Shown here piece after piece: positions 1-64,000 of a stretch of 64,000 nucleotides of DNA. The notes below the pieces were generated by a model. That model searched no databases, was not told the origin of the DNA, and saw only the letters and a list, made by a program, of their open reading frames with translations. Numbering within the stretch: position 1 is the first letter of the stretch; every line of letters starts with the position of its first letter. The DNA is taken from the NCBI GenBank assembly GCA_964581365.1, contig CAZOOF010000003.1, forward strand, positions 28,042-92,041, in the 5' to 3' direction. The DNA is from an uncultured Chromatiales bacterium (lineage in GTDB: Bacteria > Pseudomonadota > Gammaproteobacteria > SZUA-140). The translations under genes were made by a program, and so were the position numbers.

Positions 1-373
1 GCAGATCCCGTTGCAGCAGCTCCAGAGCGAGGCGTTCCTGGTGCGCGAGGAGGGCTCCGGTACGCGCTCGCTCATGGAGCGGGTATTCGCCGAGAAGAAT
101 CTGGCGCCCGCCACGCCCATAGAAATGAGCAGTACCGAGGCGATAAAGCAGGGGGTCGAGGCCGGTCTCGGCCTGGCGCTGCTGTCGGTCCACACCCTGG
201 AGATGGAGCTTGCTCTTGAACGCCTGGTGGTGCTGGATGTGGAGGGCTTCCCGGTGCTGCGCGAATGGTACGTCGTGCACCGGGCCGGGAAGCGGCTGTC
301 GGCGCTGGCTCAGGCTTTTCGCGACTTCATTCTGAGCGAGACCCGGGGCGTCGTCGAAGTGCCTCAGGTGTGA
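1..373 (+). CDS. LysR-family regulator (CbbR/CmpR-like), C-terminal part; 5' end lies outside the window
   Basis: Substrate-binding domain motifs REEGSGTR, SSTEAIKQGVEAGLG and WYVVHRAGKRLS, typical of CbbR-like LTTRs. Confidence 0.85.
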   Translation, partial: QIPLQQLQSEAFLVREEGSGTRSLMERVFAEKNLAPATPIEMSSTEAIKQGVEAGLGLALLSVHTLEMELALERLVVLDVEGFPVLREWYVVHRAGKRLSALAQAFRDFILSETRGVVEVPQV

Positions 374-376
374 GTT

Positions 377-1459
377 CTATGCGGCCCTCGCTTGCCCGCG
401 CTCGTACCAGCCGCGGGAGCGATTGACCACGCGGACCACCAGCAGCATGACCGGCACTTCGATGAGCACACCGACCACGGTGGCGAGCGCCGCGCCGGAA
501 TGAATGCCGAACAGACTAATGGCGGCAGCAACGGCAAGCTCGAAGAAGTTGGAGGCGCCGATCAGCGCCGAGGGGCAGGCAATGCTGTGCTTCTCACCGA
601 GCCGGCGGTTAAGCCAGTAGGCCAGACCCGAATTGAACAACACCTGGACCAGAATCGGCACCGCCAGCATGGCAATGACCAGCGGCTGCTGCAGGATGGC
701 CTGTCCCTGGAAGGCGAACAGCAGCACCAGCGTCAGCAGCAGCGCCGCCATAGACAGCGGACCGATGCGCTCCAGTGCGCGATCGAACGCCGCCTGTCCG
801 CGGCGCAGCAGTGAGCGACGCCATAATTGGGCAATGACGACGGGAATCACGATATAGAGTGCGACCGACGTCAGAAGCGTGTCCCAGGGCACGGCGATCG
901 ACGAGAGCCCGAGCAGCAGACCAACCATGGGCGCGAAGGCGAACAACATGATGGTGTCGTTCAAGGCAACCTGGGTCAGCGTGAACATCGGATCGCCGCC
1001 CGTCAGCCGGCTCCATACGAATACCATGGCAGTGCAGGGCGCTGCAGCAAGCAGAATCAGCCCGGCGATGTAGCTGTCGAGTTGATCCGCCGGTAGTGCG
1101 TCGGAGAAGAGTTGGCGGACGAACAGCCAGGCGAGCAAGGCCATGGAGAATGGCTTGACCGCCCAATTGACGAACAGTGTCACACTGATTCCGCGCCAAT
1201 GGCCCCCGACCTGGCTCAAGGCGCCGAAATCGACCTTGAGCAGCATCGGGATGATCATGATCCATATCAGCGCGCCGATCGGCAGGTTGACTCGTGCGAG
1301 TTCCATGCGGCTGATTGCCTGGAACAGTAGCGGGAAGAGTTCGCCAAGCGCGATGCCCGCGACAATGCACAAAAGCACCCACACGGTCAGGTAGCGCTCG
1401 AATGCACCCATGGAGCCCGCCGGAGGCGCGGCGACAACGGCTTGGTTCTGCCCCGTCAC
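377..1459 (-). CDS. acr3: Acr3-family arsenite efflux permease
   Basis: FERYLTVWV, APCTAMVFVWS, GASNFFELAVA and GVLIEVP motifs; about 10 TM segments. Confidence 0.95.
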   Translation of the reverse strand: MTGQNQAVVAAPPAGSMGAFERYLTVWVLLCIVAGIALGELFPLLFQAISRMELARVNLPIGALIWIMIIPMLLKVDFGALSQVGGHWRGISVTLFVNWAVKPFSMALLAWLFVRQLFSDALPADQLDSYIAGLILLAAAPCTAMVFVWSRLTGGDPMFTLTQVALNDTIMLFAFAPMVGLLLGLSSIAVPWDTLLTSVALYIVIPVVIAQLWRRSLLRRGQAAFDRALERIGPLSMAALLLTLVLLFAFQGQAILQQPLVIAMLAVPILVQVLFNSGLAYWLNRRLGEKHSIACPSALIGASNFFELAVAAAISLFGIHSGAALATVVGVLIEVPVMLLVVRVVNRSRGWYERGQARAA

Positions 1460-1468
1460 GAGCCCGTC

Positions 1469-1969
1469 TCACTTCAGGCCGATGTCGCGCAGCTCCTGCT
1501 GCAAGGACATGGAGTCGAGGTGGTGGAGGGGGAGCGACAGGAGCAGTTCGATGCGGCGCTTCAGGACCATGGCAGCGTCCCTGAAGGCCATGCGTCTTTC
1601 AAGCTCGCTGCCTTCGACGGCGGCGGGATCGGGCACGCCCCAATGGGCTGTGACGGGCTTGCCGGGCCAGACGGGACAGACTTCACCGGCGGCGTTGTCG
1701 CACACTGTGAAGATGAAATCGAGGGCCGGCGCGCCCGGCCGCGCGAATTCGTCCCAGTTCTTGCTGCGGTATCCGGTGGATGAAAAGCGCAGCTGTTCAA
1801 GTGTCGCCAATGCCAGTGGATGAACTTCGCCCTTGGGGTGGCTGCCGGCCGACCAGGCGCGGAAACGCGCCTTGCCCAGCTCGTTGAGAATGCCTTCGGC
1901 CAGAATGGAGCGTGCCGAGTTGCCTGTGCAGATGAACAGGGCGTTGTGGATTTTCCCTCCGGTCGTCAT
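1469..1969 (-). CDS. arsC: Arsenate reductase, LMW-PTP/thioredoxin type
   Basis: P-loop CTGNSARS, TVCDNAAGEVCPVWPG and HWGVPDP. Confidence 0.93.
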   Translation of the reverse strand: MTTGGKIHNALFICTGNSARSILAEGILNELGKARFRAWSAGSHPKGEVHPLALATLEQLRFSSTGYRSKNWDEFARPGAPALDFIFTVCDNAAGEVCPVWPGKPVTAHWGVPDPAAVEGSELERRMAFRDAAMVLKRRIELLLSLPLHHLDSMSLQQELRDIGLK

Positions 1970-1981
1970 GAACGCCTCGCA

Positions 1982-2461
1982 TCAGCAGCAGGAAGAGCGC
2001 TTCGCTGCGACCCCATCGGGTGGCTGCTTGCGGGTGTCGGTCGGTGCGCAGCAGGCGGTCGCGCTCGTCGCGCGCTCTTCGACTTCGTGGAAGACGGGGA
2101 TGTTTCGCAGGGAATGAAAGTGTTCCCAGGCAATACCCTGCGGATCGGTGACCCAGTGCTTCTCGCTGCGCGCATAGCAGCAGCTCGTCTCTCCTTCGTC
2201 GAGCAGGGTGGCCATGTCGGCCGCCTGCGCCTGAGCTTTCAGTGCGGCAAGCTCGACAGGCGAGTCGGCCTGAACACCCAGATGGTCGATGCCGGGGGCG
2301 CCGCCGCGGCTGGAGATGGCGAAGTTGATCGGTGGGTCATCGAGCATCCACTTCGCGTAGTCGGATTCAACGCGCGTGGGCTTGGCTGCAAACAGCCGCG
2401 AATAGAAGTCGATGCTGCTGTTCAGGTTGTTGACGTTCAGGTGGACATGGAAGCGTTTCAT
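1982..2461 (-). CDS. arsI: ArsI/CadI-family VOC protein (putative C-As lyase)
   Basis: MKRFHVHLNV start, vicinal CCYA, WVTDPQGIAWEHF; start placed at ATG 2461. Confidence 0.8.
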   Translation of the reverse strand: MKRFHVHLNVNNLNSSIDFYSRLFAAKPTRVESDYAKWMLDDPPINFAISSRGGAPGIDHLGVQADSPVELAALKAQAQAADMATLLDEGETSCCYARSEKHWVTDPQGIAWEHFHSLRNIPVFHEVEERATSATACCAPTDTRKQPPDGVAAKRSSCC

Positions 2462-2471
2462 CGGCTTTCCT

Positions 2472-2798
2472 TCAATGGGATGTGCAGGTATCGACATTGG
2501 TGACTTCGCAGGCGCCTCCCTGGCAGCAGTGCTCGGTGAGGTAGCCGAGCAGGCCGTTCATCCGTGTAAAGTCGGCGCGGTAGATCAAATTGCGACCCTG
2601 CGGCTCGATCGTGACGAGACCGGCATGGGCGAGTTCTTTCAGGTGAAACGACAAGGTATTACGCGCCACTTCCAGTTCGTTGGCGAGGACGCTGGGTGTC
2701 AGCCCTGCCGGGCCGGCCACAACGAGGGCGCGAAAGACGCGCAGGCGCTGTGTGTGAGCCAAGGCATTGAGTGCGGTGAGGGCCTGGTCTTCTTCCAT
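2472..2798 (-). CDS. arsR: ArsR/SmtB repressor with C-terminal As(III)-binding cysteines
   Basis: ALAHTQRLRVFRAL, HTH NTLSFHLKELAHAGLV, C-terminal HCCQGGAC. Confidence 0.92.
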   Translation of the reverse strand: MEEDQALTALNALAHTQRLRVFRALVVAGPAGLTPSVLANELEVARNTLSFHLKELAHAGLVTIEPQGRNLIYRADFTRMNGLLGYLTEHCCQGGACEVTNVDTCTSH

Positions 2799-2834
2799 GG
2801 TTCGACAATACAACAAACATCGAATAATTGGCAA
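2799..2834 (-). promoter_or_regulatory. Putative sigma70 promoter for arsR overlapped by an inverted-repeat operator
   Basis: Minus strand TTGCCA(2834-2829)-18 nt-TATTGT(2810-2805), 6 nt before the ATG; inverted repeat TTCGA(2801-2805)/TCGAA(2820-2824). Confidence 0.55.
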
Positions 2835-3104
2835 CACCCTTGCCAGGAGGGTACATCAGGCGGAGTCTCTGGATGGGCAGGGGTCACGCCACGCGCGGGC
2901 TGCGGAAGCTCATCAGCATCTGCGCAAGGCTAGCGGGTCCAGAAGCAGCGTCGGTTCTGCGTCTGACGATTGCGTCGTGGAACAACGTTCGGTCCGTCGC
3001 GCATATAGTCTGGCGCTGGATGCGATGCAAGCGCTAACGGCCAACGCAAGAAATCAATACGGCAGCAATATGTTGCGTCGGGAGTCCGGGAGCCGGAGAC
3101 TGAA

Positions 3105-3178
3105 TGGAGCGGGTGATGGGAATCGAACCCACGTCATCAGCTTGGGAAGCTGAGGTTCTACCATTGAACTACACCCGC
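3105..3178 (-). tRNA. tRNA-Gly (CCC), 74 nt, CCA encoded
   Basis: Reverse complement gcgggtgtagttcaatggtagaacctcagcttcccaagctgatgacgtgggttcgattcccatcacccgctcca folds as a cloverleaf with anticodon CCC. Confidence 0.97.
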
Positions 3179-3276
3179 GTTGGCGTTGCATTTGACCGCA
3201 TCGCCCCGCTGCGGTCAAGCGCCGGGTATATGGTAAGATTCCAGCCTTGCTGGAAGTGATTTTTTGGAGATTTGCC

Positions 3277-3477
3277 ATGGAGATCTACATCAACGGCGAG
3301 GTGCGGCAGGTCGCGCCGGGGATATCGGTTGCGCAGTTGCTGGCCAGTCTCGACTGCGCGGGGCGTCGCGTGGCGGTGGAGGTCAATCGTGACATCGTTC
3401 CCCGCAGCGGCTATGAGACCCGTGTGGTAAATCCCGGAGACCAGATCGAAATCGTTCACGCCATTGGTGGCGGCTGA
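3277..3477 (+). CDS. thiS: Sulfur carrier protein ThiS
   Basis: 66 aa, [14 protein letters not shown]-terminal IGGG; RBS GGAGA. Confidence 0.95.
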
Positions 3478-4295
3478 TGAGCTCAACGCAAAGCAAGACT
3501 CCGTCCGCGGTCGAGGATGATGCGCTGGTCATTGCCGGCGTTCGCTACCAATCCCGCCTGCTGGTCGGCACGGGCAAATACCGCGATCTGGAAGAGACGC
3601 GGCTCGCAACCGAGGCGAGCGGCGCGCAGATCGTCACTGTTGCCATACGCCGCAGCAATATCGGTCAGCGTGCGGACGAACCCAATCTGCTCGATGTGCT
3701 GCCGCCGGATCGTTACACCATCCTGCCCAACACGGCGATGTGCTATACGGCGGAAGACGCGGTGCGCACCTGCCGGCTGGCGCGCGAGCTGCTGGACGGA
3801 CACGATCTGGTCAAGCTCGAAGTCCTGGCCGATGAAAAGACGCTTTATCCGGATCTGGTGCAGACCTACGAGGCCGCGGAGCAATTGGTTGCCGAGGGCT
3901 TCAAGGTCATGGTCTACACCAATGACGATCCCATTGCGGCTCGCCGGCTGGAAGAAATCGGCTGCGTGGCGGTGATGCCGCTTGCCGCGCCGATCGGATC
4001 CGGTCTCGGCATACGCAATCCGTACAACATCCTGACCATCGTCGAGAACGCCAAGGTGCCGATCCTGGTCGATGCCGGGGTGGGCACCGCATCCGATGCG
4101 GCGATTGCCATGGAGCTCGGTTGTGACGGCGTGCTGATGAATACCGCCATTGCCGGAGCCCGGGATCCGGTACTGATGGCTTCAGCGATGAAGAAGGCGG
4201 TCGAAGCGGGTCGTGAGGCCTATCGTGCCGGTCGCATCCCGCGCAAGCGCTTTGCCAGCGCTTCCTCGCCGGTCGACGGTCTTTTCTTCGCTTGA
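3477..4295 (+). CDS. thiG: Thiazole synthase
   Basis: [45 protein letters not shown]. Confidence 0.97.
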
Positions 4296-4990
4296 TCCCG
4301 GACGTGACCGACGCTACGCAGCGCCGCGTGGTGCGCAGTTTCGTGCGCCGCGAAGGGCGCATGACCGAAGGTCAGCGGCGCGCGCTGGAGCACCATTGGC
4401 AGCGCTACGGTGTGGAGCAGGGGCGCGATGCGCTGGATCTGGATGCCTTGTTCGGGCGCTCGGCGCTCAGGCGACTCGAGATCGGCTTTGGCATGGGCGA
4501 GTCCCTGCTCGCGATGGCCGGTGCCGCTCCTGAAATCGATTTCCTGGGAATCGAGGTCTATCGTCCGGGTGTCGGACACCTGCTGCGTGAGCTCGCGGCC
4601 CGGAATATTGGCAATGTCCGGGTCATCTCCGCCGATGCGGTCGAAGTGCTGCGAGACATGATCCCGCCTGCCGCGCTCGATGCCATCTATATATTCTTCC
4701 CCGATCCCTGGCCCAAGAAGCGCCACCACAAGCGGCGGCTCATGAATCCCTCTTTCGCATCACTGGCGGTCAGCCGGCTGAGTACTGGCGGCCTGCTGCA
4801 TATGGCGACGGACTGGGAGGATTACGCTCATCAGGCGCTGGAAGTGCTGGAGACCGTTCCGGAGCTGCGCAACACCGCCGGGCCGCGCCAGTTTGCGCCA
4901 CGGCCGGAGTGGCGCACTGCCACCCGTTTCGAGCGCCGCGGCGAACGCCTGGGTCACGGCGTCTGGGATCTGATTTTCGAGAAGATCTGA
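4292..4990 (+). CDS. trmB: tRNA (guanine-N7)-methyltransferase
   Basis: [38 protein letters not shown]. Confidence 0.96.
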
Positions 4991-4997
4991 AACCGGA

Positions 4998-5834
4998 TCA
5001 GGGATCGAGAAAGGCGAGGATAGCGTCCAGCCCTGAGTGGTTGATCACCACGTTGGCCTCGGCCTGGGTTGCGGGTTTTGCATGATAGGCGACACCCAGC
5101 CCGGACAGGCGCAGCATGGGCAGATCGTTGGCGCCGTCACCGACCGCGATCGCACACTTCGGTTCGATACCGAGCTCACCACACAGCCGGGTCAGGAAAT
5201 CCGCCTTGGCCTGCGCACCGACGATGTCGCCGCGCACCGTGCCGAGCAACTTGCCATCGGCGATTTCCAGCTCGTTGGCCAAGGTGTAATCCAGGTTCAG
5301 CCGCCGGCCCAGCCGCTCGGTGAAGAACGTGAAGCCGCCGGATACCAGGGCGGTCTTGATGCCGCGCCGATGCAGTCCGGCGATGAGCTCCTCGGCGCCT
5401 TCATTGAGCTGCAGGCGCTCCTCATATACCCGTTCGAGAACTGATGAATCCAGCCCCTTCAGCAGTGCCAGGCGGCGGCGCAGAGAAGTTGGAAAGTCGA
5501 TTTCGCCGCGCATCGCTGCCTCGGTAATCGCGGCGACCTGTTCCCGTACGCCGGCGAACGATCCGAGCTCGTCGGCGCACTCGATGTTGATCAGGGTCGA
5601 GTCCATGTCGGTCAGGAACAGACGGATCGCGCCCGGATCGAATCCCTCCGGCACCGGGTTGATATCGAAGGGAAAGCGCTCGCGCAGCGAGTGCAGCGCC
5701 GCTGGAGCAAGTGACTCATCGGTAATGATGCGCAGATGACCTTGCCTTGTTTCCACGCGACCGCCGGTGATCTCGGCGGCATGCCGCGCGCCGGTGTCGT
5801 CGAGTTTCGGGCCCTGCAGGATGAGCGTTGTCAT
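4998..5834 (-). CDS. serB: Phosphoserine phosphatase
   Basis: HAD motifs DMDSTLINIECADE, VSGGF, VGDGANDLPM. Confidence 0.93.
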   Translation of the reverse strand: MTTLILQGPKLDDTGARHAAEITGGRVETRQGHLRIITDESLAPAALHSLRERFPFDINPVPEGFDPGAIRLFLTDMDSTLINIECADELGSFAGVREQVAAITEAAMRGEIDFPTSLRRRLALLKGLDSSVLERVYEERLQLNEGAEELIAGLHRRGIKTALVSGGFTFFTERLGRRLNLDYTLANELEIADGKLLGTVRGDIVGAQAKADFLTRLCGELGIEPKCAIAVGDGANDLPMLRLSGLGVAYHAKPATQAEANVVINHSGLDAILAFLDP

Positions 5835-5887
5835 TGCCGAGAATCCGGGGTCAAAAATGAACGCCGATCATAGCGTTTTTCCGTGCT

Positions 5888-7099
5888 TCACGCGAGATCG
5901 GTCCGGGCGGTCACGAATAGCATCAGCAGCTCGTTGAGGTATCGCCTCCCTCTGTCGGTCGGCCATACCCGCAGATGATCGCGCTCGATCAGCCCCAGGG
6001 CTTCGGCGCGTGCAAGCTCCTTTTCGACCAGTATCAGAGGAATGCCGGCGTGCTCCTCGAACACACGGCGATGAAAGCCGGCATTGAGGCGCAGCGCGTT
6101 CATCATGAATTCCAGACCGAGATCAGCGGTATCGAGTCGGCGCTGTTCGGCGATGCGCGCCGCGCCTTCTCTGGCCATGTAGTCGCGCGGGCTGCGCCGG
6201 CGCGAGCTGCGTTCGACCGACTGCGCGGAAACGACGGTGATCTTGGCGTGGGCACCGGCGCCGATGCCGAGGTAATCACCGAACAGCCAGTAATTCAGGT
6301 TGTGTTCGCATCGATGTCCGGGTCTGGCCCAGGCCGATACTTCGTACTGTTCATGACCGGCGGCGGCGAACAGCTCCCGGCACTGCTGCTGCATATCCCA
6401 CAGGGCGTCGTCGTCGGGGGTGGCCGGCGGGGCGTGATGGAATGCGGTGTTCGGTTCTATGGTGAGCTGATAGTGCGATACGTGCGGAGCGCCGAGAGCG
6501 AGCGCCTCGCGCAGATCGGCCTGCGCGCCGGCGACCGACTGCCCGGGGAGTCCGTACATCAGATCGATGTTCCAGTTGTCGAAGCCGGCAGCGATGGCGC
6601 CTTCCGCTGCGCTCTTGGCGGCGGCAGCGTCGTGGATGCGGCCGATGCGGAGCAGCATTTCATTGTCCAGGCTCTGCACGCCGATGGAGAGGCGGTTTAT
6701 GCCGGCGGCCTTGAGCTCGGCCAGCTTTGCCTGATCCACCGTGCCCGGATTGGCTTCCAGTGTGATTTCAGCGCCGGGATGCAGAGGAACCCGGGCGCGG
6801 ACCTCGGAAAGCAGGCGGTCCACAGATTCCGGCCGCAGCAGGCTCGGAGTGCCGCCGCCGATGAATACAGTTTCTACCGGGCGGCCCCACACCAGCGGCA
6901 GATCGTGTTCGAGGTCGGCGATGAGCGCGGCGATGTACTCGGATTCAGGAATATCTCCCCGCGGCTCATGCGAGTTGAAGTCGCAGTAGGGGCACTTGCG
7001 CGTACACCAGGGAACGTGGATATAAAGCGCCAGCGGCGGCGCCGCCTGGAAACGGGGGGGCTGCGCCAGGGCCGGAGACAGGCGAACCGTACCGCTCAT
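5888..7099 (-). CDS. hemW: Radical SAM heme chaperone HemW
   Basis: [37 protein letters not shown]. Confidence 0.93.
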
Positions 7100-7718
7100 G
7101 ACGGATGCGGTGAGCCCAGCGCCTGCAGAAGGCTCCTCAGCGCCTGGCCGCGATGGCTCAGCCGGTTCTTGGTGTCCGGCGTGAGTTCTGCAGCCGAGCA
7201 GTCATGGTCGGGAACGAGAAACACCGGATCATAGCCGAAGCCGCCACTGCCCCGCGGCTCGGTCAGAATGCTGCCCTCCCAGGTCCCCTGGCAGATGAGC
7301 GGGGTCGGATCCGCGGCATGGCGCAGGTACACGATGACGCAGCGGAAGCGTGCCGTGCGCTCGCCTTCAGGAACGCCGGCGAGCGCTGTCAGCAGCTTGC
7401 GTACATTGGGACCATTGTCTCCGCCGGGGCCCGCATAGCGGGCGGAATGAATTCCAGGAGCGCCGTTCAGCGCATCGACTTCGAGGCCGGAATCGTCGGC
7501 GAGGGCGGGCAATCCCGTGTGCCGGGAGGCGTTGCGCGCCTTGATGATCGCGTTTTCGATGAAGGTGAGCCCGTTTTCCTCGGCTTCCGGGACGCCGAAG
7601 CCGCTCTGTGAGCAGATGACGATTCCGCTTCCGGCGAGGAGATCGGCAAACTCGCGCAGCTTGCCCTGATTGCCGCTGGCCAGAACGATACGGCGTTCCG
7701 GAGCGGACGGGTGTGTGC

Positions 7719-7722
<4 letters not shown>
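7096..7722 (-). CDS. rdgB: dITP/XTP pyrophosphatase
   Basis: [29 protein letters not shown]. Confidence 0.96.
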
Positions 7723-8447
<725 letters not shown>

Positions 8448-8536
8448 CAGGTAGGTTCCGTTGTATATCTGGGGTCTGATTCTGTGGGAGAATTAGTATA
8501 CCCTATCGAACCCGCATGACCGGAGGATTCTTCCGC

Positions 8537-10116
<1,580 letters not shown>

Positions 10117-10153
10117 TGACCGGATCATCAACATACAGAATTTCCGGAGAGCC

Positions 10154-10480
10154 ATGGCACGCGTCACTGTAGAAGATTGTCTGGAAAAGGTGCCCAACCG
10201 ATTCGACCTCGTGCTGATTGCCGCCAAACGGGCGCGGCAGCTGAGTCTCGGCAAGGAGCCGACGGTGCCTTGGGACAACGACAAGCCGACGGTGGTGGCG
10301 TTGCGCGAGATCGCCATCGGCGCCATCGACAGCTCGGTGCTGGACGAAGTCGGCCCTGAAGAGCAGCGGGATGCCGCCCTCGACGAGCAGGGGTTGCGCG
10401 AACGGCTGCGGCAGGAGCTGCAGCAGGAACTGCAGGATTTTCGTCCGGAGTCGCCTGAATCCGAGCAGGAGCAGGATTAA
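10154..10480 (+). CDS. rpoZ: RNA polymerase omega subunit
   Basis: [35 protein letters not shown]. Confidence 0.97.
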
Positions 10481-10505
10481 GGCCGCCTCGTGACCGGACC
10501 CTGCC

Positions 10506-12737
10506 TTGAAACGCTCCGAGCAGATCTTTCATGTCGAGCAGCCTGAAGTTTCGGATCCCGATCTGCTGCTCGAGGATCTGTGCTCGGAGCTCGAGACCTA
10601 TCTCGATCCCGCACAGATAAGCGAGGTCCGGCGCGCTCACCAGTTCAGCGCCCGGGCCCATGAGGGCCAGCAGCGGCTCTCGGGCGAACCCTACATCAGT
10701 CATCCTCTCGCTGTCGCCCGCATCCTGGCCGGGATGCGCATGAATACCGAATGTATCGTGGCGGCGCTGCTCCATGATGTCATCGAGGACACGCCCACCG
10801 CGCGAGAGCAGATCGCCGAGCAATTCGGCGAGGATGTCGCCCATCTCGTCGATGGCGTCAGCAAGCTGACCCAGATCCAGTTCGAGAGTCGCCGCGAAGC
10901 CCAGGCCGAGAACTTCCGCAAGATGCTTCTGGCGATGGTCCAGGACATCCGCGTCATCATCATCAAGCTGGCTGATCGCTTGCATAACATGCGCACCATC
11001 GGCGCCTGTGCTCCGGAGAAGCGGCGGCGCATTGCCCACGAGACCCTGGAGATCTACGCGCCGATTGCCAACCGGCTGGGCATGAATGTGATACGGACCG
11101 AGCTGCAGGAGCTCGGCTTCGCGGTCTACTACCCCATGCGCTATCGGGTGCTCGCCGAGTCGGTCCGCAAGGCGCGCGGCAATCGCCGCGAGATCGTCAG
11201 CAAGATCAAGGCGGCGCTCGAAGAACGCTTGAGTCATGACGGCTTGCCGTGCCGGGTAATCGGACGTGAGAAGAGCCTGTACAGCATCTACCTGAAGATG
11301 CGGCACAAGCGCCTGAGCTTCGCTGAAGTGTTCGACGTCTATGCCTTTCGCATCATCGTGGACAGCGTCGATGCCTGTTACCGCGCCCTCGGCGCTGTGC
11401 ACAATCTCTACAAACCCGTTCCCGGCAAGTTCAAGGACTACATCGCCATTCCCAAGGCGAACGGCTACCAGTCCTTGCATACCGTGCTGTTCGGGCCATT
11501 CGGGGTGCACATCGAGGTGCAGATGCGCTCGGAAGACATGGAGAAGGTCGCCGAGGCCGGCGTGGCCGCGCATTGGCTGTACAAGCTGGGCGATGGCGGT
11601 ACTGCCAGCGGCACCGAAAAGCGGGTGCGCGAATGGATGAGCGGTCTGCTCGAAATGCAGAAGAGCGCGGGCAACTCGCTGGAGTTCCTGGAGAACGTGA
11701 AGATCGATCTGTTCCCGGACGAGGTCTATGTCTTCACTCCACGTGGCCGTATTCTCGCCCTGCCCCGTGGCGCCACACCGGTCGATTTCGCCTATGCCGT
11801 GCACACCGATCTCGGTAATACCTGCGTCGCTGCCAAGATCGAGCGCCGTCTCGCGCCGCTCTCCACTACGCTGCAGAACGGGCAGACGGTGGAGGTCATT
11901 GCCTCACCCGGTGCCCGGCCCAATCCGGCATGGCTCAACTGGGTCGTCACCGGCAAGGCCCGCGCCAATATTCGCAGCTTCCTGAAGAATCTGAAGCGCG
12001 AGGAGTCGGTGGAACTGGGGCGTCGCCTGTTCGAGCGCTCGCTGCGTAACGTCACCGGCCGCGGACCGGAGGAAATCACGCCCCGGGACATGAATCGGCT
12101 GCTCGCCGATTTCAAGTGCGAGCGAGCGGAGCAGCTCTACGAGGATATCGGCCTCGGCAACCGCCTGGCGCCGCTGGTCGTGCGCCGACTGCTGGAACTG
12201 ACCAGTGCCAGCGGGCGGCGCGGCAATCGCGCGATCAAGCAGGTGTTTTCCCGCTACATGCCGTCCTGGCTCGGAGGGTCGAAAAACGGGCCCGCGCCTC
12301 TGTCCATCAAGGGGACCGAAGGCATGGTCGTCACCTTCGCCAAGTGCTGTTACCCCTTGCCGGGCGATGCGATCCAGGGCTTCGTGACTTCCGGCCGCGG
12401 CATCGTCGTCCATGCCGAGTCGTGCAAGAACGTCAAGGAGTTCCGTAATCAGCCCGAGCGATGGATCGACGTGCAGTGGGAGCGCGACATCGAGGGCGAG
12501 TTCCCGGTGGAGATCCGGGTCGATGCGCTGAATCGCCGGGGCGTGCTCGCGACCATCGCTGCAGTTATCGCCGACATGGGCGTCAACATCAACAACGTGT
12601 CGATCGAAGAACACGATGGCAAGTACAGTTCGATATACTTCGTGATCGCTGTCAACAACCGGGTGCATCTCGCGCGGGTCATGCGTCGCATCCGCACCAT
12701 CGAGCATGTGGTCAAGATAGTCCGCAAAAAAGCCTGA
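10506..12737 (+). CDS. spoT: Bifunctional (p)ppGpp synthetase/hydrolase SpoT
   Basis: HD motif [35 protein letters not shown] and ACT domains. Confidence 0.97.
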
Positions 12738-12760
12738 GCGCAGAAGAAGAGGACGGGGAC

Positions 12761-13159
12761 TTGGAAAGACAGATCATCAGTACCGCAGCCGCGCCGGCGG
12801 CCATAGGTACCTATTCGCAGGCGGTCCGGGTCGGGGATACCGTGTATCTCTCCGGACAGATCCCGCTCGATCCGGCGACCATGCAAATGGTCGAGGGGGA
12901 CTTCGCGGCGGCGGCGACCCAGGTTTTCGACAATTTGAAGGCGGTGGCGGAAGCGGCCGGCGGCTCGCTCGCTGACGTGGTCAAACTGAATGTGTTTCTG
13001 GTCGATCTCGGCACATTCGCTATCGTCAATGAGGTCATGGAGCGCTTTTTCTCCGCGCCTTTTCCCGCCCGCGCGGTGGTCCAGGTGGCAGCGCTGCCGC
13101 GCGGCGCCGCTATCGAAGCCGACGCGATCATGCAGCTGGGCGGCGCCGGCCGGCGCTGA
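12761..13159 (+). CDS. ridA: RidA-family enamine/imine deaminase
   Basis: [35 protein letters not shown]; TTG start. Confidence 0.92.
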
Positions 13160-13163
13160 ATCA

Positions 13164-15299
13164 TTGGCTGTTGCGTCCGGCTCCCGACGACGGGCCTCGA
13201 CAGTGCGCATCGCGCCGTCATCACCGGTGACGGCGCTCAGGGGAGTGGCTGCGCAGACAGCTGCGCGGCTGTCCCGCCTGGACGTACACACGGTGCTCGA
13301 TCTGCTGCTGCACCTGCCGAGTTCCTACCAGGATCGCAGCCGGATCGCCGCCATCGGCAGCCTGCGCGTGGGCGATGTGACCGGGGTGCGAGGCGAGGTT
13401 CTGCTGGTCCAGATGCGCCCGGGGCGGCGCGCGGTGCTTTCCGCCCGCATCAGCGACGGCACTGGTATGCTCCAGCTGCGCTTCTTCAATCCCCATGCGC
13501 GGCTGCGGGAACTGCTGGTGCGCGGTGCCCGCATTTATTGTTACGGTGAAGTCCGGGATGCGGCCGGAATGGCGGAGATGGTCCACCCGGAATGCCGCGT
13601 GGATAATGACGCTGCTCCCGAGGGCGAGGCCGCCCTGGTTCCTGTGTATCCTGCTACGGCGGGACTTCATCAGGCGACGCTGCGCACCATCGTCGCTCGT
13701 GGACTGCAGGCGCTAGAGGTCGAGGCAGCAGCCGCCGACGATGCCTTCAGCGAACTGCTCCCCGATGATCTTTTGCTTCGCCATGGGCTTCCCCCATTGC
13801 GCGAAGCGCTGCTCTGCATCCATCGACCATCGCTCGACGCCGATGTGGCGACGCTGCTCGATGGTCGCCACCCGGCCCGCCGCCGTCTGTCACTGGAGGA
13901 ACTGATCGCTCATCAGCTCAGCATGCGGAGCCTGCGCGAACGTCGCGGCGCGCAGCGCGCGCCGGTGATCGGCGCCAGCGAAGGCGGGCTGCGGGACACA
14001 TTCCTGGAGGGCTTGCCCTTCCGTCTGACCTCGGCGCAGCGCCGGGTCATCGAGGAGATCGATGGTGATCTGACGCTGCCCCATCCCATGCAGCGTCTGC
14101 TGCAGGGAGATGTCGGGTCGGGCAAGACAGCGGTCGCAGCGGCTGCGGCGCTGGCCGCGGTGGAGTCGGACTACCAGGCCGTGGTGATGGCTCCGACCGA
14201 GCTGCTGGCCGAGCAGCACTACCGCACACTGCAGCAGTGGTTCGCTCCGCTAGGCATCGAGCTGCGCTGGCTGGGCGGCGGAATGCGTGCGCGGGACCGG
14301 CAGGCGGCACTCTCCGATCTCGCCGCGGGAGCTGCTCAGGTGATCGTGGGGACGCACGCTCTGTTCCAGGAGGATGTCGTTTTCGCCAGGCTCGGCCTGG
14401 TCGTGATCGACGAGCAGCATCGCTTCGGCGTGCACCAGCGGCTGGCCTTGCGCGAGAAGGGCCGCACCGGTGAGCGGTATCCGCATCAGCTGATCATGAC
14501 AGCGACGCCCATCCCTCGCACACTGATGATGACTGCGTATGCAGATCTGGACTGCTCGGTCATCGATGAACTGCCGCCGGGCCGCCAACCGGTCACCCCC
14601 TTGGTACTGCCCGACACGAGACGCGTGTATTTGCTGGTGCGGGTGCGGGAGGCTGGCCGCCCGGGGGGGCTGGCCTACTGGGTCTGCACGCTCATCGAGG
14701 AATCCGAAGCGCTGCAGTGCCAGGCCGCAACCGAAACGGCGGCGACGCTGAAGGAGGCGCTCTCCGGACTGAGCGTCGGTCTGGTGCATGGCAGACTCAA
14801 GCCTGCCGAGAAAGAGGCGGTGATGGTAGCCTTCAAAAGAGGAGAGATCGATCTGCTCGTTGCCACCACGGTCATAGAGGTCGGGGTCGATGTGCCGAAT
14901 GCAAGCCTGATGATAGTGGAGAACGCTGAGCGGTTAGGTCTGGCGCAACTCCACCAGCTGCGGGGCAGGGTGGGGCGAGGGAGCGCAAAAAGCGCCTGTG
15001 TCTTGATGTATCATAGCCCCTTGTCCGAGCGGGGGCGCGCACGCCTCGCCGTGCTTCGCGACACTTCCGACGGGTTCGCCATCGCGGCGCGTGATCTGGA
15101 GTTGCGCGGGCCGGGTGAATTGCTCGGCGTGCGGCAGGCGGGCGAAATGCGCTTGAAGGCGGCGGACCTGCAGCGCGACGGCGATCTGGTTCCGCTGGCG
15201 GCGGAAGCCGCCGAGCGCTTGCTGCGCGAAGATCCGCGTCGCTCCGCTGCGCTGGTCCGGCGCTGGCTGGAGAATCGGCCACAGTACGGAGCGGTATAG
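13164..15299 (+). CDS. recG: ATP-dependent DNA helicase RecG (start codon uncertain)
   Basis: LQGDVGSGKT, IDEQHRFGV, MTATPIPRT, QLHQLRGRVGRG. Confidence 0.96.
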   Translation: MAVASGSRRRASTVRIAPSSPVTALRGVAAQTAARLSRLDVHTVLDLLLHLPSSYQDRSRIAAIGSLRVGDVTGVRGEVLLVQMRPGRRAVLSARISDGTGMLQLRFFNPHARLRELLVRGARIYCYGEVRDAAGMAEMVHPECRVDNDAAPEGEAALVPVYPATAGLHQATLRTIVARGLQALEVEAAAADDAFSELLPDDLLLRHGLPPLREALLCIHRPSLDADVATLLDGRHPARRRLSLEELIAHQLSMRSLRERRGAQRAPVIGASEGGLRDTFLEGLPFRLTSAQRRVIEEIDGDLTLPHPMQRLLQGDVGSGKTAVAAAAALAAVESDYQAVVMAPTELLAEQHYRTLQQWFAPLGIELRWLGGGMRARDRQAALSDLAAGAAQVIVGTHALFQEDVVFARLGLVVIDEQHRFGVHQRLALREKGRTGERYPHQLIMTATPIPRTLMMTAYADLDCSVIDELPPGRQPVTPLVLPDTRRVYLLVRVREAGRPGGLAYWVCTLIEESEALQCQAATETAATLKEALSGLSVGLVHGRLKPAEKEAVMVAFKRGEIDLLVATTVIEVGVDVPNASLMIVENAERLGLAQLHQLRGRVGRGSAKSACVLMYHSPLSERGRARLAVLRDTSDGFAIAARDLELRGPGELLGVRQAGEMRLKAADLQRDGDLVPLAAEAAERLLREDPRRSAALVRRWLENRPQYGAV

Positions 15300-15470
15300 C
15301 TGTCAGCGGGGACAAATCCTGGAAGCCGCGTTCCGGTGCAGGCGCAGTCCGCCTGTGTGCGCCACGGGTCTCGGTCTGACCCGTCGCGTCCGGCCAGGCA
15401 CCCCGTCTTCAACTGCCAGGAAGGAATGCGCCGCGCGCCGGTGCCGATTACAGGCGAACTGACGACATCG

Positions 15471-16046
15471 ATGTTGAATCAAGGCAGGGAACCACGCTGG
15501 CGGCCGATCAGGCGCGCCGGCCGCAGCTTGCCCCCCGGACTCGCCTGCTGGCTGACCGCTACTGAGTCGCTGACCCAGCGTCTGCAGCGTCTGTGCGGAG
15601 AGGATTTCGCCCTCGATCTTCTTGGCCAGTCCTGGTGCCGGCCGCTCCCCGGAGAGCGCGTCGCGCTCGGGATGCAGCGGCGTGCCTGGGCCCTGGTGCG
15701 GCAGGTATATCTGAGCTGCGGGACGCGTCCGCTGGTCTATGCACGTACCGTGATCCCGCGCACTACCTTGCGGGGAAGTCGCCGGCGCTATGCCCGGCTG
15801 GGTGAGCGGCCGCTGGGGGAGGTGCTGTTCGCTACGGCGGACGTCGAGCGCAGCCCGCTGGAGGTGGCGATGCTCATGCCTGGCGACTTTCTGCATGACG
15901 CCGCGACCAGCGGCCTTGGAGCCAGAGGCACGGGTCGCGTGCTCTGGGCCAGGCGTTCGGTGCTCAGGGTCAACGGTCATCCGCTGCTGGTCAGCGAGAT
16001 CTTCCTGCCCGCCATCGGCACCATAGGCCGGAAGACCGGTTCATGA
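15471..16046 (+). CDS. ubiC: Chorismate pyruvate-lyase
   Basis: [47 protein letters not shown]. Confidence 0.9.
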
Positions 16047-16924
16047 GGATCGATGGCATGAGACTGCGTGAGCGCGCCGGCGTCTATGCCCGGTTGATGC
16101 GTCTCGATCGGCCGATCGGCGCCTGGCTGCTGCTGTGGCCGGCGCTATGGGCTCTGTGGCTGGCGGGGGAGGGGAGTCCGGATCCTTGGAACGTGGTGGT
16201 CTTCGTCGGTGGCGTGATCCTGATGCGCTCGGCGGGATGCGTCATCAATGACTATGCCGATCGCGGGATCGACGGTCATGTGCATCGGACCCGGTATCGG
16301 CCTTTCGCGCAGGGCGAGGTTTCCACCCGCGAGGCTCTCGGGTTGTTCCTGATTCTTTGCCTTCTGGCCTTTGGTCTGGTGCTCACCCTGGACTGGTTCA
16401 CCATTGCGCTGTCGCTGGTTGCGCTGTTCCTCGCCGCAACCTATCCCTTCATGAAGCGCTATACCCACCTGCCGCAGGTATATCTGGGCATGGCCTTCGG
16501 CTGGGCGGTGCCCATGGCTTTCGCCGCCGAGACCGGCGCCGTTGCGCAGGGTGGATGGCTGCTATACGTCGCTGCGGTGTTGTGGACCACGATTTACGAC
16601 ACCATGTACGCCATGGTGGATCGCGAGGATGATCTGCGCATAGGCGTCAAATCGACCGCCATCCTGTTCGGAGACGGCGATCGTGTGATCATTGGCGTAC
16701 TGCAGGTGCTCCTGTTCATCGTTCTGCTGGTGGTCGGCAGCCGCTTCGAGCTCGACTGGGGTTACTATCATGCCGGCCTCATCGTCGCCGCCATCCTGGC
16801 GCTGTGGCAGCAGTATCTGATTCGAAACCGTGATCCGGATGCGTGTTTTCGCGCGTTTCTCAACAACAACTGGTTCGGGATGGCGATCTTCATCGGTTTG
16901 CTGCTGCATTACCTGGACTCATGA
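16043..16924 (+). CDS. ubiA: 4-hydroxybenzoate polyprenyltransferase
   Basis: [36 protein letters not shown]. Confidence 0.97.
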
Positions 16925-17053
16925 CAGCGATCCGGGCAGCGTTGCCATGCCCGGGGTAATGGGTTCAAATATGCGCAGGCTCGCGGCCGCGCCAGCGGTC
17001 GCCGGGCGGATGCCCGTTTTATCGGCGGGTATGTTCCAGCGGGCGGAGAATCG

Positions 17054-18067
17054 ATGACATCCAGCGTACCCACAGACTCGGTTGCGGCCGGGGCTTCCGA
17101 GGCTGAGCGTTTCAAGCGGCTTGGCCAGGCGGTCATTGATACCGAGGCTGCCGCCGTGCTGGCTTTGCGTGAACGTATCGGTGATGCCTTCGTTGCCGCA
17201 TGCCGGCACATGCTCGCCTGCAGTGGTCGTATCGTCGTGCTCGGTATGGGCAAGTCGGGGCATATCGGCGGCAAGATTGCCGCCACCCTCGCCAGCACCG
17301 GCAGTCCCGCCTTCTTCGTCCATCCCGGGGAAGCGAGTCATGGAGACCTGGGCATGATCACGCCGGGCGATGTCGTGCTGGCCATTTCCAATTCTGGCGA
17401 AACCGAGGAGTTGCTGACCATCCTGCCGATAATCAGGCGGCTCGGTGTGCCACTCATCACGCTTACCGGCAAGCCGGCATCCACGCTGGCGCGCGCTGCC
17501 GATGTCAACATCGATGTCAGCGTTTCCCAGGAGGCCTGTCCACTGGGACTCGCGCCAACCTCGAGTACGACTGCCACGCTGGTGATGGGCGATGCGCTGG
17601 CGGTGTCGCTGCTCGAAGCAAGAGGATTCACTGCCGACGATTTCGCCCGTTCCCATCCGGGCGGACGTCTGGGGCGCCGGCTGCTGCTGCTGATTCGTGA
17701 CATCATGCATACTGGAGATGCGGTGCCGCGGGTGACGGCTGACATCGTGCTCAGTGAGGCGCTGGTCGAAATGACGCGCAAGGGGCTGGGTATGACAGCG
17801 GTGGTGGATGCGGACGGGCGCCTGTGCGGTATTTTCACCGACGGTGATCTGCGACGCATCCTCGATCGCCGCATCGATGTCCATGCCACCACGGTCGGTA
17901 CCGTGATGACCGCCAGCCCGCGCAGCGTCGAGCCCGACATGCTGGCCGTCGAAGCGCTCGAGTTGCTGGAGCAGCATAGAATCAGCCAGCTTCCGGTTGT
18001 CGATGGTGACGGTCGCCTGGTCGGCGCCTTCAATATGCATGACCTGCTGCGGGCAGGTGTGGTCTAG
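17054..18067 (+). CDS. kdsD: Arabinose-5-phosphate isomerase (SIS plus CBS domains)
   Basis: GMGKSGHIG, HPGEASHGDLG, CPLGLAPTSST, HPGG. Confidence 0.96.
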   Translation: MTSSVPTDSVAAGASEAERFKRLGQAVIDTEAAAVLALRERIGDAFVAACRHMLACSGRIVVLGMGKSGHIGGKIAATLASTGSPAFFVHPGEASHGDLGMITPGDVVLAISNSGETEELLTILPIIRRLGVPLITLTGKPASTLARAADVNIDVSVSQEACPLGLAPTSSTTATLVMGDALAVSLLEARGFTADDFARSHPGGRLGRRLLLLIRDIMHTGDAVPRVTADIVLSEALVEMTRKGLGMTAVVDADGRLCGIFTDGDLRRILDRRIDVHATTVGTVMTASPRSVEPDMLAVEALELLEQHRISQLPVVDGDGRLVGAFNMHDLLRAGVV

Positions 18068-18076
18068 GAGCAATCT

Positions 18077-18610
18077 GTGCAGGATTTCATCGAGAAGGCG
18101 CGGCAGATCCGGCTGGTGGTATTCGATGTCGATGGCGTGCTCACCGACGGCGGGCTGTTCATCGACTGCGATGGCCGCGAGCACAAGGTGTTCAATTCCC
18201 GCGATGGCCATGGCATGAGGATGCTGCAGGAAAGCGGGGTCATCATCGGGGTCATCACTGGCCGCAGTTCCGAGTCGGTGGCCCACCGCATGGCGGGGCT
18301 CGGCATCAGTCATGTCTTCCAGGGACAGAGCGACAAGCTGCCCGCATTCCGGCAGCTGCTCGACACGGTCGGCATATCCGCAGAGCACGTGGCATGTGTG
18401 GGCGACGATGTGGTGGACCTGCCGATGATGCGGCGCGCCGGTCTGGCCATCGCCGTCAACGATGCCCATGAGCTGGTCAAGGAGCATGCGCACTGGATCA
18501 CGGCCAATCGCGGTGGTCACGGCGCAGCCCGGGATGTGTGCGAGCTGATCATGAAGGCGCAAGGGACCTTGCCGGCGCTCTGGGAGCGTTATTTGTCGCT
18601 CGACGGCTGA
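18077..18610 (+). CDS. kdsC: KDO-8-phosphate phosphatase
   Basis: FDVDGVLTDG, RDGHG, VGDDVVDLP, GGHGAARD. Confidence 0.96.
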   Translation: MQDFIEKARQIRLVVFDVDGVLTDGGLFIDCDGREHKVFNSRDGHGMRMLQESGVIIGVITGRSSESVAHRMAGLGISHVFQGQSDKLPAFRQLLDTVGISAEHVACVGDDVVDLPMMRRAGLAIAVNDAHELVKEHAHWITANRGGHGAARDVCELIMKAQGTLPALWERYLSLDG

Positions 18611-18616
18611 GCAGGC

Positions 18617-19165
18617 ATGGAGCGAGCGCTGCTCATCGTACTGCTGGTGATGGCGGTGGCCAGCGCCTGGTGGTGGTCTCGCGATATCGATGAGCCCGAT
18701 GCGAGGTTCACCTCGGGCGAAGTGCCCGACTACAGCATGGCCGATTTCCAGCTCACCGAACTGAATCCGGCCGGACGCCCCAGCCACACCCTGGCTGCTG
18801 AAACCCTGTATCATTACCCGGAGCGTGCGGAATCGATACTCGCGGCGCCGGTACTTCATTTCTTTGAGGCAGATCGCCCGGCCTGGGAGATTTCCGCGCG
18901 GCATGGAACGGTGTCCGACATCGAGCGCTCGGTACGGCTCGAGGGTGAGGTGCACGTCCGCTACTCAGCCGCGGATCCCGGCCGTGATTTCGAAATCAGA
19001 ACCGAAGAGCTTTACGTTTGGCCCGATGATCGTCGGGCGGAGACGGAGGCGGCAGTGCGCATCATCCAGCAGTCTGGGATCACCGATTCGATAGGTATGC
19101 AGGCCGATCTGGAACAGCGCTGGATGCGTTTGCTCTCCCGTGTGCGAGGCCATTATGACCCTTAG
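18617..19165 (+). CDS. lptC: LPS export protein LptC
   Basis: N-terminal TM, PDYSM, beta-jellyroll pattern; position in kdsD-kdsC-lptCAB operon. Confidence 0.88.
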   Translation: MERALLIVLLVMAVASAWWWSRDIDEPDARFTSGEVPDYSMADFQLTELNPAGRPSHTLAAETLYHYPERAESILAAPVLHFFEADRPAWEISARHGTVSDIERSVRLEGEVHVRYSAADPGRDFEIRTEELYVWPDDRRAETEAAVRIIQQSGITDSIGMQADLEQRWMRLLSRVRGHYDP

Positions 19166-19691
19166 CCTGATGGCAAGAACCTGTGCGTTGCTGCTGCTGG
19201 CGGGTGCCGCGGCGCATGCGCTTGCCCTGCCGACCGATCGCGATCAACCGATAGAAATCGAAGCGGATAGCGCCGAGCGTGATGACGCCAGAGGCGTCAG
19301 CGTTTACCAGGGCAATGTCGTCTATACCCAGGGGACCATCCGTCTCGAAGCGGACGAAGTGCGGATATTCGAGGATGGAACCCGGCGTGTGGTTCGAGTG
19401 GAGGCCGAAGGATCGCCGGTGCGCTTCAAGCAGCGTATCGAGGGGCATGATGAGGACATGCGGGCGCAGGCCCGGCGCATGGATTACTTCGTTGAGCCGG
19501 AGCGGCTCGTGCTGCAGATCGACGCGCATGTCTGGCGCCTTGATACCGAGCTCTCCGCTGAAGTGATCAATTATGATCCGGTGCGCGACGTGGTGAATGC
19601 CGAGCGCGGAGCGGCTGACAGCGGCCGCGTCCGCATCATCATCCAGCCGCGCGAAGGCGACGACACGCCGGCTGCAGCTTCGGGCGACTGA
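19155..19691 (+). CDS. lptA: LPS transport periplasmic protein LptA
   Basis: Signal peptide, ALPTDRDQPIEIEAD, YQGNVVYTQG, RVRIIIQP. Confidence 0.92.
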   Translation: MTLSLMARTCALLLLAGAAAHALALPTDRDQPIEIEADSAERDDARGVSVYQGNVVYTQGTIRLEADEVRIFEDGTRRVVRVEAEGSPVRFKQRIEGHDEDMRAQARRMDYFVEPERLVLQIDAHVWRLDTELSAEVINYDPVRDVVNAERGAADSGRVRIIIQPREGDDTPAAASGD

Positions 19692-19697
19692 GCATAC

Positions 19698-20423
19698 ATG
19701 GCCCTGCTCGACGTCGAACAGATCTCCAAGCGTTATCGCCGTCGCGATGTCGTGCGCGGCGTGTCGATGCATGTTGCCGGCGGCGAAGTCGTCGGTCTGC
19801 TCGGTCCCAATGGCGCCGGCAAGACGACGTGCTTCTATATGATCGTCGGTCTGGTGCCATGCGGCGGAGGAACGATCCGTCTGGACGGGCGTGATGTCAC
19901 TTCGATGCCAATGCACGCGCGGGCGCGGCTCGGTATCGGCTACCTGCCGCAGGAAGCATCAGTGTTCCGCAAGTTGTCGGTGGCCGATAACCTCAGGGCG
20001 GTACTGCAGACCCGCCGTGATCTCGATCGGGCGGCTCAGGAGCGCCGGGTCGATGAGCTGCTCGAGGAGTTTCACATCGAACACCTGCGTGATTCCGCCG
20101 GGATGAGTCTTTCCGGCGGAGAGAGGCGTCGGGTCGAAATAGCGCGCACACTCGCCATGCAGCCTCAATTCGTGCTTCTCGACGAGCCCTTCGCCGGCGT
20201 GGATCCCATGTCGGTCCTCGATATTCAGAGGATAATCAAGTATCTTCGTGAAAAGGGTATAGGCATCCTGATTACGGATCACAACGTAAGGGAAACGCTG
20301 GGTATCTGTGAGCGGGCCTATATCATGAGTGACGGTGCGATCCTGGCTGAGGGACGGCCGGAGGAGCTGCTGGCGAACGAGCGTGTCCGGGAGGTCTATC
20401 TCGGCAGCAGTTTCCACCTGTGA
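19698..20423 (+). CDS. lptB: LPS export ABC ATPase LptB
   Basis: [32 protein letters not shown]. Confidence 0.97.
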
Positions 20424-20498
20424 CGCGCCGGCCCGCCCAAGCGGCGGCGGGACTTATGCATTAGAATTGGAGTCGATGGCGCTGGTTGTCGGCGCCCT

Positions 20499-22052
20499 AT
20501 GGTACTCATGAAGCAAACCCTGCAAATTCGCCTGGGCCAGCATCTGGCCATGACCCCGCAACTGCAACAGGCGATTCGCCTGCTGCAGCTGTCCGCGCTC
20601 GATCTGAGTGAGGAGATCCAGCAGGCGCTCGAATCCAATCCCATGCTCGAGCTGGCGGACGAGGGAGCGGATGGCGGTGGCGATGACTTCGGTACGGATG
20701 GGGCTGATGGAACGCCCGAGTCCGAGGCTGCCGACGCCCAGGGCGAAGGCGGCAGAGCGGACGACATGGCCGGTTCCTATGAGGAGGGGCTGGAGGCGGC
20801 CGCTATCTCGGGCGAGGCTATCGAAGGTCCCGAACTCACCGATATCAGTGATGACCTGCCGGTCGACAGTGTGTGGGAGGATATTTACGACAGCGCCGTA
20901 TCCTCGCGAGCGGCGGCCACCGACGCTGATGGCCGCGAATATGAAAGCCAGGACTCCGCGGCGCAGACTCTGCACGATCATCTGATCTGGCAGATGCATA
21001 TGACCAATTTCAGCGACCGTGACCGTGAGATCGCGCTCGCCATCATCGATGGAATCGACGATCGCGGCTATCTCACCGTGGATCTGGAGGACATTCGCGA
21101 GGGGTTCGGTACGCAGTTCGACGACCTGGATATCGCCGAGATCGAGGCGGTGCTGCGCCAGGTGCAGAACTTCGATCCGGTTGGCGTCGGCGCCCGTGAT
21201 TTGCGTGAGTGCATTCTCATCCAGTTGAATTGCATGCCCGAGGGCACTCCCTGGCTGGAGCAGGCCAGGCAACTGGTGGGTGAGTATCTGCAGTTGTTCG
21301 CCGACCGAGAATACAGTCAGATCATGCGGCGGATGAAGTGTACGCAGGAAGATCTGCAGCAGATGCTGCTGCTGGTCCAGTCTGTGAACCCGCATCCGGG
21401 TTTGCAGATTGCCGATCAGAACACTGAGTATGTGGTTCCCGATGTCATCGTTACCCGCGACAAGAGCTCCTGGCGCGTAGAGCTCAATCCCGAGGCTGTG
21501 CCCAGGGTCAGGATCAACGCCGGTTATGCCGGCCTGGTGCGTAGGGCCGATAGCAGCAACGACAACACCTATATGCGTAATCAGCTCCAGGAAGCGCGCT
21601 GGTTCGTGAAGAGCCTGCAAAGCCGCAATGAAACGCTGCTCAAGGTCGCCACCTGTATCGTGGAGCGTCAGCGCGGGTTCCTGGAGCACGGTGAGGAGGC
21701 GATGAAGGCGCTGGTTCTGCATGACATCGCCACAGCTGTCGGCATGCACGAGTCGACCATCTCCCGTGTGACGACGCAAAAGTATATGCATACGCCGCGC
21801 GGCATCTATGAGCTGAAGTATTTCTTTTCCAGCCACGTCAGTACCGACAGTGGCGGGGAGTGCTCCGCGACCGCGATCCGCGCGCTGATTAGAAAGATGG
21901 TGGCTGCCGAAGATCGCAGCAAACCCCTCAGCGACAGCAGGATCGCCGAGCTGCTGAAGGAGCGCGGAATCAACGTTGCGCGGCGGACGATTGCGAAGTA
22001 TCGTGAGGCGCTTTCCATACCTTCCTCCAGCGAGCGCAAGCGCCTGGTGTGA
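20499..22052 (+). CDS. rpoN: RNA polymerase sigma-54 factor
   Basis: [23 protein letters not shown], RpoN box [10 protein letters not shown]. Confidence 0.98.
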
Positions 22053-22146
22053 AGAATGAAGCACGGGTGGATGCGCGGGGCGGCCGCTGTCGATGGCCGA
22101 TTCGCATCCGATACCGGCCAGAACTGGACGGAATGTCGATCAGGAC

Positions 22147-22617
22147 ATGAATCAACTGGTAGACCTGCTGGCTCCGGAGCGGGTGTTGTATCGCCCATCC
22201 GTTGGCAGCAAGAAGCGGGCGCTGGAAATCCTCAGCGAACTCATGGCAACCGAGTCCGGGCCGGTAAGCGCAAACGAGGCGCTGACCAGCCTCATCGAGC
22301 GTGAGCGTCTCGGCAGTACCGGACTAGGACACGGCGCCGCCATACCTCACGGGCGACTGAGCGGGCTCGATCACGCCATTTGCGCGTTCCTGAGGCTCGG
22401 GGAAGGTGTGGACTTCGATGCGGTGGACGAACAGCCGGTCGATATGATTTGCGGGCTGCTGGTGCCGGCGCAATCGACCAGCGAGCACCTCAACATTCTG
22501 GCACTGCTGGCGGAGATGTTCAGCGATGCACAGTTGCGTCAGCGTATCAAGGATGCGCGGACCGACGGCGAGATCTACGATCTGCTGGTTGGCTGGCAGC
22601 GCGGCGGTGGAGACTAG
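22147..22617 (+). CDS. ptsN: PTS EIIA(Ntr)
   Basis: SKKRALE, RERLGSTGLGHGAAIPHGR. Confidence 0.93.
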   Translation: MNQLVDLLAPERVLYRPSVGSKKRALEILSELMATESGPVSANEALTSLIERERLGSTGLGHGAAIPHGRLSGLDHAICAFLRLGEGVDFDAVDEQPVDMICGLLVPAQSTSEHLNILALLAEMFSDAQLRQRIKDARTDGEIYDLLVGWQRGGGD

Positions 22618-22630
22618 GTCGACAGCACCA

Positions 22631-23596
22631 ATGCGAAACGGCATCACACCCACGGCAGTCTTCGAGGAGCATCAGCAGCGACTCGGGCTGGACTGGGTGG
22701 CTGGCAGCGCGGGCGGAGCGCGGGAAATCCCCGCCGGGCCCGCCGACGATGTGATATCACGCGGCTATCCCCTGGTCGGCTGGATCGGCTACCTGAACCT
22801 GGTCAGTCCTCATCGGATTCAGGTCCTCGGTGCGCGTGAACTGGAATATCTCGCATCGCTCGACGACAGGGAGCGTGCCCGCGTGCTGGCGCGTCTGCTC
22901 GAGACCCGGCCGGGGTTCATCGTGGTTTCGGACGGTCTGCCGGCTCCCCAGGATCTGGCCGCAATGGCCGATGCCGCGGCCATTCCATTGTTCCGGTCTT
23001 CCGTTCCCGGCTACGAGCTCATCTCGCAGTTGCGCCATCATCTCGCCGATGCGCTGGCCGAGCGGATCACCATTCACGGGGTATTCCTTGCTGTGATGGG
23101 CATAGGCGTGCTGCTGACGGGTGAGAGCGGAATCGGAAAGAGCGAGGTCGCGCTCGAGCTCATAAGCCGCGGCCATCGTCTGATCGCCGATGATTCGCCC
23201 GAGTTCCGTCGCGTGGCGCCTGATGTGATCACCGGCTATTGCGGGTTGGCTGAGCTGTCCGGCTTTCTCGAGGTGCGGGGGCTGGGGGTGCTGGACATCC
23301 GCGCGATGTTCGGCGATACCGCAATCAAGCCCGACAAGGCGCTGCGCCTGATAGTGGAGCTGAAACGGTTGAGCGGCCAGGAGCTGAATGCGCTCGATCG
23401 CCTCGAGGGCAGCCGTCAGGAGCGAAGCATTCTCGGAGTTTCGATCCCCCAGATCACCATTCCGGTCATTCCCGGCCGCAATCTCGCCGTGCTGGTGGAG
23501 GCGGCCATCAGCAACCAGATGCTGCTGATGAAGGGTTACGACGCTGCCCGTTCGTTTATCGAGCGGCATCAGCGCATCATCCTGGGCAACGCATGA
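22631..23596 (+). CDS. hprK: HPr kinase/phosphorylase
   Basis: GESGIGKSEVALELISRGHRLIADD, LEVRGLGVLDI, PGRNLAVLVE. Confidence 0.95.
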   Translation: MRNGITPTAVFEEHQQRLGLDWVAGSAGGAREIPAGPADDVISRGYPLVGWIGYLNLVSPHRIQVLGARELEYLASLDDRERARVLARLLETRPGFIVVSDGLPAPQDLAAMADAAAIPLFRSSVPGYELISQLRHHLADALAERITIHGVFLAVMGIGVLLTGESGIGKSEVALELISRGHRLIADDSPEFRRVAPDVITGYCGLAELSGFLEVRGLGVLDIRAMFGDTAIKPDKALRLIVELKRLSGQELNALDRLEGSRQERSILGVSIPQITIPVIPGRNLAVLVEAAISNQMLLMKGYDAARSFIERHQRIILGNA

Positions 23597-24456
23597 TGAA
23601 GATGCTCATCATCAGTGGGCTGTCGGGCTCGGGCAAGAGCGTGGCGCTGCAGGCCCTGGAAGATCTCAACTACTACTGCATAGACAATCTTCCGCTCGGT
23701 CTGCTAGCTTCATTCGTCGAGCAGGTCATCGACCCCCAGGCGGCACGCCGCATCGACCGGGTCGCGGTCGGCATCGACGCCCGTAATCTGCTGCAGGACC
23801 TCGGCCGTTTCGGCGACATTCTGCGCGAGATCCGCGAGCGCGGCGTGAATTGCGACGTCATCTTCCTCACCGCCACTGACGAGGTGCTCATCAAGCGGTT
23901 CAGTGAGACCCGGCGCAAGCACCCGCTCACTCGCCCCAACGTTTCTCTGACCGAGGCGATCGCCGAGGAGCGGGAGCTGCTGGCGGCGATCTCCGCCAGC
24001 GCCGATCTCCAGATCGATACCAGCTCGTTCAATGTGCACCAGTTGCGATCGCTGATCGGGGAGCGCGTTGCCGAGCGGCGCGGGTCCAGCCTGTCGATCC
24101 TCTTCGAATCCTTCGGATTCAAGTATGGCATTCCGACCGATGCCGACTATGTCTTCGACGTGCGGTGTCTGCCCAATCCGCATTGGGATCCGCAGCTGCG
24201 GCTTTACCGCGGCACCGATCAGGCGGTCATCGATTTTCTCGATCAGCAGCCGGATGCGGTGCGGATGTACGAAGACATTCGTGATTTTCTGGAGCGCTGG
24301 ATTCCCAGCTTCGAGGCGGAGAATCGGAATTACATGTGCATTGCCATCGGTTGCACCGGCGGCCAGCATCGTTCGGTCTATCTGGCGGAAGCGCTGGCGA
24401 GACATTTTCGCGCATCCCGCGAGAGCGTGATGGTACGCCACCGGGAGCTGCGATGA
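23593..24456 (+). CDS. rapZ: RNase adapter RapZ
   Basis: GLSGSGKS, RFSETRRKHPL, SFGFKYG, GCTGGQHRSV. Confidence 0.96.
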   Translation: MMKMLIISGLSGSGKSVALQALEDLNYYCIDNLPLGLLASFVEQVIDPQAARRIDRVAVGIDARNLLQDLGRFGDILREIRERGVNCDVIFLTATDEVLIKRFSETRRKHPLTRPNVSLTEAIAEERELLAAISASADLQIDTSSFNVHQLRSLIGERVAERRGSSLSILFESFGFKYGIPTDADYVFDVRCLPNPHWDPQLRLYRGTDQAVIDFLDQQPDAVRMYEDIRDFLERWIPSFEAENRNYMCIAIGCTGGQHRSVYLAEALARHFRASRESVMVRHRELR

Positions 24457-24863
24457 GCGTTGGATTGTGTCTGGTCACGCATGATCGCATTGGCGAATCC
24501 ATGCTGGCGACCGCCAGATCCATGCTTGGCACCTGTCCGTTACCCGCGGCAACGGTGGCGGTGACCTCGGCCTGTGACTCCGCGCGTGCCGAAGGCATTC
24601 TGCGCGAAGCGCGCGAGGTGGTGCGGCGGCTCGATCAGGGCGATGGGGTCATCGTGCTGACGGATATGTACGGATCCACTCCCGCCAACATCGCCGCCGC
24701 GCTCGGCGAGCTCGAGGGGCACGATGTGATCGTGATCACCGGCATCAATCTGCCGATGCTGGTGCGCATCCTCAATTACCCCGGGCTGGCGCTGGAACAG
24801 CTGGTGGAAAAGGCCCTCAGCGGTGGTCGCGAAGGGATTTTTCGCGGTACCGGAGAAGCGTGA
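24453..24863 (+). CDS. PTS EIIA, mannose/fructose family
   Basis: LVTHDRIG, LTDMYGSTPANIA, GINLPML. Confidence 0.9.
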   Translation: MSVGLCLVTHDRIGESMLATARSMLGTCPLPAATVAVTSACDSARAEGILREAREVVRRLDQGDGVIVLTDMYGSTPANIAAALGELEGHDVIVITGINLPMLVRILNYPGLALEQLVEKALSGGREGIFRGTGEA

Positions 24864-25132
24864 TGGTGCGTTGCGAAACCGAGATCGTGAACCGGCTGGG
24901 ACTGCATGCCCGTGCTGCAGCGCGCCTGGTGACTCTTGCTTCGCAGTTCAAGTGCGAGGTTTTCGTTCAGCGCGGCGAGAAGCGGGTCAACGGCAAGAGC
25001 ATCATGGGCGTGATGATGCTCGCGGCCGGTCAGGGCACCACGATCGAGATCATTGCCGAAGGCGAGGATGAAGAGCGTGCCGTCGAAAAGATCGTCGATC
25101 TGATCAGGCACCGTTTCGGCGAGGAGAGTTGA
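24863..25132 (+). CDS. ptsH: Phosphocarrier HPr/NPr
   Basis: GLHARAA (His15 motif) and GKSIMG (Ser46 motif). Confidence 0.93.
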   Translation: MVRCETEIVNRLGLHARAAARLVTLASQFKCEVFVQRGEKRVNGKSIMGVMMLAAGQGTTIEIIAEGEDEERAVEKIVDLIRHRFGEES

Positions 25133-25180
25133 CCACGTCGTAGCGGCCTCGCCTCCCGTCCATCGGGGAGTGCAGCAGGC

Positions 25181-26911
25181 ATGATGACATTGAGCGGCAT
25201 CAGCGTATCCCGGGGTATCGCCATCGGCGAAGCGGCGGTGCTCAGACGCGAGCAGCTCGACATCAGCGAGTACGTCATTCCCTCCCCCCTGGTCGAAGAG
25301 GAAGTCGCCCGGTTTCGTGCGGCCCTGTCACGAGCGCGCCGGCAGCTGCGCGCAATCCGCGATGAAATCCCGCCCGAGGCGCCGCCCGAAGTTGTTGCGC
25401 TGGTCGATACTCACCTGGTCATGTTCGATGACCAGATGCTGCGCGATGGGCCCATCGAAATCATTCGTAACAGGCGCTGCAATGCCGAGTGGGCGCTGAA
25501 GGTCCAAAGGGATCTGCTCGTGCAGGTCTTCGAGCAGATGGACGATCCCTATCTTCGCGCGCGCAAGGATGACATCGACCATGTGGTCAACCGCATTCAG
25601 CAGAACCTGCAGGGGCAGGATTCATTTCCCGATCAGATGCTCGACCATCGGGTGCGCGGTGCCATCGTCGTCGCCGATGATCTCTCTCCCGCCGAAATCA
25701 TGCTCATGCAGAAGCAGGGTGTCGGTGCTTTCATCACCGAGTTCGGGGGCGCCAATTCGCATACGGCCATTCTCGCCCGCAGTCTCGGCGTGCCGGCAGT
25801 GGTTGGGGTGCATCACGCCCGGAACTACATCCGGCATGCGGACCGGCTCATCATCGAAGGCCGTCTCGGCGTGGTGGTCGTCGCACCCGACCGCGGCGAA
25901 CTGCGCTGGTTCCGTGCTAGGCAGCTGAGCGAGCGGCGGGCGCGGGCAGAGCTGGGAAAGCTGCGGCGGCGGCCGGTCGTGACGCGGGATGGCGAGTCGA
26001 TCACGCTGATGGCCAATGCTGAGGTGCTGGAGGATGTCAGCGCCGCGCGCGAAGCAGGCGCCGCCGGGATCGGTCTGTTTCGGACCGAGATGCTGTTCCT
26101 TGGCCGCAAAGAGCTGCCGGATGAGGCAGAGCAGTATGAGACCTACGTTCGCATCGTCAGGGCTATGCAGGGGGCGCCGGTCACCATTCGCACGCTGGAT
26201 CTCGGCATGGATAAATGGGTGGGCGAGGAGCGTCCCAGCGCTGCCGAGGGGACCAATCCGGCCATGGGGCTGCGCGCCATCCGCTGGTGTCTCAAGGATC
26301 CGGCAATGTTTTCGGTGCAGTTGCGGGCGATTCTGCGCGCTTCGGCCCACGGCAGGGTCCGCCTCATGTTTCCGATGCTATCGGACGAGCGCGAACTGCT
26401 GCAGGCGTTGGCTCTGCTGGATTCGGTAAAGGCGGAGCTTCGCACGGCCGGTGAGCCGTTCGACGAACGTCTGGAGGTGGGGGCGATGATCGAGGTGCCC
26501 GCTGCCGCGCTTTCGGTCAACCGCTTCGCGCGGCACGTGGATTTTCTGTCCATTGGCACCAATGATCTCATCCAGTACACGCTGGCAGTGGATCGGCTGG
26601 ATGAGGAAGTGAACTATCTCTATGATCCCCTGCATCCTGCTGTGCTCAAGCTGATCCAGATGACCATCAGTGGCGGCCGGCGCGCCGGGATCAGCGTTTC
26701 CATGTGCGGAGAGATGGCGGGAGAACCCGCCTACACGCGCTTGCTGCTCGGAATGGGGTTGCGGGAATTCAGCGCCGCGCCGAGCACGCTGCTCGAGGTC
26801 AAGCGGATCATCGTCGATGCCGAGTGGGCGCGGCTGCGTCATCAGGTGCGGCGGCTGCTTCGTAAGGGACGACCCGGCGGGCTCGAAGAGGCGTTGGAAC
26901 GGTTGAGTTGA
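25181..26911 (+). CDS. ptsI: PEP-protein phosphotransferase, enzyme I
   Basis: SHTAILARSLG, GIGLFRTE, NPAMGLRAIR, SIGTNDLIQY. Confidence 0.96.
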   Translation: MMTLSGISVSRGIAIGEAAVLRREQLDISEYVIPSPLVEEEVARFRAALSRARRQLRAIRDEIPPEAPPEVVALVDTHLVMFDDQMLRDGPIEIIRNRRCNAEWALKVQRDLLVQVFEQMDDPYLRARKDDIDHVVNRIQQNLQGQDSFPDQMLDHRVRGAIVVADDLSPAEIMLMQKQGVGAFITEFGGANSHTAILARSLGVPAVVGVHHARNYIRHADRLIIEGRLGVVVVAPDRGELRWFRARQLSERRARAELGKLRRRPVVTRDGESITLMANAEVLEDVSAAREAGAAGIGLFRTEMLFLGRKELPDEAEQYETYVRIVRAMQGAPVTIRTLDLGMDKWVGEERPSAAEGTNPAMGLRAIRWCLKDPAMFSVQLRAILRASAHGRVRLMFPMLSDERELLQALALLDSVKAELRTAGEPFDERLEVGAMIEVPAAALSVNRFARHVDFLSIGTNDLIQYTLAVDRLDEEVNYLYDPLHPAVLKLIQMTISGGRRAGISVSMCGEMAGEPAYTRLLLGMGLREFSAAPSTLLEVKRIIVDAEWARLRHQVRRLLRKGRPGGLEEALERLS

Positions 26912-26952
26912 GCGCGCGATCCGAAAGGGGAGGATTGTGTCGGCTGCCGTGC

Positions 26953-26961
26953 TGCTATAAT
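26953..26961 (+). promoter_or_regulatory. Extended -10 promoter element (TGcTATAAT) for the Gld-like ABC operon
   Basis: Perfect TG-n-TATAAT ending 5 nt before GTG 26967. Confidence 0.6.
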
Positions 26962-26966
26962 GCGCC

Positions 26967-27923
26967 GTGATGAGCACCGACAGCCTGATTCGTGTCGAGC
27001 ATCTGTATCGCCATTACGGACCGCTGTGCGCTGTCGAGGATATCAGCTTCGAGGTCCACCGCGGCGAGGTGCTCGGCTTTCTCGGCCCCAATGGCGCCGG
27101 CAAATCCACTACCATGCAGATCATCAGCGGCAATCTCGCGCCGAGTGCGGGCCGCGTGCTGGTCAACGGTGTCGACATCCTGGATCAGCCGCGTCGCGCC
27201 AAGGCCGGGCTCGGCTATCTTCCCGATCAGCCGCCACTCTATCGTGAGATGACGGTCGACGAGTACCTGTGGTACTGCGCCCGCATCAGGCGGATTCCTC
27301 GCGGCGATAGTCGTTCCGCGATCGAGCGGGTCAAGGAGCGCTGTGGCCTGGGTGTGGTGGGCGCCCGCGTCATCGGCAATCTGTCGAAGGGTTACCAGCA
27401 GCGCGTGGGTATTGCCCAGGCGATCGTGCACGCGCCGGCCGTCGTCATCCTCGATGAGCCGACGGTGGGCCTCGATCCGATCCAGATCCGCGAGATCCGC
27501 GCCCTCATCCGTGAACTGGGCAGCGATCATGCGATCATCCTGTCGACCCACATACTCCCGGAGGTACAGGCGGTATGCGATCGCGTGCAGGTCATCCATC
27601 GCGGGCGCCTGGTATTCGATGATTCCATCGAGGGTTTGCAGCGGCATATGGTCATGTCATGGCTGACCATCGGTATGCGCAATGCGCCTGAGGCGTCGAC
27701 GCTTCAGGCCATGCCCGATGTCGTTCAGGTGGAGGATCTGGGTGAGGGGCGTATGCGTCTGCAGTATCGTCCGGAGGCGGCTGATTTTTCGGAACGCCTG
27801 GTGGCGAGGGCTGTAGCCGAGGGGTGGCGCCTGCACGAAATCACGCATGAGCGCCGCAGTCTGGAAGAGATCTTCGTCGAGCTCACCCGCACCGAAGAAG
27901 TGAGCGAGGATGCTCCGGCATGA
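26967..27923 (+). CDS. ABC-2 ATPase, GldA-like
   Basis: [33 protein letters not shown]. Confidence 0.9.
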
Positions 27924-28660
27924 CCGTCCTGGCTATTGCCGGCCGCGAGCTGCGCTCGCTGTTTCTGTCGCCGCTGGCCTGGACGCTGCTGGCGGTGGTG
28001 CAGCTGATCCTGGGTTACATGTTCGTTACCCAGATCGATTTCTTTCTGCAGCTGCAGCCGCGGCTGCCCGGCATACCCGATGCGCCGGGCGTCACTGAGA
28101 TCGTCGTTGCGCCGATGTTCGGCAATGCCGCGCTGGTACTGCTCCTCATTGTGCCGCTACTGACCATGCGCCTGCTGGCGGATGAGTTGCGCAACCGCAC
28201 CCTGCCGCTGCTGTTCTCGGCGCCCGTGTCCATGACTGAGATAGTGCTGGGCAAGTATCTGGGCGTGGCCGGCTTCATCGCCGTCCTGCTGGGGCTGATC
28301 GCGCTGATGCCGCTGTCGCTGCTGTCCGGCGGCGAGCTGGATTTCGGCACCCTGTGCGCCGGGCTGCTGGGGTTGTTTCTGCTGCTGGCCGCATTCGCGG
28401 CGATCGGACTGTTCATGTCCGCATTGACCGGGCAGCCGGCAGTGGCTGCGATCGCCACCTTTGGCGCCCTGCTCATGCTGTGGATCGTCGACTGGAGTGG
28501 CGATGGCGGTGTGCTTGCCTGGCTGTCCATGGTGCGCCACTACGAGCCCCTGCTGCGCGGCGTCTTCAGGAGTTCCGACATCGCTTATTATCTGCTCGTC
28601 ATAGTGACGTTCCTCATTCTCACCATCCGGCGCCTGGACTCCTGGCGCCTCCAGCACTGA
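27920..28660 (+). CDS. ABC-2 permease, GldF-like
   Basis: RELRSLFLSPLAW, PLLTMRL, IVLGKY; about 6 TM segments. Confidence 0.88.
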   Translation: MTVLAIAGRELRSLFLSPLAWTLLAVVQLILGYMFVTQIDFFLQLQPRLPGIPDAPGVTEIVVAPMFGNAALVLLLIVPLLTMRLLADELRNRTLPLLFSAPVSMTEIVLGKYLGVAGFIAVLLGLIALMPLSLLSGGELDFGTLCAGLLGLFLLLAAFAAIGLFMSALTGQPAVAAIATFGALLMLWIVDWSGDGGVLAWLSMVRHYEPLLRGVFRSSDIAYYLLVIVTFLILTIRRLDSWRLQH

Positions 28661-28664
28661 CGCC

Positions 28665-30050
28665 ATGCAGGTAACCAGACGCAGCAGACGATTGATGCGC
28701 TTGCAGGACATCATTTTTGTCCTGCTCCTGCTCGCGATTGCCGGTCTGCTCGGCTGGCTGAGCACCCGCTATGTGTTCGAGGCTGACTGGACCGCTGCCG
28801 GGCGCAACACGCTGTCACCGGCGAGCATGGCCCTGCTGCAGGAAATGCCGGGCGAAGTTACGGTAACCGCCTTCGCGCGGGAGACGGCGCCGCTGCTGCG
28901 CAAGCGGATCACCAATCTCGTGGATCGTTACCGACGCTACAAGCCGGACGTCACGCTGGTGTTCGTCGATCCCGATCGAGAACCTCAGCGCGCGCGCGAG
29001 TTGGATGTCGTCATGGATGGTGAGCTGGTGCTCGAGTATCGGGGGCGGACCGAGCATCTGCGTGATCCGGATCCGGGCGAAAGCGGCCTGACCAATGCCT
29101 TGCAACGGGTAGCGCGCAGCGGAGAACGCCGCTTGCTGTTCGTCACCGGGCACGGCGAACGCGATCCCATGGGTGGCGCCGGACATGATCTGTCGGGCTG
29201 GGTGCGGTATCTGAGCGCGCGCGGAATTCGCGCCGAGACGGTCAATCTGCTGGAGGAAGGTGCGCTGCCGTTGACCGAGTCCGCCGTGGTGCTGGCCTCG
29301 CCCGAAGTATCGCTGCTGCCGGCGGAGCTCGCTCGGCTCATCAGTTTCGTGAGAGACGGTGGAAACCTGCTGTGGCTGGCCGATCCGGGCGCGCCCGCCG
29401 GCCTCGAGCCACTGGCGACGGAGTTGGAGATCGTCTTCGAGCCGGGTGTGGTGATGGATCCGACCGTGGCGCAGGTCGGTATGATGCTGTTCCAAACCGA
29501 CGATCCGCGCGTGGCGCTGGTCGCGCGCTATCCTGCCCATGCCATTACCCGGGACTTCGATCTGAATACGTTGTTCCCCGTGGCTGGAGCGATCACGGTG
29601 GATGAGGATGCGGGCGGCTGGCGGTTGACGGCCCTGCTGCGCACGCTGTCGAATACCTGGTTGGAGCGCGGGCAGGTGAGCGGAACCATCACCATGGACG
29701 ATGAGGACATACCCGGTCCGCTGGTGCTCGGCGTCGCCCTGAGCAGGACGCTGGAGGGCGACGATGAAAAGTCCGCACGCGAGCAGCGGGTGGTGGCGAT
29801 CGCAGATGGCGATTTCCTGGGCAATGCTTTTCTCGGGGGCGGCGGCAATCTGCAACTGGGACTGAACATCGCCGACTGGCTGATCGGCGATGATCGGTTC
29901 ATCGATATCCCGGCGCGTACCGCGCCCGATGCATCGCTCGACCTGTCCCGGTTTGCGACCGTCGCGATCGGCCTGGGATTCCCGCTCATCCTGCCCTTAC
30001 TGCTCGCCGCCACTGGAGCGTGGGTGTGGTTGCGGCGCCGCCGACGCTGA
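28665..30050 (+). CDS. GldG-like ABC auxiliary protein (GIFT-type domain)
   Basis: DWTAAGRNTLS, FVTGHGER, VVAIADGDFLGN; N- and C-terminal TMs. Confidence 0.85.
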   Translation: MQVTRRSRRLMRLQDIIFVLLLLAIAGLLGWLSTRYVFEADWTAAGRNTLSPASMALLQEMPGEVTVTAFARETAPLLRKRITNLVDRYRRYKPDVTLVFVDPDREPQRARELDVVMDGELVLEYRGRTEHLRDPDPGESGLTNALQRVARSGERRLLFVTGHGERDPMGGAGHDLSGWVRYLSARGIRAETVNLLEEGALPLTESAVVLASPEVSLLPAELARLISFVRDGGNLLWLADPGAPAGLEPLATELEIVFEPGVVMDPTVAQVGMMLFQTDDPRVALVARYPAHAITRDFDLNTLFPVAGAITVDEDAGGWRLTALLRTLSNTWLERGQVSGTITMDDEDIPGPLVLGVALSRTLEGDDEKSAREQRVVAIADGDFLGNAFLGGGGNLQLGLNIADWLIGDDRFIDIPARTAPDASLDLSRFATVAIGLGFPLILPLLLAATGAWVWLRRRRR

Positions 30051-30060
30051 GGAGCGACCA

Positions 30061-30897
30061 TTGAACCGCAGGCTGCTGACGAACCTCGGTCTGTTGCTGT
30101 TGGTCGGGATCCTCGGGCTGATTGCGTGGCTGCAGCCTGGCCTGGAGGACGGCAAGGTGGAGCCGCTGTCCACCATCGACCCCGGCTCCGTTTCGCGTCT
30201 CGCAGTGAAGCGTCCTGGTTACGATGCGATCGTCCTCGAAAAGGAGGGTGGAGTCTGGATGATGCGCGAGCCGATCCGCATTCATGCCAGCGAGGCCAGG
30301 ATCGAGGCCCTGTTGGCGGTTCTCAACGAGCCGGTGCATGCCAGCTTTGCCGTCGCCGAAGTCGACCCGGCCGGCTTTGGATTGGACGCTCCTCGAGTAC
30401 AGCTTCAGATCGACGGTTCTGAGTTTGCTTTTGGCGACACCGATCCGATCGCGCATCGGCGTTATGTCCGGATCCAGGATCGCATCGCACTCATCGACGA
30501 CGAGCATTACGTCTGGCTGCACGGCGGGGCCCATGATTTCGTGTCCCGACAGCTCCTGCCGCCGGGGGCCGAGCTGGCCATGCTCGAATTACCCGAAGCG
30601 ATACTGCGGCGGAACGACGATGCTTCCGCATGGGAGGTTTCTCCCACCGATGCGATGCTTGCCGAAGAGGCCGCGGCGATCGCTCGTGAATGGCTGCAAG
30701 CGTATGGGCTCGCGGTCGAAGCCCGGAGCCCGCTGGTCGATGAGGGCGCAAAGCGGATACGCCTGCGTCTGGGCGATGGCCGCGAGCTGGAATTCGCTGT
30801 GAGCGATGATAGTGATCCCTTGTTCATGCGCGCGGATGTGGGGCTGGCGTGGCGGATGAGTGCGGCCCAGGCGGCGCGACTGCTCGGCGATTCCTAG
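30061..30897 (+). CDS. DUF4340-like periplasmic protein
   Basis: N-terminal TM, W-x-M-x-x-P and FGLDAP patterns; usual fourth gene of GldAFG-like operons; TTG start. Confidence 0.75.
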
Positions 30898-30898
30898 C

Positions 30899-31714
30899 AT
30901 GCCTGAACTGCCAGAGGTCGAAACCAGCCGGCGCGGCATCGCCCCCCACATCGAAGGGCGGCGTGTCACGTTCGTGGATGTGCGTCAGCGGCAGTTACGG
31001 TTTCCGGTGACCGACGGACTCGAGCGCCTCCTGCCCGGGCAGCGTGTGGACAGCGTCGAACGCAGGGGAAAGTATCTTGTGCTGCGATGTACCGGCGGAG
31101 CTGTGATCCTGCACCTGGGAATGTCAGGCAGTCTGCGGATCATAGAGCATCCGGGTCCTCCGCCGGGCGCGCACGATCATGTGGATATCGGCTTCGAGGA
31201 TGGGGCGATGTTGAGGCTGCGCGATCCGCGGCGCTTCGGATCGCTGGTGTGGACGAGCGAAGATCCTCTGGCGCACCCGTTGCTGCGTCACCTCGGGCCT
31301 GAGCCGCTCGCGCAAGGATTCGACGGCACCTGGCTGTATGCGCAGTCCAGAGGACGTCGCGCGGCGGTGAAGACCTTCATCATGGATTCGAAAATCGTTG
31401 TCGGGGTAGGGAATATATATGCCAGCGAGGCCTTGCACGGCTGCGGCATTGACCCCCGGCGTGCAGCCGGCCGCATCTCGGCCGCCCGTTACCAGGCGCT
31501 CGCCTGTGCGATCCAGGATGTTCTGCGAGCCGCGATTCGCAGCGGCGGCACCACTCTGCGCGATTTCCGTGGCGGCGACGGCCAGCCCGGCTATTTCTCC
31601 ACTCGCCTTGCGGTATATGGCCGGGAGGGAGAGGCATGTGGTTGCGGCGGAGTCATTCGCTGCTTTCGTCAGGCCCAGCGGTCCACCTATTTCTGCCCGG
31701 CCTGTCAGCACTGA
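30899..31714 (+). CDS. mutM: Formamidopyrimidine-DNA glycosylase
   Basis: [25 protein letters not shown]-terminal zinc finger. Confidence 0.98.
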
Positions 31715-31777
31715 TGTGATCCAGTTATTGCCGGCCGTGTGTTTGCGCTAGGATAGGTGAAACGACGGGGAGGTGTG

Positions 31778-32260
31778 ATGGCAAAAAGCAGTCTGCTGGC
31801 GGTGCGCGTCAGCCATTTCAGGGCATTGTTCGACTGGACGATCAAGATCGTTTTCAGCGTTATGATCGTATTCCTGACGCTCAGTATCATCATCGGGACC
31901 GGGCGCATGTTCATGACGGTGAACAATCTGCTCGCCGAGGGCGATCTTTCCAGGGACTTTCTGCGCATCATCTCCGATGTGCTCACCCTGTTCATCCTCA
32001 TCGAACTGTCGCGCTCGCTGGTCGAATATTTCAGCACTTCACGCCTGCGCATGACCTTCATCGTCGATGCCGCCATCGTATTCGTGCTGCGAGAAGTGAT
32101 GATCCAGCTGTTCGAGCACAAGATTACGCCGACGGAAATCTATGCGACCAGCGCCCTGCTGCTGGTCATGACCGTGCTGCGCATCGGATCCGTGATCGTC
32201 TATCAGCGCGGACTGGCTTTGGGAGAAAAGCCCCTAGGGGATGGAAAGAGCGAAGACTGA
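31778..32260 (+). CDS. PsiE-family membrane protein
   Basis: 4 TM, LFILIELSRS and AIVFVLREV motifs; RBS GGGGAGGT. Confidence 0.8.
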   Translation: MAKSSLLAVRVSHFRALFDWTIKIVFSVMIVFLTLSIIIGTGRMFMTVNNLLAEGDLSRDFLRIISDVLTLFILIELSRSLVEYFSTSRLRMTFIVDAAIVFVLREVMIQLFEHKITPTEIYATSALLLVMTVLRIGSVIVYQRGLALGEKPLGDGKSED

Positions 32261-32269
32261 GAGGTAAAA

Positions 32270-32301
32270 GGCAGGGACGTGTCCCGCTCGTCGTCCCTGC
32301 C
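32270..32301. terminator. Hairpin between convergent genes
   Basis: GGCAGGGACG(32270-32279)/CGTCCCTGCC(32292-32301); no U-tract. Confidence 0.45.
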
Positions 32302-32321
32302 CGGTTCGTCATCTCGAGCGG

Positions 32322-33740
32322 TTACGGTGCATCTCTGAAGTGTACCGCCACGCCCGCCTCTTCCAGCAGAATCGTTTCAGTGATCCCGGTCAGCTCGGCG
32401 AGCTGCGCCGCCAGGGTTTCGTTGCGCTCATCCCTGGGGTCGAACAGCAGGTAATCGACATTGGCGATGTTTTGCAGCAGCGTTTCGTGGTCAGGGAAGG
32501 GCGGCGGCAGTGGCAGAGTGTGCCTGCGGGTTGCGAGCATGGTCTTGCCCGGCCATTGACTCATCGTCATGGTCGCCTCTTCCCGGCCTGCGTCTTCCAT
32601 CTCCACGCTGAACGCCAGCAGCAGCGCATCGACGGGCGGCAGCTGATTCTGTGAGATCGCATAGTGGTGTGCCTTGCCCACCTGCATGAAGATGATCGAG
32701 GCGATGAAGACCACGACGAAAACGAGCCCGCGCTGACCGGCGAATCCACCCAGTCCCATGCCGCGATTGAAGGCGATCAGGCGCGGGACCCCGAGATAGA
32801 GGGTCATGGCCATGGCCAGCAGAGCCCAGGCTCCGTCGGCGGCGGGCAGCCCGAAAATCAGCGCCAGCAGCAGCATGCGCGTCATCATGTCTTCCGCGGC
32901 CATGCGTCGCCCCGCGATTCCAGCTCCGAGGATCGCGATGGCGAACAGAATCGCCAGCAGCCAGGCGAGGGCGGTACCGGGAGCATCCCGCCCGAGAATC
33001 GCCTGGTACAGAGAGACGAACGGCTGATCCAGCCACTGGAGCGCCGGCCAGCCGAGGCGCAAAATCAGAATGAGCGCCACCGCTACCGCGACGCCGATGT
33101 ACACATGCCGCTGTTGACGGGCATCGAGCGGACGGCTGCGCCATTCCCAGAGGAGCGCCGCCGGATAGGCGAGGGCGGCGGGATGAATGCTGACGGCGAT
33201 CATGATCCACAGCAGCTGGGCAAAAAACCAGCCGCCGAGCGGGCGCTGCACGCTGCGGTATTTCCGGTCGATCCAGAGACCGACGCCGAAGGCGAGCAGC
33301 AGGTAGGGGCCTGCGCCGAGCGCATCGATCTCGAACAGGGTGGCGGGGGCGATCAGCAGCAGGCCGCTGGCGATGAGGGCGCTCTCGCTATCGAAGTTCC
33401 GCCGCGCCCAGCGGTAGAGCATGGTCACTGCCGCCGCCATGATCAGCAGGGCGTGGACCTTGGCGGCGAACATGCTGCCTGGCCAGTAGGCGCCCAGCGG
33501 CGCAAGCAGTATCGCGCGCAGATCCGGCAAGCCAAGCAGGACGACGGTACTGATGATGCGTTCGCCTACCGACCAGACGAGCAGGAGGGCTCGCGCACCA
33601 GCTTCGTCGACGCCGAACTCATCGACGCGCACGAGCCCCAGTCCGAGTATGGCGGCGCCCCAGGCCGCAAGCACCAGAACTCCCCAGTAGTCCTCTTTCG
33701 CCCTGGTCAGGACGTGCCTTCCACGATCGCGTAAATTCAT
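32322..33740 (-). CDS. Polytopic membrane protein resembling GT-C (ArnT/PMT-like) glycosyltransferases
   Basis: 472 aa, more than 10 hydrophobic segments, acidic DE pair after TM1, soluble C-terminal domain. Confidence 0.55.
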   Translation of the reverse strand: MNLRDRGRHVLTRAKEDYWGVLVLAAWGAAILGLGLVRVDEFGVDEAGARALLLVWSVGERIISTVVLLGLPDLRAILLAPLGAYWPGSMFAAKVHALLIMAAAVTMLYRWARRNFDSESALIASGLLLIAPATLFEIDALGAGPYLLLAFGVGLWIDRKYRSVQRPLGGWFFAQLLWIMIAVSIHPAALAYPAALLWEWRSRPLDARQQRHVYIGVAVAVALILILRLGWPALQWLDQPFVSLYQAILGRDAPGTALAWLLAILFAIAILGAGIAGRRMAAEDMMTRMLLLALIFGLPAADGAWALLAMAMTLYLGVPRLIAFNRGMGLGGFAGQRGLVFVVVFIASIIFMQVGKAHHYAISQNQLPPVDALLLAFSVEMEDAGREEATMTMSQWPGKTMLATRRHTLPLPPPFPDHETLLQNIANVDYLLFDPRDERNETLAAQLAELTGITETILLEEAGVAVHFRDAP

Positions 33741-33930
33741 TGTCTCGCCTCTGTGAAACGGGCTGGATTCTAGCGCGTGCGCTGCGACAGGTCACCCGCA
33801 TCGTGTGTCGCTCGGACTTGCATCGTCCCATGTCGCATGATATACAGACCGCTGAGAATAAGAACCGGCGCCGTACCGCGAGCCCGGGTATTTCACGGTC
33901 ATTCGGAAAATACGGAATGGGGGGGTAGCA

Positions 33931-34023
33931 ATGCTGTCGACAGGACAAGTCCTTATCATGTACGCCGTTTGGTTCCCGCTTGCCTTCGCTCTTGCAGCCT
34001 ACTTGGTCAAGAAGAACTCCTGA
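33931..34023 (+). CDS. 30-aa single-TM microprotein MLSTGQVLIMYAVWFPLAFALAAYLVKKNS (not in ORF track)
   Basis: Translated by hand; G-rich RBS 33919-33925; one hydrophobic helix followed by KK. Confidence 0.6.
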   Translation: MLSTGQVLIMYAVWFPLAFALAAYLVKKNS

Positions 34024-34106
34024 CTGAACTGCCGTCTCGTTCGCGGTCATCCCGATGATTTACGGTGGACCCAGCGCGAGGCCCCGTCGCTCAGGCGACA
34101 GGAAGA

Positions 34107-34135
34107 TTGACGGCCTTTAATCACCTACGTATCAT
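34107..34135 (+). promoter_or_regulatory. Sigma70 promoter for cytochrome c4
   Basis: TTGACG(34107-34112)-17 nt-TATCAT(34130-34135). Confidence 0.65.
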
Positions 34136-34187
34136 GTGCCATTTGGCGCTGGGCGTACATAATAATGGTTATATTGAGAGGGATCCA

Positions 34188-34958
34188 ATGCGACGCTTAA
34201 CGACCCTGGCTTCGATCCTCACCGGTGCACTGCTCATCGCGGCGATGCCTCAGGCACATGCCGCCAAGTCGGCAGTGACTGCCAGCCTTTCGAATGGCGA
34301 AGCCATCTTCACCCAGGGCAAGGGCAATGCCCCCGCCTGCAGTTCCTGTCACGGTGCCGATGCCATGGGTATCGATGCCATGGAAACGCCCCGCCTGGCC
34401 GGGCAGGTCGCCGAGTTCCTGGTCAAGCAGCTCGAGGACTTCGCTACCGATCGCCGCATGGGTCTGGGCGCCGGCGTGGTAATGAACGTGTTCGCCAAGG
34501 AGCTGTCTGCCGAAGACCGGCGTGACGTCGCGGCGTACCTGTCGATGCAGGGTCGTGATCGCGCGACTTCCGCGACCGGTGCTTCCAATCTCGCAGAGCT
34601 GAAAGAGATGGGCATGGCCGTCGGTGAGCCGCATCTGGGACTGCGTCTGGTCAACTACGGCGCGCCGGAGCGGGACATTCCCGCCTGCCGTTCCTGCCAC
34701 GACTTCAACGGTCGCGGCGTGGAGCCGATCTACCCGATGCTCAGCGAGCAGAAGTACGTTTACCTGGTCAACCAGCTGAAGTACTGGCGTGATGGTTCGC
34801 GCAACAATGATCCGCGCGAGCAGATGCAGAAGGTTGCCCGCAACATGACGGACGAGGACATCATCAACGCGGCTGCATATCTGACCGGAGCGTCTCCGTA
34901 TCCGGCGGGCAGCATCCGCATCCCCGAGCGTCATGTGAGCTTCAAGATCGTCAAGTAA
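34188..34958 (+). CDS. Diheme cytochrome c4-type periplasmic protein
   Basis: Signal peptide, CSSCH and CRSCH, PRLAGQ...LVKQLEDF, Met ligand candidates VMNVF and QMQKV. Confidence 0.92.
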   Translation: MRRLTTLASILTGALLIAAMPQAHAAKSAVTASLSNGEAIFTQGKGNAPACSSCHGADAMGIDAMETPRLAGQVAEFLVKQLEDFATDRRMGLGAGVVMNVFAKELSAEDRRDVAAYLSMQGRDRATSATGASNLAELKEMGMAVGEPHLGLRLVNYGAPERDIPACRSCHDFNGRGVEPIYPMLSEQKYVYLVNQLKYWRDGSRNNDPREQMQKVARNMTDEDIINAAAYLTGASPYPAGSIRIPERHVSFKIVK

Positions 34959-34970
34959 TCCGCGCCAACC

Positions 34971-34998
34971 CGCATCCCGGCACCGGAGCCGGGATGCG
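34971..34998. repeat. Perfect 11-bp-stem inverted repeat
   Basis: CGCATCCCGGC-accgga-GCCGGGATGCG. Confidence 0.8.
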
Positions 34999-35014
34999 GA
35001 GCAGATCAGAGACG

Positions 35015-35045
35015 AAAAAAAGGGCGGGAACATCCGCCCTTTTTT
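35015..35045. terminator. Bidirectional intrinsic terminator
   Basis: A7-GGGCGG...CCGCCC-T6. Confidence 0.85.
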
Positions 35046-35100
35046 ATTATGAATCATGCGCTTATTTGCATGTTAGCGCCAAGTGCGAGATAATCCGGGC

Positions 35101-35697
35101 ATGTCTGGACGACAGTCGCTCAAGCAGGGAGAGAAGATTCTTTTCGGCATCGCGATCGTGTTTATCGCCTTTGCCGTGATCGCTTACCTGGCTCTTGAAG
35201 CCTATCGCTTGAGTGTCGGAGGGCAGGTCTTCGAGGCCACCACGCACTTCACTCTGTCCGAAGAAGGGCATCGCGGTTCGGAAATCTTCCGTGCGAACCG
35301 CTGTACCTCATGTCATCGCGCGATGCGCAACGGCACCAATATGGGTCTTTCCCTCGACGGGATCGGTTCCCGCCGTACTCAGCAGTGGATCTACGATTTT
35401 CTCCGCGACCCTGAGGCCACTTACGGTGCGCCGACTTTCGATCATGGCTATCCGCCGAAGGAGGCTGCCTACGTTTCGACGCTTCCGCCGGACGATCTGC
35501 GCCTGATCGCTACCTTCCTGTCCGAATTGCGCTCGGATCAGGGTTCATCGTCCGCGCCGATGCCGCCGTCAGGTGATTCCGCTTTCATCGACAACATGCT
35601 CAGGCTGTTTGCTCCGGGCAGCTGGGACGAGAAGTACGGCGATGTCCGTCAACGCCAGCCGGCGCCGGATGAGGCCCGGGAGCCAGCCGAACAGTAG
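35101..35697 (+). CDS. Membrane-anchored monoheme cytochrome c (NorC/CcoO-like fold)
   Basis: N-terminal TM, CTSCH, LDGIGSRRTQQWIYDFLRDP. Confidence 0.85.
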   Translation: MSGRQSLKQGEKILFGIAIVFIAFAVIAYLALEAYRLSVGGQVFEATTHFTLSEEGHRGSEIFRANRCTSCHRAMRNGTNMGLSLDGIGSRRTQQWIYDFLRDPEATYGAPTFDHGYPPKEAAYVSTLPPDDLRLIATFLSELRSDQGSSSAPMPPSGDSAFIDNMLRLFAPGSWDEKYGDVRQRQPAPDEAREPAEQ

Positions 35698-35795
35698 TTT
35701 TTCCCTTTGTCTTTGACCGAAAGACCGTTCCCGATCGAAGCGTCCCCGCAGCCAGATCTGCCGCGCGCGCTTGAGACCGGATGGCAGGAGAGGAT

Positions 35796-36335
35796 ATGAG
35801 CGACCACAATGCGCCCTGGGCGAAAGATGTCGAGTACACCCGCTATACGGTGATGTTCGTTTATGCCTGCATCATCTACGCCATCATCGGATTCTCATGG
35901 GGAGCGCTGATGGGCGGGATTCAGGAGTTCAGGCACTTCGTCGATCATCGGATGCATGGTCAGTTGATCGTGCGCGCCCACACCCACGTCAATCTGCTGG
36001 GCTGGGTGGAAATGGCGATCTTCGGAGCGGTCTACTATTTCATTCCTCGCCTGGTGCGCAGGCCCATCCATAGCATGACCTTGGTGAAGGTTCACTTCTG
36101 GATGCATAACGTCGGACTGGTGGGCATGGTGGTCCTTTTCACCATCGCCGGCGTGATCGGCGGTATGGCGAGCGTGGAGATGAGCCCGGAAGAGGTCGAG
36201 CCGATGGTCAGTCCGCTGCTGGCCACCATGGGTATCTTCGGAACCCTCGTCCTGTTGGCCAACATCATCTGGGGCTATAATATTTTCCGCACCTGTGCAG
36301 GATGGTCGAAAGGCAAGGAGTGGCAGGAACGATGA
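35796..36335 (+). CDS. Stand-alone 4-TM heme-copper oxidase repeat protein (HCOH-type) no. 1
   Basis: RAHTHVNLLGW...YYFIPRLVRRPIHS...VHFW matches helices IX-XII of the CcoN in this window (VAHAHLALLGF...FHFW). Confidence 0.8.
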   Translation: MSDHNAPWAKDVEYTRYTVMFVYACIIYAIIGFSWGALMGGIQEFRHFVDHRMHGQLIVRAHTHVNLLGWVEMAIFGAVYYFIPRLVRRPIHSMTLVKVHFWMHNVGLVGMVVLFTIAGVIGGMASVEMSPEEVEPMVSPLLATMGIFGTLVLLANIIWGYNIFRTCAGWSKGKEWQER

Positions 36336-36844
36336 ACAGGCACTACCGGACGGCTGTTGCGCTTCTCTTCACCACACTGCTCCTCGCTGGTTGTGAGATG
36401 CAGGGCGGCGTCAACGTCGGTTCAATGGCGCCTTCGATTACCACCAAGACCCTCGCGGACGTTGGCGGGGACTTCAGCCTCATCACGACCTACCGCTATC
36501 CCGACGAGCGCATGTACCAGTACTCCCTGGACGATGCGCTGAAATCCGGCAAGACCATCGTGCTGGAGTTCGCGACCCCGGGGCATTGCACGGTCTGCGA
36601 CAAGCAACTGCAAATGCTCAAGGGGCTGATGGATAAGTACGAATCCGAAGTGCTGTTCCTGCATATGGATCAGTACCGCAATCCGGAAGCTTTCACCGCC
36701 TTCAAGGTCATGGGTGATCCCTGGACCTTCGTCATCGACGGAAACAGCGTAGTGCAGTTCAAGCGTGCCGGCAGGGTCCTGTACGATGAACTCGATGCCA
36801 CGCTGGTGCGGGTGCTCCGGCAGCAGCAGACCGGGATGAGCTAA
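36332..36844 (+). CDS. Thioredoxin-fold lipoprotein
   Basis: Lipobox LAGC, CTVC motif, DPWTFVID cis-Pro region. Confidence 0.75.
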   Translation: MNRHYRTAVALLFTTLLLAGCEMQGGVNVGSMAPSITTKTLADVGGDFSLITTYRYPDERMYQYSLDDALKSGKTIVLEFATPGHCTVCDKQLQMLKGLMDKYESEVLFLHMDQYRNPEAFTAFKVMGDPWTFVIDGNSVVQFKRAGRVLYDELDATLVRVLRQQQTGMS

Positions 36845-37303
36845 GTGGCCGCAGCGGTATCGTATCGCCTGTCCCAGGACAGGAAAGGCATGTGGTGGGA
36901 TCTTCTTCTGTACATCCCGACCGTAGTGTTTCTGTTCGCCACTGGCCTCAAGCTATGGTTCAGCAGCAGCTACCAGAACTGGTCTTATTTGCTGTTTTTC
37001 ATGGCGTTTTTCTTCCTGTTCGCGGGGGCGAGCAGGGTGCTGTCGGGACGGCTCATGCTGTTCGGCTCCTCGCCGGTAGCCATCTCCTGCGACCGCGAAC
37101 AGATCAGCCTCGAACTGCGCAACGGCAACCGTGTCGATCTCGTCAAGGATGTGCGCTTTTTCTCCGACTACGCCGGCAAGTCCTTCGGACTCACCGGCAT
37201 GGACCTGTCGGGACGGCGCCGTCAGTTCGTTTTTCATCGGGGCCAGTTTCCCGATGCCGAGGCCTACCGAAACCTGCTTGATCGCCTTGCGGTATTCAAG
37301 TGA
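36845..37303 (+). CDS. Hypothetical 2-TM protein with soluble C-terminal domain
   Basis: GTG directly follows the upstream stop; two hydrophobic segments. Confidence 0.7.
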   Translation: MAAAVSYRLSQDRKGMWWDLLLYIPTVVFLFATGLKLWFSSSYQNWSYLLFFMAFFFLFAGASRVLSGRLMLFGSSPVAISCDREQISLELRNGNRVDLVKDVRFFSDYAGKSFGLTGMDLSGRRRQFVFHRGQFPDAEAYRNLLDRLAVFK

Positions 37304-37328
37304 GCGGAGTCGGGCGGAAGGGGTGATT

Positions 37329-37523
37329 TCAGCGTGACCTGCGGCGGCGGACGACGTCTGCGGCCATGGCGCCGATGACACCGGCGCCGATGAGACAGGC
37401 TCCAGTGATGACCCAGCGTTCGGTTTGCGGGCTCACGAGTCCCCCGATCAGCATGTGGATCGAGAAGCCCAGGATGAACAGGGACGATACTGCCACGATA
37501 GCGTAGAAAATAATCTCTTTCAT
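37329..37523 (-). CDS. 64-aa 2-TM membrane protein
   Basis: MKEIIFYAIVAV...RRRRSR; two TMs and a basic tail. Confidence 0.7.
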   Translation of the reverse strand: MKEIIFYAIVAVSSLFILGFSIHMLIGGLVSPQTERWVITGACLIGAGVIGAMAADVVRRRRSR

Positions 37524-37883
37524 GAATTCCCGGCGCTTTGCAAACAGCCTTTTGAACAAGGCGAAAACGCTAACACAGACAACGGCGAAAATGCCAATGG
37601 ATCTGCTCTCAAACACTTGCAGACACAGGATGGGGTTGCTATCCTCTGCTGTGCGAAAATATCGGGCGCAGACTGTTATAAATGGCGTCCGCTCGAGCGA
37701 AACTCGGGTATATGGGGCTTGACGGGCCAACAGCCGTATGCAAGCATCCGTTCCCATATAAAAAACAGGGTTGTCCGGGCCGCAGCTCCCCGCTGCGGAC
37801 AGGCCGACCGGCAGCCAGCGCACGACACAACAACAACTATGGCGTGCGGTGATCGGATCTAGAGTCCAGCGGAGGGGTTGTTA

Positions 37884-38159
37884 ATGAATAAACTTGGCTT
37901 CAGCAAAACCTTCTGGGTAGCCCTCATCGGTGGCGGTGTCACTGGCATGGGTAACGGTAGCGTATTCGGCGCCGCGCTCATGTGTGCGCTGGGACGCGGC
38001 TACTTCGAGGACTGGGGTGGCATGGGTATGGATGCCTACAATGCCGTTACGTTCCAGGGATTCGTGAACTGGTGCATGATCATCTTCGGTGTGGCGTTCA
38101 CGATCATCGTCATGATCGCTCTGCGGCGTCACGGCGAGCTGGAAAAGGCAACGAACTGA
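37884..38159 (+). CDS. Gly-rich 2-TM protein, first gene of the oxidase operon
   Basis: RBS GGAGGGG; high-expression-type codons (ttc, atc, ggt, aac). Confidence 0.75.
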   Translation: MNKLGFSKTFWVALIGGGVTGMGNGSVFGAALMCALGRGYFEDWGGMGMDAYNAVTFQGFVNWCMIIFGVAFTIIVMIALRRHGELEKATN

Positions 38160-38212
38160 TCACAGCGTTCGCTTCTGCACCAACGTCATTCAGTCCGGGG
38201 AGGCACCACACA

Positions 38213-38308
38213 ATGTTGGCAACGTTTGCTACGATTGGCTGTATCCTGCTCGCGTTTTCGAGCATGTGGTTTGCTTGGTATCTTCTGATGCCGGGCGATC
38301 ATACCTGA
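38213..38308 (+). CDS. 31-aa single-TM microprotein MLATFATIGCILLAFSSMWFAWYLLMPGDHT
   Basis: RBS GGGGAGG 38197-38203; lies directly upstream of ccoN. Confidence 0.7.
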   Translation: MLATFATIGCILLAFSSMWFAWYLLMPGDHT

Positions 38309-38387
38309 GCATCGGTCCGCCGGCGCCGGCGAGCACGTAAATGCTGTCAGGGAACATGAAAATAGCGCTTTTAGGGGGGTAAGTCCG

Positions 38388-39794
38388 ATGTTCAAGTATC
38401 TGCTGGCCAAAAACGAGGAGATCCCGCGCGGTACAGCGGCGGTCTACTTCGGTGTTTCTTCCATCATCTGGTTCGTGATCGGGACCGGCCTCGGCTCCTT
38501 CAACGCCGCCAAGCTCGCGTTCCCCGACTTCGTCACCGGCTCGGAGCTGTTCTCCTTCGGTCACATGCGCCAGGTCCACGTGATGGCCGTCATCTTCGGC
38601 TGGATCTCGATGGCTTTCGCCATGGCCATGATGTACATCACGCCGGCACTGGGAAATACCAAGCTCTGGTCTGAGAAGCTGGGCGTCTGGAACTGCTTCA
38701 TCTGGAACTTCGGTCTTTCTCTCGGCCTGACCGTGCTGTGGGCCGGAATGAGCTCTGGCCGTGAGTACTCGGACTTCCCGTGGTTCATCGACCTGGTGAT
38801 TCTGTTCGGCATCGTTCTGCCGCTCGGCATCAACGTGTGGATGACCATCATCAAGCGCCGCACCCAGGGTATCTACACCACCAACTGGTTCTTTGCCGCC
38901 GGCTGCTTCATGCTGTTCATCGTGCTTCTGGTCGGTAACCTGCCGGAGTACTTCCAGCTCACGGGTCTGACCGAGGCCTATCTGACCTGGTGGTTCGCGC
39001 ACAACGTGCTTGGACTGTGGATCACCCCGATCGCTGCGGCCATCGCGTACTACACCGTGCCGAAGATCACCGGTAATCCGCTGTACTCGCACCGCATCGG
39101 CCACCTGCACTTCTGGTCCGTGGTGGTGTTCTACTCCACGCCCGCTGCGCATCACCTGATGTCGGCGCCGCTGCCGGAGTGGCTGAAGTCCTTCGCATCG
39201 GTGGAGGGCGTGCTCATTCTGGTGCCGGCCATTGCGTTCGTGTCCAACCTGCTGCTGACCATGACCGGCAAGTGGCGGTACTTCGTCGACAACGTCGAGA
39301 TCAAGTTCACGATTACCGGCGTGCTGATGGCGATCCCGCTGAACATGCAGGGCGGATTCCAGCAGACCCGTGCCATCAACTGGTACATCCATGGTACCGG
39401 CTGGATCGTGGCGCACGCACACCTGGCACTGCTCGGCTTCTCGACCTTCCTCGAGGCTGCCGCCGTGTACTATGGTCTGCAGACGATCCTGCGTCGCAAG
39501 CTCTACTCGCTGGCGCTGGCTAACTTCCACTTCTGGTTCCTGCTGATCGGTTTCACGATCTACTGGATCTCCATGACGATTGCGGGCCTGATCCAGGGTG
39601 CCGGCAAGATCTATGAAGTGCCCTACATCGACGTCGTGATCGCGGAGCATCCGTACATGATCGCCCGTTGGGTTGGCGGCACCATGGTGTTTACCGGAAA
39701 CCTTGTCTGGCTCTACAACATGTGGATGACTGCGCGTGAAGGCACTGTGATCCCCGCGGGCCGTCTGCCGCACGAGATCGCCTACGAGCGCTAG
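38388..39794 (+). CDS. ccoN: C-family (cbb3-type) heme-copper oxidase subunit I, divergent
   Basis: H64, WWFAH205N, Y249-x5-H255H256, H343-x-H345 and REY motifs; 12 TM. Confidence 0.92.
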   Translation: MFKYLLAKNEEIPRGTAAVYFGVSSIIWFVIGTGLGSFNAAKLAFPDFVTGSELFSFGHMRQVHVMAVIFGWISMAFAMAMMYITPALGNTKLWSEKLGVWNCFIWNFGLSLGLTVLWAGMSSGREYSDFPWFIDLVILFGIVLPLGINVWMTIIKRRTQGIYTTNWFFAAGCFMLFIVLLVGNLPEYFQLTGLTEAYLTWWFAHNVLGLWITPIAAAIAYYTVPKITGNPLYSHRIGHLHFWSVVVFYSTPAAHHLMSAPLPEWLKSFASVEGVLILVPAIAFVSNLLLTMTGKWRYFVDNVEIKFTITGVLMAIPLNMQGGFQQTRAINWYIHGTGWIVAHAHLALLGFSTFLEAAAVYYGLQTILRRKLYSLALANFHFWFLLIGFTIYWISMTIAGLIQGAGKIYEVPYIDVVIAEHPYMIARWVGGTMVFTGNLVWLYNMWMTAREGTVIPAGRLPHEIAYER

Positions 39795-39840
39795 GAGACA
39801 AGTCCGCAATTATAAAAGGTTATGAGGGGAGGAATCAGAC

Positions 39841-40791
39841 GTGGCATTCCGTGAATATAAAATAGGTGCGCGACTGTTCGGTGTTGCGCTCGGCGGATCG
39901 ATGATGATCACCATCTACATGCCGAGCCTGGACATCGTTCAGGTGGCGTCGACCGAGATGGGCCTGCGCAAGGGTCTCATGTACGGCCGAGTCGGCGGGT
40001 TCTCGGTCGAAGATCCGTTCCTGCAGGGGGCGGGCAAGCCGGTTACCGTGGTCCTGCGTAAGGATCCGCGGAATGGTGAGCCCATCGATGAGACGTACGC
40101 CTACGTCTACGAAGCGGGCATTCCGTTCACCAGTTCCATCCGTCACCCGCGCATCATGGGTGAAGGCGTGGAGGACCTGAGTCTGCAGCAGGGTCGTATC
40201 GGCGAAGCTGATCAGAATCGGGGCGCTGTGTTCCTGGTGGTCGAAGGCCGCTGGAACGGTGAGCCGACGCACTACATCGAGAACGCGACGGCTACCCGCA
40301 ATTGGACGCCCGAGCTCATCCGCAACGCGGTTAGCGATCAGGACATGCACTATGTCGGCTCCGGCAAGATCATGTTCGTGCGTGAAGGCTGCTGGTGGTG
40401 TCATACGCTCCTCCCGGAGCAGACGCAGGACTGGCAGGCGTTCGGCGCTCCGCCGCGGCTGGGTGACTTCAACAGTGAGTCGCCGACTGCGTTCGGATCC
40501 GACCGCAAGGCGCCCGATCTGCTGCATGTTGCCTCGCGCAACTCCTCACGCGAGTGGATGGTGATGCACTTCTTTAATCCGCGTCTCGTTCAGCCGCACT
40601 CGATCATGCCCCGCTACGACTATCTGTGGGGTGAGGTTGATGCGGATGGCAACCGGATCGATTACAAGAAGTGGCGTGCCGAGTACAGCGAGTACGCCTC
40701 CGGCAAGCGGATCTATCCGCCGGAAGTGCCGGAGCCTGCCGCTGATAGCGACGCCCGCTATCTGATCGACTTCGTGCTGAGCCTCAAATAA
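39841..40791 (+). CDS. ccoO: cbb3-type subunit II with N-terminal periplasmic insertion
   Basis: REGCWWCH, GSDRKAPDL, HFFNPRLVQPHSIMPRY. Confidence 0.88.
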   Translation: MAFREYKIGARLFGVALGGSMMITIYMPSLDIVQVASTEMGLRKGLMYGRVGGFSVEDPFLQGAGKPVTVVLRKDPRNGEPIDETYAYVYEAGIPFTSSIRHPRIMGEGVEDLSLQQGRIGEADQNRGAVFLVVEGRWNGEPTHYIENATATRNWTPELIRNAVSDQDMHYVGSGKIMFVREGCWWCHTLLPEQTQDWQAFGAPPRLGDFNSESPTAFGSDRKAPDLLHVASRNSSREWMVMHFFNPRLVQPHSIMPRYDYLWGEVDADGNRIDYKKWRAEYSEYASGKRIYPPEVPEPAADSDARYLIDFVLSLK

Positions 40792-40807
40792 GAGAGGGGG
40801 GTAAGAC

Positions 40808-41443
40808 ATGGCCTGGAAATTCGATAACCCGCTCTATAGTCTGACCGATGAGGAGCAGAACGAGAAGGCGAAGGAGCTGTGGGAAAAGGAAGCCCTCGGT
40901 GGAATCACCGAGGACAACAACCGCCTGCCGCGTCCGGTGGTCTGGTTGCTTGCGCTTACCATCGTGAGCGCGTTCCTGATGACGTTCCCTCTCTGGGGGC
41001 AGCGTCCGTCGGCGGCAATCTATGAGGACTACGTCGCGCTGATGGATTCGCCTGAGATTCAGGCGATTCAGCAGGAACAGGGCGATGACGCTGCCATGGC
41101 TGCGATGGTCAAGAAGGTGCGCGACCAGGGCTCGACCTACCAGGGGCTGCTGGATCGTCATCCGCTGTCCATGAATGAGCTGCGTCTCATTCGGGATGAC
41201 ATCATCGAGCTGCAGAACACCCGGGTCGACCTGGAAGAGTACTCGGTTGTGGGTGACCAGGTTCTGCTGGCGAACTTTGAAGGCAACTGGAAGCCGGATG
41301 GGACTCGCGAGCGCAAGCAGCCGTGGTGGGACAAGGGGTACACGATCGACCTGTTTTACGTGACGTACTTCTGTCTGGCGGTGTTGATCGCGGTGAAGCG
41401 TCTGCCGAACTATCGTTGGCAGCCGACGCATCACGGTCACTGA
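40808..41443 (+). CDS. Heme-less CcoP-like subunit
   Basis: GGITEDNNRLPRP resembles the CcoP N-terminal motif; 2 TM; no CxxCH. Confidence 0.7.
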   Translation: MAWKFDNPLYSLTDEEQNEKAKELWEKEALGGITEDNNRLPRPVVWLLALTIVSAFLMTFPLWGQRPSAAIYEDYVALMDSPEIQAIQQEQGDDAAMAAMVKKVRDQGSTYQGLLDRHPLSMNELRLIRDDIIELQNTRVDLEEYSVVGDQVLLANFEGNWKPDGTRERKQPWWDKGYTIDLFYVTYFCLAVLIAVKRLPNYRWQPTHHGH

Positions 41444-41461
41444 TAATCTAGGAGAGAAACC

Positions 41462-41593
41462 ATGATCGATGTCGACAATCCACCGCTCATAGTCCTGATC
41501 CCGATTATCATCGTGTTCGTGGCGCCGTTCATTTACAGCTTCTTCGTCGACAAGTACGACAAAGCTACGCCGCCGCTGCGAGACGACGAGTAA
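41462..41593 (+). CDS. 43-aa single-TM microprotein (CcoQ-like position) MIDVDNPPLIVLIPIIIVFVAPFIYSFFVDKYDKATPPLRDDE
   Basis: RBS AGGAGA 41450-41455; not in ORF track; followed by hairpin and terminator. Confidence 0.75.
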   Translation: MIDVDNPPLIVLIPIIIVFVAPFIYSFFVDKYDKATPPLRDDE

Positions 41594-41602
41594 TTGGCGA
41601 TA

Positions 41603-41632
41603 GTGATGCGGGATCTAACGATCCCGCATCAC
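41603..41632. repeat. Perfect 13-bp-stem inverted repeat
   Basis: GTGATGCGGGATC-taac-GATCCCGCATCAC. Confidence 0.85.
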
Positions 41633-41657
41633 ATTGAGCAGCAGGATGTGAAAGAAT

Positions 41658-41693
41658 AAACGATGCCGTTCGCGAGGGCGGCATCGTTTTTTT
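41658..41693 (+). terminator. Intrinsic terminator of the oxidase core operon
   Basis: AAACGATGCCG...CGGCATCGTTT followed by further Ts. Confidence 0.85.
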
Positions 41694-41729
41694 ACGCGCA
41701 GAGAGCGCTCATACAAGATCATTGCCGAT

Positions 41730-42059
41730 ATGACCCCGACAGATATGTATGAAGAGATTGTTTTTGCACTGATGCGGGCCAGCGAGCTGCTTTTGCCGGT
41801 ACTGCAGCAGAGCAGCGGGCCATCGAGCTACTGGAGCATCGAGGGCATGCAGGGCTATCGCTTCAGCGTCGGCATTTTCGTGTTCATGTTGGCCGGGGTG
41901 ATCGTGTTTGGCGCCATCGTTTACCACTTCTTCATGCACGCCGGACCACGCTCTGGTATCAAGCGGGGCGAGAAGATACTGTTCGCGTGGATCGTCGCCG
42001 GAATGTTTGTGGCGGTAGCTATCGGTGCAGTACAATTGTTGTATGGCCGACTTTTCTAG
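41730..42059 (+). CDS. Hypothetical 2-TM protein
   Basis: Two hydrophobic helices linked by HFFMH...KRGEKIL. Confidence 0.7.
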   Translation: MTPTDMYEEIVFALMRASELLLPVLQQSSGPSSYWSIEGMQGYRFSVGIFVFMLAGVIVFGAIVYHFFMHAGPRSGIKRGEKILFAWIVAGMFVAVAIGAVQLLYGRLF

Positions 42060-42071
42060 CAGGAGGCTGTC

Positions 42072-42353
42072 ATGAACTTTCTGCAATCGTTGCCGGATGG
42101 TTGGACCATCTACGTATGGCTGGTTGCTGGGGCGGCCATCATCTTTGCGGCGATTTACGGTTTGCGCTGGGCGCACCGTAATGAGCAGTTCGACGAGGAC
42201 ATCAAGTATCTGGTGTTCGACGAGAACGACAAGGAGAAGATGAGTCCCGAGGAGTACGCGAAGAGCCGCGAAGTGCTCGAGAAGCAGGTCAAGCGCCGGG
42301 AAGAAATCCGGCGGGAACGAGCGCAGCAAGCGGGCAGGCATGAGGACCGGTGA
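42072..42353 (+). CDS. ccoS: cbb3 oxidase maturation protein CcoS/FixS
   Basis: TM followed by WAHRNEQFDED...LVFDE; RBS AGGAGG. Confidence 0.75.
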   Translation: MNFLQSLPDGWTIYVWLVAGAAIIFAAIYGLRWAHRNEQFDEDIKYLVFDENDKEKMSPEEYAKSREVLEKQVKRREEIRRERAQQAGRHEDR

Positions 42354-42828
42354 AAAAGGGATCCTGCTTGTAATCGCAGTACTGGTAGTCGGCGGGGCGC
42401 TGTGGAGTTTCCAGCGTCAGAGCGAAGCCCCGCCGGAAGACCGCGAGATTCCATTCTACAGCACCGCGTCGGCTGAGCTGCGCCAGGCGGCCGGGGCGAT
42501 CTATCGGCGCGAGAACTGCAAGAGCTGCCACACTCTGTGGACAGTGCGTGATATCATGCAGTCGGTACCGGCGCCAGCGCTGGATGGTATCGGTTCTCTG
42601 CACGACGAACAGTGGTTTTTCGAGTATTTTTCCGCAGGCAACCCACAGCTGATACTGCCTTCACGTCTGAAGGCTGAGTATCAGATGCCATCCTACGCCC
42701 ACCTGCCGGATGACGAGCGGCGCACGCTGGCTGCCTACATGGCGAGCCTTAAAGTCAAAGACTGGTATCTCGACGAGGCCAGAAAGGCAAGGTGCCGCAA
42801 GCTGACAGGGGAGGAGGAATGCCCATGA
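42340..42828 (+). CDS. Membrane-anchored monoheme cytochrome c (NorC/CcoO-like)
   Basis: TM, CKSCH, APALDGIGS...W, MPSY Met ligand. Confidence 0.87.
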   Translation: MRTGEKGILLVIAVLVVGGALWSFQRQSEAPPEDREIPFYSTASAELRQAAGAIYRRENCKSCHTLWTVRDIMQSVPAPALDGIGSLHDEQWFFEYFSAGNPQLILPSRLKAEYQMPSYAHLPDDERRTLAAYMASLKVKDWYLDEARKARCRKLTGEEECP

Positions 42829-43298
42829 GTCCGCAGACCAGACGCAACATCCTGGGAACCATTGCCGTACTTGCCGGCTGTGCCGTGGTCTACGTTGGCG
42901 ACTGGCTGGTCGGCGTGGATCTGGAGTTGTGGTGGGGACTGGCCACCTTTACTCCGATCTGGATGGTCGCAATGTTTGTAGTGCCGCTGATCTCCGGTCT
43001 GGTGTGCGCGATGATCTTCGGTCTGGGCGGAAAGTGGCTGTGTTATTTCCCTCCGCTTATCGTCCGTACCATCAATTACTTTGCCTACGTCTATGAGTTC
43101 AAGGTGCCGCCGCCTGGCGCCGAGCTGCTGTTCTTTCCCTACTGGATCATGTTCGTCATCTTGGTCGTGGAAGCGGCGGCGTTCGGGGGCGTGTTTGGAG
43201 AGATCGTCGTCAAGAAGACGTATGGTCGTCTGCCGCGGGAAATGGTGTACCGCAAGGCAGGTGATCAGTCGGCCGGTTCCGGAGGTCAGGGTGGATGA
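42825..43298 (+). CDS. Hypothetical 4-TM protein (start 42819 or 42825)
   Basis: Hydrophobic; overlapping stop/start junctions with both neighbours. Confidence 0.7.
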   Translation: MSPQTRRNILGTIAVLAGCAVVYVGDWLVGVDLELWWGLATFTPIWMVAMFVVPLISGLVCAMIFGLGGKWLCYFPPLIVRTINYFAYVYEFKVPPPGAELLFFPYWIMFVILVVEAAAFGGVFGEIVVKKTYGRLPREMVYRKAGDQSAGSGGQGG

Positions 43299-44356
43299 CC
43301 TCGACTCGTGCCTTGCCGCGTATAGATGAGGCCATCCGGCGGCGCCGCAAGCGCTACCTGACGGCGACGATTATCACCTGTATTGCTCTTGCCATGGTCG
43401 GTGGGAGCCTGCACATCGTGCAGCTCGGAGCCAAGCGCATGGAGGAGATGCGGGGCAAGGCGAGCTACGATGTCAGTGAGATGCGCTCGCGGATTCGGGC
43501 TGCTGGCGAGGAACTTCATCGTCACCGCCTCCACGAGGAAAGACAGACATTCGTCGAGTCCTATTCGGTGGAGGAGGCCGAGGCACTGCTCACGCCGGAG
43601 CAGTGGGCCGAGCTGGAGACGATGGTGACGATTCCCGCTGGGCCCTTCATCATCGGTACTAACCGGCCACGCAGCGCCGTGCAGGATCAGCCTGAACACC
43701 GGATAAATCTCCCTGCCTTCCGCATCGACACGTATCCGGTAACGAATGCGCAGTATGCCCGCTTTGTCGCGGCCACCGGGCATCGCCCGCCGCTGAACTG
43801 GGATCAGGGCCGGATTCGCCCGGGTACCGAGCTGCATCCGGTCACCATGGTTTCCTGGTATGACGCTAACGCGTATGCCAGCTGGGCCGGGAAGCGTCTG
43901 CCGACGGAAGCTGAGTGGGAAAAGGCCGCGCGAGGACCGGATGGCAAGCGCTGGCCATGGGGTGATCTCATGGATGCATCGCGCCTCAATACCTATTACA
44001 ACGTGGGCCGGACCACCGAGGTGACGCGTTACGTCTCCGGCGCCAGCGAGTACGGTGTCATGGACCTTGCCGGCAACGTCAGTGAGTGGACGAATGACAA
44101 CTTTCGCCCCTATCCCGGCAGCGATGCGCCGCCGGAGGTGTTCGAGGCGAAGATTGCGGTGGCCACAACGCCGCTGGATGAGGCAATGCAAGTTGTGGAT
44201 TTGGTCCCGGTGGACGGCAGCTACAAGGTGCTGCGCGGGGGTTCGTGGAAGAGCGACCCGTTCTCGACCGCTGCCTACCATCGGAATTATTCATGGCCGC
44301 ACTACGCTTCCGACTTCTTCGGGTTCCGGACGGCGGCAGATATCGTTACGGAATGA
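43295..44356 (+). CDS. Membrane-anchored FGE-sulfatase (NirV/pFGE-like) domain protein
   Basis: YPVTNAQY, RLPTEAEWEKAARG, DLAGNVSEW, RGGSW, GFR. Confidence 0.9.
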   Translation: MTSTRALPRIDEAIRRRRKRYLTATIITCIALAMVGGSLHIVQLGAKRMEEMRGKASYDVSEMRSRIRAAGEELHRHRLHEERQTFVESYSVEEAEALLTPEQWAELETMVTIPAGPFIIGTNRPRSAVQDQPEHRINLPAFRIDTYPVTNAQYARFVAATGHRPPLNWDQGRIRPGTELHPVTMVSWYDANAYASWAGKRLPTEAEWEKAARGPDGKRWPWGDLMDASRLNTYYNVGRTTEVTRYVSGASEYGVMDLAGNVSEWTNDNFRPYPGSDAPPEVFEAKIAVATTPLDEAMQVVDLVPVDGSYKVLRGGSWKSDPFSTAAYHRNYSWPHYASDFFGFRTAADIVTE

Positions 44357-44601
44357 TGAACGCTACGACTCTACGCAAGCTCTGGCTGTACTGTACGCTG
44401 GCCTTGCTGCCGCTGATGCCGGGGACCTCCCTTGCGTTCGACAGTTACAGGTACCTGCATGTCACCATCGACACGATCTGGTACATATTCGTGTTCCTGC
44501 TGCTCATTCTGCTGGTTCCATTCATCCTCATGGCAATCCTTTACTGGTGGACTCTGCGCCAGCGCAAGCTGGACAGCGAGCACTCCGAACCGAAACCCTG
44601 A
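44353..44601 (+). CDS. Small protein with signal peptide and one TM
   Basis: MMNATT...SLA/FDSYRY then a 25-aa hydrophobic helix; ATGA overlap. Confidence 0.65.
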   Translation: MMNATTLRKLWLYCTLALLPLMPGTSLAFDSYRYLHVTIDTIWYIFVFLLLILLVPFILMAILYWWTLRQRKLDSEHSEPKP

Positions 44602-44617
44602 TCAGGGGCAGCACCAC

Positions 44618-44995
44618 GTGCACGCACGCTTTCACACCGCTGTCTGCGCCTTTCTGATGCTGCTGGTGGCAGCGCTGATGCTGGCGCCGGCCGGCGCCCG
44701 GGCGGCGGCGGCCGAACAGGGCACATCTTCCGATACCCAGGTGATTCAGGCATTTTCCGAGGCAATGCGTGAGAGTGCGCAACGCGCCGAAATCACCGAG
44801 CAGCGCAAACACGCCATTCTGTTTCTGATGGGCGTCGTGCTGCTGGTCTGCATGCTTGGCACCGCTGGCCTGGGTGTGGCTATGGCAATCTTTGGCAAGA
44901 AGGTGTTTGTGGCGCACACGATCTTTGCCGGACTCAGCGTTACTCTCGCCCTGGCGCATGCCGTGGTCGCAGTCGTCTGGTTCTGGCCGTTCTGA
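44618..44995 (+). CDS. Small membrane protein with H-x13-H helix
   Basis: GTG start, signal peptide, 2 TM, HTIFAGLSVTLALAH. Confidence 0.7.
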   Translation: MHARFHTAVCAFLMLLVAALMLAPAGARAAAAEQGTSSDTQVIQAFSEAMRESAQRAEITEQRKHAILFLMGVVLLVCMLGTAGLGVAMAIFGKKVFVAHTIFAGLSVTLALAHAVVAVVWFWPF

Positions 44996-45063
44996 CCATC
45001 GCTCTGGCGACCCCGGGATCGCCCGCAAATGACGCGATCATCCACCGATCAGGCGGCTCTTCG

Positions 45064-47688
45064 ATGAGCCGCCGTTTCCTTTATCTGCTTTACGCCTGTT
45101 CGGGAGCGACCAGCCTCGCCTTCGAGGTGTTGTGGGCGCGCATGCTTTCCCTGCAGTTCGGCGTCAGTATCTTCGGTGTCGTGGTGACCATCGCCGCCTT
45201 CATGGCCGGTCTGGGCCTCGGCTCGCTGTTCGGTCTGCGGCTGGGGCGGACCAGCCGCAGACCTCTGGTCGCTTTTGCCTGTCTGGAGGGGGGCATTGCC
45301 ATCTATGCGCTGGCATTGCCGTCGCTGCTGTCGGGTGCCGAATCTTTCCTGTTGCAAGTGGCTGCCGGGGCGCCACTACAGACCTGGTATCTGTTTCAGT
45401 CCGTCGCGCTGCTGGCGCTGATTCTGCTGCCGGCTGTGGCGATGGGCGCGGGCTTCCCCCTGGTGCTCAAGGCGCTCGGCGCGCGCCCGCATGTCCTCGG
45501 CACCCTGTATGGTGTCAACGCATTCGGTGCCGCTCTGGGCGCTTTGCTGCCCCTGTGGCTGCTGCCCCGGTTTGGTTGGATGGCGGCAGTCGAAGCGGTA
45601 GCTGTGCTCGGTCTGCTGGTGGGTACATTCGCTGGCGCGCTCGCCTGGCGCGGCGAGTTTCGTGTGATTCCCGAACCGGGGATGAGGGCGGTCGATCGGC
45701 AGCGGCCAGCTCTGGTCTCACTGGTGGCCTACGCGGTCATTGGCGCCGCTGCCATCATGCTCGAGGTGGCCTGGACCCGCCTGTACGGGATGGTTCTGCT
45801 GCGCACCGAGTATGTGATGGCGGTGATTCTCGCCGTCTATCTCCTCGGTATCGGCGGCGGCAGTCTGCTTGCGCGCTGGCTGCGAGATTCGCGCTGGCTG
45901 GCCGTGTTCCCTCTGGCGGCCGCATTGCTGGCTTTACCCAGCCTGTGGCTCTTGCCGGCGATCTCGACCTGGTCGCAGGGTCAGGATTTCGGTTCTCTAT
46001 GGACGGCGCTGCTGGCTGAAGGGCTGGTGTTGGCGGCAGTGACTTTGCCTGTGACACTGCTGCTTGGCGCCTGGCTGCCGCTGCTCGCCCGGCGCTACGG
46101 CGACGAGGGATCATTCGGCCCGCTGTTCTACGGCGTGAACTCGGTCGGTTCGGCGCTGGGGGGCCTGCTCGCCGGTTTCGTGTTGATTCCATTGCTCGGG
46201 ACACCGGCAACCCTGGTGGCGGCGGCGCTCGCGCTTTTCGTTGCCGGTTGCGTCTGGGCTCCGTCCCCTCGTATCTGGCTGGCCTTCCCCCTGCTGCTCG
46301 TCGCGTTCTGGCCGGTGACGGATTTCCCTCCGGTTGCCAGGCTGGTGCCCGGGATGCACGCCGCCAGTGAGGACCTGTACCGCTATGAGGACGCGATGGC
46401 GATCACGCACGTGATCGAGCAGGCCGATGGGCAGCGTCTGCTGCTGAGCGATCTGCAGCGTATGGATGCCTCCAGCGAGCAGGCTGCGGTCGAACTGCAG
46501 AAGAACCAGGCGCGACTGCCGCTGATGCTGCATCCCCGTGCGGAATCGATCCTGTTTCTGGGGCTGGGGACGGGTATATCGGCTGCCGGCGCGCTCGAGT
46601 TTCCGGAGCTGCAGAAGCGCGCTGCGGTCGAGCTTTCGCTCGGTTCGATTCGCGCCGCGCGGGACTGGTTCGCTCCGGTCAATGAGGGGGTCATCGGACA
46701 GATGACCGTGGTGCGCGATGATGCCCGCCGTTATCTCATGGCGGATGAGGCTCAATGGGATGTCATCGTCGGTGACGTGTTTCATCCCGATCTGGTCGGA
46801 CGCAGCGCGCTGCTGTCCGTTCAGCAGTTCGAGCGTGCACGCTCACGTCTGGCACCGCAGGGCATTTTCGTGCAATGGCTGGCTCTGAACCAGTTCGACC
46901 ACGATTCCCTGCAGGTGGTGCTGCGCAGTTTTTCCCGGGTGTTCCCGGACGGCGTGATGTTCATGGACGGGTTTCGCATCGCGATGGTCGGCGGCCTGGG
47001 GGGAAGGGACCCGGTTCGCTGGATGGATTCGCTCCGCGCCCGCGACGAGGCTCTGGAGGCTGGCGAAGGAATCTGGACCTGGCTCGGGCGCTATTGGGGC
47101 ACGATTCCGCCGGATGACGGCGGACCGGTGCAGGATGAGTGGCGTCCCCATATCGAGTTCCGTCTGCCACAAGCGCGCTATGGCGGTGGCCTGGGACTCG
47201 ATCAGTTGCTCGATTGGTTGCTGCGCATCCGTCCTGAGTCGTCGCGCGCCGCCAGCGAGCTTGGCGTGACGCCCGCCGACCGCGAACGTTTCGAGGCCTG
47301 CTATACAGCCTCGGATCTGGCACTGAAAGCCTGGCTTGCGGGACTGAGGGGCGATGTGCCCCAGTCGCGGCGTCTGCTGCGCTTTGCCTGGGAAGCGAAC
47401 CCGGAGGATCGCTGGACAGGTTTCTCGCTGGCGGACAATATTCTTGCGGAACTGCAGGAATCACCGCGGGGGCTGGAGGACAGGCGTCGCGTACTGGAGG
47501 CCGTGCTTTCCATCAGGCCGGATCATGCCGATACCCTGCGCGCGCTGTGGCATCTCGACGCCGCCCTGGGGCGCCATGAGAGCGCTGCGGCCTGGTTCGA
47601 GCGCCTTGCCGAAGTCAGTCCGCTCGATCGCGAGGTGACGGCAGCGCGGGCTGCTGAGCACGGTGCGGCAACGCCGCCTCCAAAGTGA
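45064..47688 (+). CDS. Fused polytopic membrane domain plus spermidine-synthase-like SAM-binding domain
   Basis: Duplicated TM motifs (EVLWAR/EVAWTR; YGVNAFG/YGVNSVG), LFLGLGTGI, DARRYL, DVIVGDVFHP. Confidence 0.85.
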   Translation: MSRRFLYLLYACSGATSLAFEVLWARMLSLQFGVSIFGVVVTIAAFMAGLGLGSLFGLRLGRTSRRPLVAFACLEGGIAIYALALPSLLSGAESFLLQVAAGAPLQTWYLFQSVALLALILLPAVAMGAGFPLVLKALGARPHVLGTLYGVNAFGAALGALLPLWLLPRFGWMAAVEAVAVLGLLVGTFAGALAWRGEFRVIPEPGMRAVDRQRPALVSLVAYAVIGAAAIMLEVAWTRLYGMVLLRTEYVMAVILAVYLLGIGGGSLLARWLRDSRWLAVFPLAAALLALPSLWLLPAISTWSQGQDFGSLWTALLAEGLVLAAVTLPVTLLLGAWLPLLARRYGDEGSFGPLFYGVNSVGSALGGLLAGFVLIPLLGTPATLVAAALALFVAGCVWAPSPRIWLAFPLLLVAFWPVTDFPPVARLVPGMHAASEDLYRYEDAMAITHVIEQADGQRLLLSDLQRMDASSEQAAVELQKNQARLPLMLHPRAESILFLGLGTGISAAGALEFPELQKRAAVELSLGSIRAARDWFAPVNEGVIGQMTVVRDDARRYLMADEAQWDVIVGDVFHPDLVGRSALLSVQQFERARSRLAPQGIFVQWLALNQFDHDSLQVVLRSFSRVFPDGVMFMDGFRIAMVGGLGGRDPVRWMDSLRARDEALEAGEGIWTWLGRYWGTIPPDDGGPVQDEWRPHIEFRLPQARYGGGLGLDQLLDWLLRIRPESSRAASELGVTPADRERFEACYTASDLALKAWLAGLRGDVPQSRRLLRFAWEANPEDRWTGFSLADNILAELQESPRGLEDRRRVLEAVLSIRPDHADTLRALWHLDAALGRHESAAAWFERLAEVSPLDREVTAARAAEHGAATPPPK

Positions 47689-47720
47689 AAAATAGCCTGC
47701 TACATGCTAGAATTCGCAAT

Positions 47721-49049
47721 ATGTACCACTCCAAGGCACTGTCCAGTATCCCGGTCGTAGTGACCGCGGACGCAAGGGCCGGACGGAGATTGCGCGGAAG
47801 GCGTCGTGCGGTACAGCTCGGCACCCTCCTGCTCGCGATGCTCATTCCGCTGTCCGGTCTATTCCGTATCGATCCGGTGGCTGGCGCCTTCGTGGTGCTC
47901 GACCGTCAGATCTGGTTCGCCGATTTCTACATCGTCGTCGGCCTGTGGATGGCTGTTTCCAGTGTGCTGGTCCTGACCTATTCCTTGGTGGGAACCGCAT
48001 TCTGCGGCTGGTCCTGCCCGCAGAATACGCTGGCGGAGTGGGCCAACCGCATGACGACACGGCTGCTGGGGAAGCGTGCCCAAATCAATCTCGACGGGGA
48101 ACCGATCAAGGTTTCCGCGGGCAAGGACAAGGCGCTCAACTGGGTGATTCTCGGCAGCCTGTTCCTGCTCGCCGCGATGGTGATCGCCATCATTCCGATG
48201 CTGTATTTCTACACGCCCGAGCTGATCTGGCGCTTCATCACTTTCCAGCACGACGCCCGACTGGCTGATTCCCTGCACTGGATCTACATGATCTTCGTGC
48301 TGGTGATGTTCGTGAACATCGCCTTCGTGCGCCATTTCTGGTGCCGCTTCATGTGTGTGTACCGGGTCTGGCAGCATACCTTCAAGACGCGCGAAACGCT
48401 GCATATCGCCCATGACAAGAGTCAGCCCGACGAGTGCGCGCGCTGCAACTTCTGTGAAACCTCGTGTTTCATCGGCATCGATCCGCGTGAAACGGTGGTC
48501 TATGATGCCTGTATCAATTGCGGCGATTGCATTACCGCGTGCAGTTCGATTCGCGGTGCGCGCAAGACCGGCAACAGCCTGCTGCGATTCGAATTCGGGG
48601 AGCGCAGCGAAGAGGCGGACAGACAGCAGGATCGCGGCCGCCACAGTAACGTCGGTTCCGTGATGAAGCGCGCTCCCTGGGCGACGGCGCTGACCGTCTT
48701 TGGTCTGGTTCTGTTCGCCTGGGGCATCATCACCTATGATCCCGTCCATCACACGGTTTACCGTGCCGAGTCGGTGCAGGGCGGGCAGATCAACGATTAT
48801 CGCGTCAACGTCGCGAACAAGCTCTATCGGCCCATGAGTCTGACCGTGAGCTTGGAGGGCCTGCCGGACGGGGCGTATCGACTGGCGTCTGGCGTGGTTG
48901 ATTTTACCGAAGCCGGTCGGCAGGACGTCCGTCTGGAAATCGCCAATTCCCTGTCCCCCGGACTGTATCCGTTCCTGGTGCATGTCGATTCCGAGGACGG
49001 CAAGCGGCGCACGTTCCGCGTCCATCATTTGGTCCAGGAGGGTGCATGA
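47721..49049 (+). CDS. ccoG: CcoG/FixG-like 4Fe-4S membrane protein
   Basis: CGWSCPQ, WCRFMC, CARCNFCETSC, CINCGDCITAC; C-terminal Ig-like domain. Confidence 0.82.
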   Translation: MYHSKALSSIPVVVTADARAGRRLRGRRRAVQLGTLLLAMLIPLSGLFRIDPVAGAFVVLDRQIWFADFYIVVGLWMAVSSVLVLTYSLVGTAFCGWSCPQNTLAEWANRMTTRLLGKRAQINLDGEPIKVSAGKDKALNWVILGSLFLLAAMVIAIIPMLYFYTPELIWRFITFQHDARLADSLHWIYMIFVLVMFVNIAFVRHFWCRFMCVYRVWQHTFKTRETLHIAHDKSQPDECARCNFCETSCFIGIDPRETVVYDACINCGDCITACSSIRGARKTGNSLLRFEFGERSEEADRQQDRGRHSNVGSVMKRAPWATALTVFGLVLFAWGIITYDPVHHTVYRAESVQGGQINDYRVNVANKLYRPMSLTVSLEGLPDGAYRLASGVVDFTEAGRQDVRLEIANSLSPGLYPFLVHVDSEDGKRRTFRVHHLVQEGA

Positions 49050-49507
49050 GTTCGGACAAGTCTACGCAGGAAGCAAAGGGCAAGGATACGCGCCCGCTGG
49101 ATCCGGTAGAGTCAGAGTGGGGTCAAGTCTCGCCGGACCATTACGGTTATGCCTCCGAGGAGGAGCGGCTGGCGAAGCGCGGCCTCGAGGACTGGGAGCT
49201 GGTCGATCGGATCTCCGAGTCACAACGCGGTGTGCCGGTGTGGTTCATTGCGGTGATCATCATGGTGCTGCTGGTTGCCATCGGTCTCAGTTTCCCGTTC
49301 TGGGGAGACCGGCCGGGCTACGAGCGCGAATGGATCAACTGGGGTTTTGGTGCCGCAATCGTCTATCTGCTGATCTTCGGCACTTTCGTCTATTTCATGG
49401 TGCAGCTGTACGGTTCGCGCTGGGCAGGGCGCCTGGACTCCGACCCAGACAAGAGCGACGAAAAGAACGCGACGTCCGAAAGGAAGGATGCCGGCGACGC
49501 TCCATGA
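49046..49507 (+). CDS. 2-TM paralogue of the heme-less CcoP-like subunit
   Basis: ISESQRGVP..TM..LSFPFWGDRP versus ITEDNNRLP..TM..MTFPLWGQRP in 40808-41443. Confidence 0.7.
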   Translation: MSSDKSTQEAKGKDTRPLDPVESEWGQVSPDHYGYASEEERLAKRGLEDWELVDRISESQRGVPVWFIAVIIMVLLVAIGLSFPFWGDRPGYEREWINWGFGAAIVYLLIFGTFVYFMVQLYGSRWAGRLDSDPDKSDEKNATSERKDAGDAP

Positions 49508-49824
49508 TCCGTGCTGTCGTAGTCGCTGCTCTGCTGCTGTTGATGGCAGGATGCTCGGGAGATTCCGCTCCCACATCCTCCGCGCCCGCGGCTTCGTCCG
49601 CAGACAAGTCCTCGCGTAATATAAACCGGACCTATCTGCATTATTGCAGTGGCTGCCACGGTGCGCCGCGTCCGGGTCAACACACAGCGCGGGAATGGCC
49701 CAGCATCGTCGCTCGCATGCAGCAGCGTCGGATCAGCGCCCGGCTCGGTCCGATTCCGCCGCAGGAACTGCGCGAGATTCTCGATTATCTCCAGGAGAAT
49801 TCGGCGGGCGGTCCGCTGCAATGA
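49504..49824 (+). CDS. Small monoheme cytochrome c lipoprotein
   Basis: Lipobox MAGC, Ser-rich linker, CSGCH, WPSIVARM. Confidence 0.85.
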   Translation: MIRAVVVAALLLLMAGCSGDSAPTSSAPAASSADKSSRNINRTYLHYCSGCHGAPRPGQHTAREWPSIVARMQQRRISARLGPIPPQELREILDYLQENSAGGPLQ

Positions 49825-50219
49825 GAGGCGATATGTTCAGAGTTCTGGTTTTCCTCGTCTCCGGCCTGATGCTGCTCACCGCCTGTACGGACGGGAAGGA
49901 GCATGCCCAGCTGGAACCGCAGCACTGGGAAGATATGGTCGTCGCCGTGGAGTTCCGTCCCGTGCCCTTGCGTCCCGGCATGACTGAATTCATGGTGATT
50001 GCGACCCGAGTCGACCGCACCAGGGCGGACGACATGATCGTCGCCCTGCGCAGCGATCCGGGCGCTTCATGGCAGCAGGCGATCCAGGATGGCAAGACGG
50101 GCGTCTATCGCCGGGCAGTACCGCTGCGTGAGGGCGAGCAGATTCTGTATGTCGAGCTCCGGCGCGGTCTGGAGCGGAAGGTGCTCGAGTATCCGGTGCG
50201 GGTAGGCCCAAGTCGCTAG
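49821..50219 (+). CDS. Lipoprotein, possibly FixH/YtkA-like
   Basis: Lipobox LTAC; beta-strand pattern ending G-x-Y...L-x-x-G. Confidence 0.6.
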   Translation: MRGDMFRVLVFLVSGLMLLTACTDGKEHAQLEPQHWEDMVVAVEFRPVPLRPGMTEFMVIATRVDRTRADDMIVALRSDPGASWQQAIQDGKTGVYRRAVPLREGEQILYVELRRGLERKVLEYPVRVGPSR

Positions 50220-50231
50220 ACTTCGGCCGGT

Positions 50232-50756
50232 TCAGGCCTCATTGCCGGAAGGTCGCCGGCGCTTTGCCAGCGTCCTGCTCTGCCGCCAATGGCGAAGGAG
50301 CAGAATCTTTTCTCCCCCCCGCGCTTCGGCGCAGCGCGAACAGGTCAGATGACCGAGCAGGAGCTCGCGAGGCATCTTGCCGGCATCGAGCAGACGACTC
50401 TGGATATCTCGCACTACCGGCCGCAGGCTGCCAAGGTTTCCCTGATGGAGCCAGGCGTAAACCTGATAGGGGCGGGGGAGCCAGCCGACCAGGTGCGAAG
50501 GTGACTGGGTATTCTCCAGCAGGCGAATGAGGGTGCCGCGGAACATTCCGGTACGCACCAAGGCCAGCCCCGGCCATTTCTCCTTCAGTCCGAGGCGATC
50601 GATGTTGGCCTGTTGCCGATGCAACTGCGCGTCATACCCGATCGGCATGTGCAGGAGCATCGGAACCTGTACCCGATGGACACAATGTCCACCGAGATCA
50701 ACGTCCTGCGCATGCCAATCAGGCCAGGTCGACGGGCATCCGCATTCCAGGATCAT
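50232..50756 (-). CDS. Conserved hypothetical protein with CxC and CxxC motifs
   Basis: ECGCP at the N-terminus and TCSRC near the C-terminus; ATGA overlap with the upstream gene. Confidence 0.7.
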   Translation of the reverse strand: MILECGCPSTWPDWHAQDVDLGGHCVHRVQVPMLLHMPIGYDAQLHRQQANIDRLGLKEKWPGLALVRTGMFRGTLIRLLENTQSPSHLVGWLPRPYQVYAWLHQGNLGSLRPVVRDIQSRLLDAGKMPRELLLGHLTCSRCAEARGGEKILLLRHWRQSRTLAKRRRPSGNEA

Positions 50757-51271
50757 GCCTTTCGCGAGTAAACCGTTCGCGCCGTCATGAATACGTTGGC
50801 GAAGAAGATCCAGAAGCCCATACCCATTGCCGTCGAGATGGTGGCGATCAGGGGGCGATAGTAGCGGTGAATCTCGTAGATGGCATCCGTCTCACCCTGC
50901 AGCAGCAGGCGGCCTTCAGTGATGCCGAAAATCATGAGCGTGGAATAAAAACCGGCCACGCCGAGCGCGGTCCACCAGAACGAGTGATCCACCAGCCGCA
51001 TGGACCAGATCGGACGCTTGGAGATGGTGGCAAACAGGTAGTAGGTGACCGCCATGCACAAGAGTACTACCCCGCCCACCACATTGATATGGGCATGGGC
51101 GAGTGGGTCGATCATGTGTCCGGGACCACCGTACGGGCTGCCGATCGAATCCAGCCACGCCCGCACTGGCGGGATTACCTGGATGACGCCATGAACCGTG
51201 CCGATGAAGAAGAATGTGGCCGAACCTACTAGAAATTTCAGTAGCTTACGCAGATCCTGTTCTGCTGACAT
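50753..51271 (-). CDS. Stand-alone 4-TM heme-copper oxidase repeat protein (HCOH-type) no. 2
   Basis: LAHAHINVVGG...YYLFATISKRPIWS...HSFWW. Confidence 0.8.
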   Translation of the reverse strand: MSAEQDLRKLLKFLVGSATFFFIGTVHGVIQVIPPVRAWLDSIGSPYGGPGHMIDPLAHAHINVVGGVVLLCMAVTYYLFATISKRPIWSMRLVDHSFWWTALGVAGFYSTLMIFGITEGRLLLQGETDAIYEIHRYYRPLIATISTAMGMGFWIFFANVFMTARTVYSRKA

Positions 51272-51318
51272 ATCCTGCCCCGATGGCGCTGGCACAAGGC
51301 GCGCGGGTTGTCTGGCTG

Positions 51319-51351
51319 AAAAAAAACCCGGCGTGCGGCCGGGCTTTTATT
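51319..51351 (-). terminator. Intrinsic terminator
   Basis: Minus strand GCCCGGC-loop-GCCGGG followed by T8. Confidence 0.8.
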
Positions 51352-51366
51352 GATACGGCGCCGCAA

Positions 51367-51474
51367 TTACTTCTTGCGGTTGATGCTCTCCAAGGCGCGC
51401 TCGCTGATGTAACCGCCCAAGAACACGCTGAGACCAAAGAAGATAATGATCGGCACCAGAATTTCCGGCCACAT
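51367..51474 (-). CDS. 35-aa single-TM microprotein MWPEILVPIIIFFGLSVFLGGYISERALESINRKK
   Basis: RBS GGGGAGGG 8 nt upstream, own terminator; not in ORF track. Confidence 0.75.
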   Translation of the reverse strand: MWPEILVPIIIFFGLSVFLGGYISERALESINRKK

Positions 51475-51603
51475 GAGTCAAGCCCTCCCCATAGGGTTGA
51501 TTAGCATATTGCTTGCGGGCAGTTTAGCGGATCACTCCGACTGAGGCAAGCCACGGTTTCCCCTGCATGATTGCCCCGGATTGCGGGGCGGCAGCACCCC
51601 GAT

Positions 51604-53604
51604 TCAGGCCCGCTTGCGTGCCGCGCTATCTGCGGACGGCCGCGGCGCGCAGGCCAGCAGACCGCTGTGGAATTTCTCCAGGGCCGCCTTGCGCTCGACC
51701 AGAGCTGCCTGGCCGGTCTGGAGCTCGCGCAGCTGAGTTTCGAGGTTGTCCTTGGATTCCCGGATGCGGCTGAGCGTCTTCATGTGGCGCTCCGTGCTGT
51801 TGCGCATTTCCTGAATCTGTCCAACCAGAGGGTTGACCAGTTCCTTGAGCCAGGCGTCAGCCTCCCTGTTGGCCTCGACAAAGATGTTGCGGGCATGAGC
51901 CACCAGCGAGATGAAGAACTTCTTAACCACGAAGCTCTGCTCGGTCATGGTGGTGCTCGGGCTGTTGCGGAACTCCTCTGCTCTCAGATACAGGAGGTCC
52001 AGTTCCTCGGTGTACTTTCGTGTCGGGAACATGCGCGGTTCGGCGATGCGCAGACCGTAATCGTCATGAAAGCGCTTGTAGATCGACTGCACCAGCTTGA
52101 AGGTCTCTTCGGACTGGCGCACGGTGATCTGCATGGCGTCGCGCATGCTGTCGAAGAAGACCGAAATGCCGTTCTTCATGCCCGCGGTGGTCCAACTGCC
52201 GGCCATGTCCTCGCGTGTCCGTTCGATGATCTTGTCGATGGCGCCCAAATCCATGGTGGCAAACATGCTCTTGGCCTGCAGCGCCAGCTTCTTGCGACTG
52301 AGCTGGAAGGCCTTCACGCTCTCATAGTAGAGGTTCTTCTTCTCCTTGGCCTTGATCAGCAGCTGCTGAACGATGTCCTCGTTGTTCCCTTTGACCGAGT
52401 CGATCTCATTGATCTGGGCGTTCAGGTTCTCGATCTGGCTGTCGAGCGGAACCCGGATTTCTTCCACTGAGCGCTCGAACAGGCCCACGAGGTTATCCCA
52501 GATGACCTGCTGGCGATGCGGCAGGATATCGTCCCCGAGCAGGGATTCGAGCGCGGGCAGGTTGCTGCGCTGCAGCAGTTCCTGGTTGCCGCGGATCTTG
52601 GCGAGCAAGGCCTTCTGGGCGGAAATCGGGAACACGTTGGCGGCATCGATCTCCAGCAGGCGGGCGCTGCTCTGGCACTGCTCACGGATGGTGGCTTCCA
52701 CCTCTTCCGGGCGTTTCATCTCGTCCCAGAGCGTGTCGATCTTGTTGAGCACCGCCACCAGACCCTTCTGCTTTTTGGTGCGGAAGGCGGTGATGTAGTT
52801 CTGCCACATATCCAGATCGCTGCGCGTCACGCCGGTGTCCGCGGAGAGAATGAACAGCACCGCCTGGGCGCTCGGAAGCATGTTGATCGTCAGCTCCGGC
52901 TCGGAACCAAGCGCATTCAGACCCGGCGTGTCCAGAATGACCAGTCCCTGGGTCAGCAAAGGGTGGGGGAAGCTGATCATGGCATGGCGCCAGACCGGGA
53001 TTTCTACGGTGTCCGGCTTGGCCGCATCGCTGCCCGCGTTGGCAATCTCTTCCACATAGAGTCCGAGCTGCTCGGCCTCCTGGACCGTCACCCGCTTCGT
53101 GCGTACCACCTCCTGGCAGGTTTCCACGATCTGGTCGGGCGAGGACATGTCCAGCGGGAGATGGGTCCAGTAACTGGATTCCGCCTTCAGCTCGGACAGG
53201 CTGAGTTCGCTCAGCCGCGTCTCGATCGGCAGTAGCCGGAGATAGGCTTCGCCTGCTTCGCGGTCGTAGAACAGCTCGGTCGGACACATCGTGGTGCGAC
53301 CGGCGTCGGATGGCAACAGGCGTCGACCCAGATCGGCGAAGAAAATGGCGTTGATCAGCTCGGTTTTGCCGCGCGAGAACTCCGCGACAAAGGCGATGTT
53401 GATCTGGTCGGTCTGCAACGCATTGAGCGCGTCGTAGATCCGCAGTTCGATTTCAGGACTGCCGAGCTGATTGCTGTTCAGCCATTCCTGAAAGTCCCGC
53501 ATCATTCCGGTCAGTTCCGCCTTCCAGGTGGAGAAGGCCTGCATCTGATCTCGGAAGCGATCCTGTTCCGGGGCGTGTTTCAGCCCGATTGCTTTGCTGG
53601 ACAT
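51604..53604 (-). CDS. Bacterial dynamin-like GTPase
   Basis: AEFSRGKT (G1 variant), TTMCPTE, DTPG, NKID; helical C-terminal region. Confidence 0.87.
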   Translation of the reverse strand: MSSKAIGLKHAPEQDRFRDQMQAFSTWKAELTGMMRDFQEWLNSNQLGSPEIELRIYDALNALQTDQINIAFVAEFSRGKTELINAIFFADLGRRLLPSDAGRTTMCPTELFYDREAGEAYLRLLPIETRLSELSLSELKAESSYWTHLPLDMSSPDQIVETCQEVVRTKRVTVQEAEQLGLYVEEIANAGSDAAKPDTVEIPVWRHAMISFPHPLLTQGLVILDTPGLNALGSEPELTINMLPSAQAVLFILSADTGVTRSDLDMWQNYITAFRTKKQKGLVAVLNKIDTLWDEMKRPEEVEATIREQCQSSARLLEIDAANVFPISAQKALLAKIRGNQELLQRSNLPALESLLGDDILPHRQQVIWDNLVGLFERSVEEIRVPLDSQIENLNAQINEIDSVKGNNEDIVQQLLIKAKEKKNLYYESVKAFQLSRKKLALQAKSMFATMDLGAIDKIIERTREDMAGSWTTAGMKNGISVFFDSMRDAMQITVRQSEETFKLVQSIYKRFHDDYGLRIAEPRMFPTRKYTEELDLLYLRAEEFRNSPSTTMTEQSFVVKKFFISLVAHARNIFVEANREADAWLKELVNPLVGQIQEMRNSTERHMKTLSRIRESKDNLETQLRELQTGQAALVERKAALEKFHSGLLACAPRPSADSAARKRA

Positions 53605-53785
53605 GGGTTGGCCGGACCTGCAGTTATTATGCGTTACCCTGGGTTATCGGAATGTTGCCGATTTGTATGAGTTTTTCCTGTGATCCAGTGCCGTTTTGCA
53701 GCATCCGCCCGTGACTGGCAACGGATGTCGCGCGCACTGTCGGGGAATGCTGCCGCTGCTGAGGCTGCAGCGAAGACCGGTTGCC

Positions 53786-53810
53786 CCTCGCGTCCTTATC
53801 GGACGCGAGG
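53786..53810. terminator. Hairpin downstream of yggT
   Basis: CCTCGCGTCC-ttatc-GGACGCGAGG. Confidence 0.5.
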
Positions 53811-53845
53811 CATGCCAGGTTGAGGGGGGATACGAAAAAGGAGGT

Positions 53846-54424
53846 TCAGGCCAGACCCAGCCCGAGGTCGCGCAGCGGAGCCACGACCAGCATCTTGGTC
53901 ATCTGAATCAGCAGCAGAATCACCAGCGGGGAGAAGTCGATGCCGCCCGTATTCGGCAGCATGCGCCGGATCGGACGCAGCACGGGTTCGTTCAGGCTGT
54001 GTAGCAGCGACACCAGCGGGTTGTAGGCACCGGGATTGATCCAGCTCAGTACCACCTGGATGAGGATGGAGATCAGGAACACATTGAGGGCGAGGGCGAA
54101 CAGCTCGCTGATCGAGATCACCAGCAATCCGGGCACGGCCATGGTCAGGCCTCCCGTCATCTGGATCAGCCAGAAGGCGAGCATCTGGAGCGCCAGCATG
54201 AGAATGATCGACGCGAGGTCGATACCCCACAATCCCGGAATGACCCGCCGTAGCGGACGCAGGGGCGGATTGGTCGCTTTCACCAGGAACTGGCACACCG
54301 GATTGTAGAAGTCCGCGCGAACCCATTGCAGCAGGAAGCGCAGCATGATCATCAGTATGTAGATGGAGAACACCGTGTCCAGCAAATAGGCGGCGGCGTT
54401 GGAAACATAGGGGTTGCCGGTCAT
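53846..54424 (-). CDS. yggT: YggT-family membrane protein
   Basis: RADFYNPVCQ, PLRPLRRVIP, GGIDFSP. Confidence 0.93.
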   Translation of the reverse strand: MTGNPYVSNAAAYLLDTVFSIYILMIMLRFLLQWVRADFYNPVCQFLVKATNPPLRPLRRVIPGLWGIDLASIILMLALQMLAFWLIQMTGGLTMAVPGLLVISISELFALALNVFLISILIQVVLSWINPGAYNPLVSLLHSLNEPVLRPIRRMLPNTGGIDFSPLVILLLIQMTKMLVVAPLRDLGLGLA

Positions 54425-55251
54425 GCGGATCCTTTGTCGAGAAGGTTGGACAATTCGATGGCGCGGTCCCGGGCAGCCTGCAGGGCGCGGCCGAGGAGAT
54501 TCCCAAGATCGCCGTCGTGGAGCACCTGAAGCGCGCGTTCGGTGGTTCCGCCCGGCGAGGTGACCTGCTCCCGCAGCTCACCAGGGCTGTGAAGAGGGCT
54601 CTCCAGCGCCATCTTGGCAGCCCCGAATGCGGTTTGTATGGTCAGCAGGCGGGCGATCCCCGGCTCCAGTCCCAGCCGGCACGCTTCCTCCTCCAGTAGT
54701 TCCATGAACAGGAAGAAATAGGCCGGACCGCTCCCGGAGAGGGCGGTTACCACATCCATCAGCGTTTCATCTTCGATCCACTGGGTCAGTCCGACCGCGC
54801 GCATGATCGATTCCGCCGTTTCGCGATGTCCGGCTCCGGCGGAGAGGATGGCGTAAAGCGCCGTAGCGCCGCTCTGCACCAGGGCGGGTGTGTTGGGCAT
54901 CGCGCGCACGATCGGCACGTCGCCGAACCAGGCCGAGAGTGTCGTCGTCCGGATGCCCGCAGCCACCGATATGACCAGTTGTTCGCCGGTCAGAGCCGGA
55001 GCCAGTTCCCGGGCGACCTGTTCGACCACTTGGGGCTTGACCGCGATGACGATGACAGCGGCGCCCGCGACCGCCTCCGTATTGGAAGCGCAGGTGCGGA
55101 TGCCGAAGCGCTCGCCGAGCTGGCGTCGCTTTTCAGCGTCCGCATCCGCTACCGACAGCAGCGTCCGCGAATATCCGTCGGCGATCAGGCCGCCGATCAG
55201 GCTGCCGGCCATGTTGCCGCCGCCAATGAAGGCTATGGAGAGATCGTTCAT
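54421..55251 (-). CDS. proC: Pyrroline-5-carboxylate reductase
   Basis: FIGGGNMA, RAMPNTP, SGSGPAY, VTSPGGTT. Confidence 0.97.
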   Translation of the reverse strand: MNDLSIAFIGGGNMAGSLIGGLIADGYSRTLLSVADADAEKRRQLGERFGIRTCASNTEAVAGAAVIVIAVKPQVVEQVARELAPALTGEQLVISVAAGIRTTTLSAWFGDVPIVRAMPNTPALVQSGATALYAILSAGAGHRETAESIMRAVGLTQWIEDETLMDVVTALSGSGPAYFFLFMELLEEEACRLGLEPGIARLLTIQTAFGAAKMALESPLHSPGELREQVTSPGGTTERALQVLHDGDLGNLLGRALQAARDRAIELSNLLDKGSA

Positions 55252-55314
55252 CTGTCCTCGTTCCGACGCTCGGAGTTCTGCAGCAGTCTACCCCAACCGG
55301 ATCGTCGGCGCCCG

Positions 55315-56010
55315 TTACCCGGAGGCGGCCGGCCGGGCGCCAAAGAGTCCGCTGCCGACGCGCACCAGGGTGGCGCCCTCGGCGATTGCTGCCTCGAAGT
55401 CACTGCTCATGCCCATGGATAATGTATCGAGCCCGGGCCATTGCTCCTGCAGTTCGAGCAGCAATTCGCGCAGCCGGCGGAACGACGAGCGGGATTCCTG
55501 CATGCCAGCTGCCGGCGCCGGTATCGTCATCAGGCCGCGCAGGCGCAGGCGTGGCAGTCCGATGATTTCTCCGATCAGTGCCGATGCCTCTTCCGGACGA
55601 ACACCGGATTTGCTCGCTTCACCACTGATATTAATCTGCACGCAGATCTGCAGCGGTGGCAGTTCCGGCGGTCGCTGTTCGCTCAGACGCGCAGCGATGC
55701 GCGCGCGGTCGATGCCGTGGACCCAGGAGAAGTGGGTGGCGATTCCGCGTGTCTTGTTCGATTGGACGGGGCCGATGAAATGCCACTCCAGACCGAGCTT
55801 CTGGAGTGCCGCGATCTTCGTCAGCGCCTCTCCGAGATAGCTCTCTCCGAAGCATCTCTGTCCTGCCTCCGCCAGCGCCCGGATGGCATCCGGCGCAAAG
55901 GTTTTGCTGACGGCCACCAGCCCGACCGACCCGCCGGGGCGGCCGCTGAGCCGTTCGGCTTCCCGAATGCGGGCCAGCACGGTTGTGAGCCGTTCAGCGG
56001 GACTGCTCAC
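55315..56010 (-). CDS. yggS: PLP homeostasis protein
   Basis: LVAVSKT, WHFIGPVQSNK, LSMGMS, VRVGS. Confidence 0.96.
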   Translation of the reverse strand: MSSPAERLTTVLARIREAERLSGRPGGSVGLVAVSKTFAPDAIRALAEAGQRCFGESYLGEALTKIAALQKLGLEWHFIGPVQSNKTRGIATHFSWVHGIDRARIAARLSEQRPPELPPLQICVQINISGEASKSGVRPEEASALIGEIIGLPRLRLRGLMTIPAPAAGMQESRSSFRRLRELLLELQEQWPGLDTLSMGMSSDFEAAIAEGATLVRVGSGLFGARPAASG

Positions 56011-56135
56011 GACTGTTCGTCCACGGGCGCCTCAAGATGGAGGGCGCGGTGCCGCTAGTTGTCTGGGATTCAACTTTCATGGAAGGCGTTCACGAATCCT
56101 GCGCCAGTTTGCCACAAGACTTCGAGGACAAGTAG

Positions 56136-57173
56136 ATGGATATCGCGGAACTGCTCGCGTTCAGCGTCAAGAACAAGGCTTCCGACCTGCATCTTTCGGC
56201 CGATCTGCCGCCGATGATCCGCGTCGACGGCGACGTGCGCCGCATCAATGTGCCGCCGCTCGACAACAAGACGGTGCAGTCGATGCTATACGACATAATG
56301 AGCGACAAGCAGAGAAAGGATTTCGAGGAGTTCCTCGAGACCGACTTTTCATTCGAGATCCCGGGTCTGGCCCGTTTCCGCGTCAACGTCTTCAATCACA
56401 ATCGGGGTGTCGGCGGCGTGTTCCGCACCATTCCCTCTACCATCCTGTCGCTCGAGGAGCTCGGCGCGCCATCCATATTCAAGCGCATTTCCGAGTATCC
56501 CCGCGGGATCGTACTGGTTACCGGTCCAACCGGTTCGGGTAAATCGACCACCCTGGCGGCCATGCTGGATTACAAGAACAACAACGAATTCGGTCACATC
56601 CTCACCATCGAGGATCCGATCGAGTTCGTTCATCAGAGTAAGAAGTGTCTGGTCAATCAGCGCGAGATCGGGCGCGATTCGCTGGGTTTCGCCGAGGCGC
56701 TCCGTTCGGCCCTGCGTGAGGATCCGGACATCATCCTGGTTGGTGAAATGCGTGATCCCGAAACCATCGGTCTTGCGCTCACGGCAGCCGAAACCGGCCA
56801 CATGGTGTTCGGCACCCTGCATACCAGTTCGGCGGCCAAGACCATCGACCGAATCATCGACGTGTTCCCGGCCGCGGAGAAGGAAATGGTTCGTTCGATG
56901 CTTTCGGAGTCGCTGCGGGCGGTTATTTCGCAGACGCTGCTCAAGAAAGTTGGCGGCGGCCGGGTCGCTGCCCATGAGATCATGATCGGCACCCCCGCGA
57001 TCCGAAACCTGATCCGCGAAAATAAGGTGCCGCAGATGTATTCGGCGATCCAGACCGGCCAGTCCGTCGGTATGCAGACACTCGATCAGTGTCTCCAGGA
57101 ACTGGTGCGCAAGGGCGTGGTGACCAAGCAGGATGCCATGGCCAAGGCCATGAACCGCGAGAGCTTCGCCTAG
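56136..57173 (+). CDS. pilT: Type IV pilus retraction ATPase
   Basis: ASDLHLS, GPTGSGKSTT, ALREDPD, AIRNLIRE. Confidence 0.97.
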   Translation: MDIAELLAFSVKNKASDLHLSADLPPMIRVDGDVRRINVPPLDNKTVQSMLYDIMSDKQRKDFEEFLETDFSFEIPGLARFRVNVFNHNRGVGGVFRTIPSTILSLEELGAPSIFKRISEYPRGIVLVTGPTGSGKSTTLAAMLDYKNNNEFGHILTIEDPIEFVHQSKKCLVNQREIGRDSLGFAEALRSALREDPDIILVGEMRDPETIGLALTAAETGHMVFGTLHTSSAAKTIDRIIDVFPAAEKEMVRSMLSESLRAVISQTLLKKVGGGRVAAHEIMIGTPAIRNLIRENKVPQMYSAIQTGQSVGMQTLDQCLQELVRKGVVTKQDAMAKAMNRESFA

Positions 57174-57246
57174 GCATCGCTTGCGGTCGCGCCGAAGGGC
57201 GGCACGGGATGCGCCGGGGCGATGGCGCGAGCCGCGCCACCGGGGC

Positions 57247-58005
57247 TCAATCCGGCAGGAAGACCCGCCCCGCGCCGGGGATCATCCGGATCGGATGCTG
57301 ATACAGGCGGCTCAGGCTGCCCGCAGTCAGGATTTCGTCCACCGTGCCGTGATCGCATGCTCCATCGCCGTGGAGCAGCAGCGCGTGGTCACAGAATCTG
57401 GCTGCCAGGTTGACGTCATGCAGGACTATGGCCGCAGCATGTCCGGGTTCCCGCGCTCGCCGGCGAATCAGCTCCATGATGGCAATCTGGTGTCTCAGGT
57501 CGAGATGATTATTCGGCTCGTCCAGCAGATAGATGGCTGGTGACTGGGCCAGCACCGTCGCCAGCCCCAGGCGCTGAGCCTCACCTCCCGACAGCGTGGT
57601 GATCGTGCGGGTTTCCATGCTGGCCAGGTCGACTTCCGCCAGCGCAGCCTGAGTCATGGCGATGTCATCCTCGCTTTCCCAGTTCCAGCGATCCAGCCAC
57701 GGGTGCCTGCCCGTCAGGGCGGTTTCGAGCACCGTTCCCGGAAATGCGTGCGCGCGGCTCTGGAAGAGCACACCGATGCGACGTGCCCGCTCACGATGTG
57801 GCCAGTCATCGAGTGGTCTGCCGCCGAGCAGGACCTCGCCCTCATCCGGCGGATGCAGGCCGGCCAGGGATTTGAGCAGCGTAGTCTTGCCGACGCCATT
57901 GCGGCCCAGAATCGCCCAGACGGAACCTTCGTCGATCATCAGATCGAGCGCGCGACAGACCTGGCTCCCGGCAATGCTCACGGAGAGCTTGCGTGTTTCC
58001 AGCAT
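57247..58005 (-). CDS. ABC ATPase, cobalamin/iron-chelate uptake type
   Basis: GRNGVGKTT, LSGGEAQR, LDEPNNHLDLRHQ, LHDVNLA. Confidence 0.88.
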   Translation of the reverse strand: MLETRKLSVSIAGSQVCRALDLMIDEGSVWAILGRNGVGKTTLLKSLAGLHPPDEGEVLLGGRPLDDWPHRERARRIGVLFQSRAHAFPGTVLETALTGRHPWLDRWNWESEDDIAMTQAALAEVDLASMETRTITTLSGGEAQRLGLATVLAQSPAIYLLDEPNNHLDLRHQIAIMELIRRRAREPGHAAAIVLHDVNLAARFCDHALLLHGDGACDHGTVDEILTAGSLSRLYQHPIRMIPGAGRVFLPD

Positions 58006-58994
58006 CAGGCGCTCCGCCGCAGTAGAAACAGGAATAGCGGCACTCCCAGCAAGGCCGTGATCACTCCGACCGGCAGTTGCAGCGGTGCCGCTGCGGTGCG
58101 CGCCAGCGTATCGGCAAGGGTCAGCATGGCGGCGCCGAGCAGGGCGGAGGCGGGGAGGAGAATGCGGTGGTCATGGGCGCCGGCAAGGCGGAGGATGTGA
58201 GGCGCGATCAGGCCGATGAAACCGATATTCCCCGCTACGGTGACAGCTACCGCGGTAAGCAGAGAGGACACCAGGTACAGCCGTAGCCGCAGCCCGGAGG
58301 TGGCCACCCCCAGGCTCCGCGCCTTGTGTTCGCCGTGCACGAGCACGTTGAGATCGCGGGCGGTGTAGAGACTGAATGCGAGTCCAAAGGCAAGCGTCAG
58401 CAGCGGAAAGCCGGGCGTGCTTGCCTGGCCGAGGTCACCCAGGAGCCAGAACATCATCCCGCGCAGGGTGGAGTCGGGACTGACGGCGAGAATGAAGCTG
58501 ATGGCGGCGCCCCAGCCGGCCGCGACTACGACGCCGGTCAGCAACAGGCGCGTAGCCGACCATTCGCCGGGGCCGCGCGCCAGGGCGAATACCAGCATCA
58601 TCGACAGCAGTGCGCCGCAGAAGGCGCTGCCTGAGAGCCAGTAACCGCTCAGGCCGGCCATCAGCGCACCCAAAGCCCCGACCGCCGCGCCGCCGGATAC
58701 CCCGAGTATGTACGGGTCAGCGAGTGGATTGCGCAGGAGCGCTTGCATCAGAGCGCCCGCGAGCGCCAGCAATCCGCCTGTGGCGCAGGCCGACAGGGCG
58801 CGCGGCAGGCGCAGATCCAGTACCAGATCCCTGGCGAAGGCGTCGGCGTCTCCGGTCATTACGCCGACAAGCTGATGCCAGCCAAGCTGGACACTGCCCA
58901 CGGCCAGCGCAAACGTCAGACTGGCCAGGACCAGGACGGTCAGCCCCGCCAGCAGCGGAACGCCCCGTCTCAGCGCAGGCTGACGATGGGCCAT
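58005..58994 (-). CDS. FecCD/BtuC-family permease
   Basis: LRLPRA, RNPLADPYILGVSGGA, IGFIGLIAPH. Confidence 0.92.
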   Translation of the reverse strand: MAHRQPALRRGVPLLAGLTVLVLASLTFALAVGSVQLGWHQLVGVMTGDADAFARDLVLDLRLPRALSACATGGLLALAGALMQALLRNPLADPYILGVSGGAAVGALGALMAGLSGYWLSGSAFCGALLSMMLVFALARGPGEWSATRLLLTGVVVAAGWGAAISFILAVSPDSTLRGMMFWLLGDLGQASTPGFPLLTLAFGLAFSLYTARDLNVLVHGEHKARSLGVATSGLRLRLYLVSSLLTAVAVTVAGNIGFIGLIAPHILRLAGAHDHRILLPASALLGAAMLTLADTLARTAAAPLQLPVGVITALLGVPLFLFLLRRSA

Positions 58995-59623
58995 CCGCGG
59001 TCTTTGGCGATGCGGGCGAGGGTCGGATCCGGGTCGACGGCTACCGGATGGGTCACCAGTTCAAGCAGTGGCAGGTCATTGTGGGAGTCGGAGTAGAACC
59101 AGCTCTCGGTCAGGTCACGCCCGCCGGCTTTCAGCCAGTCCCGCAGGCGCTGGACCTTACCTTCGCGGAAACTGGGGATGCCGATGATTTCTCCGGTGTA
59201 CCGCCCGTCCACGCGCTCGACTTCGCTGGCGAGCAGTTCGGTGATACCGAGCATATCGGCGATCGGACGGGTAATGAAGGAATTGGTGGCGGTGATGATG
59301 AGCAGTTCGTGTCCGCGCGCACGATGGCTCTCCACCAGCTCACGCGCGGCGGGCAATATGATCGGCTCGATCAGTTCCCGCAGGAAGCGATCGCGCAGCT
59401 GGTGCAGTTTTGCCGGTTCGTTTTCCGCGAGGGGGCGCAGCTGAAAGGCCAGCCACTCGCGGATATCCAGGCAGCCCTCCTTGTACTGGCGGAAGAAGCG
59501 CTCGTTCTCGCTCTCATAGTGCTCCCGGCCGACCACCCCTTCATCTACCAGGAACTTACCCCACAGGTAATCACTGTCCCCGGCCAGAAGGGTTTCATCC
59601 AGATCGAAAATCGCCAAGCTCAC
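58970..59623 (-). CDS. HAD-IB family hydrolase
   Basis: FDLDETLLAGDSD, TATNSF, YSDSHNDLPLL. Confidence 0.92.
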   Translation of the reverse strand: MSLAIFDLDETLLAGDSDYLWGKFLVDEGVVGREHYESENERFFRQYKEGCLDIREWLAFQLRPLAENEPAKLHQLRDRFLRELIEPIILPAARELVESHRARGHELLIITATNSFITRPIADMLGITELLASEVERVDGRYTGEIIGIPSFREGKVQRLRDWLKAGGRDLTESWFYSDSHNDLPLLELVTHPVAVDPDPTLARIAKDRGWPIVSLR

Positions 59624-59856
59624 GTCGCTTCTCCAAATCGGCTAACGTAGGCCATCGTCCGTACCGGCGCAAGCACCCGCAGCAGAACAGGTCGGGGAAG
59701 CGCCCGTTCATGCTGCCGGGATCCCGGTGGACCCGGTCGCTGGGAATGGCTGGAATCGGGCTGCGATGACGAATCGGGCGGCCGTAAGACGATTGCGGAT
59801 ACGAGGGAGATTGTGGGAGAATCGCCTGTATGCATATGCCGACGCAGGATTCCCAA

Positions 59857-60390
59857 GTGATTGATTTGGATGGCTACCGAGAAAATGTCGGTATCGTCCT
59901 CATCAACCGGGAGGGTCGCCTGCTATGGGCCCGGCGCATCGGCCAGAACGCCTGGCAGTTTCCCCAGGGAGGCATCTGTCGCAATGAAAGCCCGGAGCAG
60001 GCCATGTACCGGGAACTTCGCGAAGAGGTGGGGCTGGAGCCGGAAGACGTGGTAGTGCTCGCCCGGACCCGCGATTGGCTCCGCTACCAGCTTCCCAAAC
60101 ACCTGATACGGCGCCGCAGCCGGCCGGTATGCATCGGCCAGAAGCAGGTCTGGTACCTGCTCCACTTCGTTGCCGATGATCGTAAGGTCTGTCTGAACGC
60201 CAGCGACCAGCCGGAATTCGATCGCTGGCGCTGGGTCGACTACTGGGAGCCCGTTCGCCAGGTGGTGTCCTTCAAGCGCAAGGTTTATCGGAGTGCCCTA
60301 GAGGAATTCGCCGAGCTGGCCTTCATCGACGGCAAATTCAAACCGGCTCTGCTCGCTGGTTCGGCAGCCCGTCTTGGCCGCCGGGCCTAG
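59857..60390 (+). CDS. rppH: RNA pyrophosphohydrolase
   Basis: [15 protein letters not shown], Nudix box [18 protein letters not shown]. Confidence 0.96.
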
Positions 60391-60400
60391 CGCAGACGGG

Positions 60401-62671
60401 ATGCTCGCCACACTCAAGCGCATCGTTCAGGAGGTCAACGGGGCTGGCGACCTGGCCGAGGCGCTTCACATCATTGTCACCCGCGTAAAGCAGGCGATGC
60501 GGGTGGATGTCTGTTCGGTCTATCTGTTCGACACTGTCACCGACCAGTATGTGCTGATGGCAACCGACGGTTTTAATCCGGAGGCCGTTGGGACGGTACG
60601 ACTGGCTCGAGGCGAAGGTCTCGTCAGCGTGGTGGGCGAAACCGAAGAGGCGCTGAACCTCGACGATGCGCCGGCACATCCCCGTTACCACTTCGTCGCC
60701 GAAACCGGCGAAAGCTACTATCACGGCTTCCTTGGCGTCCCGATCATCCATCACCGCAGTGTGATGGGGGTCCTGGTGGTGCGGCAGGGGGATAAGCGCC
60801 GCTTCGACGAGGATGAGGTCGCTTTCCTGCTCACCGTCGCGGCTCAGCTTTCCGGCGCCATTGCGCTGGCGATGGTGAACGGAGGTATTCGTGGCCTCAA
60901 TCGCCAGGCCTCGGGCGACGATTCACATCCGATTCCGGGACTGGCGGGAGCGCCTGGGGTCGCTGCCGGGACTGCGCTGGTCATCTATCCGCCGACCGAC
61001 CTGGATGCGGTGCCCGATCGTCAGGCTACCGATATCGAAGCCGAGATCGCGTCGTTCCGGGCTGCGCTGGACGCAGCCCGAGCCGATATCGGCGCGCTCG
61101 AGGCGGTCATGGGCGAGTCCCTGACTGCCGAGGATCAGGCGCTGTTCCGCGCCTATTCGCTGATGCTGGCCAGTCCCGGTCTGGAGCGCGAAACCATCGA
61201 GCGCATCCGGGCCGGGAACTGGGCCGCGGGTGCGCTGCGCGCGACCATTCGCGAGCACACTCGCGTCTTCGAGGCAATGGAAGATCCCTACCTGCGCGAG
61301 CGGGCGGGCGATATCCGGGATATCGGTCTGCGCATCCTCGCCCGGCTGCAGCAGATTTCTCCGACACGCCCGCAGGCTTTTCCTCCGAACACCATTCTGG
61401 TCGGCGAGGAGCTGACGGTTTCTGCGCTGGCGGAGGTGCCGCTCGAGTGCCTGGCCGGCGTGGTCTCGGTGCGCGGCTCGACCTTCTCGCATGTGGCCAT
61501 TCTGGCCCGTTCTCTCGGCATCCCCGCGGTGCTGGGAGTGAGCGACCTGCCGGTCACGCATGTCGACGGGGCGGAAATCGTCGTGGACGGCTACCGCGGC
61601 TGGATCTACGTCAAGCCCTCCACTGCGGTGCGGGCAGAGTATGACCGCCTGATTCGCGAAGAAAAGCAGCTCGCTCGGGATCTGGAGGAATTGCGTGACC
61701 TGCCCGCCGTTACCGTCGACGGTGTACATGTGCCGCTGTATGCGAATGCCGGTCTGGTTTCGGATGTCGTGCCCTCGCTGCGCCAGGGAGCGGAAGGCAT
61801 CGGCCTTTATCGCACCGAGTTTCCCTTCATGATCCGCAACCAGTTCCCGGGCGAGGAAGAGCAGCGGCGCATCTACCGCCAGGTGCTGGAGGCATTCGCA
61901 CCCCGTCCCGTCACCATTCGTACTCTCGATGTCGGCGGCGACAAAATGCTGCCGTATTTCCCCATCCACGAGGAGAATCCGTTTCTCGGCTGGCGCGGCA
62001 TCCGGATTTCACTCGATCACCCCGAGCTGTTCCTGATCCAGCTGCGGGCTATCATGCGAGCCGATATCGGTTTGAACAACGCCCGGTTGCTGTTGCCGAT
62101 GATCAGCTCGGTGAGCGAAGTCGAGGCCGCGCTGCGGCTGTTGCGACGGGTGCATCAGGATCTGCTGGACGAGGAGCCCGAGGTGCGCCTGCCTCCGATC
62201 GGAGTCATGGTGGAGGTTCCCTCGGCGGTGTACATGATCGAGGCGCTGGCTGAGCGAGTGGATTATCTCTCCATCGGCAGCAATGACCTCACCCAGTACA
62301 TGCTGGCGGTCGACCGCAACAACTCGCGGGTTGCAGGCCTTTACGATGCGCTGCATCCGGCCGTGCTGCGAGCGCTTAAACAGGCGATCTCGGGCGCTCA
62401 GCGGTGCGGCCGTCCGATAGGGGTGTGTGGAGAGATGGCCGGAGATCCGGCGGCGGTGATTCTGCTGCTGGGTATGGGAGTGTCCAATCTCAGCGCCAGC
62501 GTTGCCAGCCTGCCGCGCATCAAGCGGGTGATCCGCAGTTTTACCGTGGCGCAGGCGCGTGACATCCTGAATCAGGCGCTCGCCATGAACGATGCCCAGG
62601 AAATTCGCGCCTACGTCGCTTCTGTGCTGGAAGTTGCGGGACTCGGCGGCTTGGTGCGCGTCGGTCAGTGA
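60401..62671 (+). CDS. ptsP: Enzyme I(Ntr), GAF-domain PEP phosphotransferase
   Basis: N-terminal GAF domain, SHVAILARS, GIGLYRTE, NPFLGWRG. Confidence 0.96.
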   Translation: MLATLKRIVQEVNGAGDLAEALHIIVTRVKQAMRVDVCSVYLFDTVTDQYVLMATDGFNPEAVGTVRLARGEGLVSVVGETEEALNLDDAPAHPRYHFVAETGESYYHGFLGVPIIHHRSVMGVLVVRQGDKRRFDEDEVAFLLTVAAQLSGAIALAMVNGGIRGLNRQASGDDSHPIPGLAGAPGVAAGTALVIYPPTDLDAVPDRQATDIEAEIASFRAALDAARADIGALEAVMGESLTAEDQALFRAYSLMLASPGLERETIERIRAGNWAAGALRATIREHTRVFEAMEDPYLRERAGDIRDIGLRILARLQQISPTRPQAFPPNTILVGEELTVSALAEVPLECLAGVVSVRGSTFSHVAILARSLGIPAVLGVSDLPVTHVDGAEIVVDGYRGWIYVKPSTAVRAEYDRLIREEKQLARDLEELRDLPAVTVDGVHVPLYANAGLVSDVVPSLRQGAEGIGLYRTEFPFMIRNQFPGEEEQRRIYRQVLEAFAPRPVTIRTLDVGGDKMLPYFPIHEENPFLGWRGIRISLDHPELFLIQLRAIMRADIGLNNARLLLPMISSVSEVEAALRLLRRVHQDLLDEEPEVRLPPIGVMVEVPSAVYMIEALAERVDYLSIGSNDLTQYMLAVDRNNSRVAGLYDALHPAVLRALKQAISGAQRCGRPIGVCGEMAGDPAAVILLLGMGVSNLSASVASLPRIKRVIRSFTVAQARDILNQALAMNDAQEIRAYVASVLEVAGLGGLVRVGQ

Positions 62672-63063
62672 CGGGGGCGCTCGCCAGCAACCGCAGGACG
62701 CCGTTCATCCCGCCGTCGTTCCTCACGCCCTTGATTCCGTTCGTTTGACCATTCCCGCGCCCGTTCCCGCGGGCCCTGCCATTCGAACTCGCCGCGCGGA
62801 CGGTCCAGAGACTCCTGGTCGGCGCGGTCTGCGGCTTCCCTGAATCGCGGGCCATTCTCTTCCTGCCAGCGCGCCGGAATCCGCTCGCGTGCAGCAGCGG
62901 AACTCTCGCGCGGCAGTTCGATCCGGTGGAGGCTGATGTCATCCAACCGCTCGTGGCGTTCGATGACCCGGATGGTGACATCGAGTTCGCCGACACCCCA
63001 GGCGCCAGTGCTGTACCAGGCGCAGAGGCCCAGAAGGATGGTGCCGCGGACGGACAGACGCAT
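62665..63063 (-). CDS. Secreted hypothetical protein with R/E-rich low-complexity tail
   Basis: Signal-peptide-like N-terminus; directly follows the anti-sigma gene. Confidence 0.55.
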   Translation of the reverse strand: MRLSVRGTILLGLCAWYSTGAWGVGELDVTIRVIERHERLDDISLHRIELPRESSAAARERIPARWQEENGPRFREAADRADQESLDRPRGEFEWQGPRERAREWSNERNQGREERRRDERRPAVAGERPRH

Positions 63064-63066
63064 TGC

Positions 63067-63840
63067 TTACATCACCGTCGATTCAGCGGCCGGGATGATC
63101 TGCGCCGGAGGGAAGGATTGCGGAAGGTAAGCATCGGTCACCTCCATGCGCAATGTCAGACTGCGGTGCCGCTCGGTGTCGGCAATGCGGGTAATCAGAT
63201 CGCCACCCACGCCGGCCTGGGCCGTGATGGGAAGGATGAGGAGATTCTGCCCTGGCTCCAGAGAGCCGCGCCAGCTGATCTCGCGCTGTCCGGGGTAGCC
63301 TGCGAGCTCCAGTCCTTCCGGCAGGTGCACGGTGAAGGTGGCCTCTTCGATGCGTCGCGGTGATTCGAGAGCGAGACTGATTTCCCGCTCTTCGTACAGG
63401 GGAAGAATGAGGGAGGGGATCTCTTCCCTGGAGGCGCTGACGGCATGAATTTCCGCCACCGGTGGCTGCGATTGTGGCGCACTCACCACGGATGTGGGTG
63501 CCATGGCGGGCTCGTTCATGGCCGGCTCATCCTGCAGGCCCGGCCCCAGGGCGAGGACCAGGCTCGCGGCGAGCGCGCCGCCGGCCATTGCGGTTCTGCG
63601 CCGCAGGCGTCGCCGGTGTTCCGTCTCGGCCGCGGCGGCAATGGCCCGGCTGAAGCGGCCCATGTCGGGTTGTGGGACTGGCAGTTCACGCAGGAGCCGT
63701 CTCAGTTCGCGGGTTTCTACCAGCGCCTCACTGCACCGGCGACAGCCGCGCAGATGCGTTTCCACGGCAGTGCGCTCGATCGGTGCCAGGTATCCGTCGA
63801 GGTGATCATCCAGGCGGCTCAGGATGGAAGGGCAGTTCAT
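63067..63840 (-). CDS. Zinc-binding anti-sigma factor (ZAS/zf-HC2), TM, periplasmic domain
   Basis: LDGYL...HLRGCRRC, TM AGGALAASLVLAL. Confidence 0.88.
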   Translation of the reverse strand: MNCPSILSRLDDHLDGYLAPIERTAVETHLRGCRRCSEALVETRELRRLLRELPVPQPDMGRFSRAIAAAAETEHRRRLRRRTAMAGGALAASLVLALGPGLQDEPAMNEPAMAPTSVVSAPQSQPPVAEIHAVSASREEIPSLILPLYEEREISLALESPRRIEEATFTVHLPEGLELAGYPGQREISWRGSLEPGQNLLILPITAQAGVGGDLITRIADTERHRSLTLRMEVTDAYLPQSFPPAQIIPAAESTVM

Positions 63841-63852
63841 GACACAACCCAC

Positions 63853-64000
63853 TCAGGCGCTATGAACATTATGACGAAGAGGCGATGCGGCAGGTTCCAT
63901 TTCATTCCTGCCATCGGCCTCCAGCAACTCGCGCAGCCGGGCCCGCGCCCGGTGCAGTCGCGACTTCAGTGTGCCTATGGGGCAGTCGATGATTTCCTGC
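63853..64000 (-). CDS. ECF sigma factor, C-terminal region 4 (5' part outside the window)
   Basis: Hand translation ...IIDCPIGTLKSRLHRARARLRELL. Confidence 0.88.
   Translation of the reverse strand, partial: QEIIDCPIGTLKSRLHRARARLRELLEADGRNEMEPAASPLRHNVHSA

Follow-up and report, generated by a model that had tools for sequence, protein, structure and literature searches.

Distal cbb3-type oxygen reductases are used by iron-oxidizing, electrode-feeding and nitrite-oxidizing bacteria. The corresponding region of Ca. Tenderia electrophaga has already been described (PMC5371394; bioRxiv 10.1101/2022.05.06.490989), and the 2022 preprint considers it a possible "alternative complex IV" (bioRxiv 10.1101/2022.05.06.490989). 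In Ca. Tenderia "Complex IV-2" is among the top-expressed genes, and the distal ccoNO genes of Sideroxydans ES-1 reach the 99th percentile of expression. CcoNO is also reported as abundant in the M. ferrooxydans PV-1 proteome. The locus studied here lies in a 64,000-nucleotide stretch of DNA (the window, whose positions are used throughout). It matches the "distal cbb3" of the iron-oxidizer literature, and it is real and highly expressed. Since the distal cbb3 is described in Ca. Tenderia, the locus is one more member of a system already noticed in comparative genomics. A link to neutrophilic Fe(II) oxidizers had been suggested in a sequence-only reading of this DNA and is correct. Judged from its sequence, we propose with moderate confidence that the locus encodes a distal cbb3 (C-family) cytochrome c:O2 oxidoreductase without the diheme CcoP, with the subunit roles suggested below. 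The subunit composition is taken solely from synteny and RNA contig depth.

The same reading had seen here a C-family heme-copper oxidase locus of atypical make-up, in which N-, O- and P-like proteins occur as paralogs; this is supported, and nearly every feature that it listed is borne out. Based on open reading frames, Pfam/NCBIfam matches and conservation, about 25 conserved genes, rather than the claimed 28 or so, are found at 33.9–51.3 kb of the window, flanking a divergent C-family CcoN/CcoO pair. The conserved region begins earlier than the proposed start at 33931 and includes the gene of a 472-aa polytopic membrane protein (32322–33740, −), divergent from the c4 gene. This protein is gene 1 in the conserved Ca. 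Tenderia region, and among 80 related loci about 45 give tblastn matches to it with 31–87% identity; a Pfam search assigned it to no family at E<0.1. The core block has the order p91-p31-CcoN-CcoO-P211-p43-p109-CcoS-like-cytc162-p157-FGE-p82-p125-Spm874-CcoG-p153. This order is maintained in Gamma MAGs, Ca. Tenderia, Gallionella, Sideroxydans, Ferrovum, Ca. Nitrotoga and Zetaproteobacteria. The core genes occur in 31–38 of the 38 full-length loci, and Zetaproteobacteria and Nitrotoga have them as well. A check of gene neighbourhoods reveals the identical gene order in well over 100 species-level genomes, a recurrence that chance comes nowhere near explaining. The accessory genes are tightly associated with this CcoN clade, which goes against the refutation that the sequence-only reading had proposed. 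Only two of them, the CcoG-like and CcoS-like genes, map to characterized cbb3 assembly factors. Across the listed taxa the identity is 77–99% for CcoN versus about 35–75% for the accessory proteins; such conservation of CcoN over three proteobacterial classes is indicative of a strongly constrained enzyme.

The catalytic subunit CcoN (38388–39794, +; PF00115, E 9e-77) shares 31% identity with P. stutzeri CcoN (3MK7; E 1e-60). All six metal-binding His residues are retained, together with the cross-link Tyr Y249 and the Ca-site Glu E126. By homology, CcoN is shown to be a divergent C-family heme-copper O2 reductase subunit, with its heme b, heme b3-CuB and His-Tyr sites predicted to be intact. 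Residues E323, Y317 and S240 of P. stutzeri CcoN are replaced here by Q321, A315 and G238, which are invariant in 84 loci, so that this CcoN may take up protons and tune heme b3 differently from the model enzyme. Such changes, with Gln in place of the proximal-His partner Glu and two altered channel residues, would also fit an enzyme that chiefly reduces NO or some other substrate instead of O2, and cbb3 enzymes have side NO-reductase activity. However, we consider this highly improbable. The enzyme keeps an intact CuB His triad and its cross-link Tyr, the NOR-type Glu cluster is absent, and the match to NorB has an E-value of 6e-8 versus 1e-60 for CcoN. In addition, the host bacteria are microaerophiles that respire O2, and the enzyme of this locus is their dominant oxidase. 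The monoheme subunit II, CcoO316 (39841–40791, +; FixO, E 2e-16), matches FixO only within aa 174–265 and carries CWWCH and a Met ligand in SIMP. A periplasmic domain of about 110–150 aa is inserted between its TM anchor and the heme domain. The predicted structure of the insert (aa 65–170) has a pLDDT of 82–96, and its comparison with the PDB gave no fold match. Across the loci, CcoO keeps a length of 316 aa.

No heme-bearing CcoP is found at the locus. P211 (40808–41443, +) is heme-less. Its N-terminus has a CcoP-like "GITE" motif and TM helix, followed by a helical middle region and another TM helix. All 38 full-length loci encode P211, with E35, N37, N38 and P41 invariant. The heme-less, CcoP-N-like p153 (49046–49507, +) is a clear paralog of P211 (hhalign probability 99.7%, E 8e-27). 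Two heme-less CcoP-like proteins had been claimed; the paralogy and the CcoP-N-like anchor hold, but the likeness to CcoP itself is weak. The FixP_N match of P211 (E 2e-4) is under the Pfam cut-off, its aa 29–55 align with CcoP 18–44 at an hhalign E-value of 0.013, the hhalign probability for P211 and CcoP is 2–3%, and a PDB profile search with P211 did not retrieve CcoP. P211 would take the membrane position of CcoP and keep only the CcoP N-terminal anchor with its conserved Glu, which is situated at the mouth of the single proton channel.

Several small membrane proteins accompany the catalytic pair. The core oxidase operon opens with the gene of p91 (37884–38159, +; 38 of 38 full-length loci). 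Directly 5′ of ccoN lies p31 (38213–38308, +), a 31-aa single-TM microprotein and candidate small subunit, whose motif LAFSSMWFAWYLLMPG is kept in 77 of 84 loci. Together with the single-TM microprotein p43 (41462–41593, +; kept in 75 loci), p91 and p31 may act as small structural subunits in place of CcoQ-type peptides. At least four microproteins had been counted before, and those of 31, 43, 64 and 82 aa are each conserved in other genomes. The 64-aa m64 (37329–37523, −) has two TM helices, is called in public assemblies and is kept in 46 loci with 48–92% identity, and the single-TM p82 (44353–44601, +) is kept in 61 loci. The 2-TM p109 (41730–42059, +; 37 of 38 loci) has a C-terminal helix similar to the anchors of cytc198 and cytc162 (hhalign probability 87–93%). 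An invariant H100-x13-H114 pair makes the membrane protein p125 (44618–44995, +; 35 of 38 loci) a candidate heme-b binder. A family search found no match for the 2-TM p137 (36890–37303, +; 27 of 38 full-length loci) or the 4-TM p157 (42825–43298, +; 35 of 38 loci).

RNA abundance was taken as the depth of metatranscriptome contigs, a poor measure of expression, and by this measure p91-p31-CcoN-CcoO-P211 form one 3.8-kb RNA contig (37696–41470) with a depth of 40. Co-transcription of CcoN/CcoO with p91, p31 and P211 is thereby shown. The c4 RNA contigs (33877–35336) have a depth of 35, and in three runs their 5′ end falls close to 33876; a contig with the CcoS-like gene and cytc162 (42047–42811) has a depth of 25. 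The depth is at most 7 for FGE, 0 for Spm874 and 2–4 for CcoG. The data suggest that c4 and p91-CcoN-CcoO-P211 are abundant transcripts and that FGE, Spm874 and CcoG are rare. This pattern of a small abundant core and low-abundance accessory genes leans towards the alternative of a "dedicated maturation or auxiliary set".

The periplasmic diheme cytochrome c4 (34188–34958, +; Cyc1-like; Cytochrom_C, E 2e-15) has a signal peptide and two CxxCH motifs, in line with its earlier assignment, and a Cyc1 homolog is found within the same cluster of Sideroxydans ES-1. It is the probable electron donor. Being co-located and highly expressed, this Cyc1-type cytochrome would deliver electrons to the CcoO heme c, either directly or via membrane-anchored monoheme cytochromes, and from there electrons would pass via heme b to b3-CuB for O2 reduction and proton pumping. 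Two such TM-anchored cytochromes are present, cytc198 (35101–35697, +; one TM helix, CTSCH) and cytc162 (42340–42828, +; CKSCH, one TM helix; 37 of 38 loci). They had been described as extra NorC/CcoO-like cytochromes. Both are indeed anchored, monoheme and paralogous (hhalign E 8e-37), but their specific CcoO likeness is weak to moderate and about equal to their c4-domain likeness (hhalign probability 91% for cytc198 against canonical CcoO, in an alignment that takes in the TM anchor, and 62% for cytc162).

PF00115 also identifies the two stand-alone CcoN repeat units claimed earlier, the 4-TM proteins N4a (35796–36335, +; positions 310–430, E 8e-16) and N4b (50753–51295, −; E 3e-9), the latter convergent with the main cluster. 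Each is an exact single 4-helix repeat unit of subunit I with HxH kept, and they are closely related to each other (hhalign E 2e-67). N4a is homologous to CcoN helices IX–XII and retains the HxH heme-ligand pair. Its blastp match covers CcoN 320–449 (E 3e-17), and repeats 1 and 2 are matched too. The AF2 model of N4a has a pLDDT of 88, and its top Foldseek matches are cbb3 CcoN (TMq 0.76–0.78, rmsd 1.8 Å). N4b agrees in strand and position with Tel_00520 of Ca. Tenderia and is kept at another location in loci L061, L069 and L070. N4a and N4b most likely bind heme b and serve as assembly partners or auxiliary heme proteins rather than as oxidases, since both lack CuB ligands.

The paralogs N4a, N4b, cytc198, cytc162 and p153 could equally build separate complexes. 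N4a with cytc198, in an upstream module with c4, the thioredoxin lipoprotein and p137, and N4b with cytc162 and p153 would then make up one or two heme complexes, HCO-like but free of copper, for another electron-transfer step, e.g. between periplasmic cytochromes and the membrane/quinone pool. Three 4-TM units might form a 12-helix body; natural proteins with three tandem N4-like repeats exist, and three N4 units can therefore form one 12-TM protein. The three paralog pairs are clean, N4a adjoins a CcoO-like anchored cytochrome as CcoN adjoins CcoO, and the Tenderia authors named Tel_00410/00415 "Complex IV (1)". The upstream module moves as a unit, with inversion or relocation in some loci; however, it is not beside the core in about one quarter of the full-length loci. 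We regard this arrangement as rather unlikely, since N4a has an RNA depth, by the same poor measure, of 1–4 versus 40 for CcoN, the missing CuB ligands leave no oxidase chemistry, and a quinone-site signature was not seen. The low RNA abundance, the co-occurrence with other maturation genes and the retention of precisely those two helix-X His residues by which both hemes are ligated would suit assembly chaperones mimicking the last four CcoN helices. Together with the CcoS-like protein, such chaperones would hold heme b/b3 transiently or dock onto a partly folded CcoN while cofactors are inserted. This is improbable in our view: the very high ortholog identity of N4a (73–88%) would rather be expected of a structural or redox protein, a pair of diverged paralogs is maintained, and a comparable factor is known from no characterized oxidase.

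In the preferred reading, a single distal cbb3 oxidase, the low-expressed genes would form a dedicated maturation and auxiliary set. CcoG-, CcoS- and CcoH-like factors had been listed; the first two are present, but neither a CcoH/FixH-like nor a CcoI gene was found at the locus. The CcoS/FixS-like S93 (42072–42353, +; FixS, E 2e-3) has a C-terminal extension and the motif NEQFDEDIKY, invariant in at least 120 species genomes, and would assist cofactor insertion. The CcoG-like polyferredoxin (47721–49049, +; TIGR02745, E 1e-29, under the cut-off) has Fer4_5 and Fer4_18 matches and two CxxCxxCxxxC motifs whose cluster Cys are all invariant. It would reduce Cu(II). A thioredoxin-fold lipoprotein (36332–36844, +; TlpA/DsbE-like thiol reductant; lipobox LLLAGC, AhpC-TSA/Thioredoxin matches) may provide thiol reduction for Cu handling or heme c. 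Its motif is CTVC, with C86 and C89 invariant, and an assignment as cytochrome was rejected.

"Unusual enzymes" had also been announced, and here the two candidates part. FGE353 (43295–44356, +) does carry a TM-anchored periplasmic FGE-fold domain (PF03781, E 3e-57), but PDB alignments showed neither the catalytic Cys pair of FGE nor the DinB iron domain of EgtB, and FGE- or EgtB-type chemistry is therefore unlikely. Its sole Cys, C29, lies within the TM helix and is invariant, as is H40. This non-catalytic protein may be a periplasmic scaffold or chaperone. Spm874 (45064–47688, +) corresponds to the membrane-fused SAM enzyme of the sequence-only reading. About 12 TM helices are followed by a spermidine-synthase-like SAM/dcSAM fold (NF037959, 79.9 bits vs cut-off 40; PDB spermidine synthases, E 8e-7) and TPR repeats. 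The active-site signature is invariant, with the GxGxG loop, E523, D553, D566, D571, H574 and D576, and Spm874 is a putative membrane-fused SAM/dcSAM-dependent transferase.

Two lipoprotein genes follow p153. The first encodes the monoheme lipoprotein cytochrome c noted previously (49504–49824, +; 106 aa), with lipobox LMAGC and CSGCH. Its start overlaps the p153 stop codon (ATGA), and it is kept in at least 12 loci and one Zetaproteobacteria locus. The ORF is absent from public gene calls and is confirmed by reading the sequence. The second, lipo132 (49821–50219, +; lipobox LLTAC), is kept in 13 loci and relocates jointly with N4b in Gallionella-type loci.

A comparison of the locus in the window with the 'cbb3-1/cbb3-2' region of Ca. 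Tenderia (PMC5371394; bioRxiv 10.1101/2022.05.06.490989) shows that the two are alike gene for gene, and nothing essential differs. The shared order runs from a diheme cytochrome, a monoheme cytochrome, a truncated CcoN and a thioredoxin to CcoN, CcoO and a second monoheme cytochrome. It continues with a 'Ser/Thr kinase', CcoG and a further monoheme cytochrome, and then a truncated CcoN encoded on the other strand. The 'Ser/Thr kinase' label of Tenderia is the FGE-fold protein. In Ca. Tenderia electrophaga, Tel_00410/00415 are named 'Complex IV (1)', Tel_00440/00445 'Complex IV (2)' and Tel_00520 is a ccoN fragment on the opposite strand (PMC5371394). The 26 conserved genes listed for Ca. Tenderia follow the order of the window (bioRxiv 10.1101/2022.05.06.490989, Fig. 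2B), and the authors suggest a membrane complex plus assembly proteins and call it 'a sort of alternative complex IV' (bioRxiv 10.1101/2022.05.06.490989).

The oxidase also corresponds to the 'distal cbb3' of neutrophilic Fe(II) oxidisers, the subtree of Ducluzeau 2008 found in Sideroxydans ES-1, Zetaproteobacteria and Ferrovum JA12. Papers on iron oxidisers describe it as lacking subunit III, lying beside a Cyc1-type c4 and being very highly expressed (PMC8788666, PMC7029218, PMC10734462, PMC4725956). The window shares the ccoNO-only oxidase and the adjacent Cyc1-type c4, and the Sideroxydans, Gallionella, Ferrovum and Mariprofundus MAGs carry the same block with CcoN 77–86% identical to that of the window. 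Found together in the window are ccoNO without ccoQP, the Cyc1-type c4, the truncated CcoN genes and the CcoG-like and FGE-fold genes, in the order of the Tenderia list and of the Gallionella, Sideroxydans, Ferrovum, Mariprofundus and Nitrotoga loci. Because the iron-oxidiser and Tenderia papers describe the oxidase or the region, the locus is already known from comparative genomics, and the window adds one more lineage. The sequence-only reading was accurate and well observed; the system itself is not new.

Published work on the distal cbb3 covers only ccoN, ccoO and cyc1. Our analysis adds the reach of the conserved block into Zetaproteobacteria and Nitrotoga, with residue-level, structural, expression and taxonomic detail. 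In particular, it adds the substitutions in CcoN that never vary, two conserved microproteins (p31 and m64) and the structure of the transcripts. It further shows that the FGE-fold protein has lost catalytic residues, that the SAM-fold enzyme retains its active-site signature and that the 'truncated CcoN' proteins are single repeat units. Unlike the hosts of the distal cbb3, the host of the window is a gammaproteobacterial lineage of compost, manure, leachate and sludge for which iron oxidation is not known. Metagenomes from compost, manure, leachate, activated sludge, biofilm and digesters contain near-identical DNA, so the host is not an obvious iron-mat organism; the nearest genome is the gammaproteobacterial biofilm MAG JAVEZY01.

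Relatives of the window CcoN were scanned with one genome per species, which gave 358 loci. The best 80 of the 358 are 84–99% identical and come from gammaproteobacterial MAGs, Ca. Tenderia, Gallionella, Sideroxydans, Ferrovum and Nitrosomonadales. Comparison of neighbourhoods finds the accessory genes co-occurring with this CcoN clade, as the earlier reading required. Counted over the 38 loci with full 10-kb flanks, p91, CcoN, CcoO and P211 have a match in all 38, p109, S93 and cytc162 in 37, and p43, p157, the FGE-fold gene, p82 and p125 in 35. The counts are 34/38 for Spm874, 33/38 for the CcoG-like gene, 31/38 for p153 and 27–29/38 for the upstream module c4-cytc198-N4a-Trx-p137. This module is inverted in Sideroxydans. 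In Gallionella-type loci lipo132 and N4b adjoin the upstream module and not the far end; they have moved yet are retained. A scan with the CcoS-like motif QFDEDIKY matched at least 120 species genomes and adds Zetaproteobacteria, Ca. Nitrotoga, Thiotrichaceae and Ferrovaceae, and the added loci hold the entire core block in unchanged order with CcoN 77–83% identical.

Four sources served to rebuild the genes between 33.9 and 51.3 kb: ORFs whose third codon positions are rich in G+C, gene calls published for identical contigs, reading of the sequence itself and conservation across genomes. The 25 genes are, in order, the diheme c4, cytc198, N4a, a thioredoxin-fold lipoprotein, p137, m64 (− strand), p91, p31, CcoN, CcoO316, P211, p43, p109, S93, cytc162, p157, FGE353, p82, p125, Spm874, the CcoG-like gene, p153, a lipoprotein cytochrome c, lipo132 and N4b (− strand); those named p or m with a number are small membrane proteins of that length. 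The ORFs 33777–34058, 50289–50504 and 50232–50660 (−) were dropped because they are not conserved in related loci, and 37425–37862, 37982–38308 and the long form 44432–44995 are wrong frames or over-extended starts. To be noted, m64 is a two-TM microprotein of 64 aa (37329–37523, −) between p137 and p91 that is kept in 46 related loci. Outside the span first outlined, a 472-aa polytopic membrane protein (32322–33740, −) is conserved beside the c4 gene in about 45 loci and has no Pfam match. At the other end, a dynamin-family GTPase of 666 aa (51604–53604, −) lies on the strand of N4b, immediately upstream of it; within the flanks available, it is not seen beside the cluster in other lineages.

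The flanks are ordinary chromosomal genes, with rpoN-PTS, lpt, ubiA, fpg, psiE, spoT and recG upstream and the dynamin-like GTPase, yggT, proC, pilT and ptsP downstream. The window has a G+C of about 62%. A mobile-element origin of the cluster was considered and rejected: the flanks are housekeeping genes, and no CcoN in the plasmid collection exceeds about 33% identity. On the Ruegeria pomeroyi megaplasmid (13126–15030 of that locus) a second 'cbb3-type subunit I' adjoins the canonical ccoNOQP and is preceded by a 157-aa 'subunit I' protein and followed by SCO and a formate/nitrite transporter. Rfam gives no RNA family match across 32–52 kb.

Pfam and NCBIfam bear out the CcoN and CcoO at the centre of the locus. 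CcoN (38388–39794) matches PF00115 with E 9e-77 and has the 12-TM fold with six His ligands, two for heme b, one for heme b3 and three for CuB. It shares about 31% identity with CcoN of P. stutzeri (E 1e-60) and matches NorB much more weakly (E 6e-8). H64, H205, H255, H256, H343 and H345 correspond to H60, H207, H257, H258, H345 and H347 of P. stutzeri and are invariant in 84 loci. Also invariant in these loci are Y249, which corresponds to the helix-VII active-site tyrosine Y251 and for which the cross-link to a CuB His is predicted, and the Ca-site Glu with several channel residues that align with P. stutzeri. Three changes from P. stutzeri, E323Q, Y317A and S240G, are equally invariant. In particular, Q321 is found in all 84 loci, and the clade reads MQGG where canonical gamma/alpha enzymes read FEGP. 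In P. stutzeri, E323 is the Glu that forms a hydrogen bond with the proximal His of heme b3; the roles of E323, Y317 and S240 are those assigned in the P. stutzeri structure. The NCBIfam equivalog ccoN (TIGR00780) scores 220.6 bits against a cut-off of 583 and, judged by this score, CcoN is a divergent subfamily.

The adjoining subunit II, CcoO316, matches FixO with E 2e-16 and carries the heme motif CWWCH and the Met ligand in SIMP. It contains an insert of about 110–150 aa, of which aa 65–170 are confidently predicted as a small alpha/beta domain; the heme domain of the model is poorly predicted. A Foldseek search with the insert model returned only noise (best E 0.09) and no solved relative. 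Together, the residues of CcoN and CcoO are consistent with a C-family O2 reductase in which the proton path and the heme b3 surroundings would be altered.

A comparison with the canonical cbb3 oxidases (P. stutzeri 3MK7, R. capsulatus, B. japonicum FixNOQP/FixGHIS) shows a common core of a 12-TM CcoN (heme b, heme b3-CuB, helix-VII Tyr, Ca site), a monoheme CcoO partner and CcoG-like and CcoS-like genes nearby. The window differs in a CcoN only about 31–33% identical, with the three substitutions, in the CcoO insert, in the apparent absence of CcoQ, CcoH and CcoI, and in about 15 extra conserved genes. Unlike the canonical loci it has no diheme CcoP, and a heme-less anchor protein would stand in its place. 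No similarity is found between p91 and canonical CcoQ; conserved single-TM microproteins sit at positions analogous to CcoQ. The CcoG/S/H-like factors proposed earlier are present in part: a divergent CcoG and a weak CcoS (S93, E 2e-3 plus the motif) are found but no CcoH, and the 64-kb window holds neither a FixH domain nor a P-type ATPase (CcoH/CcoI). The CcoG-like protein retains both cluster motifs and matches CcoG with E 1e-29, below the cut-off; it gives zero matches against the PDB.

Profile comparison gives three clean paralog pairs: the stand-alone CcoN units N4a/N4b (E 2e-67), the TM-anchored monoheme cytochromes cytc198/cytc162 (E 8e-37) and the heme-less P211/p153 (E 8e-27). All-against-all hhalign of the small membrane proteins reveals no further hidden paralogs except an anchor likeness of p109. 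P211 (40808–41443) and p153 (49046–49507), neither of which has a CxxCH, had been taken for CcoP-like proteins. Their paralogy holds, but the link to CcoP is weak and limited to the N-terminal anchor motif, with FixP_N below threshold and one hhalign match, in which P211 'GGITEDNNRLP...' aligns to the 'DGITELDTPVP...' anchor of canonical CcoP. Searched against the PDB, the P211 profile and its N-terminal peptide recover neither CcoP nor CcoH, and p153 against CcoP is not significant by itself. For cytc198 and cytc162, described as CcoO-like, hhalign supports the likeness to CcoO (probability 91% and 62%), but their likeness to c4 domains is about equal. The lipoprotein cytochrome is real (49504–49824, lipobox LMAGC, heme motif CSGCH). 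The C-terminal helix of p109 (41730–42059) is homologous to the cytc198/cytc162 anchors (shared GEKIL; hhalign probability 87–93%), and p109 looks as if it were a cytochrome-type anchor without its cytochrome. In p125 (44618–44995) the final hydrophobic stretch contains an invariant H100-x13-H114, a spacing reminiscent of the heme-ligand pairs in cytochrome b helices, and p125 may be a further heme-b protein.

The two stand-alone CcoN units, N4a (35796–36335, +) and N4b (50753–51295, −), are seen by Pfam and NCBIfam as two COX1 C-terminal fragments. N4a aligns with helices IX–XII of CcoN (E 3e-17, 31% identity), with its AHTH placed on AHAH, the ligand motif of hemes b3 and b. It aligns with all three four-helix repeats of CcoN, best with 320–449 and more weakly with 7–117 and 206–243. 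The motif H-x-(N)LLGW ... YYxIP..RPxYS..L..HFW recurs between N4a and the CcoN repeats, so that through N4a the sequences themselves still show that subunit I arose by an ancient triplication. The AlphaFold model of N4a (pLDDT 88) superposes on cbb3 CcoN with a TM-score of 0.76–0.78 and an rmsd of 1.8 Å over about 160 residues. N4a orthologs are 73–88% identical among themselves. Since N4a has no equivalents of the CuB ligands, it cannot alone be an oxidase.

Among 1.8 billion cluster representatives 781 relatives of N4a were found. Many are stand-alone proteins of 150–190 aa, and some, of 410–420 aa, are three tandem N4-like repeats; in P0132, P0140, P0141 and P0145 (loci L208 and L209) every repeat has its own HxH. 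The 'truncated CcoN' proteins are exact single repeat units with triplicated relatives elsewhere. The tandem proteins show that three such units can make one 12-helix protein, and this is the ground for the reading of N4a/N4b as a miniature complex. That N4a and N4b form a copper-less, heme-only membrane complex like the heme-copper oxidases, whether as trimers of one or both units or in company with p153 and the anchored monoheme cytochromes, we consider rather improbable. If true, N4a/N4b would be a functioning instance of the unit from which the superfamily was built before its triplication. Besides the tandem proteins, the alignment of N4a to all three CcoN repeats speaks for keeping this reading. 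The best match of N4a to the last CcoN repeat would suit a derived fragment and a relic equally. Single-repeat proteins offer a handle on the origin of the 12-helix subunit I. Nothing relevant emerged from a literature search on subunit-I repeats that occur as separate proteins. The 157-aa 'cytochrome C oxidase subunit I' of R. pomeroyi was tried as a relative and is not N4-like. P0140 lies on archaeal-type contigs beside ScdA_N/DUF1858 and DUF438-hemerythrin-PAS_10 genes, neighbours that hint at an O2/NO-related role.

FGE353, a TM-anchored protein, has the FGE fold (E 3e-57), and its identification as an FGE-domain protein agrees with Pfam and NCBIfam. Its only Cys is C29 in the TM helix; the periplasmic domain is Cys-free, and the two Cu-binding catalytic Cys that FGE has in the C-terminal part of the domain are missing. 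It matches only the FGE-like C-terminal domain of EgtB (query 99–350 to EgtB 162–434), its own N-terminus being the TM anchor, and it lacks the DinB domain with the iron-binding His triad of EgtB/OvoA. Because periplasmic Cys and DinB are absent, neither FGE-type nor EgtB-type catalysis is plausible. FGE353 shares the FGE-sulfatase fold of FGE, EgtB, PvdO and PorK and differs in its TM anchor with a conserved N-terminal region; in kind it stands nearer to those members of the fold that are non-catalytic or whose function is unknown. The anchor and linker (43295–43600) are conserved equally with the FGE domain, and C29 and H40, in or near the membrane helix, are invariant.

Spm874 had been called a membrane-fused SAM enzyme, and its match to the fused MFS/spermidine synthase family (NF037959) is the only one in the locus to pass a curated cut-off. 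It shares the membrane domain and the spermidine-synthase-like Rossmann fold of this family, and has in addition about 225 aa of TM block at its N-terminus and TPR repeats at its C-terminus. It stays below every speE equivalog cut-off. The dcSAM-binding GxGxG loop, E523, D553, D566 and D571 are invariant. D571-x-x-H574-P-D576 replaces the catalytic D-x-x-D-P of spermidine synthases, with the invariant H574 at the second, putrescine-binding Asp. Spm874 is probably active as a SAM/dcSAM enzyme, and on a different acceptor. We know of no tested function for the family, and a literature search on it returned nothing relevant.

This clade appears to supply the principal terminal oxidase, expressed at very high levels, in several groups: the neutrophilic iron oxidisers Gallionellaceae and Zetaproteobacteria, the acidophile Ferrovum, Ca. 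Tenderia, which feeds on cathodes, and the nitrite oxidiser Ca. Nitrotoga. Since growth yields are tight in these organisms, it matters how efficient the final step of respiration is and what affinity it has for O2. To our knowledge no member of the clade has been purified. The locus provides a defined parts list for experiments, with about 15 co-inherited proteins, among them a SAM-fold enzyme that is membrane-bound and apparently active, a non-catalytic protein of the FGE fold and the two CcoN units of one repeat each.

Four metatranscriptomes (two compost, two anaerobic digester) contain near-identical contigs, whose depth serves as a crude measure of expression. The c4 transcript has a shared 5′ end near 33876 in three runs, with a depth of up to 35. 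A single 3.8-kb RNA contig (37696–41470) spans p91-p31-CcoN-CcoO-P211 at a depth of 40, and an S93-cytc162 contig has a depth of 25. Depths are low or zero for N4a (1–4), FGE353 (≤7), CcoG (2–4) and Spm874 (0). These values fit a structural core and donor that are abundant and accessory factors that are rare. No FNR/Anr box (TTGAT-N4-ATCAA, ≤2 mismatches) is found upstream of the two mapped 5′ ends, and promoter and terminator scans give counts near chance. At position 40796, in the spacer between CcoO and P211, one base of the window is absent in all three RNA runs that cover the spacer with long contigs; this is strain variation in an intergenic spacer.

Follow-up and report, generated by a model that had tools for sequence, protein, structure and literature searches.

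Four very short open reading frames, m1 to m4, located in the 64,000-nucleotide stretch of DNA from an uncultured Chromatiales bacterium that was analysed here (the window), are real and conserved genes that are transcribed and under purifying selection, and we infer that they are also translated. At somewhat better than even confidence, we propose that they encode single-pass peptides that belong specifically to the 'distal cbb3' oxidase module, with m2 and m3 serving as subunits of the oxidase and m1 and m4 belonging to side modules. The positions of the four genes, their signals and their neighbours are given in Table 1.

Table 1. Peptide genes m1 to m4, associated transcript features and oxidase genes in the window.
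Feature	Position	Strand	Description
5' leader of the m1-c4 transcript	33876..33930	+	Shine-Dalgarno GGGGGG at about 33919-33925
m1, 30-aa peptide, predicted single-pass (MLSTGQVLIMYAVWFPLAFALAAYLVKKNS)	33931..34023	+	leads the c4 / cyt c / truncated-CcoN-1 / thioredoxin-like operon as its first ORF
p91, 91-aa membrane protein	37884..38159	+	fixed upstream partner of m2
m2, 31-aa peptide, predicted single-pass (MLATFATIGCILLAFSSMWFAWYLLMPGDHT)	38213..38308	+	79 nt 5' of ccoN
ccoN-like	38388-39794	+	Pfam COX1 8.8e-77; NCBIfam ccoN below equivalog cut-off
ccoO-like	39841-40791	+	Pfam FixO 1.8e-16; NCBIfam ccoO below equivalog cut-off
P' (haem-less, FixP_N-like / CcoP-like)	40808-41443	+	Pfam FixP_N 1.8e-4, below cut-off
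m3, 43-aa peptide, predicted single-pass (MIDVDNPPLIVLIPIIIVFVAPFIYSFFVDKYDKATPPLRDDE)	41462..41593	+	final gene of the p91-m2-ccoN-ccoO-P' operon
Operon terminator after m3, two hairpins	41605..41693	+	hairpin 41605-41630; hairpin 41660-41687 then T7
m4 intrinsic terminator	51319..51348	-	stem CCCGGC/GCCGGG then T8
m4, 35-aa peptide, predicted single-pass (MWPEILVPIIIFFGLSVFLGGYISERALESINRKK)	51367..51474	-	stand-alone gene, here upstream of truncated CcoN-2

The four frames had been proposed in a preliminary description of this DNA, and their translations match it exactly, at 30, 31, 43 and 35 aa, respectively. Each frame is preceded at a distance of 5-10 nt by a Shine-Dalgarno-like run (GGGGGG for m1, GGGGAGG for m2, AGGAGA for m3 and GGGGAGGG for m4), which bears out the ribosome binding sites noted there, and the motif is widespread in orthologues, being found at 38/39 loci for m1, 69/79 for m2 and 70/75 for m3, compared with 12.5% of random 15-mers. 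For all four genes, the ATG and the open frame are kept wherever an orthologous locus extends as far as the gene, and conservation of ATG, SD site and stop was seen across about 60-100 loci per gene. Divergence at synonymous sites has reached saturation (pS about 0.7-0.8) while the peptide is kept (pN 0.28-0.44 at pS about 0.76-0.81), and nucleotide diversity is lowest at the second codon position, intermediate at the first and highest at the third. Comparison of relatives by dN/dS, the check put forward in the preliminary description, returned conserved frames and values of 0.01-0.5 in unsaturated pairs. Chance open reading frames or conserved non-coding sequence, never translated, would be compatible with the very short length of the four and with the fact that two of them fall under typical gene-caller thresholds; this explanation is effectively refuted by the retention of ATG, SD and stop at saturated synonymous divergence, the order of diversity among codon positions and dN/dS values below 1.

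According to metatranscriptome data, the c4 transcript carries m1 at its 5' end, with RNA contigs from three runs starting at 33876/33877 and extending through m1 into c4. A single RNA contig (37696-41470) covers p91, m2, ccoN, ccoO and P', and m3 is covered by overlapping contigs in three other runs, which end at 41631-41645. RNA contigs also cover m4. The statement that two of the genes are followed by their own terminator is true for m3 and m4, and both terminators are conserved: a hairpin with a T-run lies at most 130 nt past the m3 stop in 65/74 loci and the m4 terminator is kept in 18/19 orthologous loci, in both cases with differing stem sequences. The claim that the genes are unannotated and missed by pipelines applies to m1 and m2 of this genome only, which are uncalled in the gene call on contigs of the same sequence, but not to m3 and m4, which are called as hypothetical proteins and are present in public protein sets. 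Elsewhere, orthologues of all four families are called as 'hypothetical protein'.

A single 19-mer of strong hydrophobicity (mean Kyte-Doolittle 2.0-2.5) is present in each peptide, in agreement with the single transmembrane helix described before. N-terminal tails are free of K and R in every family and C-terminal tails bear K or R in all of them, and m1-m4 are predicted to cross the membrane once, from an outside N-terminus to an inside C-terminus. The charged tail attributed to each peptide is weak in the m2 of this genome (PGDHT). Conservation extends to individual residues. Tyr11 is invariant in m1, the C-terminal LKKNS of which is conserved, and the m2 core LAFSSM..WY..P is nearly invariant, with SSM, W, Y and P kept inside the helix. 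In m3, M1, D5, P8, P22 and D30 are invariant and the motifs MI[DE]xDNxP and PxxYSFFxD are kept. The intramembrane residues of m2 and m3 are about as conserved as the catalytic subunit.

The gene order in the oxidase operon is p91-m2-ccoN-ccoO-P'-m3, so that ccoN, ccoO and P' (38388..41443) are flanked by m2 and m3; no Pfam family was matched by p91. Across orthologous loci the neighbours of the peptide genes are fixed: p91 is followed by m2 in 98/98 loci, m3 lies directly 3' of P' in 94/94 and the di-haem cytochrome c4 gene lies directly 3' of m1 in 58/58. While m2 usually precedes ccoN, it is apart from it in 7/98 loci and is still paired with p91 there, and in L072-type loci the p91-m2 pair relocates as a unit. 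Since these partner pairs survive inversions and relocations, we conclude that the products act in trans. For m4, the gene and its terminator are upstream of truncated CcoN-2 in 9/18 loci and are otherwise divergent from it or elsewhere, and both sequence and terminator are retained where m4 is not upstream of a truncated CcoN gene. These arrangements bear on whether the peptides could be cis-acting leaders or uORFs, with m4 and its terminator operating by attenuation and m1 and m2 by uORF coupling. Such a function would suit the location of m1, m2 and m4, each ahead of a gene or operon related to haem-copper oxidases, the placement of m1 in the 5' part of the mRNA for c4 and, in the window, the succession of m4, terminator and truncated CcoN-2. 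We nevertheless consider it highly improbable, because about half of the loci have m4 and its terminator somewhere other than upstream of truncated CcoN-2, m2 leaves ccoN in company with p91, m3 is last in its operon, and leader peptides would not be expected to keep their whole sequence and transmembrane character in two classes. Accessory subunits or regulators had been suggested as functions of the four peptides. Co-occurrence, fixed neighbours and co-transcription with ccoN/ccoO identify them as oxidase-dedicated membrane-protein genes, in line with the first suggestion, whereas a regulator role is disfavoured by the persistence of m4 away from truncated CcoN and the movement of m2 off ccoN.

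We then turn to the distribution of the four families relative to the oxidase. Among 151 genomes of the class sample, which contains one genome per genus, 12 carry a CcoN of the distal cbb3 type, and these harbour m1 (11 genomes), m2 (10), m3 (10) and m4 (9) at syntenic positions. In the 139 genomes without distal cbb3 CcoN none of the four was found, except for four weak partial matches with E of at least 2e-5. When only class-sample genomes with a close form of CcoN (at least 74% identity) are considered, m1 is present in 11/11; m3 is present in 38/38 CcoN-positive genomes of the phylum sample, and m2 was found in 20/20 and 79/80 loci. Distal cbb3 CcoN of a second proteobacterial class is also accompanied by m2 and m3, with m2 adjoining ccoN in 12/12 tested genomes, while m1 is absent or weak there and m4 was not found in 12 genomes of that class, which excludes a role as core oxidase subunits for m1 and m4. 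Considered as single-helix accessory subunits of oxidases, m2 and m3 are co-transcribed with the oxidase genes, with adjacency in 91-98 of 98 loci, and phylogenetic co-occurrence with the enzyme is observed as well. Together, these data support the conclusion that m1-m4 are dedicated to the distal cbb3 system. In the genome studied here, no C-type oxidase other than the distal cbb3 module was found, and the cluster is of a type typical of iron-oxidising and electrode-feeding bacteria.

With CcoN at least 84% identical between gamma- and beta-type MAGs, the module seems to be transferred as a whole between lineages. Co-transfer of a mobile module could partly account for the co-occurrence if m1-m4 were real membrane peptides unrelated to the oxidase, of a generic membrane, stress or toxin-like kind, that hitch-hike in a horizontally mobile cluster. 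This is very unlikely given that neighbour pairs remain fixed through many cluster rearrangements, that genomes without the oxidase lack all four peptides apart from the weak partial matches mentioned above, and that the Pfam search gave no match to a defence or toxin family.

The four peptides represent four unrelated families (hhalign below 3% among them). None of the families has a match in Pfam, NCBIfam or PDB, and the m1-m4 sequences of the window yielded only chance matches to unrelated families when compared with Pfam at E<=10. CcoQ, CydX and similar peptides are small subunits of oxidases. With CcoQ/FixQ (PF05545), m2 and m3 share a single-pass architecture, a location within the oxidase operon and a basic tail on the cytoplasmic side of the helix, and the m2 pattern W[FL]xWY[LI]LxP[RK]xK resembles the CcoQ motif YxWV[FL]xPKN[KR]. 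However, CcoQ is encoded between ccoO and ccoP (ccoNOQP), whereas m2 precedes ccoN and m3 follows P', and both are shorter than CcoQ and without its C-terminal region. Alignment of profiles with hhalign against CcoQ (A6, A7; 54-sequence profile) gave probabilities of 25-36% for m2 and 16-34% for m3 (25% and 34%, respectively, with the 54-sequence profile), and of 3% for m1 and 1.5% for m4. The m2 and m3 values exceed the level of below 3% between the four families themselves, yet they are far from significant. The FixQ profile (PF05545) matched none of 73 m2 and 74 m3 sequences at E<=1 and neither m1 nor m4 of the window at E<=10; as a positive control we used seven CcoQ proteins from canonical operons of related genomes, five of which matched at 6e-5 to 8e-11 and a sixth at 0.07. 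Cytochrome bd oxidases have CydX-type peptides of 30-40 aa with one helix, whose genes lie in the oxidase operon and on which enzyme stability depends; they offer a further parallel, but serve an unrelated enzyme superfamily. Another small helix is CcoM, which has 36 aa in the crystal structure of the P. stutzeri cbb3 oxidase (Cbb3-1) and for which a part in assembly or stabilisation has been proposed (PMC4742706). It resembles m1-m4 in size, single helix and this proposed role and was also long overlooked by annotation; profile searches of the PDB at E<=10 (A2, A3, A4, A5), where CcoM is a chain in solved cbb3 structures, gave only unrelated chains with E>0.4. The ccoM gene lies outside the cco operon, in contrast to m2 and m3, which are inside the oxidase operon. 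The helices of CcoH and cyt cy sit on the R. capsulatus cbb3 oxidase, with that of CcoH next to CcoN TMH9 (PMC7876108). Like the four peptides, CcoH and CcoS/FixS (PF03597) are membrane proteins of small size with a genetic link to cbb3 oxidases, but CcoH is much longer. The FixS profile hit three of 74 m3 sequences at E of at least 0.11 and no m2 sequence, with nothing above threshold.

The four peptides probably act as small subunits or help in assembly, and a physical association with the enzyme and a stabilising role can be inferred. In the model we favour, the four peptides would be part of the distal cbb3 module of iron-oxidising and electroautotrophic proteobacteria. Both m3 and m2, the latter together with p91, would most likely be single-helix subunits on the CcoN/CcoO/P' oxidase and, by analogy with the helices of CcoQ, CcoM or CcoH in canonical cbb3 enzymes, may stabilise it and pack against its helices. 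The separation of m2 from ccoN at 7/98 loci speaks against a subunit. The m1 peptide would serve the lineage-restricted operon for di-haem c4, cyt c and the 4-TM truncated CcoN-1, and m4 would belong to the lineage-restricted section of the cluster in which truncated CcoN-2 is encoded.

It is also conceivable, although we rate it as rather doubtful, that the peptides are transient assembly or maturation factors, similar to CcoS/FixS or to CcoH as a chaperone, which help to insert cofactors or subunits and are absent from the mature enzyme. Genomic linkage and co-transcription fit assembly factors as well as retained subunits, maturation-type genes are already present in the cluster (a CcoG-like gene, a thioredoxin-like lipoprotein and a weakly FixS-like 93-aa gene at 42072-42353, which scores E=0.0018 with the PF03597 profile, below the cut-off), and assembly is among the roles proposed for CcoM itself (PMC4742706). 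On the other hand, m2 and m3 are placed inside the structural operon and away from the maturation genes, their intramembrane conservation close to that of the catalytic subunit is more typical of permanent helix packing, and no FixS match was above threshold. Extending our subunit model, we tentatively suggest that m2, m3, p91 and the haem-less P' could be obligatory subunits of a distinct 'alternative complex IV' in iron-, sulfur- and electrode-oxidising proteobacteria, in which they replace CcoQ/CcoP, that m2 or m3 could be a drastically shortened descendant of CcoQ, and that m1 and m4 could be subunits of accessory modules of c4 and truncated CcoN. If true, the outcome would be a haem-copper-oxidase supercomplex of modular build, the composition of which is unreadable from current annotations.

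A description of this conserved region, which comprises about 26-30 genes with cbb3-1/cbb3-2 and small single-TM proteins termed 'STMD', is given in a 2022 Tenderiales preprint that includes Ca. Tenderia electrophaga and in which the authors suggest an 'alternative complex IV' (bioRxiv 10.1101/2022.05.06.490989). Fig. 2B of that work depicts a gene before the di-haem cytochrome, the RAST-only peg.91 just before CcoN and unnamed genes past the CcoO-adjacent genes, which by their positions would correspond to some of our peptides (bioRxiv 10.1101/2022.05.06.490989). New in our analysis are the selection, the invariant partners, the topology, the transcription and the occurrence beyond Tenderiales and the few related genomes mentioned there. 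Single-helix oxidase subunits are a well-known kind of protein and part of the picture is already in the preprint, so specialists may be moderately surprised. The four families are without a Pfam or NCBIfam model and could serve as markers for the distal cbb3 oxidase type. To our knowledge, the distal cbb3 enzyme has never been purified; for its expression, purification, modelling or deletion it matters that at least m2 and m3 travel along with it across two proteobacterial classes. According to published transcriptomes, the distal cbb3 oxidase of Sideroxydans lithotrophicus ES-1 is expressed more than the proximal one, and a non-canonical complex IV ("IV-2") is among the most highly expressed gene sets of Ca. 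Tenderia electrophaga, the genome of which carries the distal cbb3 region.

The 33.9-51.5 kb part of the window is a respiratory gene block in a host draft genome of 2.17 Mb and ~60% G+C, which we mapped using Pfam and NCBIfam scans together with the public gene call on contigs with identical sequence. Four ORFs of this block (m1-m4) encode single-helix micro-proteins of 30-43 aa, and their translations were identical to those of the preliminary description, which had ascribed to each a strong RBS, one TM helix and a charged tail. A Shine-Dalgarno-like run is located 5-10 nt 5' of the ATG in all four ORFs, and each product contains a single strongly hydrophobic stretch of 19 residues, in agreement with that description. 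The charged tail applies family-wide, as a C-terminal Lys/Arg tail, but the m2 tail of this particular genome (PGDHT) is barely charged. In family alignments of m1-m4, C-terminal tails average 1.7-3.6 Lys/Arg and N-terminal tails have none. According to the positive-inside rule, membrane topology can be predicted from tail charges, and since Lys/Arg are confined to the C-terminal tails, all four proteins are predicted to have the N-terminus outside and the C-terminus inside. The description had further credited two of the ORFs with their own terminators, and we indeed found a hairpin plus T-run 3' of m3 and of m4. Hairpin-plus-T counts downstream of m2 (43/79 loci) were disregarded, because they lie mostly within the ccoN coding sequence.

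Features of the oxidase cluster in the window
Feature	Position	Strand	Remarks
m1	33931-34023	+	30 aa
Di-haem cytochrome c4	34188-34958		
Membrane cytochrome c	35101-35697		
Truncated CcoN-1	35796-36335		4-TM fragment, haem-copper oxidase subunit I
Thioredoxin-like protein	36332-36844		
137-aa membrane protein	end at 37303		
64-aa gene	37329-37523	minus	convergent
p91	37884-38159	+	91-aa membrane protein
m2	38213-38308	+	31 aa
CcoN-like	38388-39794	+	COX1 8.8e-77
CcoO-like	39841-40791	+	
P'	40808-41443	+	haem-less; weak FixP_N match
m3	41462-41593	+	43 aa; two hairpins 3' of gene
Further cluster genes	41730-50219		weak FixS-like, cytochrome c, FGE-fold, 82-aa single-TM, CcoG-like, membrane-fused spermidine-synthase-like, others
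Cys-rich protein	50232-50660	minus	
Truncated CcoN-2	50753-51271	minus	
m4	51367-51474	minus	35 aa; terminator 3' of gene

m1-m4 are genes and not chance frames. Using tblastn in relatives combined with dN/dS, the check proposed in the preliminary description, we found all four ORFs to be conserved and under purifying-type constraint. Our family set consisted of the window and 19 fetched loci (CcoN orthologues 78-99% identical, ~20 genomes of the same family). According to tblastn and HMM searches, m2 and m3 were present in 20/20 of these sequences, m4 in 19/20, with the contig of the missing one ending early, and m1 in all sequences that reach its position; every copy begins with an ATG preceded by a Shine-Dalgarno site at the equivalent place. 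A wider scan with one genome per species yielded 327 CcoN relatives, the best 80 of which are all at least 84% identical and comprise MAGs labelled Gammaproteobacteria or Chromatiales, Ca. Tenderia, Gallionella, Sideroxydans and Ferrovum, as well as Nitrosomonadales, Burkholderiaceae and Steroidobacteraceae. Among these best 80 loci, m2 occurs in 79 and m3 in 75; the one locus without m2 breaks off within ccoN, and the five without m3 are on contigs that stop too soon. m1 occurs in 39 of the 80. Shine-Dalgarno-like motifs precede 38/39 m1, 69/79 m2 and 70/75 m3 orthologues, compared with 12.5% of random 15-mers. Nucleotide diversity by codon position in the micro-ORFs follows the order 2 < 1 < 3. 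Most orthologue pairs show synonymous saturation, with pS of 0.75-0.81 versus pN of 0.28-0.44, and dN/dS was 0.01-0.5 in the unsaturated pairs. A blind scan for conserved ORFs of 18-120 codons between 33400 and 52000 recovered the four ORFs, already-called small genes and shadow frames, but no further micro-ORFs.

Between Tenderiales-like Gammaproteobacteria and MAGs of Gallionella, Sideroxydans, Ferrovum and Burkholderiaceae, CcoN identity is at least 84%, and in two families of another class it remains at 76-81%. Identity this high across these lineages suggests that the whole module has spread horizontally among iron oxidisers.

Each of m1-m3 has a constant neighbour. p91 is followed by m2 in 98/98 loci, making the pair inseparable, P' by m3 in 94/94 and m1 by the c4 gene in 58/58. 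The order m2 then ccoN holds in 91/98 loci; in the other seven, p91-m2 is found after the spermidine-synthase-like gene. In Sideroxydans-type loci the entire m1-c4 operon is inverted, and in the four loci of Burkholderiales type that we looked at, two of them labelled Burkholderiaceae and two 'beta proteobacterium', the c4 operon is joined on after m3. An m1-like ORF was detected directly before c4 in two of these four. Partner pairs thus survive rearrangement of the cluster. In one locus group (L072 8157-11407), the place of p91-m2 before ccoN is taken by a gene for a cytochrome c and one for a multi-TM protein, which look like putative parts of an alternative complex III. m4 stands alone as a gene, with a terminator that is kept in 18/19 loci on stems differing in sequence, and in half of the loci m4 is not upstream of truncated CcoN-2. 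Owing to this variable position, we rejected m4 as a leader or attenuator of truncated CcoN-2. More generally, the preliminary description had suggested accessory subunits or regulators, and the relocation of the partner pairs and of m4 disfavours the second option in the form of a cis-regulatory, leader-peptide role.

We also examined co-occurrence with the oxidase. In a class sample of 151 genomes, one per genus, 12 carry this CcoN type: the copy is 59% identical in one of them and at least 74% identical, here termed the close form, in the other 11. m1 is present in all 11 close-form genomes, and m2, m3 and m4 in 10, 10 and 9 of the 12, respectively, always on the CcoN contig and at syntenic distances. 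The gaps that we examined correspond to broken contigs or the 59%-identical CcoN; m4 is missing from two other genomes. The 139 genomes lacking the oxidase contained none of the four, barring four weak partial matches (E of at least 2e-5). In a phylum sample of 251 genomes, m3 accompanies this CcoN in 38/38 cases, 37 of them from two families of another class, and two fragmented genomes carry m3 without CcoN. When 12 genomes of this second class were searched, m2 was found in 12/12, and in the strongest 11 of these it precedes ccoN by 50-70 nt; m1 was weak or absent, and m4 was absent. These patterns define m2 and m3 as core and m1 and m4 as lineage-restricted.

Compost and digester metatranscriptomes contain sequence near-identical to the cluster, and contigs assembled from them report presence of RNA, neither translation nor abundance. 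In three runs, contigs start (5' end) at 33876/33877 and extend through m1 into c4, and a 3.8-kb contig (37696-41470) covers p91, m2, ccoN, ccoO and P'. m3 is covered by overlapping contigs from other runs, whose ends at 41631-41645 fall shortly after the first hairpin and before a conserved hairpin plus T7 (both within 41605-41693) that looks like the real terminator. Contigs over m4 read into truncated CcoN-2 and share an end at 51483 in two runs. On this minus-strand transcript, 51483 falls within the Shine-Dalgarno GGGGAGGG, which is conserved, 9 nt 5' of the m4 ATG; it may mark a genuine 5' end, or else the assembly may have broken at a site that varies between strains. A sigma-70 promoter scan revealed no site explaining the RNA 5' ends. 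Relative to the window, one base is absent at 40796, in the ccoO/P' spacer, in contigs of three runs, which is probably a strain difference.

Judged by sequence comparison, m1-m4 are four separate families, new and unnamed. Single-sequence and per-member scans against Pfam and NCBIfam gave no meaningful match, and PDB profile searches with all four families returned no matching chain. Mutual paralogy, for example via a 'PIIIxF' core common to m3 and m4, was rejected (hhalign below 3%). We also rejected m2 and m3 as CcoQ at the sequence-profile level, with the FixQ model matching 0/147 m2 or m3 sequences; as a control, it detected true CcoQ from canonical ccoNOQP operons of related genomes in 5/7 cases at E<1e-4 and a sixth at 0.07. 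In hhalign against a 54-sequence CcoQ profile, m2 reached 25% and m3 34%, values that are not significant, though above the micro-family background of below 3%, and m2 or m3 may have distant CcoQ ancestry.

Collectively, oxidase linkage, co-occurrence and co-transcription suggest a subunit or assembly role. In the best-supported reading, m2 (with p91) and m3 would be translated as single-helix components of the CcoN/CcoO/P' enzyme, and m1 and m4 as parts of the side modules containing c4 and truncated CcoN. By physical association with their partners, they may stabilise or assemble the complex through intramembrane helix packing. CcoM (PMC4742706) and CcoH (PMC7876108), for the latter as a proposal, are precedents for a helix acting in complex stabilisation or assembly. 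The micro-proteins could also be transient assembly factors, not retained subunits, and the genomic data fit either. The finding is real and solid, yet of a familiar kind, namely oxidase-linked micro-proteins. Two of the four families, m2 and m3, are core to an uncharacterised oxidase that iron oxidisers and electroautotrophs have in common and that matters for their physiology. The window's enzyme matches the cbb3 subtree called 'distal' in the literature on iron oxidisers; Sideroxydans lithotrophicus ES-1, which can be grown in culture, shows strong expression of its distal cbb3. In the host assembly (94.6% complete) we found no canonical ccoN, the matches being the distal-type gene and the two truncated copies only.

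The ORFs had been described as unannotated and missed by pipelines. For the exact sequence of the window this is correct for m1 and m2, both absent from public protein collections, but not for m3 and m4, which are present under uninformative names. The same split recurs in the gene call on contigs with identical sequence. The m3 family comprises at least 400 clusters, and the names among the matches listed are all 'hypothetical' or 'uncharacterized membrane protein'. The m2 profile retrieved 24 representatives among 1.8 billion, and m1 and m2 orthologues are called elsewhere, in NCBI or JGI records. A 2022 preprint on Tenderiales (bioRxiv 10.1101/2022.05.06.490989) draws the conserved region, including a RAST-only gene just before CcoN, and mentions small single-TM ('STMD') proteins and an 'alternative complex IV', leaving the peptides themselves unanalysed.

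Two further small genes of the cluster are conserved. The 93-aa protein at 42072-42353 (+), kept across loci, combines a weakly FixS/CcoS-like N-terminus (E=0.0018, below cut-off) with a long charged tail. The 82-aa single-TM gene at 44353-44601 (+) encodes one helix (...FDSYRYLHVTIDTIWYIFVFLLLILLVPFILMAILYWW...) preceded by a signal-peptide-like N-terminus. The gene starts with an ATG that overlaps the FGE-fold stop codon, pipelines call it, it is kept in distant loci, and it is probably the 'STMD' gene in the drawing of the Tenderiales preprint.

Follow-up and report, generated by a model that had tools for sequence, protein, structure and literature searches.

A free-standing single repeat unit of heme-copper oxidase subunit I beside a divergent ccoNO cluster in an uncultured Chromatiales bacterium

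The mini-1 locus and its neighbours

Within the window (the whole analysed stretch of 64,000 nucleotides), a small membrane protein related to subunit I of the heme-copper oxidases (HCO), here termed mini-1, is encoded between genes for a membrane-anchored cytochrome c and a thioredoxin-fold lipoprotein. The features of this part of the locus are the following.

32322..33740, minus strand: gene a, polytopic membrane protein of 472 aa, assigned to no family, co-conserved in Gammaproteobacteria
34107-34135: promoter-like site ahead of the diheme cytochrome gene
34188..34958, plus strand: diheme c-type cytochrome with signal peptide, motifs CSSCH and CRSCH, two stretches matching Pfam Cytochrom_C
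35101..35697, plus strand: monoC1, membrane-anchored monoheme cytochrome c, TM segment at aa 13-32, CTSCH at nt 35302-35316
35796..36335, plus strand: mini-1, free-standing single HCO subunit-I repeat unit, 179 aa, 4 TM
35979-35987, plus strand: H-T-H of mini-1 (in AHTH), His62 and His64 in the 179-aa numbering
36003-36014, plus strand: WVEM of mini-1, with the intramembrane Glu
36093-36110, plus strand: HFWMHN of mini-1
36332..36844, plus strand: thioredoxin-fold lipoprotein, lipobox LAGC, active-site-like HCTVC (CxxC)
36845..37303, plus strand: gene f, hydrophobic N-terminal segments read by eye as two TM, soluble C-terminal part

The open reading frame around mini-1 spans 35781-36335 (plus strand), with the likely start at ATG 35796, preceded by AGGAG; the resulting length of 179 aa is that of the closest relative (P0002). 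About 98 nt separate monoC1, with its TM segment and single CTSCH, from mini-1, and the ATG of the lipoprotein gene (36332; LAGC, CTVC) overlaps the mini-1 stop codon as ATGA, in agreement with the original prediction, which placed mini-1 directly after an anchored cytochrome c and in overlap with the gene of a CxxC lipoprotein.

The description of the cytochrome as NorC/CcoO-like holds for its architecture, i.e. an anchor plus one heme c, but is rejected on profiles as a statement of homology. In Pfam, monoC1 matched only the generic Cytochrom_C family and not FixO (PF02433), hhalign against the CcoO of the cluster gave a probability of 1.9%, and among PDB entries the best match was ACIII subunit A (E = 7.6e-4), compared to E = 0.42 for NorC (3o0r_C). 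By contrast with these, the paralogue of monoC1 encoded further downstream, monoC2 (42340-42828), was recovered by hhalign with a probability of 99.1%. The likeness to NorC-NorB and CcoO-CcoN consists in the gene arrangement, whereby the gene immediately ahead of that for an HCO-type membrane protein encodes an anchored monoheme cytochrome c; the differences are that monoC1 has no specific FixO or NorC homology and that mini-1 is one unit devoid of the ligands of the binuclear centre.

The lipoprotein showed weak Pfam matches (AhpC-TSA, Thioredoxin and Redoxin, all below the curated cut-offs) and, in the PDB, matches to thio-disulfide isomerase, DsbE and CcmG (E between 1e-4 and 5e-3 for the first two). 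SCO1/SenC (PF02630) was not matched in Pfam, and the motif is CxxC rather than CxxxC plus a distal His, so that classification of this protein as Sco-like was rejected. Profile search with the gene f product yielded no family. The diheme cytochrome gene starts the upstream unit in Gammaproteobacteria and is missing from the zetaproteobacterial loci; by position and description, it matches Tel_00405 of Ca. Tenderia, named Cyc1 by its authors (bioRxiv 2022.05.06.490989; PMC5371394).

Downstream of gene f lie a divergent ccoNO oxidase unit, a set of conserved accessory genes, and genes for a polyferredoxin and a second free-standing unit, mini-2.

37878-38159, plus strand: gene g, 93 aa, start of the neighbouring oxidase unit (37878..41443)
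38388-39794, plus strand: CcoN, with all heme and CuB ligands and the helix-VII Tyr
39841-40791, plus strand: CcoO-like protein, N-terminal extension of about 170 aa
40808-41443, plus strand: heme-less FixP_N-only protein (Pfam/NCBIfam)
within 41462..44356, plus strand: genes k (43 aa) and l (109 aa), conserved
42072-42353, plus strand: CcoS/FixS-like protein, conserved
42340-42828, plus strand: monoC2, monoheme cytochrome c, paralogue of monoC1, conserved
42792-43298, plus strand: TM protein o, conserved
43295-44356, plus strand: membrane-anchored FGE-sulfatase-domain protein, conserved
47685..49049, plus strand: CcoG/FixG-like polyferredoxin (Pfam Fer4_5, Fer4_18, FixG_C)
50753..51295, minus strand: mini-2, second free-standing HCO unit, 172-180 aa, H-A-H at nt 51089-51097, HSFW at nt 50975-50986

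CcoG has a known activity as a cupric reductase. The mini-2 protein matched Pfam COX1 with E = 3.2e-9 and belongs to its own family of about 950 proteins; it is 27% identical to mini-1 (hhalign probability 98.6%), and its gene overlaps the downstream gene w (50232-50756) by 4 nt.

Correspondence of mini-1 to one third of subunit I

Subunit I of the HCO has pseudo-threefold symmetry, seen in crystal structures. When mini-1 was compared to profiles of this subunit, Pfam COX1 (PF00115) was matched with E = 8.3e-16 and 58.3 bits (cut-off 34.8) at profile positions 310-430 of 436 only, and the ccoN profile TIGR00780 at positions 320-461 (54.9 bits, below the cut-off of 583.15), whereas the phmmer match in the PDB was to residues 344-410 of CcoN (3mk7_A). 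The AlphaFold2 model consists of four long helices (pLDDT 83, pTM 0.80) and superimposes on CcoN in Foldseek with a TM-score of 0.76-0.78 and an rmsd of 1.8-1.9 A. Thus, the identification of mini-1 with one four-helix third of CcoN is borne out by profiles and fold alike. Within the neighbouring CcoN, the mini-1 profile detected not only unit 3 (E = 4.5e-14) but also unit 1 (E = 7e-6) and unit 2 (E = 3.8e-5), and because all three units are matched, mini-1 is a single HCO repeat unit and not merely a C-terminal fragment. Conversely, an HMM built from free-standing units matched canonical HCOs three times.

The AHTH of mini-1 aligns with HAH of the CcoN in the window and HVH of 3mk7, both in helix X. 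Its first His corresponds to the heme-b ligand of helix II and the heme-b3 ligand of helix X, and its second His to the CuB ligand of helix VI and the heme-b ligand of helix X; this mapping therefore implies that, in a C3 arrangement, one 'first' and one 'second' His would meet at each interface. Besides the fold of one four-helix unit, mini-1 shares with CcoN this helix-X H-x-H and the HFW of helices VII and XI. It differs in having 4 TM segments instead of 12, in the absence of the CuB His-His pair, the cross-link Tyr and a same-chain partner for helix II, and in being a separate gene that is expressed much less. In the sequences of mini-1 and 120 orthologues, a His-His pair of the CuB/FeB ligand set was not found, its place in TM3 being taken by HFWxHN; with 179 aa and 4 helices, the chain does not contain the twelve-helix core of an HCO.

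The sequences closest to mini-1 outside its own family are other free-standing units (72-82 bits), followed by unit 3 of CcoN, including the neighbouring one (53-55 bits), to which mini-1 is 28% identical. Origin of mini-1 by recent truncation of the adjacent ccoN was accordingly rejected.

Conservation, gene order and expression

Both the AHTH and the downstream HFW reported in the original prediction were located, and the H-x-H and HFWxHN motifs showed no variation among the 120 orthologues. The invariant set includes H59, H67, H69, H105, H109, M44, M78, M116, M150, C30 and C172, in a total of about 75 invariant positions; E77 in TM2 and the HxxxH of TM3 (H105 and H109) are likewise conserved, the reading frame is intact, and the length is maintained. 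In TM2, 21 of the 28 positions are invariant, among them 19 of the 20 on the P-side, so that a variable face is absent, unlike TM3, where such a face is clear. Identity among mini-1 proteins is 68-87% across three proteobacterial classes, and within the cluster only CcoN is more conserved. These observations are indicative of strong selection acting on mini-1 next to a genuine oxidase. Loss of H-x-H among orthologues had been named in advance as a result that would contradict the prediction; the motif being kept both in the orthologues and in distant single-unit proteins, the prediction therefore withstands this test.

The order cytochrome c, mini-1, thioredoxin-like lipoprotein, gene f is kept in 82 loci from Gamma- and Zetaproteobacteria, all from metagenome bins, wherever the locus sequence has room; each locus that extends far enough downstream has a divergent ccoNO cluster after these genes. 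Gene f comes after the thioredoxin-like gene in all 77 loci with room and is also present in L105 and L106. With E-values far below chance, more than 780 members in the mini-1 family and 82 syntenic loci, a chance origin of the observation is excluded. In L103, one operon contains mini-1, mini-2 and the genes for FGE-like, thioredoxin-like and CcoG proteins; in L105, mini-1, mini-2 and CcoG form one operon, with gene a between f and mini-2, and ccoNO is absent within 10 kb, so the module may therefore work without that oxidase; in L106, the order is rearranged. An apparent in-frame fusion of the cytochrome to mini-1 in L106 was discounted, since the linker has the look of an intergenic stretch of high GC whose frame is open, and the membrane topology of mini-1 would be inverted in a fusion protein. 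Mini-2 and CcoG are parts of the same module as mini-1, the three occurring together in both L103 and L105.

Free-standing units comprise about 150-190 aa with 4 TM segments, an H-x-H and then LLGW where TM2 begins, and YY..P / YS..L..FW motifs. By its size, its 4 TM segments, H-x-H and LLGW, and its best matches, mini-1 fits this class, which Pfam DUF2871 (PF11070) overlaps; mini-1 itself scored 21.3 bits against DUF2871, below the cut-off of 27.4. Genomic contexts are diverse: in Nitrospirota, single-unit genes adjoin genes for cNMP-binding-domain proteins, possibly Crp/Fnr-type regulators, and relatives of mini-2 sit amid housekeeping genes. Thus, the function of the family need not concern cbb3 oxidases. 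Six relatives of about 390-420 aa (P0132, P0140, P0141, P0143, P0159 and P0233) contain three tandem units with H-x-H in each, and two of three such genes, in L083 and L084 (6010-7248 in the latter), are followed by a gene for SCO1/SenC, a thioredoxin-fold lipoprotein. The resemblance to mini-1 extends to each unit and to the type of neighbour, whereas the units are fused, a true Sco (CxxxC) takes the neighbouring position and an adjacent cytochrome c gene is absent. A single-sequence AlphaFold2 model of P0132 was unusable (pLDDT 43). Both the free-standing units and the symmetric fusions of three units, with H-x-H conserved, are widespread.

By gene order, description and size, mini-1 is the same gene as ALP51724.1 (Tel_00415) of Ca. 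Tenderia electrophaga, annotated as 'truncated CcoN' and 'Complex IV (1)' (bioRxiv 10.1101/2022.05.06.490989; PMC5371394). The cluster of that organism, like the one in the window, encodes a diheme cytochrome c, a monoheme cytochrome c, the truncated CcoN, a thioredoxin, CcoN, CcoO, CcoG and a second truncated CcoN. The two papers only name the gene and propose 'a sort of alternative complex IV', with no analysis of the repeat unit, its ligands, oligomer or relatives. In the literature searched, nothing relevant emerged on the triplication or single-unit idea or on DUF2871, the phrase 'truncated CcoN' occurred only in the Tenderiales preprint, and a study of free-standing units or a member with a tested function was not found; two genomic studies of freshwater iron oxidisers (PMC3770913, PMC4643136) do not describe the cluster.

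In Ca. Tenderia, length-adjusted log2 expression values are 9.64 for mini-1, 9.30 for mini-2, 10.1 for monoC1, 10.6 for the thioredoxin-like protein, 12.9 for CcoO and 13.25 for CcoN. The mini-1 mRNA is thus about 12-fold below that of CcoN, mRNA level being only a rough guide to stoichiometry. The pattern in a compost metatranscriptome, where a single RNA contig spans the oxidase unit (37696-41470) and short RNA contigs cover the mini-1 gene, matches that of Ca. Tenderia, with the proviso that contig depth reports presence and not levels. The proposal of a self-contained mini-oxidase operon is not sustained, mini-1 being located almost always within a large ccoNO cluster; the missing CuB/FeB ligands and the low mRNA level likewise call for a change to that proposal.

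Possible functions of mini-1

The reading that we favour, with a probability of roughly 0.4, is that in mini-1 the four-helix unit that triplicated into HCO subunit I exists as a functional, free-standing copy, and that mini-1 acts as an oligomer in a low-abundance module for redox or cofactor maturation serving the ccoNO oxidase. The oligomer would most likely contain three units, either as a homotrimer or as a mixed trimer with mini-2, an assembly indirectly supported by the three-unit relatives with three H-x-H motifs and by the invariant P-side of TM2. The invariant H-x-H on a buried TM2 would face two neighbouring interfaces, each of which could accommodate a cofactor; the simplest candidate is a b-type heme with two His ligands, comparable to the heme b between helices II and X of CcoN. 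On the periplasmic face, monoC1 may dock and exchange electrons, and this face would also be the site of action of the thioredoxin-like lipoprotein, whose gene is translationally coupled to mini-1. Cytochrome c, mini-1, the thioredoxin-like protein, f, a, mini-2 and CcoG would together constitute an accessory of the divergent ccoNO oxidase in iron or electrode oxidisers of the Cyc2/Cyc1 type, most likely one that matures or maintains this oxidase through redox-dependent handling of copper or heme, and not a terminal oxidase in its own right. For mini-1, we infer the oligomeric state, the binding of heme, the exchange of electrons with monoC1 and the maturation role.

A more specific structural proposal, which we hold tentatively and with some doubt, is that mini-1, with or without mini-2, forms a threefold-symmetric 12-helix core with three interface bis-His hemes, each ligated by the first His of one protomer together with the second His of its neighbour, i.e. 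an unfused form of the architecture that preceded triplication and loss of symmetry in HCOs and NO reductases. If so, the threefold core belongs to a widespread family that includes the fused proteins with three H-x-H motifs. Mini-1 may reveal the form of the oxidase before its core tripled, or it may be a secondary split-off. How heme-copper oxidases and NO reductases arose has long been a question, and a one-unit profile that finds the three oxidase repeats, widespread units and fusions, and a unit under selection beside an oxidase make the triplication idea experimentally approachable.

Against the favoured reading, the cytochrome partner and the possible proton path (Glu in TM2, HxxxH in TM3) would be expected of a catalytic enzyme more than of a chaperone. 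Conceivably, a single-unit trimer could work with monoC1 as an independent 'Complex IV-1', a small NorBC- or CcoNO-like reductase whose CuB-free heme site would reduce O2, NO or some other small oxidant. The cytochrome c gene always adjoins mini-1 as in NorC-NorB and CcoO-CcoN, the H-x-H aligns with heme ligands, conserved E77, H105 and H109 could make the proton path, the L105 module is without ccoNO within 10 kb, the Tenderia authors enter the pair as 'Complex IV (1)', and the possible Crp/Fnr-type neighbours in Nitrospirota point in the same direction. However, TM3 has no His-His pair, a third or fourth CuB/FeB ligand is absent, expression is far below that of the true oxidase, monoC1 shows no specific NorC or CcoO homology, and the neighbours are mostly of the assembly type (CcoG, CcoS-like and thioredoxin-like proteins); we therefore regard such an enzyme as unlikely.

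The chaperone role named as an alternative in the original prediction fits the genomic company of mini-1 (CcoG, CcoS-like and FGE-like proteins, and Sco beside three-unit relatives) at least as well, and the set of invariant residues (His, Met, Cys and Glu) would suit copper as well as heme. In a copper scheme, an oligomer of mini-1 would provide a His/Met-lined path for Cu(I), across or along the membrane, to the periplasmic thioredoxin- or Sco-like lipoprotein for CuB insertion, with CcoG supplying reduced copper. The coupling of mini-1 to the lipoprotein gene, the SCO1/SenC genes after two of the three three-unit genes and the accompanying CcoG and FGE-like genes are compatible with this scheme; yet the lipoprotein carries CxxC rather than the CxxxC...H of Sco, the Cys and Met positions, in contrast to H-x-H, are not kept in mini-2 or the distant units, and the adjacent cytochrome c is left without a role. 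Copper conduction thus appears a rather poor bet.

Even less probable is a stoichiometric extra subunit of the ccoNO oxidase, packed on CcoN in place of missing CcoP/CcoQ contacts. Such a role would account for the presence of ccoNO next to mini-1 wherever downstream sequence suffices, and for the heme-less FixP_N-only protein that stands in for CcoP, but mini-1 is apparently a separate transcription unit (a 575-nt gap, with the RNA contig beginning at 37696), its mRNA level is far below that of CcoN, and neither the rearranged L106 nor the L105 module agrees with it. Finally, although database names ('cbb3-type cytochrome c oxidase subunit I') and the preprint label suggest a functionless, decaying remnant of a duplicated ccoN, this reading is for practical purposes refuted by the conservation of the intact frame, length and sequence, and is at odds with transcription of the Tenderia counterpart, the compost RNA contigs on mini-1 and the greater proximity of mini-1 to free-standing units than to CcoN.

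The mini-1 cluster includes the Cyc1 and ccoNO genes, which rank with the highly expressed genes of an electrode-grown autotroph, and is also present in marine iron oxidisers; thus, the role of the module bears on how the terminal oxidase is built or protected in these organisms.

A free-standing unit of subunit I

Analysis of the open reading frame, the Pfam COX1 match and the motifs bears out the original prediction that mini-1 is a heme-copper oxidase (HCO) unit with H-x-H and HFW, located after an anchored cytochrome c gene. The overlapping CxxC lipoprotein gene was likewise found, with the mini-1 stop and the Trx start sharing ATGA. From ATG 35796, mini-1 encodes 179 aa, the same length as its closest relative, P0002.

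Features of mini-1 and its immediate neighbours
35101-35697, + strand: monoC1, monoheme cytochrome c; TM segment at the N-terminus, single CTSCH motif
35781-36335, + strand: mini-1 open reading frame; start likely ATG 35796, AGGAG six bases ahead
35979-35987: AHTH motif of mini-1
36093-36110: HFWMHN motif of mini-1
from ATG 36332, + strand: Trx, thioredoxin-fold lipoprotein gene with lipobox LAGC and a CTVC motif

The label 'NorC/CcoO-like' initially attached to monoC1 is weak. Pfam classes it only as cytochrome c in general, and its hhalign probability with the CcoO of the same cluster is 1.9%; among solved structures, ACIII subunit A comes closest (E = 7.6e-4), whereas NorC reaches E = 0.42.

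That subunit I has pseudo-threefold symmetry has been in the textbooks since the first oxidase structures. Pfam COX1 matches mini-1 (E = 8.3e-16) at profile positions 310-430 of 436 only, and the ccoN model at positions 320-461 (55 bits; cut-off 583). In profile-profile comparison with the neighbouring CcoN (cbb3-type subunit I), mini-1 aligned with unit 3 (290-459, E = 4.5e-14), unit 1 (9-160, E = 7e-6) and unit 2 (124-302, E = 3.8e-5); phmmer matched residues 16-120, 210-246 and 344-410 of 3mk7_A and, as the best stretch, residues 7-146 of NorB 4xyd_A. An HMM of diverse free-standing units matches canonical ~470-aa oxidases three times each (unit 3, 62-138 bits; unit 1, 17-70; unit 2, 7-43). 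Thus, the sequence itself reveals the threefold repeat, and mini-1 corresponds to one of its units, as had been claimed, with matches extending beyond the C-terminal third. The confident AF2 model of mini-1 consists of four long helices (pLDDT 83, pTM 0.80) and in structure searches resembles CcoN chains most (TMq 0.76-0.78, rmsd 1.8-1.9 A, ~160 columns), then NorB, qNOR and ba3 subunit I.

Derivation of mini-1 from a recent ccoN fragment was rejected because free-standing units outscore unit 3 of any CcoN: the best per-domain matches outside its own family are free-standing proteins of ~155-165 aa (72-82 bits), compared to 53-55 bits for CcoN unit 3, including that of the neighbour (28% identity). 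Among subunit-I units, mini-1 scores best against unit 3, the only one with both His kept; unit 1 is the best match of other single-unit-like sequences. Mini-1 may thus be either an ancestral form of the unit or a later split-off. A comparison of ten diverse single-unit proteins shows the second His in all of them and the first in 90%.

Among the library representatives, proteins of ~390-420 aa (P0132, P0140, P0141, P0143, P0159 and P0233) contain three tandem units, every one of which keeps H-x-H followed by LLGW; judging from sequence, these appear to be nearly symmetric 12-helix relatives of subunit I. Of three genes for such proteins, two, those of L083 (5965-7254) and L084 (6010-7248), have a true SCO1/SenC lipoprotein gene next in line (Pfam, 2.7e-30); with these two loci included, the three-unit proteins span ~390-430 aa. 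In the Nitrospirota loci L087-L098 (including Ca. Magnetominusculus), single-unit HCO-like genes encode 128-142 aa and are regularly followed by a ~220-aa gene on the opposite strand; one member of the similarity group of the latter (L085) has a Pfam cNMP-binding domain, and these neighbours may be Crp/Fnr-type regulators.

Conserved residues and a possible oligomer

Among 120 mini-1 orthologues, H59, H67, H69, E77, H105, H109, C30, C172, R65, D55, R57 (184-aa numbering) and four Met are invariant or nearly so. TM3 has a clear variable face (moment 0.72); TM2, with 21 of 28 positions invariant (19 of 20 on the periplasmic P-side), has none and therefore cannot be lipid-exposed in a lone four-helix arc. 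In alignments to CcoN, the first His of mini-1 falls on the heme-b ligand of helix II and the heme-b3 ligand of helix X, and the second on the CuB ligand of helix VI and the heme-b ligand of helix X. Read with known HCO structures, these pairings imply that, were the units arranged threefold, a 'first' His would meet a 'second' His at each interface. Mini-1 would then act as a trimer-like assembly that holds cofactors between its units and exchanges electrons with the cytochrome.

A portable module, usually beside ccoNO

Across 82 loci of Gammaproteobacteria (including Ca. Tenderia, Ectothiorhodospiraceae, Thiohalomonadales and Chromatiales bins) and Zetaproteobacteria (including Mariprofundaceae), the genes stand in a conserved order as far as each contig extends: monoC1, mini-1, Trx, f, g, CcoN, CcoO, a FixP_N-only protein, k, l, CcoS-like, monoC2 (a monoC1 paralogue), o and the FGE-like gene, single letters denoting unnamed neighbours. 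Identity across loci is 75-98% for CcoN, 68-87% for mini-1, 56-91% for CcoO, 53-89% for Trx and 46-88% for monoC1. Because all ligands and the helix-VII Tyr are present, the CcoN sequence looks like that of a real C-type oxidase. The CcoO-like protein (39841-40791, +) has a ~170-aa N-terminal extension with no family match, and where CcoP would be expected there is a 211-aa protein (40808-41443, +) comprising only the FixP N-terminal membrane segment, without a heme motif.

The second single unit, mini-2, shares 27% identity with mini-1 (hhalign 98.6%) and belongs to a separate family of ~950 proteins. Its gene (50753-51295, −) overlaps by 4 nt the downstream gene w (50232-50756; 174 aa, Cys-rich, weak Pfam Bact_hydrolase match), and in another gammaproteobacterial contig (L101) this pair has housekeeping genes as neighbours and no oxidase cluster anywhere near. 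Just past mini-2 is a 666-aa dynamin-family GTPase gene (51604-53604, −). The conserved FGE-like gene (43295-44356, +) encodes a membrane-anchored FGE-sulfatase-domain protein, and its L103 counterpart (1224-2117) lies directly between mini-2-like and mini-1-like genes; between the FGE-like gene and CcoG, an 874-aa protein (45064-47688, +) joins a spermine-synthase-like domain and a TPR repeat to numerous TM segments. Gene a (32322-33740, −), encoding a 472-aa polytopic membrane protein with no Pfam match, is co-conserved in Gammaproteobacteria.

Gene order in two variant loci
L103: monoC, CcoS-like, mini-2, FGE-like, mini-1, Trx, 57-aa protein, CcoG, then a Cyc2-type-like gene
L105: diheme cytochrome c, monoC1, mini-1, Trx, f, a, mini-2; CcoG adjoining

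In L105, where gene a is on the same strand between f and mini-2, neither CcoN nor CcoO occurs within 10 kb of the module; in the betaproteobacterial bin L106, the relative order is reversed, with ccoNO ahead of the module. These variants indicate that the four genes of the original prediction are a real, portable module that also includes mini-2, gene a and CcoG, and that usually, not always, lies beside divergent ccoNO. The 'mini-oxidase' interpretation is partly supported: it is upheld for the single HCO unit with its conserved H-x-H, and fails for a self-contained operon, the module being wider and usually adjacent to ccoNO, and for the NorC/CcoO likeness.

Also in L106, an anchored cytochrome c and mini-1 read as one 414-aa ORF (9218-10462) with a Gly/Ala/Pro/Arg-rich linker. 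An intergenic stretch that happens to stay open, or faulty assembly, may account for this ORF, since mini-1 would have its topology inverted if truly fused. Next to the variant clusters, the products of L103 4987-5829 and L106 14169-15617, with an N-terminal CxxCH and a long tail, resemble Cyc2-type cytochrome-porins by eye.

Expression and likely role

Compost metatranscriptome contigs cover most of the cluster at at least 99% identity. One spans 37696-41470 (g to the FixP_N gene; depth 40), and the diheme cytochrome lies on a second (depth 35), whereas mini-1 and Trx reach a depth of no more than 0-10. Such depths are a poor measure, but the break agrees with the 575-nt gap between f and g. 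Counterparts in Ca. Tenderia electrophaga, for which cathode data are published (PMC5371394), were assigned from their descriptions and their place in the gene order.

Length-adjusted log2 expression of Ca. Tenderia counterparts (Table S1/S3 of PMC5371394)
mini-1: 9.64
mini-2: 9.30
monoC1: 10.1
Trx: 10.6
CcoN: 13.25
CcoO: 12.9
diheme cytochrome (called Cyc1): 12.8

Module mRNA is low relative to the oxidase: mini-1 and mini-2 are alike and ~12-fold below it, which argues against mini-1 as a stoichiometric subunit. Mini-1 is a functional, selected free-standing HCO unit with heme-ligand H-x-H, transcribed in Ca. Tenderia. Assembly-type neighbours, missing CuB/FeB ligands and low expression tilt the balance somewhat from an independent reductase towards an accessory function in redox chemistry or maturation. 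The always-adjacent cytochrome and the L105 module with no ccoNO nearby keep the reductase alive, as the His/Met/Cys set of mini-1 does a copper conduit.

The cluster appears in Fig. 2B of bioRxiv 10.1101/2022.05.06.490989 ('truncated CcoN', 'thioredoxin', CcoN, CcoO, CcoG and a second 'truncated CcoN'), whose authors call it 'a sort of alternative complex IV', and PMC5371394 labels the cytochrome/mini-1 pair 'Complex IV (1)'. Among the papers searched, none dealt with single-unit HCO homologues, three-unit proteins or DUF2871 function. The gene is already listed in the literature, but no earlier account seems to recognise it as a free-standing repeat unit that has symmetric three-unit relatives.

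By position, the diheme cytochrome c gene (34188-34958, +) matches the highly expressed Cyc1 of Ca. Tenderia (logCPM 12.4), which hints at a chain of the Cyc2/Cyc1 type for oxidising iron or an electrode. Even so, near-identical DNA occurs in metagenomes from manure, compost, leachate, biofilm and activated sludge.

Follow-up and report, generated by a model that had tools for sequence, protein, structure and literature searches.

A non-canonical cbb3-type CcoN from an uncultured Chromatiales bacterium lacks an otherwise near-universal channel tyrosine and carries a new, putatively buried glutamate on helix X

Gene content of the locus

The window, that is, the whole 64,000-nucleotide stretch of DNA that was analysed, belongs to contig CAZOOF010000003.1 of an uncultured Chromatiales bacterium (assembly GCA_964581365.1). 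It carries a ccoN-like gene followed by genes for two putative partner subunits:

38388..39794, plus strand: ccoN-like gene, 468 aa; catalytic subunit I of a non-canonical ("distal"-type) cbb3 oxidase
39841..40791, plus strand: ccoO-like mono-heme c subunit, 316 aa, in which an inserted domain of about 100 residues separates the membrane anchor from the CWWCH heme site
40808..41443, plus strand: CcoP', a CcoP-like membrane protein with two helices and no heme; in the predicted complex it packs against TM7, TM8 and the TM6-7 loop of CcoN

The 468-aa ORF matched Pfam COX1 with 259.2 bits in a profile search, and phmmer aligned it with P. stutzeri CcoN (3mk7_A) at an E value of 1.1e-60. The CcoO-like subunit scored 60.8 bits on FixO (cut-off, 29.6) at residues 174-265, and a Foldseek search with its inserted domain returned no PDB match at E <= 0.001. 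The third subunit matched FixP_N alone, with 21.6 bits and thus under the cut-off of 24.9, and has no CxxCH motif; by these profile and motif data, it is a heme-less anchor homologue of CcoP and not a diheme CcoP. Moreover, a genome-wide search for diheme CcoP (TIGR00782) gave a best score of 38 bits against a cut-off of 179.95. As in canonical cbb3 oxidases, a mono-heme CcoO-type partner adjoins CcoN, whereas the canonical CcoNOQP has a diheme CcoP and this locus has the heme-less anchor homologue, without ccoQP. Elsewhere in the window, a 472-aa ORF (32322-33740, minus strand) was considered as a Cyc2 candidate and rejected, as it has many hydrophobic helices and no CxxCH.

The same gene order as here is given for the "cbb3-1/cbb3-2" region of Ca. 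Tenderia electrophaga in passages of a Tenderiales preprint, namely, diheme c, monoheme c, truncated CcoN, thioredoxin, CcoN, CcoO, monoheme c, CcoG and truncated CcoN. At the gene level, this locus appears to be a member of the distal cbb3/cbb3-1 cluster that is already in print. Passages of PMC8788666 and PMC7029218 attribute the "distal" cbb3 subtree, which is set off from the proximal (canonical) one by its phylogenetic position and its subunit composition, to Ducluzeau et al. 2008; we apply the term following the usage of these iron-oxidiser papers. The papers on distal cbb3/cbb3-1 treat it, in the passages concerned, at the level of genes or clusters with no mention of channel residues, and we found no residue-level analysis of distal cbb3/cbb3-1 CcoN in the literature.

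Metal ligands, fold and likely reaction

Residues are numbered here by the ORF. P. stutzeri numbering equals ORF numbering +2, constant across residues 205-345 of the phmmer alignment, and the codons of the ligand, TM7, TM8, TM9 and TM10 residues were checked directly in the DNA. Conservation was assessed in 141 close relatives, 13 intermediate relatives (51-67% identical) and 41 other six-His C-family representatives (35 non-canonical and 6 canonical). The ligand positions, with P. stutzeri equivalents, are as follows:

38577..38579, plus strand: H64, heme b axial ligand (H60), by alignment; conserved in 141/141, 13/13 and 41/41
39000..39002, plus strand: H205, CuB ligand and cross-link partner (H207), by alignment and conservation; H205+4 is G209
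39132..39134, plus strand: Y249, helix-VII cross-link Tyr (Y251), by alignment, conservation and codons
39150..39155, plus strand: H255-H256, CuB ligands (H257/H258), by alignment, conservation and codons
39414..39422, plus strand: H343, heme b3 ligand (H345), and H345, heme b ligand (H347), by alignment, conservation and codons

All six His ligands are kept, two for heme b (H64 and H345), one for heme b3 (H343) and three for CuB (H205, H255 and H256), and Y249 is found in all 141 close and all 13 intermediate relatives, the cross-link itself being predicted from the alignment. These residues align with those of P. stutzeri CcoN and their codons are confirmed, in agreement with an earlier sequence-only reading of this DNA, which had described an intact O2-reductase site and no NOR-type Glu at H205+4.

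The AF2 model (pLDDT, 92.7; pTM, 0.92) had only cbb3 CcoN proteins as top Foldseek matches (TM, 0.89-0.91), with an rmsd of 1.6-2.1 A against solved CcoN. The protein shares with canonical CcoN (P. stutzeri 3MK7/5DJQ; 9G6B, 8SMR, 6XKW) the 12-helix fold (TM, 0.90-0.91), the ligands, the helix-VII Tyr and the equivalents of E122 (E126 here), T215, Y223, H243 and N289, at about 28-33% identity. However, it scored only 220.6 bits on TIGR00780 (equivalog cut-off, 583.15), a profile on which scores of 579-670 bits were reached solely by the 6 representatives with E321, H241 and D338. In the tree, it groups with the non-canonical members, apart from the 6 canonical representatives. Its nearest relatives among the other non-canonical C-family oxidases are P0122, P0124, P0125, P0128 and P0131 (30-38% identity); like it, these other non-canonical oxidases score under the TIGR00780 cut-off (208-360 bits).

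We also considered NO reduction, or chemistry other than primarily O2 reduction. Passages of PMC11214002 report that NORs arose several times from C-family relatives, and the TM8 carboxylate of our protein (E273) lies near active-site depth. However, cNOR and qNOR have a Glu ligand four residues after the CuB/FeB His and lack the cross-link Tyr, whereas this protein has G209, Y249 and three CuB His. The sNOR family described in parts of PMC11214002 offers no more than an analogy: these HCOs have lost a conserved K-channel Ser and have a conserved Glu at a structurally different place, but they derive from the B family, are proposed NO reducers and have no active-site Tyr, while our protein is of the C family and keeps the Tyr. 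Further evidence came from the genome, in which the ccoN-like gene is the only full-length HCO found, although at 94.6% completeness a second oxidase is not strictly excluded in this genome alone; cytochrome bd is encoded as well. All 8 genomes of the genus, this one included, have exactly one C-family match (216-225 bits), and in the family canonical CcoN occurs in 0/16 of the genomes searched and the low-scoring type in 13/16. Across the family genomes searched, it is also the sole HCO found, other C-family oxidases being likewise missing. With a single HCO in the genome and no canonical CcoN in the family genomes searched, the ccoN-like protein most likely works as an O2 reductase, as far as gene content can tell, and a switch to NO chemistry appears very unlikely.

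Substitutions in the K-type channel and around heme b3

We take the K_C channel to consist, in P. stutzeri numbering, of T215, Y223, S240, H243, N289 and Y317. Y317 is reported from mutagenesis to be important in model cbb3 enzymes, and E323 was reportedly found by Buschmann in 2010 to be hydrogen-bonded to the heme b3 proximal His. Four of the six channel residues are kept, T213 (T215), Y221 (Y223) and N287 (N289) in 141/141 close relatives each and H241 (H243) in 141/141 close and 11/13 intermediate relatives. The altered segments are the following:

39099..39110, plus strand: G238-H239-L240-H241 on TM7; S240 replaced by G, H239 clade-specific, H241 retained (H243 equivalent)
39198..39209, plus strand: S271-V272-E273-G274 on TM8; S271 and E273 new (E273 in the tight clade and P0278), near-universal Ser at 274 gone
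39330..39350, plus strand: A315-I-P317-L-N319-M-Q321 on TM9; Y317 replaced by A, Pro and Asn gained, E323 site occupied by Gln
39399..39401, plus strand: G338, equivalent to D340; the position varies, with Gly confined to the tight clade

In the AF2 model, TM8 spans residues 264-276 (E273), TM9 residues 303-326 (A315 and Q321) and TM10 residues 338-368 (E356). Relative to canonical CcoN, the protein thus shows Y317A, S240G, S276G, E323Q and D340G, with H239, S271, E273, P317, N319, S352 and E356 as new residues. The four replacements S240 to G238, Y317 to A315, E323 to Q321 and D340 to G338 had been called before from a manual alignment, together with new Glu residues at E273 and E356; the phmmer alignment and the codons bear out each of them, E273 aligning with M275 and E356 with S358 of P. 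stutzeri CcoN, and the formal alignment does not restore Tyr or Glu at the changed sites.

A315, Q321, G338, E273 and E356 are each present in 141/141 close relatives and G238 in 138/141; conservation at this range is weak evidence on its own, because 187 of the 468 positions are invariant across those 141 proteins. The wider comparison separated the substitutions. At position 315, Tyr is found in 40 of the 41 other six-His C-family representatives and Phe in the remaining one, while A315 occurs in all 13 intermediate relatives and in none of the 41. At the E323 site, Gln stands in 33/35 non-canonical cluster representatives and Glu in 6/6 canonical ones; in this comparison Gln is shown to be the ordinary state of non-canonical C-family enzymes and nothing peculiar to this protein. 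The D340 site is variable among the 41 (D in 21, N in 6, Q in 6, H in 4, other residues in the rest), with His in most of the nearest relatives, and G or A also replaces S240 in 6/41. In the other non-canonical oxidases, Tyr 315 and Ser 274 are retained and E356, S352 and H239 never occur; the H243 site is Gly in 28 of the 35, but His (H241) in this protein.

Thus, the exchange of Y317 for Ala is, by the sequence comparison, truly clade-specific, and it is accompanied by P317, N319, H239, S274G, S352 and E356. The tree places the clade signature (A315, P317, N319, H239, G274, S352 and E356) on one stem branch (SH-aLRT, 100), and because all these changes fell on one branch, their co-occurrence carries no statistical weight. 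Judged from their distribution, the substitutions are neither chance nor an assembly quirk. However, the idea of a single coherent rewiring of the proton/ion pathway has to be given up, because the substitutions have different ages and contexts. The earlier reading had proposed altered pumping stoichiometry, ion specificity or heme b3 potential as putative consequences. Literature searches on cbb3/CcoN channel residues (P. stutzeri and V. cholerae numbering) returned nothing on them, and PMC8361435 held no information on cbb3 channels.

Predicted contacts of H239 and E273 with the heme-less subunit

The predicted CcoN-CcoP' complex had a score of 0.70, compared to 0.00 for the best of 3 controls; the score mark, which 116/157 solved complexes and 2/215 mismatches reach, is a rough guide only, as our own alignments were used here, and passing it may reflect likeness to solved CcoN-CcoP structures. 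Model runs agreed in at least 79% of contacts, with a partner pLDDT of at least 75. The predicted interface includes H239 and residues 271-276 and excludes G238, H241, Y249 and E356, and CcoP' residues 28-41 touch CcoN residues 225-237. We infer from the model that H239 and E273 are probably contacts to CcoP'. E273 was a late gain (tight clade plus P0278 only), and position 273 is polar or acidic in some other non-canonical oxidases (E in P0128, D in P0131). P0186 was considered as a NOR-like bridge for asking whether E273 corresponds to the cNOR helix-VIII Glu and was set aside, being closer to cbb3 than to NorB.

New intramembrane carboxylates might also indicate a changed ion specificity, with Na+ or another cation translocated instead of H+, and a Na+-translocating cbb3 is reported for Thioalkalivibrio in the abstract of PMC8874543. 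The carboxylates are the only feature of the protein that points this way: nothing further in support was found, a cation-site geometry could not be demonstrated, E273 lies at the periphery in the predicted complex and the named hosts of the enzyme are mostly neutrophilic iron oxidisers, not natronophiles. We regard this reading as hardly credible.

A clade-specific polar pair on helix X

The second new Glu belongs to one further segment:

39441..39455, plus strand: S352 to E356 on TM10; two polar residues specific to the clade, spaced by one turn and sharing the face of H345

E356 was an old and fixed gain, present in 141/141 close and 12/13 intermediate relatives and in 0/41 others. Relative to the conserved TM10 face, the helical phases were -8 degrees for H343, -168 for H345, +172 for S352 and -148 for E356, a placement that is approximate (TM8, moreover, is kinked at P280). 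By helical phase, S352 and E356 thus belong to the heme-b face of helix X, with E356 about 150 degrees off the heme-b3-ligand face. Since E356 lies on the heme-b side, a direct role in the K-type channel is not supported. The Glu itself is real and fixed, but helical phase puts it off the face of the known channel.

Could all of this be compatible with ordinary cbb3 energetics, the substitutions being neutral or fitted to partner subunits and E356 being structural, protonated and hydrogen-bonded to S352 or the backbone? The changes at E323, D340 and S240 are common or variable family-wide, E273 and H239 fall within the predicted subunit interface, and the TM10 face with positions 352 and 356 is the less conserved one, canonical members having N, S or T at these positions. 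However, A315 and E356 persist down to 51% identity and are absent from all 41 others, the signature positions include no clade-specific basic partner for E356, and a buried unpaired carboxylate is costly unless used. We hold this explanation to be plausible but the less probable one.

Proposed mode of action

On the combined sequence and model data, we favour, with a probability of roughly 0.55, the reading that the protein is the catalytic subunit of a functional cytochrome c:O2 oxidoreductase that generates proton-motive force and belongs to the non-canonical "distal" CcoN-CcoO cbb3 type. Because the third subunit no longer carries hemes, electrons would enter via the one heme c of the neighbouring CcoO-like subunit. 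Protons would still enter via the K-type (K_C) channel, whose mouth and lower half appear to be retained (H241, N287, Y221, T213 and the acidic CcoP' N-terminus over the TM6-7 loop). The upper channel would be rebuilt, with Ala in place of Tyr at 315, Gly in place of Ser at 238 and 274, a Pro kink at 317 and Asn 319, most likely giving a wider water-filled relay that reaches the cross-linked Y249. S352 and E356 would form a polar pair, buried and unpaired, on that side of helix X which faces heme b and about three turns beneath the ligand of this heme. E356 may be protonatable and coupled either to heme b or to a water cavity, and would not replace Y317.

The loss of Y317 could instead have impaired the K_C route without any rebuilding of it. 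The lineage may have given up the K_C Tyr and gained the buried helix-X Glu in favour of a second or re-routed proton path, with an H+/e- ratio different from that of the studied cbb3 enzymes, which we find rather doubtful from the sequence evidence. Its stricter form, in which K_C is functionally cut at the missing Tyr and protons take a new path past S352/E356 on helix X, beneath heme b, looks improbable; it would make the enzyme a C-family oxidase with two routes or a different coupling, and with altered H+/e- stoichiometry. The region beneath heme b corresponds to the H-channel of mitochondrial oxidase; the loss of Y317 is unique, the S240 and S276 equivalents are lost too, a polar i/i+4 pair was gained on the heme-b face of TM10, and losses and gains were fixed on the same stem. 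However, that face has only two new polar residues, with no matching mid-membrane polar additions on TM1, 2, 11 or 12, one branch provides no covariation statistics, and the retained K_C mouth, lower residues and covering CcoP' anchor argue that K_C is still used, as in the favoured reading of a proton-motive oxidase with a rebuilt upper channel.

Occurrence and significance

Relatives of the protein are encoded in at least 358 species genomes, the best 80 being 84-99% identical. Among these best 80, CcoN-CcoO-CcoP' synteny is kept, with CcoO in 79 loci and CcoP' in 78. Hosts include Gallionella, Sideroxydans, Mariprofundus/Zetaproteobacteria, Ca. Tenderia and Ferrovum, and those named are mostly freshwater and marine neutrophilic iron oxidisers. 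The enzyme type is common to iron-oxidising and electrode-oxidising Proteobacteria. The energy margin of neutrophilic iron oxidisers and electroautotrophs is very small, so their growth yield is set by how many charges the terminal oxidase moves per electron. If a novel proton path proved true, it would affect a lineage on which neutrophilic iron oxidisers and cathode-feeding bacteria rely.

To our knowledge, all mechanistic statements on cbb3 oxidases derive from canonical proteobacterial enzymes. The clade departs from these models precisely at the proton-input channel and at the heme b3 proximal hydrogen-bond partner: as aligned, one otherwise near-universal channel Tyr is absent and a new, putatively buried Glu is present, with the metal sites intact. 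It may thus serve as a natural experiment on which K_C residues are dispensable (Y317, S240 and S276) and which are indispensable (Y223, T215 and N289), and also bears on what the heme-less CcoP is retained for. What it offers is a defined set of residues whose putative roles can be tested.

Distal cbb3 genes are described as highly expressed in Sideroxydans ES-1 and as present in Zetaproteobacteria in passages of PMC8788666 and PMC7029218. RNA-library contigs of two studies cover the window at 99% or more, which indicates presence in metatranscriptome libraries and is not proof of transcription; the uncovered bins in X16-X18 of this comparison carry no meaning. A 39206 G>A variant in these contigs, within the TM8 segment, is synonymous.

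Conservation of the catalytic site in CcoN

The oxidase genes and their neighbors are arranged as follows (window positions).

35781-36335, + strand: four-helix protein of 184 aa, matching the last third of COX1 only (58.3 bits), with an H-x-H pair
38388-39794, + strand: ccoN-like ORF of 468 aa (Pfam COX1, 259.2 bits)
39841-40791, + strand: CcoO-like subunit with an inserted alpha/beta domain (residues ~65-165) between the membrane helix and the CWWCH heme site
40808-41443, + strand: CcoP', a heme-less CcoP-like protein whose two membrane helices flank a ~115-residue periplasmic domain
43295-44356, + strand: FGE-sulfatase/EgtB-like protein (Pfam, 194.5 bits), found in the oxidase cluster of 64 of the best 80 loci
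45064-49049, + strand: 874-aa protein (spermidine-synthase-like domain and TPR), then a CcoG-like 4Fe-4S protein
50753-51295, - strand: four-helix protein of 180 aa, matching the last third of COX1 only (36.6 bits)

CcoN scored 220.6 bits against the NCBIfam ccoN equivalog TIGR00780, compared to a cut-off of 583.15. Its closest solved relative was P. stutzeri CcoN (3mk7_A, E 1.1e-60, phmmer alignment), and its AF2 model, built from a 50-row alignment (pLDDT 92.7, pTM 0.92), matched solved CcoN chains with TM 0.90-0.91 and rmsd of 1.6-2.1 Å. Formal alignment to 3mk7_A bore out the six His ligands (H64, H205, H255, H256, H343 and H345) and the helix-VII Tyr (Y249) reported in the sequence-only reading, and placed E126 as the equivalent of E122. 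The NOR-type Glu at H205+4 was indeed absent, the residue there being Gly. Over residues 205-345 our numbering equals that of P. stutzeri minus two, and key codons were checked by direct reading of the DNA. P. stutzeri T215, Y223, H243 and N289 are kept as T213, Y221, H241 and N287, whereas S240, Y317, E323 and D340 are replaced by G238, A315, Q321 and G338, exactly as had been proposed. In P. stutzeri, these residues are assigned to the K-type channel and the b3 proximal network. The two additional glutamates reported earlier, E273 and E356, were likewise found, opposite P. stutzeri M275 and S358.

CcoN was the one full-length heme-copper oxidase in its own genome (94.6% complete), along with the two four-helix COX1-like fragments; cytochrome bd is also encoded there, and CcoP gave no match over the cut-off. 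A canonical CcoN, i.e., one over the TIGR00780 cut-off, was found in 5 of the 26 genomes searched (own included), all 5 outside this family. All eight genomes of the genus had exactly one match (216-225 bits), and in the family the low-scoring type occurred in 13/16 genomes and the canonical type in 0/16. RNA-library contigs from two studies covered ccoN-ccoO-ccoP' at at least 99% identity, once in a single 3,792-nt contig, which shows presence in the libraries and not transcription. They differ from the window in one key codon only, by 39206 G>A, which still encodes Glu at position 273. CcoN is most likely a working oxidase. At base 40796, in the intergenic spacer separating ccoO from the CcoP-like gene, contigs from three RNA-library runs lacked one base relative to the window.

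A known cbb3 variant with a clade-specific channel substitution

The enzyme is a member of an already known cbb3 oxidase variant. A word-index search with CcoN (E <= 1e-10) returned 651 proteins, of which the best 120 were 77-98% identical, nearly all 468 aa long, and came from sources including Mariprofundus ferrooxydans, Zetaproteobacteria and Beta- and Gammaproteobacteria MAGs. An exhaustive search of 50%-identity representatives placed the clade in a single cluster (P0030, 89%), followed by P0121 (57% over residues 9-334) and a remainder at <=39%. Relatives were encoded in 358 species-representative genomes; the best 80 were 84-99% identical, with names such as Chromatiales, Ca. Tenderia, Gallionella, Sideroxydans, Ferrovum and Thiotrichales. 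Gene order in these best 80 loci was 93-aa gene, CcoN, 316-aa CcoO, heme-less CcoP-like, hypothetical, FixS-like, monoheme c, hypothetical and FGE-like, each neighbor being retained in 64-79 of them. The gene cluster appears to be the one published as the "distal" cbb3 of iron oxidizers (PMC8788666, PMC7029218, PMC10734462), and the gene order listed for the "cbb3-1/cbb3-2" region of Ca. Tenderia electrophaga is that of the window (bioRxiv 10.1101/2022.05.06.490989). The passages on this cluster in these four papers and in PMC3770913 and PMC4643136 make no mention of the channel residues.

We then compared four sets. The close set comprised 141 relatives of 460-475 aa, after removal of fragments and over-long entries (P0044, P0107, P0282, P0304, etc.). 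Thirteen intermediates (51-67% identity) came from a second search seeded by P0121; P0121 itself and P0270 were dropped because their last third fails to align. The others were 41 cluster representatives no shorter than 430 aa with all six His, out of 97 aligned; the 56 excluded had one or more ligands missing from the alignment, and 52 representatives below 430 aa were left unaligned. The fourth set, six of these 41, was canonical by an independent label (TIGR00780 579-670 bits, versus 208-360 for the rest that scored).

Residues at channel positions in the clade and in the 41 others
Position 238 (S240): clade G or A; others S 35, G or A 6
Position 241 (H243): clade H in 141/141 close and 11/13 intermediates; others H in 6/6 canonical and 2/35 non-canonical
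Position 315 (Y317): clade A in 141/141 and 13/13; others Y 40, F 1
Position 321 (E323): clade Q in 141/141 and 13/13; others Q in 33/35 non-canonical (W 1, E 1), E in 6/6 canonical
Position 338 (D340): clade G only in the tight clade, intermediates mostly H; others D 21, N 6, Q 6, H 4, others 4

Position 315 is a truly clade-specific loss. By these counts, E323Q is what non-canonical members normally have. The clade is a mosaic at position 241, sharing its His with the canonical group, through either retention or convergence. Outside the clade, 28/35 non-canonical representatives carry Gly at this position.

A scan of all 468 positions against the 41 others showed that A315 is accompanied by P317, H239 and S352 (each 0/41), N319 and S271 (each 1/41) and G274 (Ser in 38/41); further signature positions include Q326, T251, P252 and K407. 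E356 was present in 12/13 intermediates and 0/41 others. In a 63-row IQ-TREE analysis (quick mode), close and intermediate members formed one clade (SH-aLRT 100, stem of 0.65 changes per column), inside which the close set was nested. Since the stem changes all fall on one branch, their co-occurrence counts as one event and is no proof of coupling; invariance inside the close set carries little weight, 187/468 positions being invariant there. Within the clade, only the close set and its sister P0278 have E273, and the remaining intermediates have S, A or T; two unrelated representatives also carry an acid at this position (E in P0128, D in P0131).

In the range P0130-P0269, many of the excluded representatives lacked most of the six His ligands. 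Some may be alignment errors; as a group they suggest that oxidase-like membrane proteins lacking the metal sites are numerous.

Placement of the altered residues and a proposed proton route

The predicted CcoN-CcoP' complex scored 0.70 (best of 3 controls, 0.00), with contact agreement between runs of at least 79% and partner pLDDT of at least 75. This mark was reached by 116/157 solved complexes and 2/215 mismatched pairs, counts that hold roughly here because custom alignments were used; since CcoN-CcoP complexes are already solved, the high score may come from resemblance to them and not from binding. The predicted interface comprised residues 239-240, 243-244 and 247-248 of TM7 and 268-269, 271-276, 278-279, 282-283, 286 and 290 of TM8; G238, H241, Y249 and all TM10 residues were absent from it. 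This list would put H239 and E273 on or beside the CcoP'-facing surface, and both appear adapted to the partner subunit. In the model, channel-facing TM7 residues are opposite that side. The acidic N-terminus of CcoP' is strongly conserved (W25, E26, E28, E35, N37 and P41 invariant in 25 orthologues), and its residues 28-41, four of them invariant (E28, E35, N37, P41), are predicted to contact CcoN loop 225-237 at the cytoplasmic mouth beneath H241.

Helical phase was computed from conservation periodicity among the 41 others, so that angles and turns are estimates. The conserved face of TM7 holds G238 (+4 degrees), V245 and Y249, with H239 104 degrees off. That of TM10 aligns with the b3 ligand H343 (-8 degrees), and the opposite, heme-b side carries H345 (-168), S352 (+172) and E356 (-148). 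Counted along the sequence, E356 is 11 residues from the heme b ligand and roughly three turns beneath it. Because helix X belongs to the three central helices of heme-copper oxidases, E356 is considered unlikely to face lipid.

We propose that protons would still use the K-type route, as the mouth and lower residues of that route and the CcoP-type anchor covering it are all conserved, the anchor despite the loss of hemes from CcoP'. The upper route would be rebuilt around Ala315, Pro317, Asn319 and two Ser-to-Gly changes, probably leaving extra room for water. S352 and E356 are old and fixed and appear unpaired, and helical phase puts them on the side of helix X that faces heme b. Most plainly, they would make a structural hydrogen bond; the boldest reading has protons travel by an additional or redirected path there. 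The altered ion specificity suggested earlier, Na+ in particular, and NO reductase chemistry found no supporting feature in the CcoN analysis.

The inserted domain of the CcoO-like subunit folds confidently (block pLDDT 82-96) and had no PDB match at E <= 0.001 in Foldseek; it may be a docking site substituting for CcoP.
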